A stretch of DNA of 64,000 nt from a virus. Positions 1 through 64,000 of the stretch are shown one piece after another. Location of the stretch: positions 1-64,000 of IMG/VR virus record IMGVR_UViG_3300048033_001096; one strand, written 5' to 3'. Position 1 is the first letter of the stretch. Each line of letters begins with the position of its first letter. The position numbers and the translations under genes were made by a program. Below the pieces are notes generated by a model that was not told the origin of the DNA, did no database searches, and saw only the letters and a program-made list of their open reading frames with translations.

Positions 1-2
1 TC

Positions 3-311
3 TACAATAATATTACTGGTGGTCTTACGACTCCTGCTGCTGATACATGGACTGTCAGATCTACTAGTATTGCAGAACCTAAAATACATATTGACGGTGG
101 CGAGAATGGTAGTATGCGGGTGGACGTTCCGTTAGTTGTAAATGGCAGAGATGTTATGCGAGAGATTGACGAAATGCGGGATGCTCTGTTATTATTAAAG
201 CGTGACGTAGATATGGAAGCAAAGTATCCTAAGTTGAAAGCAATAAAGGACGAATACGAACGTGCTCTTGACATGTATACAACATTCGAAACGATTAAGG
301 AATCAAAATGA
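3..311 (+). CDS. Hypothetical protein, 5'-partial (frame is open from the window start)
   Basis: Frame of ORF 114..311 has no stop back to position 3; its stop overlaps the next ATG (ATGA). Confidence 0.7.
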   Translation, partial: YNNITGGLTTPAADTWTVRSTSIAEPKIHIDGGENGSMRVDVPLVVNGRDVMREIDEMRDALLLLKRDVDMEAKYPKLKAIKDEYERALDMYTTFETIKESK

Positions 312-868
312 TTAAAAAACATTATTACTCATGGCAAGACGTAGAAAACGCTTGTGTTAACATTGCACTACAGATGTACAAAGATGCGTGGCGTCCTGAT
401 TATATTGTAGGCATTACACGCGGCGGCAATGTACCTGCTACTATTCTAAGCAATATGCTAGATATACGTTGCGAAGCACTAAAGGTTAGCTTGCGTGATG
501 ATGAAATGGGTCCAGAAACTAACTGCTGGATGAGCGAAGATGCATTTGGTTATGTTCCGCTAGAAGAACAAGAGACTTGTCGTTGGGATAATAAAAAACG
601 TAAAAATATTTTAATTGTAGATGACATCAACGATACGGGTGCTACCTTTAACTGGATCAAACAAGATTGGCAGAGCAGTTGTTTACCAAATGAAGACAAT
701 GCGTGGAATAGTGTTTGGAATGGCGACATAGCAAATGTAAGATTTGCAACTATTACAGAAAACTTGAGCAGCGAGTTTGGTGATGTGCGATATAGTGTAC
801 ACGAAGTTAACAAAGCAGAAGAAGATGTTTGGTTAGTTTATCCATGGGAGAATGTTAATGAACTTTGA
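308..868 (+). CDS. Type I phosphoribosyltransferase (xanthine/guanine PRTase-like)
   Basis: PRPP-binding motif ILIVDDINDTGAT, IVGITRGG and terminal WLVYPWE. Confidence 0.9.
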   Translation: MIKKHYYSWQDVENACVNIALQMYKDAWRPDYIVGITRGGNVPATILSNMLDIRCEALKVSLRDDEMGPETNCWMSEDAFGYVPLEEQETCRWDNKKRKNILIVDDINDTGATFNWIKQDWQSSCLPNEDNAWNSVWNGDIANVRFATITENLSSEFGDVRYSVHEVNKAEEDVWLVYPWENVNEL

Positions 869-1232
869 TAACTTAGAAGTAGCACAAGCAGAAGGTAGAG
901 CACCGTGGACTAACGTAGAACTCGATACTCGAGACTTTGTTGTTTACAACGATATATACCCTGTTACAGAAGGACATACCTTAGTCGTACCTAAAGAAAA
1001 TACATTAGACTGCTTGATGCGCTGTTTTAAGTTTGCTACAGAGATGGGTAATCAAAATCTACAAAGTTTAGCAAATAATATTACAGGATATAATGTAGGT
1101 ATTAACATGGGAGAAAGTGCAGGACAAACTTGTATGTATCCGCATGTACATTTAATTTTTCGCAGAGACGGAGACTGTGAAAGTCCAAGGGGCGGTATAA
1201 GGCACTGTGTCCCCGGCAAAGGTGACTACTAA
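858..1232 (+). CDS. HIT family nucleotide hydrolase
   Basis: DIYPVTEGHTLVVPK, GESAGQT and histidine triad YPHVHL; GGAG RBS 7 nt before ATG 858. Confidence 0.9.
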   Translation: MNFDNLEVAQAEGRAPWTNVELDTRDFVVYNDIYPVTEGHTLVVPKENTLDCLMRCFKFATEMGNQNLQSLANNITGYNVGINMGESAGQTCMYPHVHLIFRRDGDCESPRGGIRHCVPGKGDY

Positions 1233-2056
1233 TGAGTACATCTATCTTTATAGGTGATAGTCATAGTACCGGTTATTCGTATGTAAACGACAAAGTATTA
1301 CAATGGCAAGACAACAACTATGCTAATGCATATTCTATTGCATTTAATAAAGATGTTGCCGTATATGCGCTACCCGGAGCGTCTAATCAAAAGTATCCTA
1401 TATGGTTAAAGTCTATGATTGATAGATACAAGGATATTGATAATGTTTTTATACAAAGTACCTATTGGAATAGATGGATAATGGGTGCTAGTAAAGATTT
1501 AGAATATGGCGACGGCACTAAAAGTGATTTGTTTTTAGATGATAGATATGTATGTCCTAATAATCCCCGTATAAAATATTATACTGATTGGAAAGCTACT
1601 GACGATTTTATTGAACTTGTCGAACAATGTCGTGCAGAACTGTTTGAACAGTTTAAAGGATTAACATATGATCCAAATGATATAAGTCCGAATTGGGCTC
1701 CTTTTCATGAAAAATATCCATACACTAGACTATATCACGAAAGTCTAACACATTTACAATATCGAGAATACTTAGGAAATTTGTATATTATAAATTCATT
1801 ATGCAAAGAAAACAATATACAATGCCATTTGTGGAGAATGAATGATAGGGTGTATATGCCTAATGACTTTTATTTATTTGGCGAACTCGATCATATCAAT
1901 ATAGTAAAAGATAGTGCTAAAAAATGGGTAGAAGACACATATAATCTAAATATAGAAGATAATACATTAGACGGCGAACATTATCCAAAAGAAACACACG
2001 AAATTATTGGTTGCGAATATATACCTTATATAGAAGGATTAAAAAATGCAAATTAG
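1232..2056 (+). CDS. SGNH/GDSL-like hydrolase or acyltransferase fold protein
   Basis: N-terminal FIGDSH and C-terminal DGEH (DxxH); paralog of 6982..7791. Confidence 0.6.
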   Translation: MSTSIFIGDSHSTGYSYVNDKVLQWQDNNYANAYSIAFNKDVAVYALPGASNQKYPIWLKSMIDRYKDIDNVFIQSTYWNRWIMGASKDLEYGDGTKSDLFLDDRYVCPNNPRIKYYTDWKATDDFIELVEQCRAELFEQFKGLTYDPNDISPNWAPFHEKYPYTRLYHESLTHLQYREYLGNLYIINSLCKENNIQCHLWRMNDRVYMPNDFYLFGELDHINIVKDSAKKWVEDTYNLNIEDNTLDGEHYPKETHEIIGCEYIPYIEGLKNAN

Positions 2057-2615
2057 TCAACCGCATCCTCAAATTACAGTATACGATGATGTATTTAATT
2101 GGGACGAGCAAACAATATTATACGGAAAATGTTTACATGCTCCTTATTCAATTGGGTGGAACGATAGTGTATTTGAAAAAGAATCGCATCTTCACAGTAC
2201 TATTACTGCCGAGATGTGGGAACATGCTCCTACAAACGATAGTTTAAATGACTTTACAGAGATTCTTAGTAATTCAAAGCCATATAAACTATTCCAACAC
2301 AGAGAAATTGATCAAACTGTTATTAACTGTGATACTATTGCCGACTCGCATACGCATCATATACACAAACATCAAGATGTAATATTGTATTATGCAAATA
2401 AAGACTGGAAAGATGGCTGGAGTGGTGAAACTATGTTCTACGACGAATCAGGTAAAAATATAATTTGTTCGTTACCGTATACTCCAAATAGAATGGTTAT
2501 ATTTGATGGAGAATTAGTGCATCGTTTTAACGCACCAAGTCGATCTGCTCCTAAATTCCGTTTTAGTATCTCAACATTTTTCTGGAAAGAAAAAACAACA
2601 CTTGACAAAACCTAA
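2046..2615 (+). CDS. 2OG-Fe(II) oxygenase superfamily protein
   Basis: WSGETMFY, PNRMVIFDG-LVH and RFSIS motifs typical of phage prolyl-hydroxylase-like oxygenases. Confidence 0.75.
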   Translation: MQISQPHPQITVYDDVFNWDEQTILYGKCLHAPYSIGWNDSVFEKESHLHSTITAEMWEHAPTNDSLNDFTEILSNSKPYKLFQHREIDQTVINCDTIADSHTHHIHKHQDVILYYANKDWKDGWSGETMFYDESGKNIICSLPYTPNRMVIFDGELVHRFNAPSRSAPKFRFSISTFFWKEKTTLDKT

Positions 2616-2630
2616 ATAACAATGTATAAT
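2602..2630 (+). promoter_or_regulatory. Sigma70-type promoter upstream of folE
   Basis: Perfect TTGACA (2602-2607), 17 bp spacer, TATAAT (2625-2630). Confidence 0.85.
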
Positions 2631-2685
2631 ACACGTATGTATTATGATTCTATTGGCAATCCACTGCCTTAACATCGGAGATAAA

Positions 2686-3375
2686 ATGAAAATGAGTAAA
2701 GCATTACAAATTAAAAGCAAGCTAGAAGACGCAGGCTTGCGCTACTGGGCAGGAGATAATATCTCGCAAGTCCTACAGGAAGGCGATAAAGAACAACTTA
2801 TCGAAGGCGCAACAGAAGCATTTGAAAGTGTATTAGATGCACTTGTTATTGATCGACACAACGATCCTAACTCACAAGGTACAGCAAGACGTCTTGCTAA
2901 AATGTACTTTAATGAGATTATGGCAGGACGTTATGACCCTATGCCAAGCGCAACTGCATTTCCTAATGACAGCGATGATCGCTACGAAGGTATGCTAGTA
3001 GTACGCTCAGAACTAAAGAGCATGTGTAGTCATCATCACCAGCCAGTAAGCGGTGTAGCATACATTGGTATTATTGCCGCAGACAAGTTGATTGGACTTA
3101 GCAAGTACACACGTATTGCACAGTGGTGCGCTCGACGTGGTACACTACAAGAAGAACTTGCAAATGATATTGCACGTGAGATTGCAGGTGCAACTGGTGC
3201 AGAACACTTAGGTGTATACATTCAGGCAACGCATGGTTGTTGTGAGAACCGTGGCATTATGGCACACAGTAGTTTAACACAAACTACAGTACTACGTGGT
3301 GCATTTAAAGATGATGCAGGTACAAAGAAAGAGTTCTTTGACAACATCAAACTACAACAGGAGTTTAGCTGCTAA
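2686..3375 (+). CDS. folE: GTP cyclohydrolase I
   Basis: SMCSHHHQP, IGLSKYTR, LQEEL and HGCCENRG motifs; GGAG RBS before ATG 2686. Confidence 0.95.
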   Translation: MKMSKALQIKSKLEDAGLRYWAGDNISQVLQEGDKEQLIEGATEAFESVLDALVIDRHNDPNSQGTARRLAKMYFNEIMAGRYDPMPSATAFPNDSDDRYEGMLVVRSELKSMCSHHHQPVSGVAYIGIIAADKLIGLSKYTRIAQWCARRGTLQEELANDIAREIAGATGAEHLGVYIQATHGCCENRGIMAHSSLTQTTVLRGAFKDDAGTKKEFFDNIKLQQEFSC

Positions 3376-4331
3376 TGGAAGCACCAGTATTTGAAAAAGG
3401 TTATCCGTCATATGAAGCAGTTAACAGAAAGCCAGCAATGAAACTAAGATATAGTGAAGCATTTTATAGTGTACAAGGTGAAGGCAAGTTTGTAGGTGTG
3501 CCTAGTGTGTTCCTACGTACATTTGGCTGTAACTTCCGTTGTATGAACTTTGGTGTTGATACTAAAAAGAATCGCACAGAACTTCATGCAGAAGGACAAA
3601 GATACAATGCGGAAGTAAAGGCATTGATTGATGCAAAGGTACACGAAACAACTGAGAAGTTTGAAGACTTGCCTATCATTCATACAGGTTGCGACACTTA
3701 TGCAAGTATCTATCCTGAGTTTAAACACTTTAACCGTCAAGCAGAAGTTGAAGAAGTAGTTGAACATCTGTTGTCGCTTACTCCTGAAGGTAAGTGGACA
3801 ATGGACAATGGACAAGATGTGCATCTTATCCTTACAGGCGGCGAGCCGTTGTTAGCGTGGCAACGACTTTATGTAGAGCTATTCGAACATCCACGCATGA
3901 GAGACCTAAAAAATGTCACATTTGAAACAAACACTACACAATCTTTACATGAAGATTTCTACGAATATCTCAACACACAAGACAGATTTACAGTCACTTG
4001 GAGTTGTTCCCCAAAACTTAGTGTTAGCGGAGAACCTTGGGAAACTGCTATTAAGCCTGATGTGGCTAGTCAGTATAACAGTGTTGACGGCAGTGACATT
4101 TATCTCAAGTTTGTTGTCGCTACTCAAGATGACTTTGACGAAGTTGGCAGAGCTGTGGACGCTTACAAAAGTGCCGGGCTACAATGTCCAGTATATCTTA
4201 TGCCGTTGGGCGGACGCAGTGAAGAATATTCCCTCAATGTTAAAGACGTGGCGGAAGCCTGCATGGAACGAGGATGGCGATTCACTCCAAGACTCCACAT
4301 CAGCTTATTCGGAAATGCCTGGGGCACTTAA
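3375..4331 (+). CDS. queE: 7-carboxy-7-deazaguanine synthase (radical SAM)
   Basis: EAFYSVQGEG..G.PSVFLRTFGCNFRC...GCDT, TGGEPLL, FETN, CSPKL, PRLH; adjacent to folE. Confidence 0.9.
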   Translation: MEAPVFEKGYPSYEAVNRKPAMKLRYSEAFYSVQGEGKFVGVPSVFLRTFGCNFRCMNFGVDTKKNRTELHAEGQRYNAEVKALIDAKVHETTEKFEDLPIIHTGCDTYASIYPEFKHFNRQAEVEEVVEHLLSLTPEGKWTMDNGQDVHLILTGGEPLLAWQRLYVELFEHPRMRDLKNVTFETNTTQSLHEDFYEYLNTQDRFTVTWSCSPKLSVSGEPWETAIKPDVASQYNSVDGSDIYLKFVVATQDDFDEVGRAVDAYKSAGLQCPVYLMPLGGRSEEYSLNVKDVAEACMERGWRFTPRLHISLFGNAWGT

Positions 4332-4404
4332 AGAAAACTTAAAAGAAATACCAAGAGGTATTAAGTCAGAGGAAGAATTTGAACGTATTAGGAGGAATAT
4401 GTAA
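4315..4404 (+). CDS. Putative 29-aa small protein (MPGALKENLKEIPRGIKSEEEFERIRRNM)
   Basis: Exactly fills the gap between queE and the next gene; TAATG coupling to ATG 4404. Confidence 0.4.
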   Translation: MPGALKENLKEIPRGIKSEEEFERIRRNM

Positions 4405-4790
4405 TGGGTTGGTGGAACAAACTAGTAAAAGATAAAAAGAAAGAGCAGGCTACAGAAGAAGTAAAGACTGCTGAAGATCTTCGTAGAGAAGCACTAAACA
4501 ACGAAAAAGAAGCAGCTACTAAAGCAGGAGAAGCCTGGGTTGCTGTACTTGACACGCAAGTAAATCCTGATAACATTAAGAACGGATTCTTTGAGCTCGA
4601 TTGGAATAACGAGTTTATCGAACAACTGCTCGATGCAGGTTACTCAGGTGAAAGTAACGAACAAATTGTAGATGCTTGGTTTAGAACTATTGTAAGTCAG
4701 ATGCTTGAAGAAGAAGGTCAGAGTGCTGATAGAGAAATGGGTTATGTAAATGTAACTCCAATCGACAAAGGAAGATCAGAAGTATCATGA
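4404..4790 (+). CDS. Hypothetical protein
   Basis: 128-aa ORF, strong AGGAGG RBS, coupled stop/start. Confidence 0.8.
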   Translation: MGWWNKLVKDKKKEQATEEVKTAEDLRREALNNEKEAATKAGEAWVAVLDTQVNPDNIKNGFFELDWNNEFIEQLLDAGYSGESNEQIVDAWFRTIVSQMLEEEGQSADREMGYVNVTPIDKGRSEVS

Positions 4791-5473
4791 TAGTACACAG
4801 ACTTAAAAGTTTACACCCAGTAACAAGTATTAGTCCAAAGTGGGATATTCCTATATTTCAAACACAATGGAATGATGTAGAAAAAATTGATAAAATACGA
4901 AACTTTTTAATTGAAATTGAACCTCGAATTTTAGATATTAAAACTCATCACGATGCTGACACAGGACTAGGCAAAGATAGTGTTACAAGTAGATTTAGTT
5001 TATACAATCTATTTGATTTTACTAACGAGTGTCCTGAACTAGACGAACTTCTAACATTTTTAAGAGAAAGTTATTTAAACTTTTGTTATTTAGAACAACT
5101 AGAAATACAAGACTTAGAAATGACATTGTGGTATAATATTGTCCGACAAGGGCATGGAATCGACGAACATAAACACGGTGCAGGTAATAATGTATATCTT
5201 AGTGGAAACATGCACTTAGATAACTATCCGCATACTACTACATATTATCGAGCACCAATTGACGAAAATCATATTTTTCCTGCAGAAAATACAAAAGGTG
5301 GTTTAACATTATTTCCAAGTTATGTTCCGCACGGTGTTAATAAGAACGAAAAAGAAGAGTTACGGTTAAGTATTGCATTTGATTTAAGACTAGCAGGTGC
5401 CGAATCTTGGAAAAATAATCCAAATCTTCAAACATTTATGAATGAAGAAATACTTGCATCTTTTAATGGTTGA
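4787..5473 (+). CDS. Putative 2OG-Fe(II) oxygenase (TIGR02466-like)
   Basis: HKH, LSG, LFPSYVPHGV and RLSIAFD motifs. Confidence 0.75.
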   Translation: MIVHRLKSLHPVTSISPKWDIPIFQTQWNDVEKIDKIRNFLIEIEPRILDIKTHHDADTGLGKDSVTSRFSLYNLFDFTNECPELDELLTFLRESYLNFCYLEQLEIQDLEMTLWYNIVRQGHGIDEHKHGAGNNVYLSGNMHLDNYPHTTTYYRAPIDENHIFPAENTKGGLTLFPSYVPHGVNKNEKEELRLSIAFDLRLAGAESWKNNPNLQTFMNEEILASFNG

Positions 5474-5498
5474 CAATACCTTTAATATAGTATATACT
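5470..5498 (+). promoter_or_regulatory. Sigma70-type promoter upstream of the exonuclease gene
   Basis: TTGACA (5470-5475), 17 bp spacer, TATACT (5493-5498). Confidence 0.75.
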
Positions 5499-5532
5499 TA
5501 TACAGTAATTAGAAATATCACAAGGCAATAAT

Positions 5533-6516
5533 ATGGCAACTTATATTCTAGTAGATACAGCAAACACTTTCTTTAGAGCACGACACGTTGTACGTGGTGA
5601 TGTAGATACTAAATTAGGTATGGCACTACACATCACACTTAACAGTGTTAAGAAAGCATGGAATGACTTTGATGCAGATCATGTTGTGTTCTGTTTAGAA
5701 GGACGTAGTTGGCGTAAAGACTATTACGAGCCTTACAAGCGTAATAGACAAGAAACTCGCGATGCAATGACTCCTACACAGCAAGAGGAAGACACACTGT
5801 TTTGGGAAATCTTTGACGAGTTTAAAGACTTTGTTAATACTAAGACTAATTGTACTGTTATGCGTGATCCACAACTAGAAGCAGATGATCTTATTGCTGG
5901 TTGGGTACAGGCACACCCTAACGACAATCATGTTATTATCAGCACTGACGGTGACTTTGCACAACTTATTGCTCCTAATGTACGTCAGTACAATGGTGTT
6001 AGTAACACTACTATTACACATGAAGGCTACTTTACAGACAAAGGTGATCCTGTTATTGACAAGAAAACTAAAGAAGCAAAGCCTGCGCCCGATCCTGCAT
6101 ACATGTTGTTTGAGAAGTGTATGCGTGGCGACACTAGCGACAACGTGTTTAGTGCATATCCAGGTGTACGCAAGAAAGGCACTAAGAACAAAGTAGGACT
6201 AATTGAAGCGTTTGAAGATAAACAGACAAAAGGTTATAATTGGAATAATCTTATGCTACAGCGTTGGACTGATCATAACGGTGATGAGCACAGGGTCTTG
6301 GACGACTATAATCGGAATGTAGTGTTGTGTGACTTAACAGCACAACCTGAAGACATTAGAGAGATAATTAATAACACTATTGCAGAAGTTGAACCTAAAG
6401 AGATTACGCAAGTTGGTATGCGTCTCATGAAGTTCTGTGCTAAATGGGATATGCAACGCATTGCAGACCAGGCAGCATCTTATGCAGAACCATTACAAGC
6501 GAGGTATCCTAAATGA
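5533..6516 (+). CDS. rnh: T4 RNase H-like 5'-3' exonuclease (FEN superfamily)
   Basis: LVDTAN, SWRK..YEPYK.NR, EADDLIA, ISTDGDF.QL and GDTSDN motifs. Confidence 0.9.
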   Translation: MATYILVDTANTFFRARHVVRGDVDTKLGMALHITLNSVKKAWNDFDADHVVFCLEGRSWRKDYYEPYKRNRQETRDAMTPTQQEEDTLFWEIFDEFKDFVNTKTNCTVMRDPQLEADDLIAGWVQAHPNDNHVIISTDGDFAQLIAPNVRQYNGVSNTTITHEGYFTDKGDPVIDKKTKEAKPAPDPAYMLFEKCMRGDTSDNVFSAYPGVRKKGTKNKVGLIEAFEDKQTKGYNWNNLMLQRWTDHNGDEHRVLDDYNRNVVLCDLTAQPEDIREIINNTIAEVEPKEITQVGMRLMKFCAKWDMQRIADQAASYAEPLQARYPK

Positions 6517-6992
6517 CAGTAAACGCTAAAGAAGTTTTAAAAGATAAATTTTGGATTGTAGAATCCGAAGGCGAAAGAGTAGGCACTCTTTCAGTTAATG
6601 AAGATAAGCAATATATGCTTACAAACGGTGAAGGAACACGGTTTTTTAGTAACATTAAACAATTAAAAAGCTCACTTAATACAGAAATTTCTTGGACTAG
6701 TAACGAATCCAACATTATTAATGACGATGTTGACAGAGAAGTATACGGATTTCCTACAAGTTGTACTCCTTATAACCCTATGTATAATGTAATATCTAAA
6801 CTTCCGCTTTTTACTAAAAGTGAAAAATCTAAGAGTCTGTATTGTGCTGGATATTTTATTATCCGCTTTGACAAAGGATGGGTTAAGAGCTTTTGTCCTA
6901 AACTTATTACAGTCGAACGTTATGAAACACACGGCCCTTTTAAAACAGAATTAGAAATGAGGTCTGCATTAAGTAACGCAAATGCAAGGTAA
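6513..6992 (+). CDS. Hypothetical phage protein
   Basis: 159-aa ORF coupled (ATGA) to the exonuclease gene. Confidence 0.8.
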   Translation: MTVNAKEVLKDKFWIVESEGERVGTLSVNEDKQYMLTNGEGTRFFSNIKQLKSSLNTEISWTSNESNIINDDVDREVYGFPTSCTPYNPMYNVISKLPLFTKSEKSKSLYCAGYFIIRFDKGWVKSFCPKLITVERYETHGPFKTELEMRSALSNANAR

Positions 6993-7791
6993 TTTACTTT
7001 TCATAGGATGCAGTCATACAAATGGTTATTGGTTTAATGATAAAACTAATGATAAAAATATTTGGAGTGACAGTAATTACGCACAAATTTATGCTGAAAA
7101 GTTAGCAGACGCAAAGTGTTTTATCTATTCCTCAGCCGGTGCTCCTAACAATAAATATCCCCGCTGGGTTAAAAGTGTTGTAGACAAACATCTCGAAGTT
7201 AAAGGTATTGTAGTACAATCTACTTATTGGGATCGTTGGCTTATGGCGAATAATACTTCTCTAAAATTTATACAAACTGATCCCGATTATTTCACTAGAG
7301 TATATAAAGAAACCGAAAAGTATATTTTATATGACGACTTTAATACTGTAGACTTTGAAACTATTGAATGGAACGAAAAGGCAAAATGGGATAGCATCGG
7401 AATGTATAACGAAGGTTATCCCGACAGCAATGGTGGATATAATTGGCCAGGGTTTGATACTAATTATATGCATATGAAGTTTCATACTGAGATAGCTACG
7501 CATCTTAAACACGAAGAATACTGTAAAGATATTGCATTAATAGATACAATATCATCTGTTCCTGTATACATTTGGCGTATTAATGAAAAAGTGCAATTTC
7601 CTAAGAAATTTAATGTATATAAAGAGCTAACTAATACTAAAGTGTTCGAACAACCTGCAAATATTTGGCTTAAAGAAAACTTAAACGTAGATATTGACGA
7701 AATGAAATTAGACGACGAGCATTATAATGTCGAAGCACATACATTAATTGCTCGCCACTTTATACCGGAGTTATTAAATGGAACCTATTAA
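6982..7791 (+). CDS. SGNH-like protein, paralog of 1232..2056
   Basis: FIGCSH, GAPNNKYPRWVKS, QSTYWDRW and DDEHY shared with 1232..2056. Confidence 0.6.
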   Translation: MQGNLLFIGCSHTNGYWFNDKTNDKNIWSDSNYAQIYAEKLADAKCFIYSSAGAPNNKYPRWVKSVVDKHLEVKGIVVQSTYWDRWLMANNTSLKFIQTDPDYFTRVYKETEKYILYDDFNTVDFETIEWNEKAKWDSIGMYNEGYPDSNGGYNWPGFDTNYMHMKFHTEIATHLKHEEYCKDIALIDTISSVPVYIWRINEKVQFPKKFNVYKELTNTKVFEQPANIWLKENLNVDIDEMKLDDEHYNVEAHTLIARHFIPELLNGTY

Positions 7792-8014
7792 TACACAACC
7801 TATTCAGCAATTTATTGCTACAGTTAAATCAGCTGATGCTAGAAATGCAAGGGAAATAAAACTCGATATGCAAACTTCAAAGCGACTTGCATTTTTATTA
7901 GGCGAAGTTATGGCACGACTCAATGGAGATTTAGAAAAACTTCTTGTGAAACAAAAAGAACAAGAAGATACCATTACAGTGCAATTAGGAAGTTCGGAGA
8001 GTAATTGGAACTAG
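7778..8014 (+). CDS. Hypothetical protein
   Basis: 78-aa ORF with GGAG RBS, overlaps upstream stop. Confidence 0.75.
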   Translation: MEPINTQPIQQFIATVKSADARNAREIKLDMQTSKRLAFLLGEVMARLNGDLEKLLVKQKEQEDTITVQLGSSESNWN

Positions 8015-8047
8015 CTAATAGAAAACTACGTAGATAACTACAAAAGA

Positions 8048-8055
8048 GATAAATA
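8048..8055 (+). promoter_or_regulatory. Putative T4-like late promoter variant (GATAAATA)
   Basis: Intergenic, about 30 nt before ATG 8084. Confidence 0.45.
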
Positions 8056-8083
8056 TATACGTATATAATTAAGGATACGTATA

Positions 8084-8371
8084 ATGAGTAGACCGAAGCC
8101 AACAGTTCTTCTTGAAAATATAGATAAAAAAACATATAAAAGCGAGCAAATACTTCAGTCTGAAGCAATTTGGGCAGTTTTTTATCAAAACCAGCCATTC
8201 AATCTAAAAAGCTCAAATGTATTAACAAACTATCCTGGACCTAAATATAAGAAGACTAGTTTTTCTAATCCCGGACATGCACACAATCTTGCAAAAAAAC
8301 TAAACGATACATTTAACTGTGACGAATTTATAGTTGTAAAAATGACTACTGGTGATATTGTAACCGAATGA
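8084..8371 (+). CDS. Hypothetical phage protein
   Basis: 95-aa ORF with AAGGA RBS. Confidence 0.8.
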   Translation: MSRPKPTVLLENIDKKTYKSEQILQSEAIWAVFYQNQPFNLKSSNVLTNYPGPKYKKTSFSNPGHAHNLAKKLNDTFNCDEFIVVKMTTGDIVTE

Positions 8372-8751
8372 ACTGGAAAGAAACATATACTAAAGTATTT
8401 TTAAAACAAATTAATAAAAGTACTGATAGTGCTACTGTAAAACAATATCTTCCCTTATGGTGGAAAAATACTAGAAATAAAATTAATGGTGGGCTAAGGT
8501 TAACCGAACAAGGATTCGAACTACTAAAAGAAATTGATGTCGAAACATACGACATTCCTTACCCTAAAGATATGCCTCTTACTCCACAAGTTGTGATATA
8601 CTTAGATCAATTTATCACATGTCCGTATTTCTTAACAAATAGAAGTATTATAGTTACTGATCAAAAAAAAGCTGTAGAACTAACATTGTTTAGTGGTGAT
8701 GTACGTAAATATGGATTAACCAAAGCTATGAAACGGGAAAATAAATCCTAA
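8368..8751 (+). CDS. Hypothetical phage protein
   Basis: 127-aa ORF with ATGA coupling. Confidence 0.8.
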   Translation: MNWKETYTKVFLKQINKSTDSATVKQYLPLWWKNTRNKINGGLRLTEQGFELLKEIDVETYDIPYPKDMPLTPQVVIYLDQFITCPYFLTNRSIIVTDQKKAVELTLFSGDVRKYGLTKAMKRENKS

Positions 8752-8768
8752 TTTAAGCTATAAAAAGG

Positions 8769-8797
8769 TTGACATACGATGTTTTATAGCGTATTAT
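8769..8797 (+). promoter_or_regulatory. Sigma70-type promoter upstream of the AAA ATPase
   Basis: TTGACA (8769-8774), 17 bp spacer, TATTAT (8792-8797). Confidence 0.75.
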
Positions 8798-8834
8798 ATA
8801 TACATACTTAGTTAAAAACACAAGAGGGAATACT

Positions 8835-9917
8835 ATGTCAGAAGTTACACGTACTGTTAGTCCAAACGGCGCAAAAGCAAGCATTTATCACGCTATGAGT
8901 AAAAAACGTCCAATCTTCCTTTGGGGTCCTCCAGGAATTGGTAAATCAGATATTGTTGCACAAATTACAGATAGTTTGCCTAACTCACACTTAATCGACA
9001 TTCGCTTATCATTATGGGAACCTACAGACATCAAAGGTATTCCATACTTTGACAGCAACTCAGGTACAATGGTATGGGGTGCGCCTAGCGAACTTCCTAC
9101 AGAAGAATTTGCAGCACAGTACGACAACATCGTAGTGTTCTTTGACGAGATGAACTCAGCGGCGCCTGCTGTACAAGCGGCAGCATATCAGTTGATTCTT
9201 AACCGTCGTGTAGGACAGTACAAATTGCCCGACAATGTTATTATTGTTGCAGCTGGTAACCGTGAAGCAGACAAAGGTGTTACATACAGAATGCCTGCTC
9301 CGTTGGCTAACCGCTTTGTACACTTGGAACTAGCTGTTAACTTTGATGACTGGTTTACTTGGGCCGTTGCTAATAGAATTCATAAAGATGTTGTAGGTTA
9401 TCTGCAATTTGCAAAGAAAGACTTATACGATTTTGATCCTAAATCACCTAGTCGTTCGTTTGCAACACCTCGTTCTTGGTCATTTGTTAGCGAGCTTATT
9501 GAAGACAACATCGACGAAAGCACTACAACTGATCTTGTAGCTGGCTCAGTCGGAGAAGGACTTGCTGTTAAGTTTATGGCACACCGTAAGGTAGCAGCCG
9601 ATATGCCTAATCCAACTGACATTTTAGCAGGCAAAGTAACAGATTTAAAAACTAAAGAAATTAGTGCAATGTATTCTTTGACTGTTTCACTTTGCTACGA
9701 ACTTAAAGAAGCAAGTGATGCAGGAGATAAAAAGTTTGACGACAAAGTTAATAATTTCTTAAAGTTTGCAATGAATAACTTTGAAACTGAAATGGTTGTA
9801 ATGGGTATTAAACTTGCACTTGCACAATACCAACTTCCAATTGATCCAGACGAAGTTGAATGTTTTGATGAATTCCACGATCGTTATGGCAAATACATTA
9901 AGGCAGCACAGTCGTAA
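8835..9917 (+). CDS. MoxR-like AAA+ ATPase
   Basis: Walker A GPPGIGKS, Walker B VVFFDE, sensor AAGN, arginine finger LANRF, TPRSW. Confidence 0.9.
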   Translation: MSEVTRTVSPNGAKASIYHAMSKKRPIFLWGPPGIGKSDIVAQITDSLPNSHLIDIRLSLWEPTDIKGIPYFDSNSGTMVWGAPSELPTEEFAAQYDNIVVFFDEMNSAAPAVQAAAYQLILNRRVGQYKLPDNVIIVAAGNREADKGVTYRMPAPLANRFVHLELAVNFDDWFTWAVANRIHKDVVGYLQFAKKDLYDFDPKSPSRSFATPRSWSFVSELIEDNIDESTTTDLVAGSVGEGLAVKFMAHRKVAADMPNPTDILAGKVTDLKTKEISAMYSLTVSLCYELKEASDAGDKKFDDKVNNFLKFAMNNFETEMVVMGIKLALAQYQLPIDPDEVECFDEFHDRYGKYIKAAQS

Positions 9918-9924
9918 TATATAA

Positions 9925-9957
9925 GAATGAGTGGGTAATGCCCACTCATTCATTTAT
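9925..9957 (+). terminator. Probable intrinsic terminator hairpin
   Basis: 11-bp perfect stem GAATGAGTGGG / CCCACTCATTC (9925-9935 / 9941-9951) followed by ATTTAT. Confidence 0.65.
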
Positions 9958-9959
9958 GG

Positions 9960-9987
9960 TTGACATATATACTGATGATGCTATAAT
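9960..9987 (+). promoter_or_regulatory. Sigma70-type promoter with extended -10
   Basis: TTGACA (9960-9965), 16 bp spacer, TG-C-TATAAT (-10 at 9982-9987). Confidence 0.75.
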
Positions 9988-10012
9988 ACATGTATAAGTT
10001 AATAAAAGGGCA

Positions 10013-11341
10013 ATGACAATGAGTACTAAAGACACAGCAAGTAAACTTAAAAACTGGACACCTAATCCAGATATTACTCCTGAAGAATTAGAAGAAATGC
10101 GTGTAGAAGTATACGATCGCATTATTGTTGCACGAGTAGGTTTGCTACTGCGTCACCCTTTCTTTGGTAATATGGCTACACGTTTGCGCATTTTGGCAGC
10201 AGACGAATGGCTTGGTACTGCGGCTGTTGACGGACGCAACTTATACTACAACACACAATTCTTTAATGCAATGAACAATAAAGAAATTGAATTTGTTGTA
10301 GCACATGAAATTTTGCACATGGTGTTTGATCATTTAGGACGTAGAGAAGATCGCAATCCTATGCTTTACAATATTGCCGCAGACTACAAAGTTAATAACT
10401 TGCTAGTGCGAGATCGCATTGGTGAAAAACCTAGTATTGTAGACTGTTTCCAAGATTTTAAATATGACCTAGACACTTCAGAAGAAATTTATGATAAACT
10501 TTTTGAAGACGCTAAACAAGCTGGCAAAGAATTGCAAAAACTCCTTGAAGAATTAGATCAAGAAGGTGAAATGCTAGACGAACACCTTGACGATGAAGGC
10601 AACGGCGAGTCAGAAGAAGGTGAAGAAGAAAAAGACGCAAACGGCAATAGTGTTTCTAAAAAGCGTCCAAAGTACTCTAAAGAAGAACTTAAAAAGATTA
10701 AAGACGAAGTAAAAGAAGCTATGATTAATGCGGCACAAACTGCTGGTGCAGGTAACGTACCGGCTGGTGTAGAACGTATGATTAAAGAGCTTACAGAACC
10801 TAAAATGAATTGGCGTGAATTACTTCGTCAACAGATCCAAAGTACTATTAAGAGCGACTATACATTTATGCGTCCTAATCGCAAAGGGTGGCATACTGGC
10901 GCTATACTGCCAGGTATGAATTTTGACGAAACTATTGACATTTGTATTGCATTAGATATGTCAGGTTCTATTGGCAACGATCAGGCGGCAGACTTCTTAG
11001 GCGAAGTAAAAGGCATTATGGACGAGTACAAAGATTATAAGATTAAGATCTGGTGCTTTGATACTGCGGTATATAACGAAGATGACTTTAGTGCAGACGA
11101 TGGTCGCGAGCTTACTGACTACGAAATTCTCGGAGGCGGCGGCACTGACTTTATGGTGAACTGGACGTACATGAAAGAACAAGGTATTACACCTAAGAAG
11201 TTTTTGATGTTTACAGACGGTTACGCTTGGGATAGTTGGGGCGACGAAGACTACTGCGATACAGTTTTTGTTATTCACAGTCACCATGACAAGAACATTC
11301 AAGCACCATTTGGTCAGACTGCACACTACGAAGTAGCATAG
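10013..11341 (+). CDS. HExxH metallopeptidase-like plus VWA domain protein (DUF2201-like), partner of the MoxR ATPase
   Basis: VAHEILH, acidic linker, MIDAS LDMSGS, GGGGTDF, FTDGY. Confidence 0.85.
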   Translation: MTMSTKDTASKLKNWTPNPDITPEELEEMRVEVYDRIIVARVGLLLRHPFFGNMATRLRILAADEWLGTAAVDGRNLYYNTQFFNAMNNKEIEFVVAHEILHMVFDHLGRREDRNPMLYNIAADYKVNNLLVRDRIGEKPSIVDCFQDFKYDLDTSEEIYDKLFEDAKQAGKELQKLLEELDQEGEMLDEHLDDEGNGESEEGEEEKDANGNSVSKKRPKYSKEELKKIKDEVKEAMINAAQTAGAGNVPAGVERMIKELTEPKMNWRELLRQQIQSTIKSDYTFMRPNRKGWHTGAILPGMNFDETIDICIALDMSGSIGNDQAADFLGEVKGIMDEYKDYKIKIWCFDTAVYNEDDFSADDGRELTDYEILGGGGTDFMVNWTYMKEQGITPKKFLMFTDGYAWDSWGDEDYCDTVFVIHSHHDKNIQAPFGQTAHYEVA

Positions 11342-11620
11342 ATGAAACTATACAAACCAAATCCATTAAATGTTTTTAACCTAAGAAAGGTTGAGTGTCC
11401 TATAGCACACTTTGAGTATGTTAACTTACCAATGAAATATAATTTGGAAGAAAGTTTAGTTAAATGGATTGAAAAAAACTTAAAAGGTAGATTTTATATA
11501 AATCGAACACTAGCTATTGGCAAATCAAATAAACCCGAAGTACACATAAAAATTGGTTTTGAAAATTCAAAAGAAATGTCGTATTTCAATTTGGCGTGTC
11601 CACATTTAAAATATATGTAA
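11342..11620 (+). CDS. Hypothetical protein
   Basis: 92-aa ORF abutting the upstream stop. Confidence 0.7.
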   Translation: MKLYKPNPLNVFNLRKVECPIAHFEYVNLPMKYNLEESLVKWIEKNLKGRFYINRTLAIGKSNKPEVHIKIGFENSKEMSYFNLACPHLKYM

Positions 11621-11660
11621 ATATATTAGAGCGCATTTAAATTATAGGAGATGAATAAAA

Positions 11661-11897
11661 ATGAGCGAAGAAACAACAAACGAAGCACCAGTAAGCACCG
11701 AAACTGAATCAACAGGTGCCGAACTTACAGTACAAGACCTTGCTTCATTAAAACAAATCATCGATGTTGCAAGTCAACGCGGTGCGTTTAAGCCTAACGA
11801 AATGACAGTTGTAGGTCAAACTTACGGTAAACTAGAATCGTTCTTAGGCGAGATTCAAAAACAACAGGCTTCTGCAACAGCAGACCAAGGAGCATAA
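11661..11897 (+). CDS. Hypothetical protein
   Basis: 78-aa ORF, AGGAG RBS, TAAATA motif upstream. Confidence 0.8.
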   Translation: MSEETTNEAPVSTETESTGAELTVQDLASLKQIIDVASQRGAFKPNEMTVVGQTYGKLESFLGEIQKQQASATADQGA

Positions 11898-11898
11898 A

Positions 11899-12528
11899 AT
11901 GGCAGCAATAAAACATGTTGGTCGGTTGGTTAGAAACCAACGAAGAGTAATAGTAGCTTATCGAGTAGTACCTAATGAAGCTGAATCAGCTATCATTGTA
12001 ACTACAGAAAATTTAATGGCTGACGAACACGATGCCCTAATTAAATTAGTAGAATCTGATGCAGGTCAGCAAGCATACGAACTTGCTGAAGCAATGGCAA
12101 GAACAAGATTGCCTGATGGTAGAAATATGTTAGCTGCATTCCACACTACTGGTAAAATGGTTAAAGTTAATCAATCTGAAGTAGAAATGATTCCTGATAC
12201 ACAAAGTAGCGTAAACTTAGCAGAATTAAATAAAATTATTGCTAAAAATAAAGGTGTAACTGTTGGTGATTTAGCCATTAAACCAAATAATGGTGAAGAT
12301 ATTCCAAAAAAAGTTGAACCAGCAGTAGCATCACCGGCTGAATCAGTATACTTAGACGAAGCACAAGTAACAAACGAACAACCACTGACAGACGAAGAGC
12401 TTGCCTCTCAGTATCGTTCCCAAGCAGATCGTATGAGCAAAGAAGCTGCGGCTCTACGTAGACAAGCAGAAGAGCTAGTTCCTACTAAAAAGAAAAGCCA
12501 GAAAAAAGTTGTCGATGTAGGTGGCTAA
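11899..12528 (+). CDS. Hypothetical phage protein
   Basis: 209-aa ORF with AGGAG RBS. Confidence 0.85.
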   Translation: MAAIKHVGRLVRNQRRVIVAYRVVPNEAESAIIVTTENLMADEHDALIKLVESDAGQQAYELAEAMARTRLPDGRNMLAAFHTTGKMVKVNQSEVEMIPDTQSSVNLAELNKIIAKNKGVTVGDLAIKPNNGEDIPKKVEPAVASPAESVYLDEAQVTNEQPLTDEELASQYRSQADRMSKEAAALRRQAEELVPTKKKSQKKVVDVGG

Positions 12529-12844
12529 GAATACAGACTCAGGATTACCTCCCGAAGTAGTAGATCATTGGCCTGAAGTTTTTGAAGACCTTGACGTTAA
12601 AGTAGTACCGATAGAATATTTAAACTCAGTTAGAATATTCTTCGAAGACGGAAAAGTTTGGGAAATTGACATTGCTAAAACTAAACAAAAGGCTAGTTCT
12701 GAAGAATCACTCGAAGATACTTTAGAAGAGTTATTCGAACAGTACGAAGACGTTATAATTAATATTGACTTTAGGTTAGATACTATTAGACTCAAAGAAG
12801 ACATTAAAAAACGAACTCGAACTTTCTTGAAAAAAAGAAAGTAA
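12521..12844 (+). CDS. Hypothetical acidic protein (GTG start)
   Basis: 107-aa ORF overlapping the upstream stop. Confidence 0.75.
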   Translation: MAKNTDSGLPPEVVDHWPEVFEDLDVKVVPIEYLNSVRIFFEDGKVWEIDIAKTKQKASSEESLEDTLEELFEQYEDVIINIDFRLDTIRLKEDIKKRTRTFLKKRK

Positions 12845-12867
12845 TATTTCTAGTTTCTGACAAATGG

Positions 12868-12875
12868 CATAAATA
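12868..12875 (+). promoter_or_regulatory. Putative late promoter (CATAAATA)
   Basis: T4 late-like motif 35 nt upstream of the tail-fibre-like gene. Confidence 0.55.
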
Positions 12876-12909
12876 CATATAAGAAATAAGATATTCCAGG
12901 AGTTAACAC

Positions 12910-14331
12910 ATGGCCCTACGATTAAGACGTGGAACAGATGCAGAAAGATTAATTGTAATCCCGTTACAAGGAGAATTAATCTACACAACAGATACTAAAA
13001 AATTATATGCTGGCGATGGCGCAACAGCAGGTGGTATTCTTGTTGGACCCACAGAAGCAGACGGTTTTACAAATTTAGTTGATGACACAACACCACAATT
13101 AGGTGGTAATTTAGATTTAAACGGTAATAATATTACAGGTACAGGTAATATTGATATAGACGGTACTATTACTGCTACAGGCGTAGTAAACCTAGGCGAC
13201 GACGATGCTGATATTGTTAATGTAAGCGGTGTGATTAACTCCTCACTAAGACCTGCATTAGACGGCGAGTACAACTTAGGATCTAGTCAGCGCAGATGGA
13301 ATACAGTTTGGGCAGAAGGTGGTCAGATTACTGGTCAGTTAACTGCTGAATCAGTATTTATAGACAGAATTGTAAGTTCTGCTAGTACACTTCTTTACGA
13401 TTCAAACACTGATACATTAAGTGCTACTAATGTAGATGCTACAACATTTACAGGCGCTTTATCAGGTAACGTCACAGGTGATTTGTCCGGTAATGTTACT
13501 AGTTTAGGAACTTCTCAATTTGCACAACTAGAAGCAGACAGTGTTACATTAAGTGGAGGTACAATAGACGGAGTTACTATTGGCTCCGATGTTAACGTTC
13601 CGGCAACAAATATTACAGGAAGAGAAATTACAGCAACTATTGGTTTTGCTGGCGTATTAACTGGACAACTATTTGGTAATAGTACTGGTACACACTTAGG
13701 TGATGTTAAAGGTTCAGTTGTAGCAGACGATTCTACACTACTTGTAGACGGCATCGAAGGTAAATTAACTGGTGATTTAACAAACAACAGAATTACTTCT
13801 TCAAGAGTAGAGTTAAATCGACTAAAACTAGAAGGTACAGATATTCAAGGCGACGATGTTGGATTAGCAATTGTTTCAGAAAAAGATAACTTTACGTCGA
13901 ACTTTGATACGTTTACTATTACAGGCTATAATGACACTAACGAAGGTCAAGTTATGTCATTTATCAGACATAGAGGTACCCAAGCTGCACCAAGTGCTTT
14001 ACAAGATGGCGATATTATTAATGCATTGTATTGGTTTGGTGCAGATGCAGATGCAAATCCTGCTGTATCAGTTGTTGCTGGTGCTGTAGTAGACGGAACA
14101 CCAACCTCAGGCGTTACTCCAGGGGCATTCCAAGTTGTTACATGGAACACTTCAGGCGTTCCGACTGTTGGATTAAAAATTAAAAATAATGGTGTAATAG
14201 AAGTTGCAGATAACACTGTTGCAGCAGGAGCAAATCCAGGAGATGTTGACGATAGTGCTGTTGTCGAGTATTTACAAATTACAGTAGGCGGTACATCTTA
14301 TGCAATGCCTTTATATGCAATTCGTCCATAA
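12910..14331 (+). CDS. Tail fibre or virion structural protein
   Basis: N-terminal LRLRRGT...GELIYTTDTKKLYAGDG fibre-attachment (Mtd_N/hyaluronidase-type) motif; DTTPQLGGNLDLNG; Gly/Thr-rich GNVTG repeats. Confidence 0.8.
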   Translation: MALRLRRGTDAERLIVIPLQGELIYTTDTKKLYAGDGATAGGILVGPTEADGFTNLVDDTTPQLGGNLDLNGNNITGTGNIDIDGTITATGVVNLGDDDADIVNVSGVINSSLRPALDGEYNLGSSQRRWNTVWAEGGQITGQLTAESVFIDRIVSSASTLLYDSNTDTLSATNVDATTFTGALSGNVTGDLSGNVTSLGTSQFAQLEADSVTLSGGTIDGVTIGSDVNVPATNITGREITATIGFAGVLTGQLFGNSTGTHLGDVKGSVVADDSTLLVDGIEGKLTGDLTNNRITSSRVELNRLKLEGTDIQGDDVGLAIVSEKDNFTSNFDTFTITGYNDTNEGQVMSFIRHRGTQAAPSALQDGDIINALYWFGADADANPAVSVVAGAVVDGTPTSGVTPGAFQVVTWNTSGVPTVGLKIKNNGVIEVADNTVAAGANPGDVDDSAVVEYLQITVGGTSYAMPLYAIRP

Positions 14332-15191
14332 GCATTTTTAAATTTTTCAGGCTTAAATCCGGAGTAATGTTTTTTAAGAAGTGTTACATCCGGATTTCGT
14401 CTTTTTACGCTTCCGTTAAGTCCATCTTTAATAATCCAAGGTACATTTTTTATACCTAGTGTTTCTGCAATTATATTTGCAGCATCGAGTATCTTTATTT
14501 CTTCATCGGACCCTACGTTAATAATTTCGTTCGAAACATTTCGAACATTAATTAGTGCGTCAACTGCATCTGCTACATAGCAAAAACTTCTAGTTTCATT
14601 AGCGCCAATAAGTTCGTAGTTACCTTGTTTTAACTTTTCTGCAATATCTTTGACAAAATGTCCGTTACTACTATGTTCGCTAAACACATTAAAAAATCGT
14701 ATTATAAGATAATCTATATTACTATTTGTAAGATAATTTTCGCCTACTAATTTTCCTATCCTATAACTCCATCGAGGGTTATGTATATCTTTTATTGTAA
14801 TGTCTGTTTGTTCTGCAGTGGGGTAAACGTCAGTGCCTGCAACAATTTCACTAGAAGAAGCATATATTAGCTTACAAGCAGGATTTTGTTGTACAAAATT
14901 AAAGATAGCAAAATCTGCTTCAATGTTACTTTGCATTAGTTTATTAGGAATATCATAAAAGTATTTTGTGCCATTTATATTACCCATATGGAATATATAG
15001 TCAAAATCGTTTTCAACTTCTTTAGTATATTTACAAATGTCAATTGATTCAAATATATCACAATCAGGTATATTTTTAGACCTAAATCCGTTGTCAACAC
15101 CTACTACTTCAAATCCGTGTTGCTTGAGTTGTTTGGAAAGTTCTCTTCCAATTAATCCGCTAGCACCTGTTACTAAGACTTTTTGATCCAT
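14298..15191 (-). CDS. NAD-dependent nucleotide-sugar epimerase/dehydratase (UDP-GlcA decarboxylase-like)
   Basis: TGASGLIG, YASSSE, PRWSYRIGK (YxxxK), RFFNV, TRSFCYV, RRNPD. Confidence 0.85.
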   Translation of the reverse strand: MDQKVLVTGASGLIGRELSKQLKQHGFEVVGVDNGFRSKNIPDCDIFESIDICKYTKEVENDFDYIFHMGNINGTKYFYDIPNKLMQSNIEADFAIFNFVQQNPACKLIYASSSEIVAGTDVYPTAEQTDITIKDIHNPRWSYRIGKLVGENYLTNSNIDYLIIRFFNVFSEHSSNGHFVKDIAEKLKQGNYELIGANETRSFCYVADAVDALINVRNVSNEIINVGSDEEIKILDAANIIAETLGIKNVPWIIKDGLNGSVKRRNPDVTLLKKHYSGFKPEKFKNAYGRIAYKGIA

Positions 15192-15910
15192 TGTGTATTC
15201 AACTCTCTAATGTGTTTAAACCAGTTTTGATCAATGCCGTGTGCATCTAATGTTTCAATAAGGAAGGTTAAATCCTTAGGCAAGCACTTGCCGCCGAACC
15301 CTCTTGTGCCGTCATGTCCAGGAACCTCCATGTATGTTTGATCCTGCTGAATTTTAAAGAACATGTCTTTAACTACATCGTAGTCTGCACCTACACTTTG
15401 TGCTAGATCATAAAATACATTTGCAAATGCAATACGAACTACGGCAAAGTTATTAGCAAACATCTTTACTAGTTCTGCTTCATCTGTAGCGCACTCGTGT
15501 ATTTCTTCGTCTTCTAACCACTCTGGTAAAAAGTCTGCAACATCATAACCTACAATCAAAGGACGTTTTAAACAATCTGTATCCCAATAACGCTCACGCA
15601 AGAATTCTGGAATATAAATGATAGGTCCAACTTGTGCTTGTATCCGTGTACATGCCCCTAATGGCAATGTGCTACGAATAATAATTTTTACGTTTGAATT
15701 GTGTTCTTGTAGTTCTTTTATTTCGTTAATGATAGTTTTAATGTCATCGTCTGTATTTGTAGGAATACAAATAAAAACTGTATCTGCATTGTAAATAATA
15801 CTTTTGTCAACATCAAACATTATATCGTATACAATTGCTTTTTCATCTTTAAGCAATCCTTTATGGGTTGCTTTGCCTACATAGCCGTATCCTAAAATTC
15901 CAAATTTCAT
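15173..15910 (-). CDS. UDP-glucose/GDP-mannose dehydrogenase family protein (short, lacks the C-terminal domain)
   Basis: GYGYVG, FICIPT, IRST, PEFLRE and GFGGKCLPKD. Confidence 0.9.
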   Translation of the reverse strand: MKFGILGYGYVGKATHKGLLKDEKAIVYDIMFDVDKSIIYNADTVFICIPTNTDDDIKTIINEIKELQEHNSNVKIIIRSTLPLGACTRIQAQVGPIIYIPEFLRERYWDTDCLKRPLIVGYDVADFLPEWLEDEEIHECATDEAELVKMFANNFAVVRIAFANVFYDLAQSVGADYDVVKDMFFKIQQDQTYMEVPGHDGTRGFGGKCLPKDLTFLIETLDAHGIDQNWFKHIRELNTQWIKKS

Positions 15911-16392
15911 TTAAATGTACTCACTTGCGCTGTGTGAAAAGAAAGATTACTTGCATTCACAGCATAATGCATTTCGTGTCCTGTAAATTTCCAAACATCG
16001 CCAGCGTTCCATTGTGAAATAATATGATCTTTAAAAGGCACAGCTTGTCCAAATTCCCATTTTTCTAAGAAAATTAAATATCTATAACAGTCGTCTAGTT
16101 CTACGTTGTGCTCCTGTCTTAGTGTATAAAATGTATCTTTGTGTGTTGGTAGTATTACATTAGGTTGTATGCAAGTCCAGCTTACTGACGCTTGTGTTGC
16201 GTCTAAGGCATCTTTAAATTGTTCTGCACACGGCAATTCTTCATTAAAACTTTGCAATAAGAAACCTGTATTATAATACTTGCGATTTAAATGATCAAAG
16301 TTTTTTGCTACAAAAGGAACTTCTCTAGCGTATGTATGTGTTGCTAAGTCTTCTTTCCAAAAGTTATTTAGTTTTGTTACGTATCTAGGCAT
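15907..16392 (-). CDS. Non-heme iron hydroxylase (Asp/Asn beta-hydroxylase-like cupin)
   Basis: LPTHKD (HxD) and distal HYAVN. Confidence 0.6.
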   Translation of the reverse strand: MPRYVTKLNNFWKEDLATHTYAREVPFVAKNFDHLNRKYYNTGFLLQSFNEELPCAEQFKDALDATQASVSWTCIQPNVILPTHKDTFYTLRQEHNVELDDCYRYLIFLEKWEFGQAVPFKDHIISQWNAGDVWKFTGHEMHYAVNASNLSFHTAQVSTFK

Positions 16393-16394
16393 AA

Positions 16395-17321
16395 CTATCC
16401 CTTTATATGATTTAGTATATATTCTTTATTTGGTAAATTAGTTATACTTTTTATTAAAGTTAACAATTTATCTTTTTCTTTTATATTTACAATATCTAAA
16501 TGAGTAGGATAAGTTAATACGTTTACAGTCCAATCTAAATCCATTATTGAAATAAATTCAGCTAAACTAGGAAATCCCTTCCAGTTGTTACAGTGTAATA
16601 CACTGTTTACACTTATTTCAAATTTTAATTTTTTAACTTGTTGGATAAAGGATAAAACATTTTCCCATTTACTACCACTACGTACTTTATTGTTTAATTC
16701 ACCATAGCCGTCAATACTAACAATAAACGAAACTAATTTAAATTGTTTTAAAAGTTTAATAGTTTCAACATCGAGCATAAAAGTTCCATTAGTATTGTAA
16801 ATTACAGATACCTCTGTCTTATTTGTTACTTGTTCTAAAACTTTATAATGACGTTTGGTCATTAATGGCTCACCGCCTAAAAATAATATTTTATCTACAG
16901 TATCTGGAACTGAATTAAAGTCCTTTGTTGACCTAATATGATATGCTGGTGGTTTATCTGGATTTTTAATCTTAGACCATTCCGAACTAAAATCTTCAAA
17001 GCAACCGTCGCATGCTAAATTACAAATGTTATCTAATCCTAATTCTAAAAATTTTAGTTCGACAGTATCAGTATCATAGATATTATTAAATTGTTCTCTT
17101 AAACTTTGTTTACCATTTGCTTCTTCATAGTAACATTTTTCACATCCTGATATATATTTGCCAGCACTACTAGCTCTACGCAATTCTTTATATTTGTCAG
17201 AATGCAATATATCTTCTACATTGCCGTCAAAAGTTTGTATGTCTTCTTTGAAACGGCAACAAGGATATATTTTATTATTATTCCTTAAATTAGTATGTTT
17301 CCAAAACGCTGCGCATTTCAT
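16395..17321 (-). CDS. Radical SAM enzyme with N-terminal Cys (twitch-like) module
   Basis: CNLACDGC, GGEP, TNG, SIDG; N-terminal C...PCC...CEKC. Confidence 0.9.
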   Translation of the reverse strand: MKCAAFWKHTNLRNNNKIYPCCRFKEDIQTFDGNVEDILHSDKYKELRRASSAGKYISGCEKCYYEEANGKQSLREQFNNIYDTDTVELKFLELGLDNICNLACDGCFEDFSSEWSKIKNPDKPPAYHIRSTKDFNSVPDTVDKILFLGGEPLMTKRHYKVLEQVTNKTEVSVIYNTNGTFMLDVETIKLLKQFKLVSFIVSIDGYGELNNKVRSGSKWENVLSFIQQVKKLKFEISVNSVLHCNNWKGFPSLAEFISIMDLDWTVNVLTYPTHLDIVNIKEKDKLLTLIKSITNLPNKEYILNHIKG

Positions 17322-18394
17322 AGTAAATGTCCAAATCCTGTTTTATTAAAGTAGTGATTAAGTTCTGCACTACTAGCATTTAACGTTTTTAAAATTCTAT
17401 CATTTTCTTTTGCTAAATTGAAAAAATGAGTTTTGTTATATGCTACATCTTTAGAAAAGTTAACTCTATTATACAAGATATATTCTAAATTGTCAACTAA
17501 TAATTTAAGTCTTTTAGACTCGTCCTTTACTGTAGCATACTCTGGATAAGGCAAGTAATTTTCAAATGTTTTAAATCCTAGATCTTTAATATATTCAAAC
17601 ATTTGTACATTGCCAGCAAACAAAAACGGATGCCCTTGTACAAACGCCCGATATGTTTTTTCAGTAAGAAATTTGCTGTTGTTATTGTTGTCACCCGGAT
17701 GTCCTTCAGATATAATACTTAGACTAGTATTAGCATATACAGCAGGATCGATCCAAGATGAATTGTTTGTCCATTCAGTTGCTACAGGATTTTTTTCAGT
17801 TCCGTATGTTTTAGATTTTTCATATACATTGTCAATCTTACGTTCTGCAAATTTTATAAAATCATAATAATCTTTTGTTGAAGGGAAATATTGTAAACAG
17901 TTAGTTTTTTGTTCTAGTGTCCAAGGAGTAAAAAAGCTCCACTCTGCATATTGTAATAAGTTTCTTTTGTACAATTCATATAACAATCCTATACGATTTG
18001 GTCTGTCAGGAACTCCGCCAAGAAATAAAAATTTATTAGTATTATTATAGTTATATGTAGTTGTATCTTTATAACTATTATATACAGTATGCAAATTAAA
18101 GTTAAATGGTATTGTAGTACATTTAACTTTGTTATTATGACTCTGTCCAGTTACAATTTTAACTTCTATTTGTAAAGAATTAGCATAATCTACAATATCG
18201 TTATATAGTTGATTCCAGATATTATTATTTTTATAAAGAAACCCGTCAGCAAGCATTAATCCCAAAATACTACTATACCCTTGCTTAGATGCTTCAAGTA
18301 TACTATTTTTTAGTTTTTTCTTTGTTGTATTTTCTAACGAATCATTTTCTTTTGAAAATACTTCAAAGTTTATTATCTTACTGTTTGTCCTCAA
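17318..18394 (-). CDS. Putative glycosyltransferase-like protein
   Basis: C-terminal SIISE...FLTEKTYRAFVQGHPF...LGFKTF segment resembles the GT10/GT-B EK motif. Confidence 0.45.
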   Translation of the reverse strand: MRTNSKIINFEVFSKENDSLENTTKKKLKNSILEASKQGYSSILGLMLADGFLYKNNNIWNQLYNDIVDYANSLQIEVKIVTGQSHNNKVKCTTIPFNFNLHTVYNSYKDTTTYNYNNTNKFLFLGGVPDRPNRIGLLYELYKRNLLQYAEWSFFTPWTLEQKTNCLQYFPSTKDYYDFIKFAERKIDNVYEKSKTYGTEKNPVATEWTNNSSWIDPAVYANTSLSIISEGHPGDNNNNSKFLTEKTYRAFVQGHPFLFAGNVQMFEYIKDLGFKTFENYLPYPEYATVKDESKRLKLLVDNLEYILYNRVNFSKDVAYNKTHFFNLAKENDRILKTLNASSAELNHYFNKTGFGHLL

Positions 18395-18812
18395 CTACAA
18401 CACCCCAACTAAACATGTTAAATACTCTTTCAACAATATAAAACAATGTCATGTTAGATGCTGCTTGCATTAACGCAAAACTAGTTGCTCCGCTGGTTGT
18501 TGCCTTAAGTACAAAAGTAGCAACGATAAATGCTGCTATCATTGTAAGACTTCTATAGATAACAGTTTTAATTAAGCTACGCCAATGGTTATCTTTACCA
18601 TCTTTAAATCGAAGCCAAGCAGTAAACAGCCAAGCTCTTTCATGAATGTAATAAATTGTTGTTCCGAGAACAATAACTATAGCGCCAACTTGACTTGCTT
18701 CTGCCCAGGTAGCTCCCATAACATAAACTGATATTAACATAATTGCTAATACAGCTAATGCTCTATAAATTACAGCTTTAGCTATTGTTCTTGCGTGTGT
18801 TTCTTTAATCAT
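18378..18812 (-). CDS. Membrane protein with two tandem DUF2061-like repeats
   Basis: R(T/S).(A/I)K.VIYR...(Y/F)YI.ER occurs twice; four hydrophobic segments. Confidence 0.7.
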   Translation of the reverse strand: MIKETHARTIAKAVIYRALAVLAIMLISVYVMGATWAEASQVGAIVIVLGTTIYYIHERAWLFTAWLRFKDGKDNHWRSLIKTVIYRSLTMIAAFIVATFVLKATTSGATSFALMQAASNMTLFYIVERVFNMFSWGVVVEDKQ

Positions 18813-18823
18813 TATTTTTTCTC

Positions 18824-20290
18824 CTAGTAAATATGATGTCTGAAATATTCTCTAATTAATTCGTTATCTATTTTAAATCCATAATAAAAATTTTGCTTTA
18901 CTATCTGCATTGCCGTTTTTACTTTTACTTGTTTAAAGTTAGATTCAACTAAATTAACATAAGTTTCAATTTCTTCTGCTGTTTTACTATCCCAATGTGC
19001 TATGTATAAGCAATGGTTAACACTATCGGCTACTATATGATAGTCTTCATAGGACTTATTTAATTCGTCTATAGTTGACATTTTTATATCTTCGCCATTG
19101 ATACGCAATAAATCAGCTCTACCTTGATGCGCCCAAAATCCATTTTCTATTTTAAATACATCACTCATAGTTTCTTTTCTATTGTACACTGGCAAATCAA
19201 CTATTAGTTTTCCGTCTTCTGCTAATTCCAAGTTATACCAGTCATCAAATATAGTGTATAACCTCGAATCTTTATCCCAGTGTTCTTTATCAAATACATT
19301 TATAAACAACGGCCCTAGTGTTTCATTAGAGCCAAATAAGCTGGTTACATTTTTAATAATGCCATCGCGAGCTGCAAGTTTTATACTTTCTAATGTATAT
19401 GTTAACACTAAGATACGTAACTTTGGCCATGTTAAGTTATTTTCTTTACTAGCTGCTATGAATTTTTCTATTAAGAACGGATATGGAAAAGAAACTGTAG
19501 ATAACTTTTCTCTGTACGGTTCTAATTGCTGTACTAAATCATCCATAGGATAATCTTCGTTAATTGCATAAATTACATGCTCAGTAACATTATCATTTGC
19601 TAGTACAGGAAATAGTGTTACGGCTGCACTAGCACCGTGATTGAGATTTTTAACATGTAGTGCTACATCTTCGAACATCCACATATTACGTTCAGCCACA
19701 CCACGTATAAATTCGTGTGTATGTTCAATAACTTTAGGTTTACTAGTTGTACCGCTGCTAGTTGCTTTAATTAAAATGTCAGTAGGCTTTGGAAATATTC
19801 CTGCTGCTCTATTAAAATCTTCTTTACTTGTAACTGTAAAATCTATATCGTCGTCTGCAAGACTATATGTTCTGTCAGATATATTTTCAAAATATGTATA
19901 CTTTGCAAATGCTTCAGGATCTGTTTCAGCATACTTGCGAGTAAAGTCATGTAAGAAAATATCTATCGGTAATAGTGCTTCTGTTTTTGGATCTTTGTAC
20001 CCTGAGTCTTTAAAATCGTCTGCACGTATATAATCAACTACTGCAATTTTTAACCCAAGTTCTGCCGATGCATATATGCAAGCAAGATAGTCAATATCAA
20101 GAGTGTGACTTCCAATTAAAATTGTTTCTTGAGATTTAGCATTACATTTATAAGTTAGTGCGTATTTCCAAAGATTGATTTTATCAACAAGTTCTGTTTT
20201 ACCGTACTCACTACGAGTAAAATTATATCTTTCTACCAAATTAACCGCACGAAAGTTATCACTTATAAAGTGTCTTGTAATTGTAGTCAC
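18824..20290 (-). CDS. Adenylate-forming (ANL/AMP-binding) enzyme
   Basis: TSSGTTSKPK P-loop, FGSNE, and GRADLLRING hinge; GTG start with AGGAG RBS. Confidence 0.75.
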   Translation of the reverse strand: MTTITRHFISDNFRAVNLVERYNFTRSEYGKTELVDKINLWKYALTYKCNAKSQETILIGSHTLDIDYLACIYASAELGLKIAVVDYIRADDFKDSGYKDPKTEALLPIDIFLHDFTRKYAETDPEAFAKYTYFENISDRTYSLADDDIDFTVTSKEDFNRAAGIFPKPTDILIKATSSGTTSKPKVIEHTHEFIRGVAERNMWMFEDVALHVKNLNHGASAAVTLFPVLANDNVTEHVIYAINEDYPMDDLVQQLEPYREKLSTVSFPYPFLIEKFIAASKENNLTWPKLRILVLTYTLESIKLAARDGIIKNVTSLFGSNETLGPLFINVFDKEHWDKDSRLYTIFDDWYNLELAEDGKLIVDLPVYNRKETMSDVFKIENGFWAHQGRADLLRINGEDIKMSTIDELNKSYEDYHIVADSVNHCLYIAHWDSKTAEEIETYVNLVESNFKQVKVKTAMQIVKQNFYYGFKIDNELIREYFRHHIY

Positions 20291-20315
20291 AGGAATCTCC
20301 TATACTTCATATTTC

Positions 20316-20323
20316 TATTTATA
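20316..20323 (-). promoter_or_regulatory. T4-type late promoter TATAAATA
   Basis: Exact motif on the - strand, about 26 nt upstream of 20290. Confidence 0.6.
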
Positions 20324-20330
20324 TGCGCAG

Positions 20331-20903
20331 TTAATGATCTGTCGGTATCTTGAATGCTTCATTTTTTACTTTTACAAAGTAATTATAGCGATCTTCGTAT
20401 GTACTGTTAAATCCTCCATGATAAGATTGAGGATCAAAAATAATTGGAGTATCTTTTTCGTTAACATACAACTTATCGTTAACTACAGAATGTCCTTTTC
20501 CATTCAGCGGAACTAATATGTTATAATGAGGCGGATCGCCTATGTCGTCTGCATTTGTCCAATTATCGTAATGCAATGGAAGTAAGCAGCCTGGCTCTAA
20601 AATATTAATTGCTATGCGTTCTAAGCCTATCATAGTCTTTGCATAATTAATCATATCTTGAGCTGCTTCGTGTAACTCAGGGTATAATACATAATGGGTG
20701 TCTTCATACTCAAACGGTAATACTATAACAGAGTACCATCCTTTTAATAAAGGTTCATCATTAGCTTTACCTACATCAACACCAAATGGCTTTACATCAA
20801 TTTTTTCTATTAGTTCATGTATTAACTCTGTTAACCTATCCATTTTATGTAAGTCAAGATAACATTCATTTGGTAATACATCGGGACGTCTTAGTGTGCT
20901 CAT
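20331..20903 (-). CDS. Asp/Asn beta-hydroxylase-like dioxygenase
   Basis: ILEPGCLLPLHYD and FDPQSYHGGFN..EDR. Confidence 0.75.
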   Translation of the reverse strand: MSTLRRPDVLPNECYLDLHKMDRLTELIHELIEKIDVKPFGVDVGKANDEPLLKGWYSVIVLPFEYEDTHYVLYPELHEAAQDMINYAKTMIGLERIAINILEPGCLLPLHYDNWTNADDIGDPPHYNILVPLNGKGHSVVNDKLYVNEKDTPIIFDPQSYHGGFNSTYEDRYNYFVKVKNEAFKIPTDH

Positions 20904-20945
20904 ATTATTACTTATCTAAGTGGTTATTCTATAAGTAATAATATG
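20901..20945. repeat. Perfect 15-bp inverted repeat covering both divergent start codons
   Basis: CATATTATTACTTAT (20901-20915) and ATAAGTAATAATATG (20931-20945). Confidence 0.85.
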
Positions 20946-21605
20946 AATGATTACGAAATTGCAGATTGGTTGTTAAATAAATCAGACTTTGGATGGCTTG
21001 AATTAGACATCGAGTTTGACATTGAAGCATGGAAGCGTGAAACTAGTGCTGCACAATTTGTAGATCATAGAGGCGCAGACCATCCTGGGTGGAACAGTTG
21101 TGCTATACACGGCATTGATGTTGACAAGACTGGTGCTTGGACAAACTATGGTGACTGGAAGGACGAAAGAGAAGTTCCTTACAAATGGACAAGTATAAGC
21201 GAGTATACACCTAGTATTAAGAATTTTTGGGAAATGTTCCCTTACGAGCGTTATAGAAGAATTCGTTTTATGCAATTAGAACCAGGTGGTAAAATTAATC
21301 CACATAGCGATGCACCCGGGCAACTTCCAGGGGAAGATAATTTAGATATGCTAGAGTTTGGGGTTCCTATAAATGTAGCAATCATACATCCAGACGATTG
21401 TCATATGACTCTTGAAGGTCACGGAACTGTTCCCTTCCAAGAAGGGAAAGCATTTATTATTAATATACGCAACGTACATAGTTTTGTCAATAATTCAAAC
21501 ACCCCTAGAATACACCTAATTGCACACGGTATTCCAGGTAAGCGTAAAGACGAATTTGTAGAATTAATTGCAAGAAGTTACAGGAAACAAAATGAATCAC
21601 ATTAA
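20943..21605 (+). CDS. Asp/Asn beta-hydroxylase-like dioxygenase
   Basis: RIRFMQLEPGGKINPHSD and VHSFVNNSNTPRIHLI. Confidence 0.8.
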   Translation: MNDYEIADWLLNKSDFGWLELDIEFDIEAWKRETSAAQFVDHRGADHPGWNSCAIHGIDVDKTGAWTNYGDWKDEREVPYKWTSISEYTPSIKNFWEMFPYERYRRIRFMQLEPGGKINPHSDAPGQLPGEDNLDMLEFGVPINVAIIHPDDCHMTLEGHGTVPFQEGKAFIINIRNVHSFVNNSNTPRIHLIAHGIPGKRKDEFVELIARSYRKQNESH

Positions 21606-22557
21606 AATACTAGATGTGTTTTATGGAAACAAATGTAATCTTGCGTGTTCGAATTGTGATACACGTAGCGATACATTAAGAGGCTACGATCCAGAATTAG
21701 ACACAATTAAAGAAAGCATTCGTTTAGCAAATGAAAAGTTTGATGTTGAAAACTGGAGTGTGCTAGGCGGAGAGCCGTTGCTTTACAAAGACAAAGTATT
21801 AGAAATTATCAAATACATTAGAAGCATAGAGCCAAATAAAACTATCTTTATGTCTACTAATGGCATGCTACTAAACAAAAACATAGACTGGATTGCAAAT
21901 TTAATCAAAGAATACCGTGTTTGGGTACAAGTATGCAATCATACTGCAAAGTTTGGTAGTAAGGATAAAATTGTTTCTAGTGTTGCAGACGTAGCAGCAC
22001 AATTAAACATTAGTAAAACAGAGCCAGGGTATCTGTGGTGGTATAACATTATGAAATACGATACTGGCACAGACAACTGGAAAGAGTATGTTAACCGCAA
22101 AGGATGGGATATTACACAAAGAGATCCTAACGAAGTAACGTACATGGAAAACAATTATGGTATACATTATATGGAGTCTGACTGGTTTCATTCTATATAT
22201 CAAACTGTTAATGGTGTGCCTAAGCCATTTAACTCAGACGATCCGCAAGCATCTTATAATAATAGTTGCCCAAGTCAATTTTGTGCGTTCTTATATGAAA
22301 ACAAAATTTATAAGTGTGCTGCACTAGGAACCTTACGAAACTTTTTAGACAAACACAATCTATTAGAAGACAACGACTGGCAAGAATATTTAATGTATAA
22401 ACCGGTTGACTTAGACACTTGCACCGATGTAGAAGTTAAATATTTTTCAGATACACACTACTGTGGTGTAAGTGCATGTAGTATGTGTCCTAAAACTAAA
22501 CAGGAAATAGTAAAAGACGAATTACAAGTCTTGCCTTTATATAAACATGAAAGATAA
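21592..22557 (+). CDS. Radical SAM enzyme with C-terminal Cys cluster
   Basis: CNLACSNC, GGEPLL, STNG; C-terminal C..C..YKC...CSMC. Confidence 0.9.
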   Translation: MNHIKILDVFYGNKCNLACSNCDTRSDTLRGYDPELDTIKESIRLANEKFDVENWSVLGGEPLLYKDKVLEIIKYIRSIEPNKTIFMSTNGMLLNKNIDWIANLIKEYRVWVQVCNHTAKFGSKDKIVSSVADVAAQLNISKTEPGYLWWYNIMKYDTGTDNWKEYVNRKGWDITQRDPNEVTYMENNYGIHYMESDWFHSIYQTVNGVPKPFNSDDPQASYNNSCPSQFCAFLYENKIYKCAALGTLRNFLDKHNLLEDNDWQEYLMYKPVDLDTCTDVEVKYFSDTHYCGVSACSMCPKTKQEIVKDELQVLPLYKHER

Positions 22558-23635
22558 AATAACATTTTGTATTGTAGACGATATAGACACTTATGCTAAT
22601 AGTGAAATACAAACTACTATTAGAAACATCAGTGACTTTACAATATCAAACATACATACTAAGGGCTATAAAGTTATTAAAGGAAAAGATGTAGATAAAC
22701 TTCTACGTAATGTTGATACAGATTATGCTGTTGTAATGAGCCCAGGAACAGAGTATATTAACGGATATGAATTTTTTAACGCACTAGAACACCTTGTACA
22801 AAAAGATTTTTTTATAGCAGGTCACATACTAGACAGGACTATGTATGATGCGTACTACGAAGTACATCATCAATGTTATGTACTTAATATGGTGCATTTT
22901 AAGCGTTTACAAAGCCCTACAGTAGGTGTTAAGGAATTACACGTATCACACACCCAAATAGAACCTGCACGTAGTTTAGATAATATACACGACAATTATA
23001 CACCTACGTTTGTAATGCCCGGAACTCGCAAAGTAAGATATGCAAACCGCTGCAATGGATGGAACTTGCTACGACTAGCATTTGAAAACAAACTGCCTGT
23101 GATAGTATTTGACGACAATATTAGAAATAACAAAAAACACTACTATCCAGAAAGCGAACATGACTTTTATAAAAATGTAGAATATATTAAACATAAATTT
23201 GACTACTGCAAGGAAGAATTTGTACACACTGACAATACAGAATGGACTACCGGGATTAATGAAACATATCAGCAACTAGTGTTGCCAGCAAGCGGAACGC
23301 TGTACTTAGATTTAATTAACAAAGGTCGTGTAATATTTTACGACTACAATCAACGTGCTTTAGATTACTGGCAAGAAAACTGTCCTCGCAAAGACGGTGT
23401 TGAATATATATTTGTACACACAAACTTACTTGACGAGTTATCTATTGTATACCATTTAGATCCTACTTTAAAGACACTTGTTAACCTATCAAATATTTTT
23501 TGCTACGAAGGTACTGCTTCAATGTATTCTTTAAAACACCGCATGCTTGCAGAAGAAAATTTAGTAAATGTATTGCGAAGAGAATTAAAAAGTGTTAAAA
23601 TTAATTTTACACTTAAGGCAAATGCTGGACACTAA
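22547..23635 (+). CDS. Hypothetical protein (possible transferase fold)
   Basis: 362-aa ORF; weak Rossmann-like C-terminus (LVLPASG, IFYDYN, NLSNIF). Confidence 0.7.
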   Translation: MKDKITFCIVDDIDTYANSEIQTTIRNISDFTISNIHTKGYKVIKGKDVDKLLRNVDTDYAVVMSPGTEYINGYEFFNALEHLVQKDFFIAGHILDRTMYDAYYEVHHQCYVLNMVHFKRLQSPTVGVKELHVSHTQIEPARSLDNIHDNYTPTFVMPGTRKVRYANRCNGWNLLRLAFENKLPVIVFDDNIRNNKKHYYPESEHDFYKNVEYIKHKFDYCKEEFVHTDNTEWTTGINETYQQLVLPASGTLYLDLINKGRVIFYDYNQRALDYWQENCPRKDGVEYIFVHTNLLDELSIVYHLDPTLKTLVNLSNIFCYEGTASMYSLKHRMLAEENLVNVLRRELKSVKINFTLKANAGH

Positions 23636-24162
23636 AACCTATATTGCAACAATAACCGCCAAGCATCAAAATCTAAATCTCCACGCATCCAATCACGTCT
23701 AACGCCAATAGATGTAGCTGATGTAAGATCATAAGATATCCAAGCCCTACTAAATCCTAAATCCATATTATTTGTATTTAAACCCGTAATTATTGCATGG
23801 TCAATTCTAAAACCTACCCTGTCTATTGGTTTAACCATTAAACCAATTTCGGCACCTATATAATCTTTAGAAGAATTAAGTGACCCAAGCAATGCTCTTG
23901 TATATAATCTGTTACTAAATTTATATCTTGCGCCTAATTCATATTGGTCCACAGTTTTTGAATCTTGGAAAAGAATATCAATATCTACATTTTTATTAAC
24001 ATCATGTATATACTTAAAAGTGCTAGGACGACTAGTATTACCATTGCCGTTTTCTTGATATCCTGTTGCAACATTCAAACTGTCTGCAAATGCAAAACTT
24101 GTTAAAAAACTTCCACAAAAAGCAATTACTGCTATGTGAAAATACCATTCTTTAAATTTCAT
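23632..24162 (-). CDS. Outer-membrane beta-barrel protein with signal peptide
   Basis: Signal peptide ending AFA, amphipathic strands, terminal LLQYRF Bam signal; AGGAG RBS before ATG 24162. Confidence 0.7.
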   Translation of the reverse strand: MKFKEWYFHIAVIAFCGSFLTSFAFADSLNVATGYQENGNGNTSRPSTFKYIHDVNKNVDIDILFQDSKTVDQYELGARYKFSNRLYTRALLGSLNSSKDYIGAEIGLMVKPIDRVGFRIDHAIITGLNTNNMDLGFSRAWISYDLTSATSIGVRRDWMRGDLDFDAWRLLLQYRF

Positions 24163-25294
24163 TATCATCTCCTGTTAAAAATTTAATTTGTTCTATAAAA
24201 AAATTACTGCTATCTGTTGTTGTCTTATGTTTGTTAATATAGTCCTCCAACAACGGGTTATAACTAAAAGTTTCCTTTCTAATAGTGTTTAAATTATTAT
24301 GAAAATTTACAAAGTGGGGGAAATAATTATTTAAAATATTTCCATACATAAATTTTTTAGTTTCTTCGTTAACATACGGTTCAATTAATTCTTTATAATC
24401 TTGAGGCATGTTTTGTAAATTAAGATAAACTGGATATTGGATCATTTGTTGTGTTTTATTAAATCTAGGATAGTTTTCTTTTACAAATGATTCTAGATCG
24501 TTTATCATATTAGCATTATAAACTCCTACTGCGCTATGTACTTGTATTATAGTATTGTTATCTCTTTCATTGTATAGTTTGTGAAAGAAATCCATAACTG
24601 TTATTATTTCGTTCCAATCGCAACCTTTGCGAATAAATTCATTAAGTTTACCGTATGCGTCTATGCTTAAATTTATTTTTAAATTTTTACATCGCTTAAA
24701 TACTTCTAAAGTATAAGGCATAGGGATTCTAGTAGCATTAGTACTCATTTCAATTGTTAGATTTTCAACTAATGCTTCATCTAATAATCTTTTAAAAAAT
24801 GCTTCTGCTTCTAAAGATTGTAATGGTTCTCCGCCATACACTTTAATTTCTTCTAACTGTGCTACATTTATTTCATTAGGCAACGAACTTTTAGTGTATT
24901 TTGTAATATTATACGTTGTACCGTATAATTCCTTTTCTTCTTCAAACCACAAATGGCTATGTGTACTAGAACACATTCTGCATTTTAGATTACAAACATT
25001 ATCAAAAAATATTTCTACAGTTTTTAAAGGACCAAAAGGATGTACACCAAACTGTTGTAAAGCACCTTGACGCATACTAGATAACCCAGCTGCTTCTTCT
25101 GCAGGACACTGGCATCCTGCATCATGCTCACCATTAAGCATCTTTGTTCTTATACATTGCATCTGTTTACGTGCTTCAATGATAGACTTATCTTTAAACT
25201 GTGCAACATCCATATATTGTCCACAAGGCAATACTAGGTTGTCACTTTGCAAACTTGCACCTATAAATGGATAAGGACAATATGTTTTAGACAT
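24152..25294 (-). CDS. Radical SAM enzyme with N-terminal Cys module
   Basis: YCPYPF...CG...CQC; CNLKCRMC; GGEP; SIDA. Confidence 0.9.
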   Translation of the reverse strand: MSKTYCPYPFIGASLQSDNLVLPCGQYMDVAQFKDKSIIEARKQMQCIRTKMLNGEHDAGCQCPAEEAAGLSSMRQGALQQFGVHPFGPLKTVEIFFDNVCNLKCRMCSSTHSHLWFEEEKELYGTTYNITKYTKSSLPNEINVAQLEEIKVYGGEPLQSLEAEAFFKRLLDEALVENLTIEMSTNATRIPMPYTLEVFKRCKNLKINLSIDAYGKLNEFIRKGCDWNEIITVMDFFHKLYNERDNNTIIQVHSAVGVYNANMINDLESFVKENYPRFNKTQQMIQYPVYLNLQNMPQDYKELIEPYVNEETKKFMYGNILNNYFPHFVNFHNNLNTIRKETFSYNPLLEDYINKHKTTTDSSNFFIEQIKFLTGDDNEI

Positions 25295-25775
25295 ATTCTG
25301 TTACCTGTAAAACAACTCTTGGAGTATGTCCTATATTTGCTGCGCCGTGCATGTCGTTTTCGTGATCATATTTAAAAACATCGTATGCATTGTATTGTGT
25401 CATTAAGTTGTCTTTATATATAAAAATATGTCCTGATTCGTAATCTTGCAAAGGTATCCAATATCGATTACATTTCTGTTCGTGCGTATGGGGATCACTA
25501 TGCATAGGCATAAACTGACCTGGATACAATTTAGTAATCCACCAATGGTAATTATTTGACAACGGAATACTTAACGGCTGTAAATCTTTTTCTTCATATA
25601 CCCACCAATGTACTGCCGATAAATCATAGCCAGCTTCTTCGGCACGTTTGTACTCATCACTTTCAACTGCAAACGCAGGTGGCCAGTCTCTTGGTCTTGC
25701 TTGACCTGTAGTTTCGATTACTTGTTGTCTTAATTTATTATCAATTTGAGATTTCCAGTTATCTATGCAAATCAT
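25287..25775 (-). CDS. Non-heme iron hydroxylase-like protein
   Basis: PGQFMPMHSD and HGAANIGHTPRVVLQV. Confidence 0.7.
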   Translation of the reverse strand: MICIDNWKSQIDNKLRQQVIETTGQARPRDWPPAFAVESDEYKRAEEAGYDLSAVHWWVYEEKDLQPLSIPLSNNYHWWITKLYPGQFMPMHSDPHTHEQKCNRYWIPLQDYESGHIFIYKDNLMTQYNAYDVFKYDHENDMHGAANIGHTPRVVLQVTEYV

Positions 25776-26808
25776 TTATATACTCCGATAATATACTATT
25801 AGGCAATGTTTCGTTTCTAATAGAGTCTAACTTATTATGGTATTCAATAAACTCATTAAAAGGAATAGTTTGTTCTTCATTTAAAAACGCTTTTATATGA
25901 GGTATATCTACATCTACCTTTTCTTTGTATTCGTTGGGTAAATTTTTTATGCTTAACTTTTCAGGCCATTCTAACGGCTTACATGTCCATGTTATATTGG
26001 GATAATTGCTAAATTGTTTTTTTATTTCATTTAATTCATGTAAGTTATAAATGTTAACTGTAGTAATAATTTCAAGTTTTACATTTTTACACTGACTAAA
26101 TTCTTTATAATAAATGTTTAAATTTTTTATTATAGTATCATATACATTGCCTGATCTAAAATAATTGTGTGTATCTTTAAGCCCGTCAATACTAATAGAC
26201 AATCCAAAAAATTTACATTTTTTTAAATCTTGTATAATATTATCTTCAAGCATTATTGTTCCGTTTGTAACAATAGATAAATTTTTAGTTTCGAGAGAAT
26301 CTTTTATTTTATTAAGGAACGGATAAAATCTTGGACTTAATAAAGGTTCGCCGCCAGTAATTTCTATATTTTCAATATCTGTAACATCAATAGTTAAATT
26401 ATTCTCAATATATTTTGTTTTTGCAATAGACTTACCATATATTAGTTCTTCATCCTTTTTCCAAAGATGACTATTACCGCTAGTACAACCTCTACACTTT
26501 AAATTACATATATTATCAAATGCTATATCTAATTCCTTTAACTTAATTTCAGGTACGTTATTTCCAAATTTCTTTATTGCTTCTTGACGTTTAGATGAAA
26601 TGCCTAGTTCTTCATTTTTATCACACTGTCTACACTGCGGAATTTTTTCTCCTGCAAGCATCTTTTTTCGAAGTTCGATAAAGTGAGACGAATTTAATAA
26701 ATCTGTTTTAGAATCGGGAATATCCCAATGAAACATAAACCAACAACACGGAGCAAACTGTCCAGGAATAACACTAAGGGAATTCCATGCATGCGGACAA
26801 AAAGACAT
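25759..26808 (-). CDS. Radical SAM enzyme with N-terminal Cys module
   Basis: FCPHAW...PCC...CRQC; CNLKCRGC; TGGEP; SIDG. Confidence 0.9.
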   Translation of the reverse strand: MSFCPHAWNSLSVIPGQFAPCCWFMFHWDIPDSKTDLLNSSHFIELRKKMLAGEKIPQCRQCDKNEELGISSKRQEAIKKFGNNVPEIKLKELDIAFDNICNLKCRGCTSGNSHLWKKDEELIYGKSIAKTKYIENNLTIDVTDIENIEITGGEPLLSPRFYPFLNKIKDSLETKNLSIVTNGTIMLEDNIIQDLKKCKFFGLSISIDGLKDTHNYFRSGNVYDTIIKNLNIYYKEFSQCKNVKLEIITTVNIYNLHELNEIKKQFSNYPNITWTCKPLEWPEKLSIKNLPNEYKEKVDVDIPHIKAFLNEEQTIPFNEFIEYHNKLDSIRNETLPNSILSEYINDLHR

Positions 26809-27623
26809 TAGTAATTCTCCAAGTGACTTATACCGAGAACTTTTCTAAACTCTGATGTAAATTTGCAGTCAATGCGTAACCCGTATTCTACCTCTTTACT
26901 AGATTCGCCTCCATGCCAGTCTTGATCATTCCAAAATGCTGCATTGCAGTTTAAGTAATGTTTATTCTCGCTCTCGGGATCCCAAATATAAAATCCTCTC
27001 TTTGTACGATAGCGTATATGTATAAATTCATCATTGTGTAGACTATATTGTTTATCATCGTGTACTCCATTGTTGGCATCTAAATCTCTGTGTTCGAATG
27101 CTTTTCCGTTATGGTCGCAATGGAAGAATATTACTCTTCCGATTTGATCGATGATTCCGGTATCTTGCAGATTTTCAACCCACTTAACGACACTTGGAAA
27201 GTAAATCGCTTCTTCAGTCTTTTGACGTTTAGCATTCCTTTCATTCCAATTCCCTTCGTTCCATAAAAAATAATATATATACGGGTCATTAGCACCCATA
27301 GTTGTTTTTAAATATCTTGTAAAAATGTTTCGTTGCCTGTAGTCGCCAAAGTCTGTGGGTAAAATTTTATTGCCTTCTATTTTAATAGGATGGTCGTCTG
27401 GTAATAACTGATACTCGTCCCATGCTTTATATATTGGCTTCCAATTTAGTATATAACTAGCATCTTTCCAATCAAAGCCGGGTGACATCCAAGTTCCTTC
27501 TTTTGCAAAATCACGTGCAAGTGCAAATCCTTTACAAATTTCAGGGTGTAGTTTTTTAAATCCTTCTATATCTAAATACGGATCTAAGTTAATATACGGT
27601 TTTCCGCCAATACCTCTAATCAT
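26808..27623 (-). CDS. Putative non-heme iron hydroxylase
   Basis: GRVIFF, EHRD (HxD), WHGG, LRID. Confidence 0.55.
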   Translation of the reverse strand: MIRGIGGKPYINLDPYLDIEGFKKLHPEICKGFALARDFAKEGTWMSPGFDWKDASYILNWKPIYKAWDEYQLLPDDHPIKIEGNKILPTDFGDYRQRNIFTRYLKTTMGANDPYIYYFLWNEGNWNERNAKRQKTEEAIYFPSVVKWVENLQDTGIIDQIGRVIFFHCDHNGKAFEHRDLDANNGVHDDKQYSLHNDEFIHIRYRTKRGFYIWDPESENKHYLNCNAAFWNDQDWHGGESSKEVEYGLRIDCKFTSEFRKVLGISHLENY

Positions 27624-29101
27624 CTTATATTCCTTCCTTTCAATTTTGAAAGTATATATTTTTTAATTTTTTCTTGAGATTTTATTGCATACGATAGGTA
27701 ACCGTATCTTTCAGACGGCTGTTGTTTTATATTTAAAGTATCCTCAATTCCAAAAAACGGTGTATACCCTGCAACTGCAAACCCGTCTATGCCGTCAGGT
27801 TTCATCATGCGTGGTCCACAAAATTCAACCATTTCATACATATTTGTAATGTCATTTTCCCATATAATTTGATTATAAGAATTTTTATGTTCCATTCCTA
27901 ATATTCTATCATTGCTTTTCATTTTTCTATAACCGTATTTTTCTAAGTTTTGTCCAAACGCACTTAAAGAATCTTGATCATTTGTTATTTGTAAAGGCCA
28001 CCACAATCGACTTTCAGTATTCCAGTACTTGTTAATCCATTCATCGGTTTGTTCTAATGACTGTATATCTTCTCCTGGTAATCCTGCTATTAAACCTATA
28101 GATCCTCTATACGCCCCTATATCATTTAAGAGATACTCTCGAACTTCTAATAATGCATCCTTTACTCTATTAGGGTCCATTCCCTTGCCAATTGATCTGC
28201 CTGCGGTTCTATTAAAAGTTTCAACACCATAATAATGACCCCATACTCGTGAATTTGATAAAATTTTTTTCATATCACTATTTGTTGCTAATAAGTCAGC
28301 TCTAATAAAACAAGAAAAATTAGGTTCAAAATCTAAACGACTTACTGCATTTTGCAATTTTATCATTTTTTCTATTCTATCATTATACGTATCGTCTGCA
28401 ATAATGTATTGCGTAATACCCCATCTCTCATAATTTTCAACTAGCTCTTGATAAATGTCTTCTTCAGATCTGCTAGTATCATCTTTAATACCTATAAAAG
28501 GGTAGTTACAATAATTACATTTAAATTTGCAGCCTCGTGACAGCTCTATAGAAACTACATCATTGCTATCTAAATAGTCATTTTCTAAATATGTTATTCG
28601 ATAATCTTTTAAAAGATTTGATGGATAGTTTTTTACAGCATTGATATAATTACCACCAAATTTTGGAACACTTATTGGTTTAGTGCCGTTACTAAATTCA
28701 TATTCTAACACCTTAGTTATTGCTTCTTCACCGTAACCAAATATATACCAATCAGCATTTAAATCATTATTAAACGGTCCTTGGCCTCCTACTAAAATCT
28801 TAATATTAGGAAATGTGTTTTTAAATTCAGTAACTAATTCGTATATTTCATTTGCATAATTAAACAACCAATTATACGATATTCCTATCCATTTTGTATT
28901 TTCTTGTAAAATTGTATGTTTAATATATTTTTTAAGTTTAGGCGGATTCCAATATGTGATATAATCTATTACTTCAATGTCCCAGCCAAGCGAACGACAA
29001 TGATGTGCAATTTTATAAGATCCGGGAGAACGGCTATGAAACGCTTCGTTTTCATCAATCTTCCAGCCTCCTAAAATAATTCCGTGTTTGCTCATACTCA
29101 T
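27620..29101 (-). CDS. Cobalamin-dependent (class B) radical SAM enzyme
   Basis: N-terminal B12-binding-like domain (PGSYKIA...IGIS...VGG...GYGE); SRGCKFKCNYC; DDT; GVET; GLPGE. Confidence 0.85.
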   Translation of the reverse strand: MSMSKHGIILGGWKIDENEAFHSRSPGSYKIAHHCRSLGWDIEVIDYITYWNPPKLKKYIKHTILQENTKWIGISYNWLFNYANEIYELVTEFKNTFPNIKILVGGQGPFNNDLNADWYIFGYGEEAITKVLEYEFSNGTKPISVPKFGGNYINAVKNYPSNLLKDYRITYLENDYLDSNDVVSIELSRGCKFKCNYCNYPFIGIKDDTSRSEEDIYQELVENYERWGITQYIIADDTYNDRIEKMIKLQNAVSRLDFEPNFSCFIRADLLATNSDMKKILSNSRVWGHYYGVETFNRTAGRSIGKGMDPNRVKDALLEVREYLLNDIGAYRGSIGLIAGLPGEDIQSLEQTDEWINKYWNTESRLWWPLQITNDQDSLSAFGQNLEKYGYRKMKSNDRILGMEHKNSYNQIIWENDITNMYEMVEFCGPRMMKPDGIDGFAVAGYTPFFGIEDTLNIKQQPSERYGYLSYAIKSQEKIKKYILSKLKGRNIR

Positions 29102-29102
29102 C

Positions 29103-29119
29103 TATTTATAGCATAAGTA
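29103..29119. promoter_or_regulatory. Back-to-back late-type promoter motifs
   Basis: TATAAATA on the - strand (29110-29103) and CATAAGTA on the + strand (29112-29119) in the divergent gap. Confidence 0.55.
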
Positions 29120-29148
29120 ATTTATAATACATAGGATCTGATGTTGAA

Positions 29149-30111
29149 ATGGCATATCTACATTTACAACACGGACTGCCAATGATAAATGATGTAGTCC
29201 GTAACACGTTTTATAAAAACATTTTGCAAGAAACGAAAAACAAAACCTGTTTAGAAATAGGGTTCGGATCAGGCATTTTATCTATACTTGCACTTGAAGC
29301 AGGAGCTAGCCGCATAATTGCATATGAAGAAGATTCTGAAACATATGCGCTAGGACAAGAAGTTATTCAGTCTTTACAATTACAAGATAATATTGAATTA
29401 ATTAACGAGAGATTTCAAGCAGACAAAATATCAAGACACAATGTTGACTGTATATTTACTGAAACTATTAACCATACATTGTTTGGTGAATCAATGTTAG
29501 ATTCTGTAAACGGAAACTTACCAAAAATTTTACCTAATAATTATTTTTTAGAAGTGTATGCTGTTCCTATTAGTTTAAATTATGCTAGAAGATTAATTAA
29601 TAACGATACTTCTATTTGCAATCCCGGAATTGAAATTACTACTTTGTTTAGTACTACTATAAACAAAATACTAAACAAAAAAGAAACACCAATTGAAGAT
29701 GGATTATACGGTGTGGATATAAAAGATATACATCAATTATTAGATTTACATAATTTAAAAAATCCGGTAAAATCGTATAACATAGATATTAATAAAAAAG
29801 TAATGTTAAATGGAGTAGACTGGAGTATTGAGTTAGAAAAAGGATTAAATTATGTAATTGTTTGTAGAACAGGAATGTCATACAAACAACATAAACTGTA
29901 TACTGACATTTGCGATAACTGGGGACCATTTGCTCAGTATGGATTAATTATCAACGCTAATAATAACTTTACACTTAAACAAAACTTTCAAGACGGAAAT
30001 GTTGTTTTTTCTTATAACGATCAAGAAATACATTTAATTAAAGACGAAACAGCACACAACTATAACATATTAGAAACTAAGAAAATTAAGGTAGTAAATT
30101 TTGACCACTGA
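29149..30111 (+). CDS. Class I SAM methyltransferase, PRMT-like
   Basis: MINDVVRNTFY helix, LEIGFGSGILS..ALEAGA.RIIAYE, DCIFTE..LFGE. Confidence 0.75.
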   Translation: MAYLHLQHGLPMINDVVRNTFYKNILQETKNKTCLEIGFGSGILSILALEAGASRIIAYEEDSETYALGQEVIQSLQLQDNIELINERFQADKISRHNVDCIFTETINHTLFGESMLDSVNGNLPKILPNNYFLEVYAVPISLNYARRLINNDTSICNPGIEITTLFSTTINKILNKKETPIEDGLYGVDIKDIHQLLDLHNLKNPVKSYNIDINKKVMLNGVDWSIELEKGLNYVIVCRTGMSYKQHKLYTDICDNWGPFAQYGLIINANNNFTLKQNFQDGNVVFSYNDQEIHLIKDETAHNYNILETKKIKVVNFDH

Positions 30112-30793
30112 ATTTAAATACTATTACAACAATGTTCCTAACAAAGGATTTTGTCGAAACAATCTCATCTACACTAGCTTTATAAACAAGAATAATAATT
30201 TGTTTTGTCAATGGTATCACAATGACGAAATTTATCACGGTGGACATAATCAAGTAGTCGATCCTGCACTGATGGATGAAAAGTTTGAAAGAGAAATAAA
30301 ATTCTTGCGTCTTATGGGCAAAGAATATCCGCAACATGTTCCTGTGTTTAGCATAGACGAAAAAGAGCGTAAAGTTTATTTAGAAATCGACGGCCCGGAT
30401 ATGTGGGAACGTGCTGGATGCACAGGAACCGATTATTCTCATGTATTGCCAGATTGGCGTACACAAATGCTTGAAATTATACAAGCACATAAAGACTTAG
30501 GACTAACCAAATATAGTCTACACCCTAGCAGTTATTTTATTGTAGACGGTAAATTAAAAAGTATGAATTATTTCTTTACATATGACGAAACTGATGCTAA
30601 TATAAGTTTACGTAGTGTAATGAGTCATATTAGCCAAGATAGGCAAGCAGATTTATTTCCTAAAATGACTGCTGCTGGAATTAATGTAGACGCACCTACT
30701 GCGCATAATGAAATACAACAACTTGCATTTGAAAGTTTTAAAACAAACTTTTGTAACGAAGTAATGGAAGCAGCAAAGGCAATCTATGCATAA
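30101..30793 (+). CDS. Degenerate protein-kinase/APH-like fold protein
   Basis: FEREIKFL, VYLE, and SLHPSSYFIVDGKLKSMNY aligning to the catalytic-loop/DFG region. Confidence 0.45.
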   Translation: MTTEFKYYYNNVPNKGFCRNNLIYTSFINKNNNLFCQWYHNDEIYHGGHNQVVDPALMDEKFEREIKFLRLMGKEYPQHVPVFSIDEKERKVYLEIDGPDMWERAGCTGTDYSHVLPDWRTQMLEIIQAHKDLGLTKYSLHPSSYFIVDGKLKSMNYFFTYDETDANISLRSVMSHISQDRQADLFPKMTAAGINVDAPTAHNEIQQLAFESFKTNFCNEVMEAAKAIYA

Positions 30794-31343
30794 ACTTGTA
30801 GAATGGAGTGAAAACTTAGATTTATCTGATTTCTATTCAGAGGCTACTCAACGAGGGTTTGTAAATAACTCGAGTCAAAAAGCAATGATAGACTGTTTTC
30901 ATAACGAGAATGAATGGAATGCTTGGATACTTTATAACGGTGACAGAGCAGTAGGTAGTGTTGCTGCACATTCGTTTGATGATGTTATGCCCGGCGGTTA
31001 TCGTATTTTAACTCGAGTTTGTACCTTTGCCGAAGAACGTAAAGACAAAGGACTTATTACTCCTAAGCGGCTTGTAGCAGAGCATCAAAATCTAACAGAT
31101 CAATTTTTACTACCTAAATGCATTGAATGGGTTGCAGGACGAGGCAGAATGTTTGCTACTTCTAATGCAAGCAAAGAAGCAAGTCAACGGTTAGTACATA
31201 GCTATTATTTTCCTACGCTTGCTAAACTAGGTATTGTTGAAAAAATTAAAGATGTGCATTATAGACATACAGATCAAACTGTATGGGAAATACATCCTGA
31301 TGCATTTTTTGCTAATTTAGAAAGATTTGAAAGATGGACATAA
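30786..31343 (+). CDS. Putative GNAT-fold protein
   Basis: WILYNGDRAVGSVAA...YRILTRVC beta pattern; weak. Confidence 0.45.
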   Translation: MHKLVEWSENLDLSDFYSEATQRGFVNNSSQKAMIDCFHNENEWNAWILYNGDRAVGSVAAHSFDDVMPGGYRILTRVCTFAEERKDKGLITPKRLVAEHQNLTDQFLLPKCIEWVAGRGRMFATSNASKEASQRLVHSYYFPTLAKLGIVEKIKDVHYRHTDQTVWEIHPDAFFANLERFERWT

Positions 31344-32005
31344 AATTAAAATACGATAGTAGTTTTGACAAAGAACTTTCTAGTAATGCATATTCTGTAT
31401 TATCTAAATTTTTTGTTGAACCATTTGATATTAACTTTGAATTAGATATTAAAAACGAGTTAATTAATAATAAAATTAAAACAGGCAGAGAAGGATGGAT
31501 ATACTACGAAATTAAAGATAAAAAATTTGTTGATTTTTCTTCTTCTATGTTTGAACAATCGGACTACGAAGGAAGTATAAGTGAGATAGAATCATCAGGT
31601 ATTAATATCGAACTATTAAACGATCATAATTTATGTACAGTATTTTTAGACAGCGAATTTGAAAAAGAAAAGATGCTACATCCTAAAATACAAGAAAATT
31701 TATCTAAGATAGTAAAATATATTAACAATACTAATATACATATTGAAGTTGTTTATTTTAATTTAGGACCTCAAGGATTTGTGGTGCCGCATACTGACGG
31801 CAACGGTCATGATAACTATTACAACGCTGTAATAAATTTAAAATGTCCTGCAGAAGGTTGCAATATTACAGTTAATGGAAATACTACAACTGTGTTTAAA
31901 AATGATATATTTTTATTTGATGCAAAAGAATTACATCAAGCAATTAATCCGTCAAAAACAGATGATTGGGAATTTATTGCGTTTAGACTAAAACCTAATT
32001 CTTGA
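31334..32005 (+). CDS. Asp/Asn beta-hydroxylase-like dioxygenase
   Basis: LGPQGFVVPHTD and FDAKELHQAINPS. Confidence 0.75.
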   Translation: MDIKLKYDSSFDKELSSNAYSVLSKFFVEPFDINFELDIKNELINNKIKTGREGWIYYEIKDKKFVDFSSSMFEQSDYEGSISEIESSGINIELLNDHNLCTVFLDSEFEKEKMLHPKIQENLSKIVKYINNTNIHIEVVYFNLGPQGFVVPHTDGNGHDNYYNAVINLKCPAEGCNITVNGNTTTVFKNDIFLFDAKELHQAINPSKTDDWEFIAFRLKPNS

Positions 32006-32590
32006 ATCATCGTACTTAGAATTAATCCTTTCGAATTCTTTTTTAACGTGTTCTGTTAATTTCCAACGAAACTCTATTTGTCTAATACTAGGCTTTTGTG
32101 CCCAAAATATAATTGTATCTACAATATCTTCTAAAGGTGTGTTATAGTCACTAGTAAATGCTGTAGGATCGTCACTGTTAACTTCTGTGCCTTCTAAGAA
32201 ACTTAAATCTAGATGTAATATAGGAATACCATTTGGATTGATGCTTTCTAAACGACATGCTTCTGCTAGTGCTTGTTTGTCGTGTACATAATCCGTAGGA
32301 ATAAGTTCTGGATAGTGTCTACTCACACTTCCCATAACAACCATCATATCAACTTTGTCTTTGAGTGCATGAAATAGTTTTAGTTGCTGTTCGTCTCTAT
32401 AAGCATTATTAATAAACAATTCTGCCCCAGTAGCTTCTTCAACAATTTTGTCAAAATCTTTTTCAATGTCATAGCTGTTGCTGCGACTCATACCTACAAT
32501 TTCTCTACAACTAATTTCATTAAACTTATCGTAGATTGCTTTACCTATTCCATTAGTGTGTCCTGTTATAACTATTTTCTTTTCACTCAT
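31988..32590 (-). CDS. Short-chain dehydrogenase/reductase (compact)
   Basis: ITGHTNGIG, FINNA, MGS, YVHDK. Confidence 0.8.
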   Translation of the reverse strand: MSEKKIVITGHTNGIGKAIYDKFNEISCREIVGMSRSNSYDIEKDFDKIVEEATGAELFINNAYRDEQQLKLFHALKDKVDMMVVMGSVSRHYPELIPTDYVHDKQALAEACRLESINPNGIPILHLDLSFLEGTEVNSDDPTAFTSDYNTPLEDIVDTIIFWAQKPSIRQIEFRWKLTEHVKKEFERINSKYDDSRIRF

Positions 32591-33029
32591 TGATATTATA
32601 TCCTATAAATGTTATGTCTGGATTATCTAACCAAAACTGTATACTGTTTGCAACCATTTGGTAATTGCGATAACTGCTACTAGTCAACTGTAAATACAAC
32701 ATAGGGTACTTGCTGTGTAATGCTAACTGCTGTACAGTTTTTTCTAGTTCCCACTTTTCTTTGCTGTACTTGGCCATTTCGGGATCAAAGTTTATTGCTG
32801 CAATACTGCCCATTACAACCAACCTGCATTTATCTTTTAAACGTTCTACATACTCTATCTGATTAGCATGTGCATTTAGTATTACTACAGAGCCTTCTTC
32901 AAATCCTGCTTCTATTATATCTTCAATGTCTGTAATTAAGTCTACGGGTCTACCTACAGTAACACATTTAAAATGATTTGCTAGGTATTCTCCTAGTCCT
33001 CGTGTAGCGCCTGTTATATAAAAATTCAT
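32583..33029 (-). CDS. Short-chain dehydrogenase/reductase (minimal)
   Basis: ITGATRGLG, ILNA, MGS, YSKEK. Confidence 0.75.
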   Translation of the reverse strand: MNFYITGATRGLGEYLANHFKCVTVGRPVDLITDIEDIIEAGFEEGSVVILNAHANQIEYVERLKDKCRLVVMGSIAAINFDPEMAKYSKEKWELEKTVQQLALHSKYPMLYLQLTSSSYRNYQMVANSIQFWLDNPDITFIGYNINE

Positions 33030-34057
33030 TTTACTAATTTGTCTAAATTTTTAAAAAAATCTTCACCTAATTCTTTTTCAACAATATCTGCCATTTCGCT
33101 GTCCTCAAGTCTTTTTAACTTGCGGTACAACTGTACATTGGCACGTTGTATCTCCATAAACTTTTTAACATAAAATGGTTCGTCAAATGTTGGGTTCTTT
33201 TCTGGCATGAAATCCTCTCTATCAGTAAAACCTATACGCTCTCTTTCGCTAAAGAAACAACTTGCTATCCATTTTGTTCCTTTGGTAATTACTTTGCTTT
33301 CGTGTATGGTGCTCCAATTAGTAGCTTCATCATAACACTGTTTAAAATATAGTAAACTTCCTTTTTTAGGTTTTATGTCAACACCTAGCTTAGGAAAATA
33401 CGTTGTACCGCCTTCGTAGTCGTCGTTGAGATATAATATACCTGTACCTACTCTATCGTTTTTGCCATGACTGTAGTAATTAATTTTGTCTGGAAAATAA
33501 GGATAGTCGTGGTGCAAATCTAAATATCTGCCTACATCGTAATTGTATATGTCAATTGCTTCAATTAAAGAATACGGAAATCCGCAGTTATCTACTATTG
33601 CTTTTGCAATTACATTATAATGTACAGGATTCATTCCTAAACTAATTCCGCGCTGCTCTACATCTTCAGTTACTTGTGTATAACTTTCTTGACGGCTTTG
33701 CTTTCCACTATCTGGATTCATTCCATCTGCAATATGTTTTGCAATAATTGCATCACAAATGTCTTCTGATACTGCATTATCAAATACAACAATTAACGGC
33801 TCTTCGCAGTATACTCTGCCTTCATTCATGTTTAGTACAGGAGGCGCAATTGCTTCATCTTCTATTAAACTTATCTCTGTACAAAATTCTCTACCTTCAT
33901 AGAATGTTCTATTAAACGAAATACGCTGTCTTTCTTTTAGAGTCTTAGGTAGTGTTTGTACGTGATATTTTTCACATATAATTTGATCGCCTTTTTCAGT
34001 TTCTACAAATCCAAAACCTTTTGCGTCATTAAACCATTGTACTATTCCTGTTTCCAT
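33026..34057 (-). CDS. Cold-shock domain fused to a prolyl 4-hydroxylase-type 2OG-Fe(II) oxygenase
   Basis: GIVQWFNDAKGFGFV (CSD RNP1); LHHD, LYLNDDYEGGTTYFP, IHESKVITKGTKW; start 34057 by TAATG coupling. Confidence 0.85.
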   Translation of the reverse strand: METGIVQWFNDAKGFGFVETEKGDQIICEKYHVQTLPKTLKERQRISFNRTFYEGREFCTEISLIEDEAIAPPVLNMNEGRVYCEEPLIVVFDNAVSEDICDAIIAKHIADGMNPDSGKQSRQESYTQVTEDVEQRGISLGMNPVHYNVIAKAIVDNCGFPYSLIEAIDIYNYDVGRYLDLHHDYPYFPDKINYYSHGKNDRVGTGILYLNDDYEGGTTYFPKLGVDIKPKKGSLLYFKQCYDEATNWSTIHESKVITKGTKWIASCFFSERERIGFTDREDFMPEKNPTFDEPFYVKKFMEIQRANVQLYRKLKRLEDSEMADIVEKELGEDFFKNLDKLVK

Positions 34058-34590
34058 TACCATGCATTCCAAATATACTTAGGTGCAGTTCCGCAGTTTG
34101 TTCCTGCATGCCACAACTTTCTGTTTTCCCATCTGAATGTTTCACCTTGCGCTCTATTATAAAGACACTTATCATCTACTATAAAAATGTGTCCCCATTG
34201 AGGCTTACCTATATGTGAATGATACCGAGGACACTCTGGCAAGTTTGCTTCATCGTCGTGTACGTCCCAGTGTATAGGAGCAAACCGTCCTGGCCAAACT
34301 CTACTGATCCATACATTATTACATTCTAATTTGTAATACTTATTCCACGCATCGACAATGCTTTGGTCAAACTGCTTGCCTGGAATAAACATATCCCATC
34401 CTGCGGTGCCACCTTCTTGTACAGTTTTGTATCCTGCTTCTTCCCACATATCTAATATAGGATCTAACCCCGGAACAGTGTCACCTCTTTTATGACTAGG
34501 ACCAACATACTCTGGCTCAGTGTTTTCTAAATCTCGAATAACACTATCCCAGTCAATAACATGACTACAACTTCCAATACTTCTTACCAT
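34057..34590 (-). CDS. Non-heme iron hydroxylase-like protein
   Basis: PGRFAPIHWD and WHAGTNCG; start 34590 by TAATG coupling. Confidence 0.7.
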   Translation of the reverse strand: MVRSIGSCSHVIDWDSVIRDLENTEPEYVGPSHKRGDTVPGLDPILDMWEEAGYKTVQEGGTAGWDMFIPGKQFDQSIVDAWNKYYKLECNNVWISRVWPGRFAPIHWDVHDDEANLPECPRYHSHIGKPQWGHIFIVDDKCLYNRAQGETFRWENRKLWHAGTNCGTAPKYIWNAW

Positions 34591-35159
34591 TACCTCGGCC
34601 TTCCTAAAAAATGAAACAAGTACTGGTGATGTGTGCCGCAACTTGTACCTGCATGATAACTTCTGTAGTTGTCCCATTCGTAAACAGCGCCTTGTTCTAC
34701 ATTATGAAAACATTCGTCTTCAAGTATAAGCACACTGCCCCATCGAGGCTTGTCCATAAAACATACCCAACGCTTTAGTTCGCCTTGTGCTAACCATTCT
34801 TCTTCTTTGTCTTCTACGTCCCAATGATAAGGAACATTGCGTCCAGGTGCAACATCACTTACAAACACTCTAAGCGGATCTGCATTAACCAAGTCTGCAA
34901 ACTTGTTTTGTATTTTGATATCAAAGTGTTCGCCCGGATAGTAATCGTGCCAAATAATATCTTCTAATTTATACCCTGCTCGTTGCCATGTATCCATTAT
35001 GCTTCTGTAAGACTCTAACAACGTGCCTTCTGCTTCTGCTTCGCTACGATCAACAACACTTGTTACTGTGTTTTCGTCGCCGTCATTACATTGTTCGCAT
35101 AACTTGACTATTGGATCCCAGTCTATAATTCCATCTGTTGTACCGAAGTATTTAGGCAT
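34590..35159 (-). CDS. Non-heme iron hydroxylase-like protein (tandem paralog)
   Basis: PGRNVPYHWD and YHAGTSCG; colinear with the downstream gene. Confidence 0.7.
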   Translation of the reverse strand: MPKYFGTTDGIIDWDPIVKLCEQCNDGDENTVTSVVDRSEAEAEGTLLESYRSIMDTWQRAGYKLEDIIWHDYYPGEHFDIKIQNKFADLVNADPLRVFVSDVAPGRNVPYHWDVEDKEEEWLAQGELKRWVCFMDKPRWGSVLILEDECFHNVEQGAVYEWDNYRSYHAGTSCGTHHQYLFHFLGRPR

Positions 35160-35829
35160 TAAACAATTCCTTGTATATGTAACTCATATCTTGATCTCCC
35201 CATTTGACATGTGTGCCTAAACTACGCTTAAACATTTTTTCTAAATTTAAGACACTATCAACTGCTGCACCTGTTTCTTCTAACCTAAACTGAGCAGTTT
35301 CATGTATAATACCTTGCATGTATTTTTCTTCAATATACGGTTCGTCAATAGGCACACATCCGTACCAGTCAATTGCTCGCATATTTCCATCATCACTAAT
35401 GTAATGACAGTGTGGATACATAGTTAACTTATAAATGCCTTCATCGTATTGATCTAGCATGATATCTTTAATTTGTTTACGCCATTGTTGCTCAGGCCAT
35501 TCTTTCCCACTGTATATTATTTGATTGCAGCTAACATCGTACCACTTAATATAAATTTTTCTATTTTTGTAATCAACGTCTAATACTTCGGGCGCATAAG
35601 GTTTGTCTTTGAATATCTCTAAATATGTTAGTTCGTTAAAGAAAAACCATTCTGCTACTTCATCTGTATATAACGGACGATTGCTTGTTTCTCTATACTG
35701 ATATTCATTGGGCCAAGAATAATTCTTACAGAACGTTTTGCCGTCAGCACTTACTAATGGCTCATAAGTTTGTTGAGCCATACAAAGATGTCCTTCTTCG
35801 CTTAGTTTAAGATACGGAGTCCACTGCAA
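35152..35829 (-). CDS. Kinase-like fold protein (degenerate catalytic loop)
   Basis: FNELTYL, APEVLDVD, IYIKW, and MYPHCHYISDDGNMRAIDWYG (DFG-like). Confidence 0.5.
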   Translation of the reverse strand: MQWTPYLKLSEEGHLCMAQQTYEPLVSADGKTFCKNYSWPNEYQYRETSNRPLYTDEVAEWFFFNELTYLEIFKDKPYAPEVLDVDYKNRKIYIKWYDVSCNQIIYSGKEWPEQQWRKQIKDIMLDQYDEGIYKLTMYPHCHYISDDGNMRAIDWYGCVPIDEPYIEEKYMQGIIHETAQFRLEETGAAVDSVLNLEKMFKRSLGTHVKWGDQDMSYIYKELFNA

Positions 35830-36463
35830 TTTTAAAGTCCTTAGTTAGTTTTAAACTAGATAGTTCTGTTACAGCTACTTTAAATTTAACTATTTCTGCG
35901 TCAAATGAAAAGTCTGCTAATTTATTATTTTTATTAGCATGGTTAAGCCACGGGCTAACAAAATTGTCAAATTTATATCTATAATCGTGCTGAGAAGAAG
36001 CAGGCTTAATTGTAACTTCTACTAACCCATCGTCTGTGGAATTAGTTAATAATTCTCTAACTACTAATTGCACTCTAGGAATGCTTCCGTAGTTTGAAGC
36101 TGCATGTATGCGTCCTGCATCCATGTAATACCAATATCCAGTTTTTTCTAACAAATGCATATCTAGATTATCTAAATCTAGTAGATAACTTTGTTCGCCT
36201 TGTAGGTTTAAATGCCAACGATTGTCAATGTCCGAATGTGACATATATGTAGTGCCGGGCTGCATTACTATTACTCGTGCTTCGCCGTGCTGCTTAGGAA
36301 GAGTTTTGAGTAATCTCTCCCAAACTGTTCCTTTGTATTCGGGCTTAATTTCCCACGGATCATAGAAGAAATTTCCAGTAGGTTGATTTAATGCTGTTTT
36401 AATATCATTAAAGTCTGCATCAATCTTTGGAATTTTAGCTTTATACTCAGTTCTCTCTAGCAT
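35807..36463 (-). CDS. Asp/Asn beta-hydroxylase-like dioxygenase
   Basis: MQPGTTYMSHSD, RWHL and IHAASNYGSIPRVQLVV. Confidence 0.75.
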   Translation of the reverse strand: MLERTEYKAKIPKIDADFNDIKTALNQPTGNFFYDPWEIKPEYKGTVWERLLKTLPKQHGEARVIVMQPGTTYMSHSDIDNRWHLNLQGEQSYLLDLDNLDMHLLEKTGYWYYMDAGRIHAASNYGSIPRVQLVVRELLTNSTDDGLVEVTIKPASSQHDYRYKFDNFVSPWLNHANKNNKLADFSFDAEIVKFKVAVTELSSLKLTKDFKIAVDSVS

Positions 36464-36468
36464 AGAAA

Positions 36469-36485
36469 TATTTAACCAATAAGTA
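36469..36485. promoter_or_regulatory. Back-to-back late-type promoter motifs
   Basis: TTAAATA on the - strand (36475-36469) and AATAAGTA on the + strand (36478-36485) in a 27-bp divergent gap. Confidence 0.5.
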
Positions 36486-36490
36486 AGTGT

Positions 36491-37165
36491 ATGAAACTAT
36501 TCTTGAATTCGGAGTGGAAGCGTATAGGAATTAGTCTTAGCGGTGGGGCAGATAGTGCTTTACTAGCATATCTTATACTAAAAGAAACTAACGCAGATAT
36601 CTATTTTACTACACAAATACGTATGTGGAAGACTCGTCCTTGGCAGCGTTATATTGCACAAGATGTTGTCAAATGGTTTGAAGAACGTTTTCCAAATCGA
36701 ATAGAACATATAGAAGGATTTATTCCTCCTGAAATGGAAGAGCCGCATACTACTAATATTAAAGACGAATACGGAAAATTAAAATCAGGTAATCGTATTA
36801 TACTCAGAGCGCATAACGAATGGGTTATACACACTTATAATCTCGATGCATGGTATGCTGCCGTTACACAGAATCCAGAAGACGTACCTGGTGGTCCAGA
36901 AGAACGATACGAAGGCGTATTACCATTACATATGAAACATATGGGAGTTGACATCTGTCATCCTTTCGTGTATACTACTAAGGACTGGATTGTCAAAGAA
37001 TATAACAATGAAAATATTTTAGACTTGCTTAACATAACACGTAGTTGCGAAGGTGAGTTTGAAGGATTAGATTATACAACATATACACCAAGACAAATTG
37101 TTCCTACTTGCGGAAAATGTTTTTGGTGTAAAGAACGAGAGTGGGCTATTGAGCAAAACAAATAG
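36491..37165 (+). CDS. PP-loop ATPase, QueC-like
   Basis: ISLSGGADS, PF..TK, TRSC and CGKCFWC.ER. Confidence 0.75.
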   Translation: MKLFLNSEWKRIGISLSGGADSALLAYLILKETNADIYFTTQIRMWKTRPWQRYIAQDVVKWFEERFPNRIEHIEGFIPPEMEEPHTTNIKDEYGKLKSGNRIILRAHNEWVIHTYNLDAWYAAVTQNPEDVPGGPEERYEGVLPLHMKHMGVDICHPFVYTTKDWIVKEYNNENILDLLNITRSCEGEFEGLDYTTYTPRQIVPTCGKCFWCKEREWAIEQNK

Positions 37166-38420
37166 TTGTACATTTTGTATGCATCCTTTTACAGGACTTG
37201 CTACACGAGAAGACGGTGCTATCAAAGTATGCTGTCGCAGCCAACCTATTGGATTTATACAAAATGAAACCCTAGAAGAAGTTTGGAACGGTGATGCTAT
37301 GCGTGAAGTGCGTAGGCAAGTGCTAAACAACGAGCGCCCGGACGTATGTAAACCGTGCTTTGACTTAGAAGATCAGGGTGTACAGAGTTTACGACAGCGT
37401 CATACAGCAGGAGTAATACCAGAAGCTAGGATCAACTTATATCCAAATGCACTAGATGCATTAGACGACGATTACAGCATGCCGTTTGAGCTTCCTACGA
37501 TGGAAATCAAACTTAACAATTTGTGTAATTTAAAGTGTCGTATGTGCAACCCACTTGACAGTACAAGTTGGAAAGACTGGGATCAAGTAACTGAGTTTTA
37601 CAAAAAAGAAGATAACATTCTCATTCCTATTGTTGACAAACTTACTACTAAACCGGGTCAGTATATTGGTCCTTTTGACAATAGTGATAATTGGTGGGAA
37701 TCATTTGAAAAACTTTTGCCTCACTTTAGGCGTGTAGAGTTTGCAGGTGGGGAGCCACTGATGGACCCATATCATTATAAAATACTTGACAAACTTGCTG
37801 AGTACGGTGATAACATAGAACTAAAGTACGCTACAAACGGCACTACGCTAGGTATTAAAGGCGGACGTACTATACACGACTATTGGCCTAAGTTTAAAAG
37901 TATTGCTGTAAACGTAAGCATAGACGGCTTACACGACACATATGAATACATTAGAGGTAATGGTAAGTTTGAGGAAATAGAAGAAAATATTAAAGTGTTT
38001 AAGGCATTTCCTAACGTAACTAGAGTAGTTGGTGCGTTTACTGTACAAGCAAACAATATAATGCAGATTGATAGTGTTATTGATTACTTTATTAACAAAC
38101 TAGGCATTGTGTTTTATTCACACCGTGTTAATTATCCTATGGCACTAAGTGCGCAGGTGTTACCTCCTAAATTAAAAGAACGTGTAGTACGCAAACTAGA
38201 AATGATGAAGGCAGGTGTACTAGAATATACTGCTATAAAAGAAAACAAGTTGCTCGAAACTGTTACATTACAACAAATACAAGATAACATCAATTTTTTA
38301 GAAGCAAAATGTATGTACGACACACATTGGCAAGACTGTATTAACTTTAATCGTGCGTTAGACAAAACTCGCAATCAAGACTTTCTTGCTGTAAATCCAG
38401 AGTTTAAACCGTATGTATAA
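37149..38420 (+). CDS. Radical SAM enzyme with N-terminal Cys module
   Basis: FCMHPF...VCC...CKPC; CNLKCRMC; AGGEP; probable TTG start 37149. Confidence 0.9.
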   Translation: MSKTNSCTFCMHPFTGLATREDGAIKVCCRSQPIGFIQNETLEEVWNGDAMREVRRQVLNNERPDVCKPCFDLEDQGVQSLRQRHTAGVIPEARINLYPNALDALDDDYSMPFELPTMEIKLNNLCNLKCRMCNPLDSTSWKDWDQVTEFYKKEDNILIPIVDKLTTKPGQYIGPFDNSDNWWESFEKLLPHFRRVEFAGGEPLMDPYHYKILDKLAEYGDNIELKYATNGTTLGIKGGRTIHDYWPKFKSIAVNVSIDGLHDTYEYIRGNGKFEEIEENIKVFKAFPNVTRVVGAFTVQANNIMQIDSVIDYFINKLGIVFYSHRVNYPMALSAQVLPPKLKERVVRKLEMMKAGVLEYTAIKENKLLETVTLQQIQDNINFLEAKCMYDTHWQDCINFNRALDKTRNQDFLAVNPEFKPYV

Positions 38421-39315
38421 AGTTACATCAAAATGGCCGCATCAAGATTCAATTAAAGTTGAGTGGAATTTAGGAAAACGCTGCAATTTAGATTGTGCAT
38501 ATTGTCCTGCAGAAATACACGATAACTTTAGTCCACATACTAATATTAAAGTATTGTTAGACACTGTAGATGCACTAGCAGAATTAGATAAACCTATACG
38601 AGTAAGTTTTACTGGAGGGGAGCCATGTATACATCCAGACTTTGAAGAACTTATTAAACATGCACGTCAAAGATTAGATTGGATTAATGTAACTACTAAC
38701 GGACTACGTAAGGCAGAATGGTATGCAGAAGCCCCAGTAGATCACTATGTGTTTAGTTTACATTTTGATAACGAACACTGGGAACGTGCTATGGATAATA
38801 TAATGTTCTTTGCACAACACAATGAAAACTTAGATAGAATTCCTTTTCAAGTCAATGTAATGGCACATCACGAACATATGGATCGTGTTAAACTTGCTGT
38901 TGCACGGTTTCACGGACATAACATGCCTTACGTAATAAGACGCATACGATGGACACAAGCAGAGGATCGTGATTGGTTTGACGATATGCGTTACACAGGT
39001 AAAGACTTAGAATGGATTTTAAAAACTAATGCTACTGCATTACCTAACTGTGTAATAGACGAACACAAACTAAAGCATGCTAACGATATTATAAAAGAAA
39101 ATCTAAATAATTTTGAAGGATGGAATTGCGCTGCTGGTGTAGAAAGCCTAATGATTAATTGGGACGGAGAAGTACATCGTGCTACTTGTCGTGTAGGCGG
39201 AAGTTTAGGCAATATTTATGATGGTAGCTTTGAGGCTCCTAACGAATGGGTTACATGCACACGCAAATGGTGTACTTGTGCTGCGGATATTCCTCTTACA
39301 AAGATTGAATCTTAA
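38413..39315 (+). CDS. Radical SAM enzyme with C-terminal SPASM-like domain
   Basis: CNLDCAYC; TGGEP; WNCAAG...ATC...CTRKWCTC. Confidence 0.9.
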   Translation: MYKVTSKWPHQDSIKVEWNLGKRCNLDCAYCPAEIHDNFSPHTNIKVLLDTVDALAELDKPIRVSFTGGEPCIHPDFEELIKHARQRLDWINVTTNGLRKAEWYAEAPVDHYVFSLHFDNEHWERAMDNIMFFAQHNENLDRIPFQVNVMAHHEHMDRVKLAVARFHGHNMPYVIRRIRWTQAEDRDWFDDMRYTGKDLEWILKTNATALPNCVIDEHKLKHANDIIKENLNNFEGWNCAAGVESLMINWDGEVHRATCRVGGSLGNIYDGSFEAPNEWVTCTRKWCTCAADIPLTKIES

Positions 39316-40261
39316 TTTTATCTAACAATTGTTCGGGCTGACAACCACAAAAATCTACATCACATATTTTTGGTTTAATTACAGGATTAAATTTTTCTGT
39401 AAACTTAGGATCATTTAGGTTATAGTTTTCAAACAATACTGTTCGACAGGCACCTGTTATACGACCGTCTTTATCAATGTAAACATTGTCAACGCCTACA
39501 TTACATAACCACCCTTTAAAATAATTTTGTTTATTTAACCCTATCCAATTTCTATTTACAGTTTTTTTCTTACCATTGTCAAGAACTACTTTAGGGTCTC
39601 GTTTTAAATTTTTGAGATGTTTTAATATCCAAATAGGATTAGGAAAACGTTTTACTGGTTTGCTAATAAATTTTAATTGCTCAGGTGTATAATGAATTGT
39701 ATTGTGCATTACTTCCATAGCATTAATAAACCATCTGCGCTTACTGTATTTTAATTGTTTAATTATACTAACACACTTATCCCAGGCAAACGGATCCATT
39801 AGTACCATTGCATTTACTACTGAGCCTTTATCATAAACTATATCAGCAACTTTTTTAAGATGATCTATATCTGCGTACTCGTGGTGTACACTAATCATTA
39901 CATCGTCAAAATATTTTGCATACTGATCCCACCAACGTAAAGTACGGCTTCCGTTTGTACTAATACTAACCCAAGAATTATAATTATGTTTAAGTTGTTC
40001 TACAAACTCTCCTAATGCAGGCCACAATGTCGGCTCTCCGCCAACTATATGAATTTCAAATCGTTCTTTACCATAAGACTTATAATGATTTAACAAATGA
40101 AAAAAGTTTTTTGTTGTGCTATTTAGATCACCTGTCCATCTGTAATCACCTTCGTTAGAACCTTTAAAGCAATACCAACATTTGTGGTTACAAGTGTTTC
40201 CAATCATAAATTCTATTCTTAATGTTTTTGGATCTTGTGAGTTTATTACTTGTGTAATCAT
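39296..40261 (-). CDS. Radical SAM enzyme with C-terminal SPASM-like domain
   Basis: CNHKCWYC; GGEPT; STNGSR; WLCNVG...GAC...CDVDFCGC; start 40261 by ATGA coupling. Confidence 0.9.
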   Translation of the reverse strand: MITQVINSQDPKTLRIEFMIGNTCNHKCWYCFKGSNEGDYRWTGDLNSTTKNFFHLLNHYKSYGKERFEIHIVGGEPTLWPALGEFVEQLKHNYNSWVSISTNGSRTLRWWDQYAKYFDDVMISVHHEYADIDHLKKVADIVYDKGSVVNAMVLMDPFAWDKCVSIIKQLKYSKRRWFINAMEVMHNTIHYTPEQLKFISKPVKRFPNPIWILKHLKNLKRDPKVVLDNGKKKTVNRNWIGLNKQNYFKGWLCNVGVDNVYIDKDGRITGACRTVLFENYNLNDPKFTEKFNPVIKPKICDVDFCGCQPEQLLDKIKIQSL

Positions 40262-41661
40262 AATAGATGTGCCAATTCTGGAAAAAAGTTTGCTGCGCAT
40301 AAACCTCTAATAGAATCTAGTTTATTTACATACTCTTTAAAGCCGGATAACAAATGACTGTTATCTTTCGAATCCATATGATTTAATAAGCCTTCCCATT
40401 GTCGCCATCCCTTAGGGTTATGTATCCAAAATTCATCATCCTGTGTAAAATTATCCCATAACCAATTTTTAAGTTCTGAAAATCGAACGTGTACATCTTG
40501 TTTATCTTTTTCAGGCAACATAGTAATATTAAGAAATGTAGGAATATGCACAAGGTGTGCATTTACTAATCCGCCTCCCATTACGTTACCGTCAATTAAT
40601 CCTATGTTTACTTTTTTAAAGTTACTGTTAACTTTCCACTTGATAAACTCTGGTATAGTTTTTATATTGAATATTTGTACTGCTGTTGCAATACTAATGT
40701 GTATGTTGTCAGGAGTGTCATCTAACAATCTTAATGTGCGTTCGACATCACTAAACTTTGTAGGAAAGCGTATATACTCGTCACGCTCTGCAAAGCTGTC
40801 AATACTAATAGCAAACTTAACTTTTTTAAATTTACTCCATAACTCAATTAGTTCTTCGTCAACAAGTATACCGTTTGAATTATAACGTAGTAGTATATTT
40901 TGTTCGTATCCTTGACGTACAATCTCTTCTAAGAAAGTTTTATGCTCGCGAATCATTAGAGGTTCGCCGCCAGCAAAGTACACTTGTTTTAGGTTAGGAA
41001 TTTGTGCATACAATTCATCCCAAAATTCTTTACGCTCATGCCACTTGTTATTAAACTCTTTTTTATCCCAACGCATTTGTTTTTTAACATCGTCATCTTG
41101 TAATACTGGAATAAGTTTTTGCCAGTCTGATACCCATTTACTACTATCATGCGGACTACACATTACACATTTAATGTTACAGGTATGTCCTAATCGTAAA
41201 TCTAAATATCTTAACTGTTCGGGCAATGTACCGTCAGTACTTGTCTGAGTGATTAGCTCTTCTACATCAATACCTTCATCATTCATCCAAGTAGCAGTTT
41301 CCCAAATACGCTTACTAACAATGCCCTGGGCTTCTTCGTCAAAGCATCCTTTACAACTTGCAGGTATTTTCCCTGCAAGCATAGTAGTACGAACACTTTT
41401 CATATAGTCGTTATTGAATGCTTCGAGCGGAGTATTACGAGCAAAGTTTGCAGGACGCCCATCTTCCATTTTAACAAGTCCTACTTCGTGATCTTCGCCT
41501 GCACCACTAGCATTAGCTGTACAACAAAGTCTCATATCACCATTAGGACGAGTTGCTAAATGTATCCAGGGCAGTATACAAAAAGTACACGACGACTTAG
41601 TTTCTAAGTCACGCTGAAACTTACCAAGTCTTGTATCATCCTTTGCATACCAATATTTCAT
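40258..41661 (-). CDS. Radical SAM enzyme with N-terminal Cys module
   Basis: FCILPW...LCC...CKGC; CNIKCVMC; AGGEP. Confidence 0.9.
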   Translation of the reverse strand: MKYWYAKDDTRLGKFQRDLETKSSCTFCILPWIHLATRPNGDMRLCCTANASGAGEDHEVGLVKMEDGRPANFARNTPLEAFNNDYMKSVRTTMLAGKIPASCKGCFDEEAQGIVSKRIWETATWMNDEGIDVEELITQTSTDGTLPEQLRYLDLRLGHTCNIKCVMCSPHDSSKWVSDWQKLIPVLQDDDVKKQMRWDKKEFNNKWHERKEFWDELYAQIPNLKQVYFAGGEPLMIREHKTFLEEIVRQGYEQNILLRYNSNGILVDEELIELWSKFKKVKFAISIDSFAERDEYIRFPTKFSDVERTLRLLDDTPDNIHISIATAVQIFNIKTIPEFIKWKVNSNFKKVNIGLIDGNVMGGGLVNAHLVHIPTFLNITMLPEKDKQDVHVRFSELKNWLWDNFTQDDEFWIHNPKGWRQWEGLLNHMDSKDNSHLLSGFKEYVNKLDSIRGLCAANFFPELAHLL

Positions 41662-42260
41662 TTCTTTTTACCAATTATCATATAGCGTTCATACTTTGGT
41701 GTATCTAATGTTCCTCTATACAAAGGCTTTATTTTACTCATACGTGTAAAGTCTGTTAAATCTATAGCACAACGAACATGCTCATCGTGTGTAAAATAGT
41801 TATTGCTCTGAAGTACAATTAATGCATCATCTGGCTGATTGTCTAGCCAGGTTACATACTGTTCTTGTGTAATATGTTCGCAACTGGTGTTTATAACTAC
41901 ATCAGCATTAGTAGTGTATTCGCACATGTCTGCTGTTACAGCACTAAACTTACCTTGCATCTCTTGACGCTTGTTTACTGTGTTTGCTATATCTTTGCAC
42001 ACAGGGTCTATATCCACGCTTGTAATGCTGTTTAACGGTAGGCGACTGTTAAAGAGTATACTTGCCAGCACTCCGTTCCAACCACCGTATATGACTATGC
42101 TATTCTGTTTTGTTTTGGATATTGTATTATATAACTCTGTTGCTAACCAAACTTTACTATTAACTTGACCTTTCCAAAAACTTTCAAGTGTGCGATAACG
42201 ATCATCGCTGTTGCGAACTGCATCCATCCAAAAAAGTACGTCTTGTATATCAACTTTCAT
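41658..42260 (-). CDS. Putative class I SAM-dependent methyltransferase
   Basis: IYGGWNG (motif I), SVDID, TADM, VINTSCEH. Confidence 0.7.
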   Translation of the reverse strand: MKVDIQDVLFWMDAVRNSDDRYRTLESFWKGQVNSKVWLATELYNTISKTKQNSIVIYGGWNGVLASILFNSRLPLNSITSVDIDPVCKDIANTVNKRQEMQGKFSAVTADMCEYTTNADVVINTSCEHITQEQYVTWLDNQPDDALIVLQSNNYFTHDEHVRCAIDLTDFTRMSKIKPLYRGTLDTPKYERYMIIGKKK

Positions 42261-43240
42261 ATTTTTCTCTTTGGTATTTTTGAGTCAGCACTGCTTACAC
42301 AACTAGGTGTAATGCACTTAGATGGTGCTTTAAACAGCTCAAATCCGCCGTCTAACGTGCCTAAGGGGGCGTCGTGGCAACTGTAGCTGCGCTTAACTTC
42401 GTTCTCACGTATAACGCATCCTTGATAGCCTGCGTTACAAGTCCATCCTTCAAACTTGTTAAAACCAAACGCATTAAAACGCTCTGCTTGATCTAACTCG
42501 TACTCTATTCCTTTATCGTCATAGAGTGCGATTTGGGCAATTTGCTCACCTCTCCATTTTTGAGGGAAGCCTTGTCGCATTCTTGTGATCTGGTCTTTAG
42601 TGTATCCATGTACCACGTGGGAGGCGGTAGGATCGGACTGGGGCTTGAGAGTAACGTTAATACCTCTGGCGGCAAATCGTTCCAAACGCTCGTAAAGTGC
42701 TTCAAACATTTCTGGAACCATAACTTGATTGATTGTAACATGTGTTCCTCCATTCATTAGTTGCAAGCATTTGTCTCCAAACTCTTGCTCGTTTGCAAAC
42801 TCTGCATGATAACTTGCCGTTATACTTCTGCGTTGCAAAGTCTTAGTGCTGTCTAACCATTTGCGCCACCATTTACTACCTGGAGACAAGTTTGTGGTCA
42901 TATGTATACTTTGGTACTCGGGTGCTGTATCACTACAGTAATGATCTACGATCTCCCCAAAGTATTTATATGCAGTAGGCTCGCCGCCTGAGAAACTAAA
43001 GTGAAAATCGGTGAAGTTATTTGCACGAGCCTGTGCTTTGATACTATCCATGGCCTTTAAGTACGTTTCTAGATCTTGGTGGTCCGGGGTACTAGATCTA
43101 GCGTATGGCCAGCAATAAGAGCAGTTATAATTACAAAATCTAGCCAGGATCCACGAAACCGTGAAAAGATGGCTCTTTAGGAGGGTTTTCTGCCCAAAGT
43201 GGGTAATATTATCCCAGGGTATATTTGTTGTTGTCGTCAT
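42257..43240 (-). CDS. Radical SAM enzyme with C-terminal SPASM-like domain
   Basis: CNYNCSYC; SGGEPT; WTCNAG...YSC...CITPSC. Confidence 0.9.
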   Translation of the reverse strand: MTTTTNIPWDNITHFGQKTLLKSHLFTVSWILARFCNYNCSYCWPYARSSTPDHQDLETYLKAMDSIKAQARANNFTDFHFSFSGGEPTAYKYFGEIVDHYCSDTAPEYQSIHMTTNLSPGSKWWRKWLDSTKTLQRRSITASYHAEFANEQEFGDKCLQLMNGGTHVTINQVMVPEMFEALYERLERFAARGINVTLKPQSDPTASHVVHGYTKDQITRMRQGFPQKWRGEQIAQIALYDDKGIEYELDQAERFNAFGFNKFEGWTCNAGYQGCVIRENEVKRSYSCHDAPLGTLDGGFELFKAPSKCITPSCVSSADSKIPKRKI

Positions 43241-44270
43241 AAATTAATTTACTACACTGTCTTGCACATGTCATGCATTTGTTTTTTCCTTGCCAAAAAT
43301 CTGGCAGTTTTTTAAATAAATTTTCATTACTATCTAATACACCGTCGTGACAGTTTGGAATACCTACAGTCTTTAATATACTTTTGGTATTATCTACACT
43401 TAAATTTCTTAGAAAATGTATAGGTAGTTTTTCTTCTAATGGGTGTTCTAAATAGTCGCCGCCTAACCAACAACACGGAAATATATTGCCATAAGGATCA
43501 ACATAAATGCCTTTATCAGTTACACATTTAGGATCTATAGTTGCTGCTTCAATTGCAGCGTTTCGTACTTCTTCATCTACTAGTGCGTTTAAACTTTTAT
43601 TAGGTGTACGTTTAAAACGTTCTGTTTGTGCAGGCTTAATAGTATATTCTACTTTGCCTTCATAGTCATGCACTTCATATTCTTTCATTTCGTAAAAGCG
43701 TGTAGTACTTACAAAATTAACACCCTTTACACCTAAACTTAACAAGTAATCTTCGAGTAAGTCTGCTTCTAATTCGTTATGTGCAAACACTAAACTATCA
43801 ACTCTTGCTGTACCGCCTGCATTAATAAATGCAGTCATGTTTTCAATTACTTTATCAAACTTTGTATTTTTACGATATAGTTCGTGCTTGCCTTTAAATC
43901 CATCTACTGCAAAGATTACTTCAATATTGTATTGTGCAAGTTTAGCCCACCATACAGGATTACGCATGCCGCCATTAGTGTGTATTGCTAACCTTACTGT
44001 AGGATTACATTCGCGCACATATGCATATATTTCTAAGCAATCGTTAGCAAATGCAGGATCACCATAATTACCACAACTATAAAAATTTTCTAACTGTTGT
44101 AAAAATTGTTTAGGAAACCATTCCTTAAATTGTACTAGCCCCATGTCTCCATTACGGATAAACGGACGAGTTGCTCCTCCGTGATAATTCCTAGCACACA
44201 TTGGACATTGTGCTTGACATTTATCTGTAAGTTCGATATGAACCGTTTTAATATCAGATACTAACTGCAT
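43209..44270 (-). CDS. Radical SAM enzyme with C-terminal SPASM/twitch domain
   Basis: CQAQCPMC; GNYGDP; HTNG; FAVDG; PKC...FPCC...CMTCARQC. Confidence 0.9.
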   Translation of the reverse strand: MQLVSDIKTVHIELTDKCQAQCPMCARNYHGGATRPFIRNGDMGLVQFKEWFPKQFLQQLENFYSCGNYGDPAFANDCLEIYAYVRECNPTVRLAIHTNGGMRNPVWWAKLAQYNIEVIFAVDGFKGKHELYRKNTKFDKVIENMTAFINAGGTARVDSLVFAHNELEADLLEDYLLSLGVKGVNFVSTTRFYEMKEYEVHDYEGKVEYTIKPAQTERFKRTPNKSLNALVDEEVRNAAIEAATIDPKCVTDKGIYVDPYGNIFPCCWLGGDYLEHPLEEKLPIHFLRNLSVDNTKSILKTVGIPNCHDGVLDSNENLFKKLPDFWQGKNKCMTCARQCSKLIYDDNNKYTLG

Positions 44271-46188
44271 TAAACTGTTCCTTTAGCCAATCAAAATCAT
44301 TAATTAAATTTAACTGATTTGGGCTATTGCGATTATCATTACCCCAAGCACAGCCACTGCGAGCGCCGTGAATAGCGTATTTTCCAAACAGTGTATCTGA
44401 TCCCATTTTGCACCAGGTGCTAAGTCTTTCTTCTGTTTCATTATCTACTTGTCCTCGTATTGTTTTAGATGATAGTTTACAGCACTCTCTAAATGCGCTC
44501 TTCCATGTTGAAAAGGCATCTGTATCAAATGCTGTTATGTTGCTTACACTTTCCATAGCATTAAACTTAGAACTAATACTTGTTGTCATATCAGTTTTAG
44601 TTGTATCCATATTAAGTGTTTCATTTACAGGAAACAATTTAATACCGCCATAGCCATATTCTAAATTGTTAATAGGGTTACGACTTCGCCAAACAAAGAC
44701 TTGATCTCTTTGCCATTTAGGTACTTGATGTTCGAAGGTAAAATCCTCTAACACTTGTGCATCACCATCTACAACAAAAAACATATTTGTTGTACATATC
44801 TTTGCTGCTTCTATGTGTGCTTGATGTATTCCTTTTATACCATGTACACGTTTTGCTCTTGGAAAACGTTGTTTAAGCATAGTATAGTTATCATCTGCGT
44901 TAGGTTCGTTATAAGAAATGAATACAATATCATAAGGCTTAGGCGTACTAACAGTTATATCAATTTCTTTTTTATTTACAAAAAATCTATAATCAAATTC
45001 TCGTTGCGCAAGTGGTTTGTCTTTATGAATTAAGAACACTCCGTCGTGATATTTGTCGTTTTTAAATACATGAATATTATCACGCTCGTAGTAAGGTATG
45101 TGATATTTAAAATCCCACGATACATCTACATCATTAGGTATAACATAGAAAAAGTCTGTGTTAACTTTTTTTCTTAACTTACAAAACTCTTCGTATGTGT
45201 TTACTACGATATTATCGTATGCCAGCGAATCACTTGCTACAGTATTGTGTTCTTTTTTGTTTGTGATAAATTTATACTTAAATTCACGCTCGCTTATAGA
45301 TGCATGTTTACTACATAGAACAATACCATCATAATAGTCACCGTTTTTAAATACATGATTTATTTTTCTGTCGTACTCATTGTCGTGACTAAAATACATT
45401 TCAAATTTAAAATCTTCACGCACTTGTACATGCGGAGGTATCATCCAAAACAATTCTGTTTCAACACTGTTTAAAAAAGACAAATATTCTTCATAAGTAT
45501 TAACGACACAAATTTCGTATTGTCTAGGACCACTTACAACATCGTCCCATTGTTTTGCATTTACTAAGAACCTGTAGTCAATTTGTTTTTTGTTAAGTGG
45601 CTTGTTTTTCGAACATAAGAATACGCCATTGTATAATTTCCTTCCATCAACATCATGTACAAATGCATGATTTTCCTTTCTATCGTAACTATTGTGGTGA
45701 CTAAAATAAAAGTTGTTTATGTATGTTTGATCATATTTTAAATTGCGCGATACTGCCCAAAACATTTCTGTTGAGCTGTTTTCTAATGCATACTCATATT
45801 CTTCCCAAGTGTCAATATAAAATAAATCAAACGGCTTAGGAGTACTTGCTACTATGTCTACTTCTTTCTTGTTTATAAAGAATCTATGGCGAATCTCGCG
45901 TTCTGCTATTTCAGCACGTTTTGGTACAAGTATTATACCGTCATAAGTTTCACCATTTAAAAATGTGTGGATATAGTTCTGACTGTAATCGTCTACACGA
46001 TAATCAAATTTAAAATCATCTGCAATATTAATATCAGGCCAAACGATCCAAAACATTTTTGTAAACACAATCGACTGTGCATCTTTAATGCTGTTAGCAG
46101 ACTTTGCTCTTGGATATTCTTGTTTTAATTTATTCCAAGAATCTTTTGCATAGGCTGTACTGTCATTTATAAAAACGATGTCATACAT
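44254..46188 (-). CDS. GT-A glycosyltransferase-like protein with four N-terminal degenerate repeats
   Basis: C-terminal IVFISYNEPNA...RVHG.KG...FFVVDGDA (DxD)...W.SAFRE; four ~100-aa repeats upstream. Confidence 0.7.
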   Translation of the reverse strand: MYDIVFINDSTAYAKDSWNKLKQEYPRAKSANSIKDAQSIVFTKMFWIVWPDINIADDFKFDYRVDDYSQNYIHTFLNGETYDGIILVPKRAEIAEREIRHRFFINKKEVDIVASTPKPFDLFYIDTWEEYEYALENSSTEMFWAVSRNLKYDQTYINNFYFSHHNSYDRKENHAFVHDVDGRKLYNGVFLCSKNKPLNKKQIDYRFLVNAKQWDDVVSGPRQYEICVVNTYEEYLSFLNSVETELFWMIPPHVQVREDFKFEMYFSHDNEYDRKINHVFKNGDYYDGIVLCSKHASISEREFKYKFITNKKEHNTVASDSLAYDNIVVNTYEEFCKLRKKVNTDFFYVIPNDVDVSWDFKYHIPYYERDNIHVFKNDKYHDGVFLIHKDKPLAQREFDYRFFVNKKEIDITVSTPKPYDIVFISYNEPNADDNYTMLKQRFPRAKRVHGIKGIHQAHIEAAKICTTNMFFVVDGDAQVLEDFTFEHQVPKWQRDQVFVWRSRNPINNLEYGYGGIKLFPVNETLNMDTTKTDMTTSISSKFNAMESVSNITAFDTDAFSTWKSAFRECCKLSSKTIRGQVDNETEERLSTWCKMGSDTLFGKYAIHGARSGCAWGNDNRNSPNQLNLINDFDWLKEQFNAVSI

Positions 46189-46194
46189 TATATT

Positions 46195-46223
46195 ATAGTA
46201 CACTCATTCATACATCATGTCAA
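46195..46223 (-). promoter_or_regulatory. Sigma70-type promoter, predicted leaderless transcript
   Basis: TTGACA (46223-46218), 17 bp spacer, TACTAT (46200-46195); ATG lies 7 nt downstream at 46188. Confidence 0.6.
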
Positions 46224-47517
46224 CAAAAAGTTGAATAAATTTACCGTCCATTTTCTTATTAAAGAATTTTTCTTTATTTTTCTTTAAAAAAGGTTTAATC
46301 TCATTTATTATATTATCAATTTCGTCTTTAGGAAGTTTTTCTATATGTTTTATATTTCTTACTATATATTCTACTCTTTTTACAGAATAATATATTGTAT
46401 CATATTTTTGATCAACTAATTCATTAAACGTAAAATAACCTTCATTGTTAAGATAAGCAACTGAGTCAACTGGTCCTATAATAGCAAACGGATGTCCAAT
46501 TGCAATATGTTGCCAGGTTCTTAAATCAGTACTTAAACTTGCAACTTCCGGTTTGTATTCTGTATTAAAATTAATATCGTGTTCGGCACAAATTATTGTA
46601 AACAAAGAATCAGTATAATGTTTAATATCATATTCTAAAATGTCTTCTGCTTGTTTTATTTTAGAATCATACTTTTCTATATGTTTGATTGTTCCTAATT
46701 TTTGATGTTTTTCAACTGTCGATTTTTTAGGATCAACATATGCTGTTGTTAATTCTTTTTTTAGTTTATATTTTTCTAAAATAAAATTAAAATATCCATT
46801 ATCGTAAGTTTGCTTGTTTATTAATTCTAACAATAAAGATATATCATGATCTCGCTTAGACGTTGATACATTAAAAATTTTAGTTGGATTCCAGTTATCT
46901 AAGTCAAGTTTCTCATCGTTTGATTTTTTTAAAAACTTGTCTGTATGAGAAATCCAATGTAAACTAGACTCGTTGTTACGGACTTTAAATATTAGCTGTC
47001 CGTAAACTTGCCACCAATCAAATCCATAAACATGTTTTGTGTCTAATAAATTTCTATACACATTGTTTAGTTCGCCTAACACAATATAGATATTATCTTT
47101 ATCTATTCCAGATTCTACTAGCTCGTTAATTCGTTCTTTTAATAATTTAATATAATACGAGCCGCCGGTAATTCTCGGCGCAAGAATTAATAATTTCATC
47201 TTACCTTTTTTAATTAACGATTTTGCTCTAGCTGACGGAACATTAGACAAGTTTCTATTCCAGCCATAATGAAAATGGTTTAATTCTATAGGATAAAATA
47301 AATTCTTTGCAAACTTGGCTTTTTTGGTATACAATTTAGCAGCAACTTTATGTGCTTTCATTACGAAATAAAATGTGTTAAATTTTGCAATAGGCGAATG
47401 TGTGCGATAATTTTTAACATACGGAATTTGTCGAGCATCATTAGTTAATGCAATTTCTTCAGCACCATTTGGAGCAGGCACTCCATCTATAATATTATCG
47501 TAGTATAAGTTTATCAT
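46204..47517 (-). CDS. Hypothetical protein, distant relative of 17318..18394 (GT-like)
   Basis: SLFTIICAE...IAIGHPFAIIG...GYFTF...YD segment parallels the C-terminus of 17318..18394. Confidence 0.55.
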   Translation of the reverse strand: MINLYYDNIIDGVPAPNGAEEIALTNDARQIPYVKNYRTHSPIAKFNTFYFVMKAHKVAAKLYTKKAKFAKNLFYPIELNHFHYGWNRNLSNVPSARAKSLIKKGKMKLLILAPRITGGSYYIKLLKERINELVESGIDKDNIYIVLGELNNVYRNLLDTKHVYGFDWWQVYGQLIFKVRNNESSLHWISHTDKFLKKSNDEKLDLDNWNPTKIFNVSTSKRDHDISLLLELINKQTYDNGYFNFILEKYKLKKELTTAYVDPKKSTVEKHQKLGTIKHIEKYDSKIKQAEDILEYDIKHYTDSLFTIICAEHDINFNTEYKPEVASLSTDLRTWQHIAIGHPFAIIGPVDSVAYLNNEGYFTFNELVDQKYDTIYYSVKRVEYIVRNIKHIEKLPKDEIDNIINEIKPFLKKNKEKFFNKKMDGKFIQLFVDMMYE

Positions 47518-48673
47518 GCCAGTCTTTAAATATCTCTGCGTAACTTTGTTTGCGTATAACATCTAAGCGTTCGTTTTCTTTAAAAAATTGCTCAAATGCT
47601 AGTGGGTTTGGTTCTTGACTTAAAAAATTATTTATACTGTCATAGAACGGCATACCTGCAATCTTGTCTAGTACTGCACGTTTAGCATGATCGGGTGCAT
47701 TTGCTGCACTGTAATAGTTAGGATGGTGTACCATGTTATGCGAAACATATACACCTTTACTTCTAAAGAACTCCCAAAACTCTTTAATATAATAAATATT
47801 CATTATGCTTATTGTTTGCAAGACATAGCACTTATGTCCAAGACTATGTAGCCAGTCAAATGCTTTAATAGTATTATCCCATTTAGCAGGATGGCGTAAG
47901 TAAGTATTGCGATCTTCCAAACAATCAATACTTACCATAAATTCAACTTGTGCAAATTTGTTCCACAAATCTATGTACTTGTCATTTATAATTGTGCTGT
48001 TAGTACTATAAACTAATGTAATATTCTTAGCTAAGTCTTTATCAATAAGAAACTCTAAAAACTTCATATGTTTGTCTACAAGCAATGGTTCTCCGCCATT
48101 GATATAGACTTTACGTGTATTGTCACAATGTTCTGCTAAGTTAGCCCAAAAACGTTCGTCTAAAGGCCAGTCAAACATACTCTGCGGCATGTCAAATTTA
48201 CGCTCGTTTAGTTTTTCCCAATCACGTATCCATTTAGAACTGCTTTGTGGATTACATGAGCGACATGCTAGGTTGCATATATTACCTAAACGTAGCTCAA
48301 TAAATTCAAAGCTAACTTTGTCTAGTGTTCCGTCTGCTTGTGTAATACTGTGTGCATCATCTATGCTAAAGTCTAGTAAATTAGTGTCACGGGTGCGTTT
48401 GCTTTCGTTACCTAATTCTTCTAATTTATAACACTTAGCACAAGGCGCCGGTTTTTTACCGTCTAGCATGTCTTTGCGTACTTGTTTAAACAAGTCGCTA
48501 TTCATAATTTTATCAAAGTCGTACTCTGTGTTGTGTAGTGTGATAAACTCACGTGGCAAGTTTTGCGATTCACTTGCACGATTAGTCATATCGCTTTCGC
48601 AACAAAGTGTAACACTACCGTGTGGATGTGTTGCTAGGTGTGTCCACGGTAATGGGCAAAATGTTTTACTCAA
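47495..48673 (-). CDS. Radical SAM enzyme with N-terminal Cys module
   Basis: FCPLPW...LCC...CAKC; CNLACRSC; NGGEP; probable TTG start. Confidence 0.9.
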   Translation of the reverse strand: MSKTFCPLPWTHLATHPHGSVTLCCESDMTNRASESQNLPREFITLHNTEYDFDKIMNSDLFKQVRKDMLDGKKPAPCAKCYKLEELGNESKRTRDTNLLDFSIDDAHSITQADGTLDKVSFEFIELRLGNICNLACRSCNPQSSSKWIRDWEKLNERKFDMPQSMFDWPLDERFWANLAEHCDNTRKVYINGGEPLLVDKHMKFLEFLIDKDLAKNITLVYSTNSTIINDKYIDLWNKFAQVEFMVSIDCLEDRNTYLRHPAKWDNTIKAFDWLHSLGHKCYVLQTISIMNIYYIKEFWEFFRSKGVYVSHNMVHHPNYYSAANAPDHAKRAVLDKIAGMPFYDSINNFLSQEPNPLAFEQFFKENERLDVIRKQSYAEIFKDWHDKLILR

Positions 48674-49979
48674 TGCTATCCCACCATTCCTTGCCTGCGT
48701 CACTTAGTGTGTCTCTAAATGTGACATCTTGTGTTCTAATACTTTCTAAGAACAATATGTTCTTCTTACCTCTGCGCCAGCCGTCTGCATAGTTAATGTA
48801 TTCTTCTTCAAATGTTTTGCGCTCTAGCATATTTTCAAGTGTTTCTTGATAGACACGAGTTTTATGTGTTACTCTAGGCTTGATATAGTCCAACAGTTTG
48901 TGTATTTGTTCATCTAATACATGTCTCGGCAAACACATAGGACTCATAAGTACACTAGGATCAAATGCAAAGGTAATTTTAAAGTAGCTCTTTACATCTA
49001 GCTCGGTAACTACGTCGAACATACGCTGTAAATCAAAAAGTCCTGGTGTTGTTAGTGTAACATCAAACACCATTGCGTCATTGCCGTACTTGTCAATAAG
49101 AAACATACCATCTTTAAAGTTTTGTAGCCACTCGTTCCATTTGAGTCCTGTTCTAATGTACTCGCCAACAGCACCTACACCGTCTATACTGGCACAAATA
49201 TTAACACGTTTAAAGTTGTCTAACATTTCATACAGTTTATAGTCTTTGTAGTGTGTCCTACTCAAGTTTGTATTGTAGCGTACAACTACATCTTGGCTTT
49301 TTCCTTCATTAACTAGCTGTTGCATAATGCGCCAATGTATGTCATACATAAGTGGCTCGCCGCCTACCCAGTATAACTCCTCTACAATGCCTTTATCAAC
49401 TGCTGTTTGTAGTTCTGTTTCAAGAACTTCCTTTTGAAATGTAGCAATCTTCTTTCGTGTATCAGGTTGCATCCATTTTTCACGATCAAGGTTGACTACA
49501 TTGTGTTTTATCTTTTCTGTTTCCCAACTAGAGCTTAGTTGCTCGCCACACATACGACATTTAAAGTTGCACAAGTTTGAAATACGATAGTCATAACTTA
49601 TAGGCTGCATAGTTGTATAACCATCAGAGTCGGTTTTTGCAATAATATCGTCGATTTTGTGTGGGAAAAGTGTGTTAGTAAAATAATTTTTGTATGTATG
49701 AAGATTTAGTACTTGATTATTGCAAACATCGCATTGACTAATCTTCTCTCCTGCAAGAATGCGTTTTCTAATGTCTTTCATGTATTCGCTATTCCAGTGT
49801 TCTTCTAGACTTACTGGTGCAAATTCTGCATTGTCGTTGTCGCCTGCGTCTATATATTGCTTTTGAAAACTTGCATCTTCACGACTTGCACAACACAATC
49901 TACGCTCGCCTTGCGGGCTAACGTATGTATGTGTCCAAGGTGCTGTACAAAAGTATGGTCCTAAGTTTTTATCAGTCAT
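48666..49979 (-). CDS. Radical SAM enzyme with N-terminal Cys module
   Basis: FCTAPW...LCC...CDVC; CNFKCRMC; VGGEP; SIDG. Confidence 0.9.
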   Translation of the reverse strand: MTDKNLGPYFCTAPWTHTYVSPQGERRLCCASREDASFQKQYIDAGDNDNAEFAPVSLEEHWNSEYMKDIRKRILAGEKISQCDVCNNQVLNLHTYKNYFTNTLFPHKIDDIIAKTDSDGYTTMQPISYDYRISNLCNFKCRMCGEQLSSSWETEKIKHNVVNLDREKWMQPDTRKKIATFQKEVLETELQTAVDKGIVEELYWVGGEPLMYDIHWRIMQQLVNEGKSQDVVVRYNTNLSRTHYKDYKLYEMLDNFKRVNICASIDGVGAVGEYIRTGLKWNEWLQNFKDGMFLIDKYGNDAMVFDVTLTTPGLFDLQRMFDVVTELDVKSYFKITFAFDPSVLMSPMCLPRHVLDEQIHKLLDYIKPRVTHKTRVYQETLENMLERKTFEEEYINYADGWRRGKKNILFLESIRTQDVTFRDTLSDAGKEWWDSIE

Positions 49980-50973
49980 TTATATGTTGTAATACCAAAT
50001 CTTCATAATCTTTGTCAAATCGTCCATAAGAATAATAATAAGAGTCTTCGATACCATCTTCAATTAATGTAATTTTGTCTACATCATCAAATTTTCCTTG
50101 AATATGTTGTTTTACAAAATCATGGTCAATGTCAACAACAGATCCTAATTTTGCAAACCCAAGTCTTAAAGACTTATCATTAATATCTAATCCTTGATTA
50201 ATTATCCAGTTATTAAAATCATTTATAGTATCTTGCCCCATGTCTGGCGATAATCGTAATAAACAGTCTCCAGACAAAAGTTTTATAGGTTCTACATGCT
50301 CGTCATCTAATTCTTCGTCTTCTTCAACAAATGCTTCAAAGTGTGTTTTACCAATTTGAGGATATCCTAACAGTACATCTCCAAACTTAACATCTGTTCT
50401 AAATAACTCATCAAACACACTAGGTAATTTTTCTAAATTTTTAGGTGCTCGGTGCCAAGATACATTAACATGAATTCTTCCATCACCGGTTTGTTGTAAA
50501 ACTGTATGTAATTCATGTACTTCAAGATTTAAACGACAAATTGCAGCACGTACTTCTGGTGTTGCAATATACATATAATTTGATGTATTGTGTGCAGGGC
50601 CTGAAAGTATTGGAAAATAATTATGTATAGTATTCATTTTTTTATTATTAGGACCGTGTTTGAAATCTTCCAAACTTAATCTTTCAGAAATATCAGGATT
50701 TTTGCTTACAGAAAAATGTTTGTTACTGTTTTCAACAAAGTCGTATTTAGAGATAGTATCTAATGTACTATTAATCTTGTCTATCATTTCTTCTACAGTT
50801 AAAACACTTTCTCCCATAAAAAGATGTTCTTTTTTAAGAAAGGCTTTAGATTTTAGTTCGTATTTAAATCTATCAAGCCATAAATCAACAGCAGGATGTT
50901 GATCTAACTTAATGCTTACTTCCATAGGCTGAATGGACGAATCTCTGCTATTTCTAAATCTTAGTTTTATCAT
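49972..50973 (-). CDS. Hypothetical protein
   Basis: 333-aa ORF within the radical SAM run; no recognised motif. Confidence 0.8.
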   Translation of the reverse strand: MIKLRFRNSRDSSIQPMEVSIKLDQHPAVDLWLDRFKYELKSKAFLKKEHLFMGESVLTVEEMIDKINSTLDTISKYDFVENSNKHFSVSKNPDISERLSLEDFKHGPNNKKMNTIHNYFPILSGPAHNTSNYMYIATPEVRAAICRLNLEVHELHTVLQQTGDGRIHVNVSWHRAPKNLEKLPSVFDELFRTDVKFGDVLLGYPQIGKTHFEAFVEEDEELDDEHVEPIKLLSGDCLLRLSPDMGQDTINDFNNWIINQGLDINDKSLRLGFAKLGSVVDIDHDFVKQHIQGKFDDVDKITLIEDGIEDSYYYSYGRFDKDYEDLVLQHIND

Positions 50974-50986
50974 CTTTAACTTTCTA

Positions 50987-52435
50987 TTAGTCGTATGCTG
51001 CCAATGGTTGCTCTATATTTTTATTGTCCGGCTTTAGTATCCAACCTTCTTTTTCAGCAAGTTCCATAATACTTGCATCAGTATCTGGAATGCTTTCTAC
51101 CCAGTCTGTTAGTATTTTAGGAAATACATGAATACTTTTATTTCTACGAACATCGTACTGCTGGTAAAACGTTTTAAAATCACGCCAAAGTGTAGTAGGA
51201 TTACTTGTACGTCTATGCGGAGCATCTACAGTAACAAGATAATCTATTAGTCGTTCAATACTTGCCTTTTCAAATTCGTGCCAACCTTCTTTATGCTTAT
51301 TTTCTTCCCACCAGGTACTTAATTTATCATGACAATAATCTTTAATATGATTAGGTAATGCTAGTGGACTTTGGAAACTTGGAAAACGTAATAAGTTTAA
51401 ACTTACAGTTGGCGTTCTGCTTTGTGTAAGTTCTTTTAGTTTGTATACTTCATCTAAAAAGTCAGTAATACTAAACAAGCACAAACTGTTAATTGTCATC
51501 ATAATATGTACACCTTTAGTATTTGCTTCTGTTAATACACGCTTGATGTTAGTTAACCATTGCTCGTACACTAGTCCGTCACGAATGTATTCTGCTTGTG
51601 CGCCTACTGCTTCGCAACTTGTATATAATTCAAAGTGATTCATGCCTTGTGTTTTAGCAATCAACTTGTCAACAATATCTTTTTTGGCAATTAAGTTGCT
51701 GTTAATTGCAAAGCGCATATCACTATCTTGTTCGTTAAACCAATCAAATAGTTTCCAAGTGTTAGCACTCATTAAAGGTTCGCCACCAGTAATACGCAGT
51801 TCTTCTAAACTATCCGACAATCCATTATCCCACCATTTCCAAAATGCTTGAATGTAAGGATTGTCTTCGTCGTCTTTGTAGGGCTGTGTCCACGAACCGT
51901 CTTGACGGAATGCGCCGGCGCCGTCGCTTACAAGATTAGTGTATTCACCGTTCTTTTTAATGTCTTTGGCCCATGTAGTAGAAAAACTAGCATTACAATA
52001 CGAACATGCAAGATTACAAGTTCTATCAAATGCAATTTCAAATGTTTTTAGATTAACATTTTCGTGGTGATCCATATCATACGCACGTTGTAATTCTTCG
52101 TCTGAATAGATAATGCTCTTAAAAGTTCTATCACTAACAGCATCTTTTTTCATATCTTCCATTTTCCAACAATATTCGCACTCGGCTGGACGTTCGCCTG
52201 TTTGCATCATACGGCGCATTTCTTTTTTGTGCTTAGTATTGTGAATAGCGGTGTAGTCTTCTTCTACTTCAATTACTGGAATTTTATGTGCCGGCGGGTG
52301 ATGACAACTTGCTGTTGTGCCGCTGCCTAACCAAGTAGTTGCGTTAAACCATTTGGCTCCACAAAAACTTTTACTTTTACTATCTAGTACTCTATCTCTA
52401 TACTGTTGTAGTGTTTCGTCAGATTTTTTAGCCAT
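50987..52435 (-). CDS. Radical SAM enzyme with N-terminal C/CHHP module
   Basis: FCGAKW...SCHHP...CEYC; CNLACSYC; ITGGEP. Confidence 0.9.
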   Translation of the reverse strand: MAKKSDETLQQYRDRVLDSKSKSFCGAKWFNATTWLGSGTTASCHHPPAHKIPVIEVEEDYTAIHNTKHKKEMRRMMQTGERPAECEYCWKMEDMKKDAVSDRTFKSIIYSDEELQRAYDMDHHENVNLKTFEIAFDRTCNLACSYCNASFSTTWAKDIKKNGEYTNLVSDGAGAFRQDGSWTQPYKDDEDNPYIQAFWKWWDNGLSDSLEELRITGGEPLMSANTWKLFDWFNEQDSDMRFAINSNLIAKKDIVDKLIAKTQGMNHFELYTSCEAVGAQAEYIRDGLVYEQWLTNIKRVLTEANTKGVHIMMTINSLCLFSITDFLDEVYKLKELTQSRTPTVSLNLLRFPSFQSPLALPNHIKDYCHDKLSTWWEENKHKEGWHEFEKASIERLIDYLVTVDAPHRRTSNPTTLWRDFKTFYQQYDVRRNKSIHVFPKILTDWVESIPDTDASIMELAEKEGWILKPDNKNIEQPLAAYD

Positions 52436-53801
52436 TCCATTCCTCTAATAAGTGTGCATATTGCGGAAATATTTCTGCAAAATCTTTATTTCTTCTCTTA
52501 TCGTATGTATGTATGTATCGTACAAAGTCTTGTCTGTGTTCTATTGCTGGCTGCGATGTACGAAGGTAGTCACACAAACGTTTTATCTGATCCCATTCTT
52601 CAAGATATAGTCTAGCATACTTTTCTTTTGAATAATATTTTAACCATTGTTCGCACATCAGTTGAATAGTATTTGCTGTTTTTTCTCTATCTTCTATATC
52701 TAATAGTGTACATTGTAAATGCGGAGGCCAGTGCATAATATTAATACTTAAAGGAATTCTATTATGTTCAAAAGTTGTATTATATAATTTACGAAAATCC
52801 ATAACTAACATTATAAAATCAAGAAATGTTGATAAACTTAAAATATTAACAGTTGTCATAATTGCAACTGTGCTTTTAGTTTCTTTTAAAATACGCTCTG
52901 TATTTTCAATCCAACTGTAATAATTTAGTCCATCTCGTGCGTACTCAGCTTGTCTGCCTGTGCTTTCTAAACTTGTATACACATCTACTTTAACACCTAC
53001 TTCTGCAAGAGCATTAATTTTTTCAATTAACTTGTCAATTAATTTAGTTTCTACACATGCATTGGTATTGATTGCAACATCTAAGCCTTTGCGTGGATTT
53101 TCAATTAGATAGTCTAGCAACTTCCATGTATCTTTTGACATTGTAGGCTCACCGCCTGTAATGCGCAATACTTTTAAATGCGGAAGTGCATCAGGAAACC
53201 ATTTCCAAAATGCTTCTACATAAGGATTATGTTCTCTATTTAGATAAGGCATTTTGCCTGATTTTTCTAAGTAGTCTAAATGATGGGCGCCGTGCTTAGT
53301 TGGGTACGGTCCGTGCTGTTTTACATCTTCCATCCATTTGCTACTGATTTCGGGCGAACAGTACGCACATGCAAAATTGCAAGCATTACTAAACGAAACT
53401 TCTAAATAACTTGGATATACGTTTTCTGCAGGGTCACTAGATGCTATTTCTTCAAATCTATCCCATGCCCACGTATCTGATGTTTTATAATGTCTATCAC
53501 TAAAATATGTTTTATCTAAATCTTCAATCTTCCAACAGTAACCGCACTCGCTAGGACGTTCTCCGTTTAGCATCTTAGCACGTTGTTCTTTTTTAAACTT
53601 GCTGTTGTGTAGTGCTGCTGGATCTGCTTCAATTTCTTCTAGTGGAATCTTATGAGGTGCAGGATGGTGACAACTGTGGTTATAACCGTTCTGAAGCATA
53701 AGTGTAGTTTGTAGCCATTTAGCCGTACAGAAACTACAACTAACGTTGTTTATCTTTTCACGTTTCTCTTCTAGTATTTTTATACGTTCTTCGTTACTCA
53801 T
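52428..53801 (-). CDS. Radical SAM enzyme with N-terminal C/CHHP module (tandem paralog)
   Basis: FCTAKW...SCHHP...CGYC; CNFACAYC; NPYVEAFWKW; ITGGEP. Confidence 0.9.
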   Translation of the reverse strand: MSNEERIKILEEKREKINNVSCSFCTAKWLQTTLMLQNGYNHSCHHPAPHKIPLEEIEADPAALHNSKFKKEQRAKMLNGERPSECGYCWKIEDLDKTYFSDRHYKTSDTWAWDRFEEIASSDPAENVYPSYLEVSFSNACNFACAYCSPEISSKWMEDVKQHGPYPTKHGAHHLDYLEKSGKMPYLNREHNPYVEAFWKWFPDALPHLKVLRITGGEPTMSKDTWKLLDYLIENPRKGLDVAINTNACVETKLIDKLIEKINALAEVGVKVDVYTSLESTGRQAEYARDGLNYYSWIENTERILKETKSTVAIMTTVNILSLSTFLDFIMLVMDFRKLYNTTFEHNRIPLSINIMHWPPHLQCTLLDIEDREKTANTIQLMCEQWLKYYSKEKYARLYLEEWDQIKRLCDYLRTSQPAIEHRQDFVRYIHTYDKRRNKDFAEIFPQYAHLLEEWNG

Positions 53802-54298
53802 TTTAAAAGATACTTAAAGTTTTGTGTTGTACTGTTAATAGCAATTTGTTTGGCTCCGTTTCTAATATGAAAGTGTGTTGCCATAGGAGTGAGCGGAGAG
53901 AGTGTAACTAGGTTCTTTACTTCTGGTTTTGTTTTTATATGTTCTGCAAGTTTGTGTATCAGCTCTTTTCCTGCACCACGTTTACGGCTCCAAATAGTAT
54001 ATGCTATTGCAGTGTCTGCATCATTTTTATAAAATGCATTTTGACTCATTAAGTCAAGTTCTTTTACACTAGTAGGAATATCGTTAGTGTATGCTACACA
54101 AACAACACCTTCTATGTCACCTTCATACTTGAGCCCGTAAATTTTACGTCCACAAGCTGTTCGCCATTCTACATCAAGTTCAGGACGTACAGGATCTTCT
54201 GTTACATCTATATCTTCTAACTCAACTAGTTCTGTACCTTTAACCCATCTAAAAAATCCGTCTAGTGTACCTTTATATTTTTCTACATTTTTATTCAT
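53798..54298 (-). CDS. GNAT-like protein resembling the malonyl-CoA decarboxylase catalytic domain
   Basis: VCVAYTNDIP, DTAIAYTI, GAGKELI and VTLSP motifs. Confidence 0.55.
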   Translation of the reverse strand: MNKNVEKYKGTLDGFFRWVKGTELVELEDIDVTEDPVRPELDVEWRTACGRKIYGLKYEGDIEGVVCVAYTNDIPTSVKELDLMSQNAFYKNDADTAIAYTIWSRKRGAGKELIHKLAEHIKTKPEVKNLVTLSPLTPMATHFHIRNGAKQIAINSTTQNFKYLLK

Positions 54299-55191
54299 TT
54301 AGCTCTCCGTAAAATTCTAGCACTGTTTTGATACACTTGTTTAAAGAACTTACTTTGCTCGTCGTCTAACGGTTTAGTAGAAATATCAACTCCTGTGCCT
54401 TTAAGTATTTCTAAACCTAAACGCTCTGCTTCTTCCTGTGGGTTTAAATTTTTTACATCACTTTCCCAAAAGTTGTTTAGCCATTCAAAGTCACGTACAT
54501 TAGCATAGTCCCAGTCTGTACAGTTTGTCATATAACAACCTTGTCGTGCGCCTAGTATGCTCCACATACCATTTTCTACATCTGCACCTATTTGACTCCA
54601 TATAAGCAGTCTGTCATAATTCTGCCACCATACTGTGCGTAAGTCATCTACTTTTGCGCCTTGATCCAAAGACATCTTAACGCCTTCCCTAAAGCCAGCC
54701 CGCCAAGCCTGCCAAGGTGTCGCATTAGTATAAGAAACACTGTAGTTTTCGTTAAACTGATAATATTTGTTGTCGAAGCAGAATTCAACTTTGCCACGTT
54801 CGTCTCCTTCTTCTGAGTTTTCGTGCGTTTTCATATTGTGTACAAATTTACGTGTCCACATTTTAAGTCCGCCGTTTCCGTACATTAATCCATTAACATG
54901 TACTTTGCCGCACCAACTAAACACATGGTCAGGAGTAACACCTAATTCTTCAATGTCCACTTCTTGGTTAAGAAACTCTTGGTCAATAATATTATCAGCA
55001 TCTACTGTAACAAAGTATTCTGTTTCAGACAAGTCAGCACAGGCTTTATGTGCAGCATCACTTCCGTGTACGCCGTGTACTCGTTTAGCCCATGGAATTT
55101 TGCTACACAAATCTGCATAGTTTTTTTCAGCATTAGGCTCATCGTAACTAAGGAATATTATATCTTGATCTACTATTTTAATTTTTGACAT
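54295..55191 (-). CDS. GT-A glycosyltransferase-like protein
   Basis: IIFLSYDEPNA...RVHGV.G...FVTVDADN (DxD), YGNGG.K, AWRAGFRE; paralog of the C-domain of 44254..46188. Confidence 0.7.
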   Translation of the reverse strand: MSKIKIVDQDIIFLSYDEPNAEKNYADLCSKIPWAKRVHGVHGSDAAHKACADLSETEYFVTVDADNIIDQEFLNQEVDIEELGVTPDHVFSWCGKVHVNGLMYGNGGLKMWTRKFVHNMKTHENSEEGDERGKVEFCFDNKYYQFNENYSVSYTNATPWQAWRAGFREGVKMSLDQGAKVDDLRTVWWQNYDRLLIWSQIGADVENGMWSILGARQGCYMTNCTDWDYANVRDFEWLNNFWESDVKNLNPQEEAERLGLEILKGTGVDISTKPLDDEQSKFFKQVYQNSARILRRAK

Positions 55192-55748
55192 TAACTTTCC
55201 ACTATATGATTATAATTTTCAAAGGCTTTACCACAGTATACACTCACATCCTGTCTTTGAGCAACTTCTTTTTTTGTATGGTTAATAACTTTTCTATCAC
55301 CATTCATAATATCAGAAAAGTTTACTTCAAGTGTATCTAATAACACATTAGGATCATTTTCGTCTGTTACAAACAGTCTATGAATTTTATCTTTATAGTA
55401 AAGCGTACTTTTTAATATTTTTTTCAACCCGTCTGATGCACTTGCGGTCCAGGTGCCTTCGGTAATATTTTGCGTAATATAAAAAACTAAATTATGATCA
55501 ATTTTGCCTTTTACTAATTGATGTATACTTTTATCAACATCAAAATCTTCTAAACTTGAGTGTTTGAATTTTAGTTCAAACATAGAATCAGTTTCGCTTG
55601 GAACTACTATATAATCTTCAAAATTCTTTCGACATTCAGCAAAATCATACAATAACGATTTATCAATTTCCATATACGGAGAACTTTCATCTAAAACATT
55701 TCCAGCCTTCCATATAGTACCGTTTTCTCTAAAGTTAAGATAATACAT
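55191..55748 (-). CDS. Hypothetical protein
   Basis: 185-aa ORF coupled on both sides. Confidence 0.75.
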   Translation of the reverse strand: MYYLNFRENGTIWKAGNVLDESSPYMEIDKSLLYDFAECRKNFEDYIVVPSETDSMFELKFKHSSLEDFDVDKSIHQLVKGKIDHNLVFYITQNITEGTWTASASDGLKKILKSTLYYKDKIHRLFVTDENDPNVLLDTLEVNFSDIMNGDRKVINHTKKEVAQRQDVSVYCGKAFENYNHIVES

Positions 55749-56571
55749 AATCTAATTTCTCTATAATAGTATCTGTTAAGAACTCGTCTTCAACATAGTG
55801 CAATAATCCTGTTTGTAAAAAATTACCTAATAGTAAATTTCCATCATTTCTATAATATTTTCCAACTACAGATGTCCACTTTTCTGGTACATTTTTCCAA
55901 TTTTGTACATGAGGTTTCATGTGTGTAAATGTAATATAGCTGTTTGGACTTGTAATCTCTTTTTCATTTCCTAGTATTTTACAAGCAATAGCTGCACAAA
56001 CATCAACACTACACCATTTTTGATATCTTTCTTTAGCATATTTGCTGTAAAAAAGTTCCCAGTTATTCATTATAATTTCTAACAAGGTATAAAATTCTTT
56101 TGCAGTATCACCTTTTTTAAAATAATGCAATGCGCTGTATAAGTTAGGTAAATTATTAGCATCAAACGTTTTTCTATAAAATCTATTAGTTACAACTTCA
56201 TTTCTATAAGTTTTAACATTACTAGTAAAAAATAAATTGTATTTGTCTAATTCTTTCCACCAATGTGTTATATCACTTAAAATAAGCATATCTGCTTCAA
56301 GTACAATTGTTTGTTCGTATGGACTAGCATGATACACCTTCCATCTATTTTGTATCTTCCAATCTGATTGTAGAGCGCCGTCAGACCAAGGGATAGGAAT
56401 AATCTTATCAAATACTTTTTGCCATTCGTCTGGCACTATATCATTAGTAATTAAACTAATGCGCTGTCCAGTATTATACTTGTGCAAACTTAATGCTAAA
56501 GCATGAGCTTGTTTTATATAATCTGTCTTTCCGTTATTTTGAGCTAACAAACAAAACCCTTTACTCATCAT
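55735..56571 (-). CDS. Glycosyltransferase-like protein (GT-A, GT8-like)
   Basis: ALALSL, ISLITN, SPYEQTIVLEADML, YSALHYFKK. Confidence 0.65.
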   Translation of the reverse strand: MMSKGFCLLAQNNGKTDYIKQAHALALSLHKYNTGQRISLITNDIVPDEWQKVFDKIIPIPWSDGALQSDWKIQNRWKVYHASPYEQTIVLEADMLILSDITHWWKELDKYNLFFTSNVKTYRNEVVTNRFYRKTFDANNLPNLYSALHYFKKGDTAKEFYTLLEIIMNNWELFYSKYAKERYQKWCSVDVCAAIACKILGNEKEITSPNSYITFTHMKPHVQNWKNVPEKWTSVVGKYYRNDGNLLLGNFLQTGLLHYVEDEFLTDTIIEKLDYVLS

Positions 56572-57415
56572 TAAGTGCCTCGCTTATTGCCCTATCTAAA
56601 CTAAACTTATTCATAATATGTATATTAGCTTTATTAATTGTAGACAATACATAATGTCCTTTCCAATCTTTTTTATCTAACATAAAAACATATTTTTCAT
56701 CATTCATTTTAACTAATACATCATTATCGGTAGTAAACCACAATTTGCCTGGCATTGCTTTTGGCCAATTTGTTTTTTGATTACCGTTCATTAAATGAAT
56801 TGCAATACTAAAACTAAAATCGTTACGATATGTTTTACTTGGTATTTGATATACAAGACGATAATAAAGCCAATTTTCTTTAATATGTTCGATTAAATTA
56901 AAAAATAGTTCTGTACGTTTTGACTTTTTAAAATAAAATACAGTTGCCCAGTAAAAATCAACACTTCGGTCACTAATTTTATCAAATGTATCAGTTCGTT
57001 CTGGATTTAAATCTTGGATATCTCTAAAGATTAAAAAATCATCTTCAGTATCAAATGCATTATTTAATAAATTATTTCCTACAATAAAATCAGTGTCCAT
57101 TACAATAGTTTCATCATACGGAGTAATATTATAAACTGTACTCCTATCATGATTACGCCATTCTAATATTCTATCACTCATTGTACCGTCTCTATAAATT
57201 CGTTTTTGATTACATTCTTTCCACTCTAAAGAAACAATAGTATCAATATATTTTTTGTAATAAGGATAATTTTCTTTAAGGTATGCAGGATTATCTGTTG
57301 CTATTGTAACAGACAGTCCTAAATGTTTTTTGATTTTTTTTGCACAAAAAATAGCTTGTTTGACATAGTCCATTGTGTGATTATTTTGCGCAAATAAAAC
57401 TACACCCTTTGTCAT
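56561..57415 (-). CDS. Glycosyltransferase-like protein (GT-A), paralog of 55735..56571
   Basis: GVVLFAQNN..DY.KQA, TPYDETIVMDTD (DxD), WATVFYFKK. Confidence 0.7.
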   Translation of the reverse strand: MTKGVVLFAQNNHTMDYVKQAIFCAKKIKKHLGLSVTIATDNPAYLKENYPYYKKYIDTIVSLEWKECNQKRIYRDGTMSDRILEWRNHDRSTVYNITPYDETIVMDTDFIVGNNLLNNAFDTEDDFLIFRDIQDLNPERTDTFDKISDRSVDFYWATVFYFKKSKRTELFFNLIEHIKENWLYYRLVYQIPSKTYRNDFSFSIAIHLMNGNQKTNWPKAMPGKLWFTTDNDVLVKMNDEKYVFMLDKKDWKGHYVLSTINKANIHIMNKFSLDRAISEALNDE

Positions 57416-57759
57416 AAATTAATTAATCCTTCAACAGATCGATTACTTTTAATTTCGTTATAGCTATCTAAGTATTCATATGTTGTAGTAAAATAGATAT
57501 CAAGTATATCGTCTGTAAACTTTTGTAAATCTTCTACTTTAATCGGAGTTTCGTTGTCGTCTATTATAATTGCTTCAGTTTGTTTATTTTGTATTAAAGT
57601 GTGACAGAATGTAATAAGGTCTCTGTTAACTGTAAATTTTCCACCATTTAAATAATGTACACAATTTTCTAAAAATTGTTCGTGTATAATACGCTTTTGA
57701 TTATTCAACGTTGTCATGTAATTTGAAAAATCTAATGCATTTTGTAGCCGTTCGTCCAT
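57412..57759 (-). CDS. Hypothetical phage protein
   Basis: 115-aa ORF with GGAGG RBS. Confidence 0.85.
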   Translation of the reverse strand: MDERLQNALDFSNYMTTLNNQKRIIHEQFLENCVHYLNGGKFTVNRDLITFCHTLIQNKQTEAIIIDDNETPIKVEDLQKFTDDILDIYFTTTYEYLDSYNEIKSNRSVEGLINL

Positions 57760-57783
57760 AAGAAACCTCCAAGTATATGTATA

Positions 57784-57812
57784 ATTATATACTCAGTTTA
57801 TAATCTTGTCAA
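57784..57812 (-). promoter_or_regulatory. Perfect sigma70 promoter heading the glycosyltransferase/radical SAM operon
   Basis: TTGACA (57812-57807), 17 bp spacer, TATAAT (57789-57784). Confidence 0.85.
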
Positions 57813-57819
57813 GAGCTGA

Positions 57820-58887
57820 TTAGTTTTCTTCGAAACCTGAGTTTTCACCGCCGTCTGGTAATGGAACTTCAACGAAGTCACCTGTAGGCTGTTTGGCATG
57901 GATTCCTGCAGATTGTGTTCCTCCAGAGACAAGAACACGTTCGTCAAAATTTGGTTGGCCTTCATTTACATCATTAAAGTCTATTCTAAACCGAACAACA
58001 TTATTGTTTACACGTTTAGCACGTACTCGATAATAGTTTTCAGAATAAACATCGGAACCATATTTTCTAAATATTTCTTTATAGCCAGTAGTTAACTGAA
58101 AATTACCAGTAGCCGGTTCTGTTGTACCGTCACCGTTAACATCAGTACTACCATCAGCGGCTGCGCCGCTTGTTGCTGTAGTAGAATTTTTACTAAAAAC
58201 AACAGTAACTTGGTTAAACATTGATTCCCAGTTTTGATCTTTAGAAGTATTAGACCCGCTTGTAAACGTGAGTCTTAAATCTCCTCCAGCATTAAAAAAG
58301 TGTCTTCTATGATCTGCACCTGTAGCAACTGTTCTACCTGCTGAATTAGTAGTAGCATAACCGCCTTCAAATGTACAGTCAAGCTCACACCAAATATTAT
58401 CATCTGGGTCGCCGTCGCCGCCCCAAGGAGTAGTTCGTGTACTAGATGTTAGTGTTCTCGGATCACTTATTGTAAATTCGTCAACTAGTCCTGCGTTAGT
58501 TTCTACAGTACTAATAGCAGCAAGCAAATCATTAAATCCTTTATTATTATTAGGATTATCAATAGTAAATGAGTCGCTTGGTTCGTCATATGTAACACTA
58601 GTTCCAGATGCATCGGCACCTATAATGTCACCAGTACTAAATGTCTGTCCGTATGCATTATTACCTGATTGGTGTTGACTACAAGTATTAATATCTGTTT
58701 TTAATGTTTGTAAATGATCGTGATTAATTTCTTCATCGTTTGCACTTACATCTTTATATGCTTCGTAACTTGGTACAATTTGTCCGTAACCGTTTTGTCC
58801 TGATCCGTCACCTAATAAAACTAATATTCTACCAAGTGCATCAGTATAATCAGTAGCTTGGACATTATTGCCTTTTGATACTGCCAT
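57820..58887 (-). CDS. Virion structural protein (tail/baseplate associated)
   Basis: Gly/Thr/Asp-rich; shares LG.G.GQ.GYGQ and ADHRR.FFNAGG with 58891..59811; follows tail genes. Confidence 0.6.
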   Translation of the reverse strand: MAVSKGNNVQATDYTDALGRILVLLGDGSGQNGYGQIVPSYEAYKDVSANDEEINHDHLQTLKTDINTCSQHQSGNNAYGQTFSTGDIIGADASGTSVTYDEPSDSFTIDNPNNNKGFNDLLAAISTVETNAGLVDEFTISDPRTLTSSTRTTPWGGDGDPDDNIWCELDCTFEGGYATTNSAGRTVATGADHRRHFFNAGGDLRLTFTSGSNTSKDQNWESMFNQVTVVFSKNSTTATSGAAADGSTDVNGDGTTEPATGNFQLTTGYKEIFRKYGSDVYSENYYRVRAKRVNNNVVRFRIDFNDVNEGQPNFDERVLVSGGTQSAGIHAKQPTGDFVEVPLPDGGENSGFEEN

Positions 58888-58890
58888 TAA

Positions 58891-59811
58891 TTAGTCTCCT
58901 AATTCTAAACTAGATTGTGCAGAATAACTCGGGGCTGTAACGTCAACAAACGATCCCGAAGGACGTAAAACTGCAACATTACTTACCACCGTGCCTTGCA
59001 CTTCTTCATCTATATTAGGATCTCCTAAATCTTGATCTTGGAATTGTATTGTGAATTGAATTGCTTTAGTGCTTACTTCTTTTACAAATATAATATATCT
59101 ATTTTCTGAATACGACTCTTGCTGACCAGTTCTTTCAAATAGTCTAATTAATTGACCCGGTAAATTAAAATTACCAATTGGTCCATTACCGTCAGGAAAC
59201 AGTGTTCCTCCGATACCTGTTTTTGAAGTAGTATTAGATTTAAATTGAATTACGCCCATATTAGTAAGCATTTGTTTCCAATCATCGCCTTTAGCATTAG
59301 AATTAGTCTCAATTTGAGCACTTATAAAAATTTGTCCACCGGCATTAAAAAATGCACGTCTGTGATCAGCATTGTCGTATGTTAAAGTAAAACTATGCGT
59401 TAATTGACCATTCCACGGTGAAAACCTAGAATCAGCAGCAATTTGTTCAATTGTCGTCTGTGTTCCGTCAACTCCGCCTGGATTTTCTTCTAATCTTGTA
59501 ACTTCGGCAATATACTGATTAAATCCGTCATTGTCTCCAAGTTCTTCTTCGTTTGCTAAAATTTTACTACTAGCAGTAACAGGCGAAAGTACACTTGGAC
59601 TGCCCGACTGATGAATAGAAATTCTATTAATGTCATCAAGCAAATCATTCATATTACTAGCGTATACAATACTTTGAGGTGCTACAGGAGCACTTGTTAA
59701 TACTTGTCCATAACCCGATTGGCCATTACCGCCGCCAAGTATTCTTTCTACTCTATTTTGTAGAGTGTTATAGTTTGCCGCGGTAATTGATGTTTGTCTG
59801 TTAACTGCCAT
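58891..59811 (-). CDS. Virion structural protein (paralog of 57820..58887)
   Basis: Shared motifs as above; late promoter upstream. Confidence 0.6.
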   Translation of the reverse strand: MAVNRQTSITAANYNTLQNRVERILGGGNGQSGYGQVLTSAPVAPQSIVYASNMNDLLDDINRISIHQSGSPSVLSPVTASSKILANEEELGDNDGFNQYIAEVTRLEENPGGVDGTQTTIEQIAADSRFSPWNGQLTHSFTLTYDNADHRRAFFNAGGQIFISAQIETNSNAKGDDWKQMLTNMGVIQFKSNTTSKTGIGGTLFPDGNGPIGNFNLPGQLIRLFERTGQQESYSENRYIIFVKEVSTKAIQFTIQFQDQDLGDPNIDEEVQGTVVSNVAVLRPSGSFVDVTAPSYSAQSSLELGD

Positions 59812-59837
59812 TTAAGTTATCCTATTATATGCTAGTA

Positions 59838-59845
59838 TATTTATA
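59838..59845 (-). promoter_or_regulatory. T4-type late promoter TATAAATA
   Basis: Exact motif 27 nt upstream of ATG 59811. Confidence 0.65.
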
Positions 59846-61382
59846 CCTTGAGTACACACTCAACTAATTTTTCACTTTCGTCGTTATTAGTTTCTAATGC
59901 TATACCAACTAATCCTGTAGTTGATATTGTTGAGCATACTCCGTTTTCCCAAGCATAAACAGCTTCACCTTTTTTAACAGCGCCTTTTACCCTTACTGGC
60001 ACACGGCCTTTAAGACCAATTGCTTGTCCGTCACATCCTTTATTCATCAAATATGCAGGTGCTTCTGAAATTACACCTATACACATATGACTTGATTTTG
60101 CGGCTGTAGCTTCGGCTTCGCCGCCTACGCACATTGCAGTACCTACTGGATATTCTTGATCTGTAAGATAATTTTCTGCTAGGTCAGCATACCAGGCTTC
60201 TGTTGCAATACCTTGGAAACGTCTTGCATAAATGTCACCTAGTGAATCTCTAGTTGGTATAGTGTTTGCAGCAGTAGCTTCTGAAGGATATAACGCATCT
60301 CCGTTGACCATAGTGCCGTCAATTGGGCTTGGATCATATACAGCATTTGGTTTCATTATTGCTGTTGTTATTTGCCCTAGACCTTCGTAACTTAATGCAT
60401 ATATTGCAGGCCATCTATAATCTGTTGTACCTAATGATGTTGCAGCTATAGTCGGTTGTACATTACTTTCCGTTCCTGGAACAAATCCAGGAATAACAGC
60501 ATTAAACTGCATTCTAACTGGATTTAAGATATTGCCAAGATTATCTTTTGCACGGAAAATAATTTGGTTTCCGTTACCGTTTTCAATAACACTTTGATTG
60601 TCATTTTCAACTTTTAAAGTAAAGTCACCACTATCTCCAATTTGCAGTCCGCTTTCAGAAAACTGAGCAAGTCCAGTAAATACTGGGCTATTTGCTTGTA
60701 CATAATCATTTGCACTAATGCCGCCTAATTTTTCTGCATTAGTAGCAGTACCGACTAGTCTAAACGATCCAGTAGTTACACCACCCGAGCTGTTAACTGT
60801 ATTCTTAAGGGTTAACCCAGGACGTATTCTATCAAAACCACTAATATTACTATCTACGTCACTTGTGTCAATTGTAAAATCACTATTACTAAATGTCATT
60901 ACCGTTTCGTCATTAACAACCGCAGTAATAATATTTCTACTCTCGCCTATTGTGTCTCTAACCGAACGACTTACAATTTGTGTCTGACCCGACCCTGCAC
61001 TTTGGGGTCCAATAAGTACAAAATCGCCGCCATTGTATGTGTAAAGTTGTTCGTTAGCAGTGTCCCACCAAAAATCACCTTGCTTTAATCCTGTTGGAAC
61101 AAGATCGCTTACTTCTGCGCCACCTGTTGTGCGCCATTTTAAACCGTCGTAAAATTTAAGTTTACTATTACCACTATCAAACCAAATTTGCCCAGCTATT
61201 TTGCGTGGCGGTTCTACTTGCCCTGCAAAATTTTCTAGCAAAAATACAAAATTTTCGTTTTGTATTTCACCGTAACCAGCATAGTTTTTACCAACTAGTT
61301 TTAAATCGGTTGTTTGGTCAATAGTACCGTCTTCAATCTTCCAGCTTTTACTATTGCTGTATGTGTCTATTGTATATGCCAT
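59841..61382 (-). CDS. Tail fibre/baseplate protein with C-terminal intramolecular chaperone (peptidase G2-like) domain
   Basis: N-terminal L.GKNY.GYGE..NENF..LLENFA...GQIWFD; C-terminal ADLAENY...GVIS..PAYLMN...GRVPV. Confidence 0.7.
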   Translation of the reverse strand: MAYTIDTYSNSKSWKIEDGTIDQTTDLKLVGKNYAGYGEIQNENFVFLLENFAGQVEPPRKIAGQIWFDSGNSKLKFYDGLKWRTTGGAEVSDLVPTGLKQGDFWWDTANEQLYTYNGGDFVLIGPQSAGSGQTQIVSRSVRDTIGESRNIITAVVNDETVMTFSNSDFTIDTSDVDSNISGFDRIRPGLTLKNTVNSSGGVTTGSFRLVGTATNAEKLGGISANDYVQANSPVFTGLAQFSESGLQIGDSGDFTLKVENDNQSVIENGNGNQIIFRAKDNLGNILNPVRMQFNAVIPGFVPGTESNVQPTIAATSLGTTDYRWPAIYALSYEGLGQITTAIMKPNAVYDPSPIDGTMVNGDALYPSEATAANTIPTRDSLGDIYARRFQGIATEAWYADLAENYLTDQEYPVGTAMCVGGEAEATAAKSSHMCIGVISEAPAYLMNKGCDGQAIGLKGRVPVRVKGAVKKGEAVYAWENGVCSTISTTGLVGIALETNNDESEKLVECVLKV

Positions 61383-61407
61383 TCGTTAAACCCCTAATGC
61401 GATATTG

Positions 61408-61415
61408 TATTTATC
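61408..61415 (-). promoter_or_regulatory. Putative late promoter (GATAAATA)
   Basis: Intergenic motif about 26 nt upstream of ATG 61382. Confidence 0.5.
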
Positions 61416-61422
61416 TGTCTTG

Positions 61423-63390
61423 CTAAAGTACTGTGGTTCGCTGCCACGTCCATACTCCGCTATTTGCTTCAAATTCCATGATTGCTCTATCAGGAACAAA
61501 TCCTGCACTTGCCGATACTGGTAAAAAGTCAATATCTTGAAGTACTGATTCGTCGCTATTATTGTTATCTTTATCAACAGCAATATACGACTTTCTTACA
61601 GCACTAATCTGTGGACCGCTAGGATTATCTGGATCATCAACTAATTGGTCTACGTCAATTCCTGTAACTGTTGTTTGTGAATAACTTGTACAATATACTT
61701 TAGCAAGTGTACCGTTTTCTTTTTGGTTAGCAGGATAAAGCTGTTGTATTACATCTTTAACATTATTGTACGGACCGCCTGATCCAAAACTTATTTCTGG
61801 ATTTGCATAACCAGTAACATCTAATGATACTACTAATGGTTCTGCTTTAATTTCAGCATCAACATATTCTTTTGTAGTTACTGAGCTATCTGACGATTCT
61901 GGAGTACCGTCCCTTAAGAATATTCTGTTACTAATTGGTGTTAAAACACCTTCAATTCTATTATTATTAACTGTTATAACACCATTAGAATTAATATTTA
62001 ACGGGTTAGTTGTTGTTAATGTTGCACCATTTAAATTAAAATTATCAACATTTATATATTGTAATGTACCAACTCTTACCAAGCCTTCAGCATACAACAC
62101 ACTTTGGTCTATTGTATCTTCGGATATTTTATTAATCCCATTAATTTTATAAGATGGTGATAGTCCGTCTAAATCAAATGACTGATTAGATGTCCAACTG
62201 TTAGTATCATTAATCCACGAAATAGTTTTATTGCCGCCTGTAGACTTTAGTGTAATGCCGCCGCCATCTGTTAATATATTGTCGCCTGCTGCATCACCGT
62301 TTTCGTCGGTAGATAATTCAATATTTTTATCTCTTACTTGTAACGTTTGCGAATTTAAAAATGTACTAGTACCTTGTACTGTCATATCGCCTACAACTTC
62401 GAGATCACCGTTGATTCTAGAATCAATATTTACATCAAACCCAACTTGTGGATTATTAGTATAAATGCCAACACGTTTTACCGGAGTATTAACGTAAAAT
62501 ACATCATCAAATGTATTTGATCTTTTAGTTCGTATAACAAAATTCTTGTTTGTTTGTTGCGTTTCAAGTGTAGTAATATCTGATCGATTTCTATCAACTC
62601 TTAATGCTGAATAAACCGTATCACTAACTCCTACTGTTAGTCCTCTTTCGTCCTTAATTGCAAGAGATCCCAATGTACTGGTATCTCTGTCAGTTTTCAT
62701 AAAGTTTGCTTCTGTAAATTGCTCGTTTGCATCGTTAATTAACGATTGAGTACTTTGTGCAGTACCGTGCCAAGTAAATCCTGTATCAACTGGATTAAAT
62801 CCTCGTTTAATAAGTTGTCTTTTAGGAATGTTTGTGTCATCAGGATCGTCAGGATATCCAGTAATTTTTTCTAACGGTCTAAATTGGAATCTAGAATATA
62901 TACCAGTTAGTAGTCCCGAAATATACATAAACAATACAGTTTGGTCTTTTCCTGTGCTATCAATAACTGTCGAAGCTTCAATAGTAGTTTTACCTTGTTC
63001 GGCATTATATTGCGGACCAACTAGTACAACATCGGCGCCATCGTAAAAATACATTTTATTATTAAAACTATCAATCCAAATATCACCAGTTACTAAATTT
63101 GGTCGTGTTTGACTTACTATTGCTCCAGAAGCTGTTTTAAATGTTTCGCCTGTATATACTTTTAAACGCTCTTCAGCAGTATCATACCACAATTGTCCAA
63201 TTAATGGCGCACCTGGGGCACTTGTTTTAGCAAAGTTTTCAATTAGTTTAACAAAATTTTCGTTAACTGCTTCACCAAATCCTTTATAGTTTCGTCCAAT
63301 AAGTGTAAGGTCTGTAGAATTAGTATCTATCTGCCCATCTACTAAATCTACTAGTAACTCGCCGTTTGTTTTGTTAATTTTATAGCTCAT
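61423..63390 (-). CDS. Tail fibre/baseplate structural protein
   Basis: Same N-terminal module as 59841..61382; beta-rich fibre-type segments; TKEYVD motif. Confidence 0.7.
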   Translation of the reverse strand: MSYKINKTNGELLVDLVDGQIDTNSTDLTLIGRNYKGFGEAVNENFVKLIENFAKTSAPGAPLIGQLWYDTAEERLKVYTGETFKTASGAIVSQTRPNLVTGDIWIDSFNNKMYFYDGADVVLVGPQYNAEQGKTTIEASTVIDSTGKDQTVLFMYISGLLTGIYSRFQFRPLEKITGYPDDPDDTNIPKRQLIKRGFNPVDTGFTWHGTAQSTQSLINDANEQFTEANFMKTDRDTSTLGSLAIKDERGLTVGVSDTVYSALRVDRNRSDITTLETQQTNKNFVIRTKRSNTFDDVFYVNTPVKRVGIYTNNPQVGFDVNIDSRINGDLEVVGDMTVQGTSTFLNSQTLQVRDKNIELSTDENGDAAGDNILTDGGGITLKSTGGNKTISWINDTNSWTSNQSFDLDGLSPSYKINGINKISEDTIDQSVLYAEGLVRVGTLQYINVDNFNLNGATLTTTNPLNINSNGVITVNNNRIEGVLTPISNRIFLRDGTPESSDSSVTTKEYVDAEIKAEPLVVSLDVTGYANPEISFGSGGPYNNVKDVIQQLYPANQKENGTLAKVYCTSYSQTTVTGIDVDQLVDDPDNPSGPQISAVRKSYIAVDKDNNNSDESVLQDIDFLPVSASAGFVPDRAIMEFEANSGVWTWQRTTVL

Positions 63391-63998
63391 TATTCTCTTC
63401 CACCATATATAATATAATTCAATGTTAGAGTTGGCGGCATTACATTGAATCCGTCTTGATTAAAGTTCTCATTTCTGTCTTCAATATTACCACTATTTCT
63501 AAGTCTTTGTGCTGTATTAGCTGCAGAAGGTCCTTGGACTTGTTCAACATCTGTATCTGTTGTAGGATCTTGTCTATCTTGATAAACATAATATTGGTTA
63601 TTATCACTATCTTGCAAATCGTGTTTGTGACTTGGTATTTGATTAATGTTAATATTTTTTTCTTCAGCACCGTCAATTGCACCAATAACATCTGCTGACT
63701 GTGATTGCACAGTATTTGCTGAAGTTCCGCCCATGTTATCAGCACCTAGAGGCATTCTACCTCTTAAATCAGGTAATGCAAAATAACCTGGAGTTACTTG
63801 TGATGCTGGTTTAAAATTAAATCCAACTGCTGTAAATAATTCTTCCCATATGTTTTGATCTACTTCTCTACCGTCACAAATTAGCCAACCTGCCGGAGCT
63901 GAGTCGCCGCCATATGGTAAAATAACTCCTGCAGGAGTTCTTGGTATTGATTTTAAAAAATTATCTTTAGTAGTATGTTTTAGACCAGGTGTTGCTCC
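63390..63998 (-). CDS. Tail collar domain protein (short tail fibre-like), 5'-partial
   Basis: Frame open to the window end: PAGVILPYGG.SAPAGWLICDG...FALPDLRGRMPLG; IPSHKH; NVMPP..LNYII. Confidence 0.85.
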   Translation of the reverse strand, partial: GATPGLKHTTKDNFLKSIPRTPAGVILPYGGDSAPAGWLICDGREVDQNIWEELFTAVGFNFKPASQVTPGYFALPDLRGRMPLGADNMGGTSANTVQSQSADVIGAIDGAEEKNININQIPSHKHDLQDSDNNQYYVYQDRQDPTTDTDVEQVQGPSAANTAQRLRNSGNIEDRNENFNQDGFNVMPPTLTLNYIIYGGRE

Positions 63999-64000
63999 CT

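Follow-up and report, generated by a model that had tools for sequence, protein, structure and literature searches.

The window analysed is a stretch of 64,000 nucleotides from an uncultured aquatic jumbo phage. It holds a 43-kb island (14298–57759) of 49 ORFs, nearly all abutting or overlapping; an earlier note on this DNA had counted about 49 tightly coupled genes there. Only five gaps in the island exceed 15 bp, the 60-bp right border included. The flanking genes are also as that note described them, a tail-fibre gene on the left and baseplate/fibre genes on the right. The left border is a Mtd_N fibre-like gene (12910–14331, plus strand; PF18454), the right border a set of tail/fibre/baseplate-type genes (57820–64000, minus strand), both with late ATAAATA boxes. 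A collar domain is found in the next fibre-type gene beyond the right border. Late boxes are also present inside the island. The capsid is closest to those of Phosso, Vibrio 2.275.O and PA5oct.

The left arm (14298–23635) encodes an epimerase-type SDR, a UDP-sugar dehydrogenase, three dioxygenase-like proteins, a 362-aa ORF, radical SAM enzymes 16395 and 21568, GT10-motif protein 17318, a DUF2061 protein and an ANL adenylating enzyme, with TATAAATA at 20316–20323. An outer-membrane beta-barrel protein with a signal peptide follows (23632–24168, minus strand). Positions 24152–27623 (minus strand) hold two N-terminal-twitch radical SAM genes (24152, 25759) and two dioxygenase-like genes (25287, 26808). 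A B12-binding radical SAM enzyme (27620–29101, minus strand; PF02310 and PF04055) is preceded by TATAAATA at 29103–29110. Between 29149 and 36463 lie genes for a PRMT-like methyltransferase (29149), two kinase-fold proteins (30101, 35152), a putative GNAT (30786), two short SDRs, a CSD-P4H-like fusion (33026) and four further dioxygenase-like proteins. A QueC-like PP-loop ATPase (36491–37165, plus strand) precedes six radical SAM genes (37098–44270; 43209, 42257, 40258 and 39296 on the minus strand, 38413 and 37098 on the plus strand), among which is a probable class I methyltransferase gene (41658–42260; 34% to RsoM2USA ORF347). Protein 46204 (46204–47562, minus strand; TATAAATA at 47629–47636) belongs to a family with a GT10-like motif and is a paralogue of 17318. 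A block of four N-terminal-twitch radical SAM genes (52428, 50987, 48666, 47495) and a 333-aa ORF (49972) occupies 47495–53801 (minus strand), inserted between the two GT-A genes described below. An accessory protein with an MCD C-terminal, GNAT-fold domain is encoded at 53798–54298 (minus strand; PF05292).

Radical SAM enzymes and other accessory proteins

All 15 radical SAM enzymes named in the earlier note possess an intact CxxxCxxC motif. Across the whole 169-kb contig PF04055 matches these 15 and no others, 14 over the cut-off and one below, and every one lies within the island. Internal stops are absent from all 15 genes. Nine are of the N-terminal-twitch class, five are C-terminal twitch-type and one is B12-type. 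The nine match NF033640 (N_Twi_rSAM, NCBIfam) at 196–380 bits (curated cut-off 170), each with at least four N-terminal Cys; the locus gives this family a context, not a function. Oxidation or epimerisation of sugars is known for twitch radical SAM enzymes, BtrN and NeoN among them. Because paralogues are at most 38% identical, while most orthologues in other phages are 41–93% identical, recent duplication within the island is rejected as the source of the set. The four-gene block at 47495–53801 shows dN/dS of 0.05–0.09. No radical SAM RiPP maturase model came near its cut-off in the eight tested, and with no intergenic gap longer than 60 bp the island has no space for a separate precursor gene. 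A scan of bacterial genomes that detects only close relatives yielded one N-terminal-twitch homologue. It comes from a Bdellovibrionales MAG, where it is divided between two frames and surrounded by housekeeping genes; the GT8 core was not found in this incomplete MAG.

Ten proteins with HxD and a distal His correspond to the roughly ten hydroxylases claimed earlier, five with Pfam support; P4H-like and AspH-like proteins are among the dioxygenase-like types. The UDP-sugar dehydrogenase (PF00984/PF03721), the epimerase-type SDR (PF01370) and the MCD C-terminal domain are confirmed. The ANL ligase matches AMP-binding PF00501 below the cut-off; the QueC-like match of the PP-loop ATPase (PF06508) is weak in the window copy and over the cut-off in an orthologue; one of the two proposed methyltransferases (41658) and one proposed GNAT (30786) had no Pfam match. 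Overlooked earlier were the beta-barrel gene, the two kinase-fold proteins (both without the catalytic-loop Asp), the PRMT-like methyltransferase (E 2e-12), the DUF2061 membrane protein and the promoter pattern. A PHROGs search of ten unassigned proteins returned almost nothing.

The beta-barrel protein resembles OMP barrels (TM 0.77–0.87, Atlas) and was seen nowhere but here and in the closest relatives. Its gene is fast-evolving (55% identity, dN/dS 0.36; neighbours 81–97%); the tested island genes are under purifying selection, with dN/dS 0.05–0.2 for all but this one. In a hydropathy scan only the DUF2061 protein and the signal peptide of the beta-barrel protein stand out, the other island proteins being without membrane segments.

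The six-gene core and its relatives

The core consists of six genes on the minus strand: two GT8-fold paralogues, two GT-A-fold paralogues and two without family assignment. Core gene 1 (57412–57759; 115 aa) is present in 70 of 80 loci, is 34% identical to RsoM2USA ORF354 and had no family match in searches, which also gave no support to a proposed likeness to DUF4376/tail-assembly proteins. A GT8-like paralogue (56561–57415) with DTD as its DxD motif aligns to 55735 (hhalign probability 99.8, E 1e-27). The latter, a GT8-like glycosyltransferase (55735–56571), has a GT-A fold (model pLDDT 91; Z 14–15 to GlyE, UGGT, LARGE1, glycogenin and LgtC) and a profile match to glycogenin (E 2e-4). As for the GT8-type DxD and C-terminal His, D94 and H258 are invariant, yet the window copy reads EAD where relatives mostly have DxD. 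Core gene 4 (55191–55748; 185 aa) is fast-evolving, with an ORF at the same position in 73 loci and no family match found. The most conserved gene (54295–55191; DAD; model pLDDT 84) encodes a protein of GT-A/nucleotidyltransferase fold, whose Z of 8–9 is tied between GT2-type enzymes and MobA/IspD-type nucleotidyltransferases; its identity across marine, freshwater-type and Ralstonia phages is 46–92% (RsoM2USA ORF350, 46%). Its paralogue (44254–46203) has degenerate N-terminal repeats, a length of about 225–680 aa in relatives and a weak PF00535 match (E 0.007). Four of the six or so GT-like proteins proposed earlier are supported, 55735 by structure and profile, 54295 by its GT-A/nucleotidyltransferase fold, 56561 and 44254 as paralogues; 17318 and 46204 show motif resemblance alone, with no PF00852/Pfam or PDB-profile match as GT10 fucosyltransferases. 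That marine, freshwater-type and Ralstonia phages all retain the core points to an acceptor that is itself conserved and probably encoded by the phage.

The core is headed by a perfect sigma70-type promoter, TTGACA-17-TATAAT (57784–57812, minus strand), an early/middle type, in contrast to the late ATAAATA boxes of the adjoining tail genes. It is conserved in 35 of 53 distinct upstream regions and occurs in all 23 radical-SAM-rich loci and 17 of 37 minimal ones, ATAAATA in none; these are raw counts, uncorrected for phylogeny, among related phages, which do not represent independent samples. For 44254 a sigma70-like site lies at 46195–46223. In a complete relative the sigma70 class marks host-takeover and replication genes. 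A purely late operon in the aquatic phages is rejected on the core's sigma70-type promoter.

The synteny comparison proposed in the earlier note places the core directly behind tail genes in 51 of 52 loci of relatives, with variable content around it. Many relatives have no radical SAM gene, others 13–15, several carrying 13–14 in the island; in the complete relative all 13 are inside it. Accessory genes come, go and change order even from one near relative to the next. A single phage pathway of 49 genes is not upheld, six genes only being constant. Most radical-SAM-rich relatives have a fibre gene at the other end of the island. Minimal relatives lack it at that place, and in them thymidylate-synthase genes abut the core.

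RsoM2USA, a cultured Ralstonia soil phage, possesses the core plus one radical SAM enzyme and one methyltransferase (ORF347–354, MG752970.1; PMC8504454). The order is unlabelled gene, GT8, GT8, unlabelled gene, GT-A, N-terminal-twitch radical SAM, GT-A, methyltransferase, the same as in the island and likewise behind a fibre-type gene, at 34–46% identity; the radical SAM gene after the GT is the orthologue of 52428. This version has eight genes against 49 here, all annotated as hypothetical, and a late-type TAAATA box, as in its structural genes. A second N-terminal-twitch radical SAM gene lies 90 kb from the core.

Comparison with known systems

Within the limited literature searched, the claim that no characterised pathway has this composition holds; GT islands linked to tail genes and carrying radical SAM cassettes are, however, described. 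The host recognition cluster (HRC) known from pelagimyophages and cyanomyophages (Zaragoza-Solas et al. 2020, PMC7029224), a hypervariable tail-region island of about 44 kb with a proposed function, shares GT8-type glycosyltransferases, UDP-glucose dehydrogenase and gained or lost radical SAM cassettes. The present island differs in its Rak2/GAP32/PA5oct-like jumbo capsid, fixed six-gene core, 15 radical SAM enzymes and few internal fibre genes. Like an HRC it is a large variable island in a structural region with fibres and GTs; it lies between fibre genes and a MoxR/VWA block, not between vrlC and gp14 of a T4-like phage. Megavirinae glycogene clusters (Notaro et al. 2022, PMC10117803) and PBCV-1 (PMC9614988) have soluble GTs and nucleotide-sugar enzymes, clade-variable, decorating the virion, but are of eukaryotic viruses, without a large radical SAM set reported; the A64R domain of PBCV-1 gives Z 11.6, below other GT-A enzymes. 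Mycobacteriophages Che8 and Corndog glycosylate virion proteins with phage GTs (Freeman et al. 2023, via PMC11256854, PMC12619734), and in those accounts have two to four GT genes and no tailoring island. Moraphage, as described in PMC12619734, belongs to another lineage. Jumbo cyanophage sugar/amino-acid clusters (Iyer et al. 2021, PMC7824862) are polymorphic and contain GTs, epimerases, 2OG-Fe hydroxylases and methyltransferases; radical SAM enzymes are not mentioned, and the proposed target is the host surface or a metabolite. The membrane flippase and integral membrane GT of Gtr-type serotype conversion were not found in the island by the hydropathy scan.

Proposed function and alternatives

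The earlier interpretation is supported in part: the evidence favours a conserved glycosylation locus that is encoded by the phage, linked to its tail genes and equipped with tailoring enzymes. A tailored glycan on phage tail or fibre proteins is the best reading, with about an even chance of being correct. Working in the cytoplasm with nucleotide sugars supplied by the host or the phage, the four core GT-fold enzymes and two small partner proteins would place a short glycan on tail or fibre proteins. The accessory genes, for twitch radical SAM enzymes, Fe/2OG hydroxylases, the sugar dehydrogenase and epimerase, and enzymes that transfer methyl, acyl and adenylyl groups, may form a swappable kit altering the sugars, and possibly protein side chains, into one product with a different surface chemotype per lineage. 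Early/middle synthesis would have the enzymes ready when tail proteins appear. Soluble, early-expressed GTs glycosylate the PBCV-1 capsid (PMC9614988), and clade-variable clusters build Megavirinae fibril glycans (PMC10117803).

Counted for virion proteins as target are the fixed position after tail genes, shared by distant RsoM2USA, the late-type box that the core has there in common with structural genes, the GT8-type fold of 55735, common to protein-glycosylating GlyE, glycogenin, UGGT and LARGE1, the protein-modifying types (PRMT-like, P4H-like, AspH-like), the internal late boxes, the absence of membrane segments from all but two island proteins and the fibre gene at the other end of most radical-SAM-rich islands. 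Counted against it are the sigma70-type core promoter in aquatic phages, the equal closeness of the fold to the LPS enzyme LgtC, the outer-membrane protein within the island, and the RsoM2USA virion study, which reports no glycans without having looked for them. The position at the junction of two convergent gene blocks also counts against it, as this may be simply a place where insertions are tolerated, and neither an acceptor nor a glycosylation motif could be identified. The virion is nevertheless the best single guess.

Remodelling of the host surface is possible, at clearly lower probability. Early soluble GTs and tailoring enzymes would alter LPS core, O-antigen or capsule precursors on the cytoplasmic side, the host would export them, and the outer-membrane protein would block the receptor against competing phages. 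Promoter timing, the LgtC-like fold and the rapid evolution of that protein fit, as do a second locus with ADP-heptose-pathway-like genes (genome 149–152 kb, by inspection), the 270-min latent period of RsoM2USA and the published reading of pelagimyophage HRCs (PMC7029224) and cyanophage clusters (PMC7824862). Against this reading, the hydropathy scan of the island shows no membrane GT and no flippase, polymerase or ligase; conservation of the core is strong among phages whose hosts presumably differ, the tail linkage is fixed, RsoM2USA has a late box, and the outer-membrane protein was seen only here and among the closest relatives.

A loose toolbox is slightly less likely again. Here the core would glycosylate something, and accessory genes gathered at an insertion-tolerant site would make a small molecule (an aminocyclitol- or nucleoside-like toxin or signal) or independently modify host or phage proteins. 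A metabolite is proposed by Iyer et al. for a similar cyanophage cluster (PMC7824862). Glycan pathways do not typically include an ANL ligase, a QueC-like ATPase, a B12 radical SAM enzyme or kinase-fold and PRMT-like proteins; order and content are shuffled, promoter classes are mixed, and RsoM2USA has its distant second radical SAM gene. On the other side, the island shows no scaffold enzyme, and none of a precursor peptide, carrier protein or exporter, as the earlier note had stated for these three; the complete relative keeps its whole radical SAM set within the island, and the same radical SAM enzyme and methyltransferase flank GT-A genes in distant phages.

Decoration of phage DNA bases by the GTs, dioxygenases and methyltransferases is improbable. 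T4 glucosyltransferases have the same early/middle timing, thymidylate-synthase genes adjoin the core in minimal relatives, and folE and queE are nearby. Yet the 100%-complete relative with 13 radical SAM enzymes has a single ordinary ThyA and showed no C5 methyltransferase, no TGT/DpdA-like match and no Tet_JBP above the cut-off, in searches with fast first-look filters that may miss divergent copies; PF01702, a model that DpdA may escape, had no match in five genomes. Published DNA-glycosylating GTs adjoin 5mYOX or ThyS (Pyle et al.), known partners that these filters did not find in the complete relative, and the folds here are GT8/GT2-like, not T4 BGT-like. A chimera or decayed bacterial cargo, for which the single Bdellovibrionales homologue speaks, is effectively refuted, because independent contigs repeat the left part of the island and both borders; purifying selection, absence of stops and orthologues closer than paralogues agree.

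The kind of locus is already known from pelagimyophage HRCs and Megavirinae glycogene clusters; the radical SAM chemistry would be new. Abundant aquatic jumbo phages carry N-terminal-twitch radical SAM enzymes by the dozen, under purifying selection. More tentatively, a widespread jumbo-phage clade may practise modular surface chemistry. Tail or fibre proteins would be primed by a fixed GT core, and as many as 15 distinct, long-diverged radical SAM subfamilies, N-terminal-twitch ones included, would perform new radical chemistry on the glycan, so that phage surfaces diversify chemically rather than in sequence. The constant core against its optional load, together with the eight-gene version in RsoM2USA with one such enzyme, makes two questions directly testable: whether tail-linked GT islands in large phages target the virion or the host surface, and which reaction NF033640 enzymes catalyse. 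If the virion is the target, phage glycosylation would be both commoner and much more elaborate than the few mycobacteriophage examples indicate.

Gene content of the island

Genes are named here by the start coordinate of their ORF within the window. As the earlier note described, 49 ORFs pack 14298–57759, with gaps almost absent. Its 15 radical SAM enzymes are borne out: CxxxCxxC occurs in 15 proteins, and PF04055 matches the same 15 and no others in the contig. Nine bear their twitch cysteines N-terminally and score above the cut-off of the twitch family profile NF033640, five have C-terminal cysteine sets and one has a B12-binding domain. They are ≤38% identical to one another, most have 41–93% identical orthologues in other phages, and they represent old subfamilies. 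HxD...H was found in ten proteins, in agreement with the claimed set of about ten iron hydroxylases. Confirmed at varying profile strength are the claimed UDP-sugar dehydrogenase, epimerase and ANL domains, the PP-loop protein (a QueC-like domain) and an MCD domain. Absent from the earlier note are a methyltransferase of PRMT-like type (E 2e-12 against PRMT3), two proteins of kinase fold that lack the catalytic-loop Asp, and an outer-membrane beta-barrel gene.

Measured against close relatives, all but one of fourteen genes have a dN/dS of 0.05–0.20; the exception is the outer-membrane protein gene (0.36). This gene (23632–24168) diverges far faster than its neighbours (55% versus 81–97%); the protein is possibly receptor-blocking, and possibly a sign of a Gram-negative host. 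The ORF at 33026–34072 fuses a cold-shock domain to a prolyl-4-hydroxylase-like domain and is kept at 69% in one relative (G001). The QueC-like gene (36491–37165) travels with radical SAM genes 37098 and 38413. A deazaguanine link of this gene is possible; folE and queE are located at 2644–4331, and no match to TGT/DpdA was found.

Conserved core and accessory load

The window is the opening 64 kb of a single viral contig of 169,231 bp, about 46% complete. Its major capsid protein shares 67–72% identity with the capsid proteins of Sinorhizobium phage Phosso, Vibrio phage 2.275.O, Pseudomonas phages PA5oct and Paride, and Serratia phage BF. A MoxR/VWA pair, recognised by inspection, is present; this pair is reported for group 2.2 jumbo phages (Iyer et al., PMC7824862). 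A close relative (G011) has a complete genome of 357.6 kb. A Tara Oceans assembly contains one homologue at 77% identity, which makes the clade an aquatic one.

With the 54295 protein as query, at least 599 viral stretches were matched. In the best 80 of these loci the order 57412-56561-55735-(55191 position)-54295, plus the 54295 paralogue 44254, is near-invariant (68–74 of 80), and most absences of core genes fall at contig ends. Tail genes precede the core in 51 of the 52 loci with room for them. The two GT-A genes are adjacent in 48 loci; wherever the sequence continues far enough, the cassette meets a convergent MoxR block directly; four contigs of this arrangement hold zero radical SAM genes above the cut-off. 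At 26 loci radical SAM genes are inserted after 54295, and whole contigs hold 3 to 14 in the island. Near relatives lack a 333-aa gene, or the dehydrogenase/epimerase/16395 trio; content is shuffled. The pattern across relatives is therefore one of six core genes to which a load may be added, the 15 radical SAM genes here marking the upper end of a range. The island is real, functional and widespread.

The 55735 model (pLDDT 91) resembles enzymes of GT8 type; GlyE, UGGT, LARGE1, glycogenin and LgtC score alike, at Z 14–15. Gene 56561 is a paralogue of 55735. The 54295 model (pLDDT 84) is a minimal GT-A/nucleotidyltransferase fold, matching both classes alike at Z 8–9. The acceptor cannot be read from the GT fold. 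The last core gene (44254–46203) has degenerate N-terminal repeats, variable in number, and its homologues span about 225–680 aa. Genes for ThyX-like or ThyA/DHFR proteins adjoin the core on the opposite strand in minimal relatives (L057:11512-12180, L067:12236-13577).

Promoters and predicted timing

Promoter assignments are motif matches, and starts are predicted. ATAAATA occurs in 36 copies, half within the 2.6% of DNA that is intergenic; 23 precede genes, mostly structural, and the motif is read as a putative late box. In the complete relative, ATAAATA and sigma70-type sites lie on separate gene sets, the latter comprising early small genes, helicase/primase-like genes, folE/queE and a late-sigma-like gene (named by inspection). 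In the contig itself, the major capsid gene (G000 106510, L002:6511), headed by TTGACA-18-TATAAT, is an exception to the early/late division.

The core is preceded by TTGACA-17-TATAAT (57812–57784, minus strand). This sigma70 site is found in 35 of 53 distinct upstream regions of relatives, ATAAATA in none; all 23 radical-SAM-rich loci have the site. Neighbouring tail genes carry ATAAATA (40 of 43 and 32 of 50) and no such sigma70 site. In the complete relative the -10 box of the core is kept and the -35 is weaker. Within the island, late-box matches occur at 20323, 29110 and 47636, and the one-base variant ATAAGTA at all three divergent junctions (20900–20950, 29095–29155, 36455–36500), 12–36 nt before genes. 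Several boxes stand only 6–12 nt upstream of ATG, a spacing that suggests leaderless transcripts. A search between tail genes and core found no terminator, so late read-through into the core, from the late box at 59845, is possible.

A second tail-linked tailoring locus lies at 144950–151835 of the contig (L003:4951-11836). A GT9-like gene and a carbamoyltransferase (PF02543/PF16861) are under a late box on one side; epimerase/RfaE-like genes on the facing side are under a sigma70 site.

Proposed function and cultured counterpart

In its way of working the island is like a virus-encoded glycogene cluster. It also resembles the host recognition cluster (HRC) of pelagimyophages, but falls outside the positional and lineage definition of the HRC. 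No description of the core, or of radical-SAM loads this large, was found in the open literature, a coverage that excludes most subscription journals.

A glycan attached to tail or fibre proteins is proposed with evenly balanced confidence: the soluble core enzymes would place it there and the accessory enzymes, by their predicted chemistry, would tailor it. This reading is favoured because the island enzymes are soluble, the core stays linked to tail genes and is conserved among phages that presumably infect different hosts, and the island includes enzymes of protein-modifying types. Remodelling of the host surface, the published reading for HRCs (PMC7029224) and for cyanophage clusters (PMC7824862), gains from the predicted early expression, but the island encodes no membrane glycosylation machinery, and this reading is rather unlikely. 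Early expression is compatible with a virion glycan as well, since the soluble capsid glycosyltransferases of PBCV-1 are early (PMC9614988). A loose toolbox, or synthesis of a small molecule, is improbable. DNA modification is very unlikely: searches of the complete relative found no C5-methyltransferase, no TET-like gene above the cut-off and no TGT-like match, its sole ThyA is normal, and the gene set differs from that of the clusters described by Pyle et al.

The core is also present in a cultured phage. Among 50,697 phage records the core is matched only in Ralstonia phage RsoM2USA, as ORF354-347: unknown, GT8, GT8, unknown, GT-A, N-twitch radical SAM, GT-A, methyltransferase. The genes follow a fibre-type gene within the baseplate/sheath block, and the core has TAAATA in place of the sigma70 site, as on the phage's own structural genes. 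ORF354-347 are not discussed in the RsoM2USA paper (PMC8504454). A second N-twitch radical SAM, 58% identical to 50987, is found 90 kb from the GT core (ORF203-199, L006:19186-24762). It sits amid a carbamoyltransferase-like gene and a set of three paralogues. RsoM2USA is a ready test system for the island.
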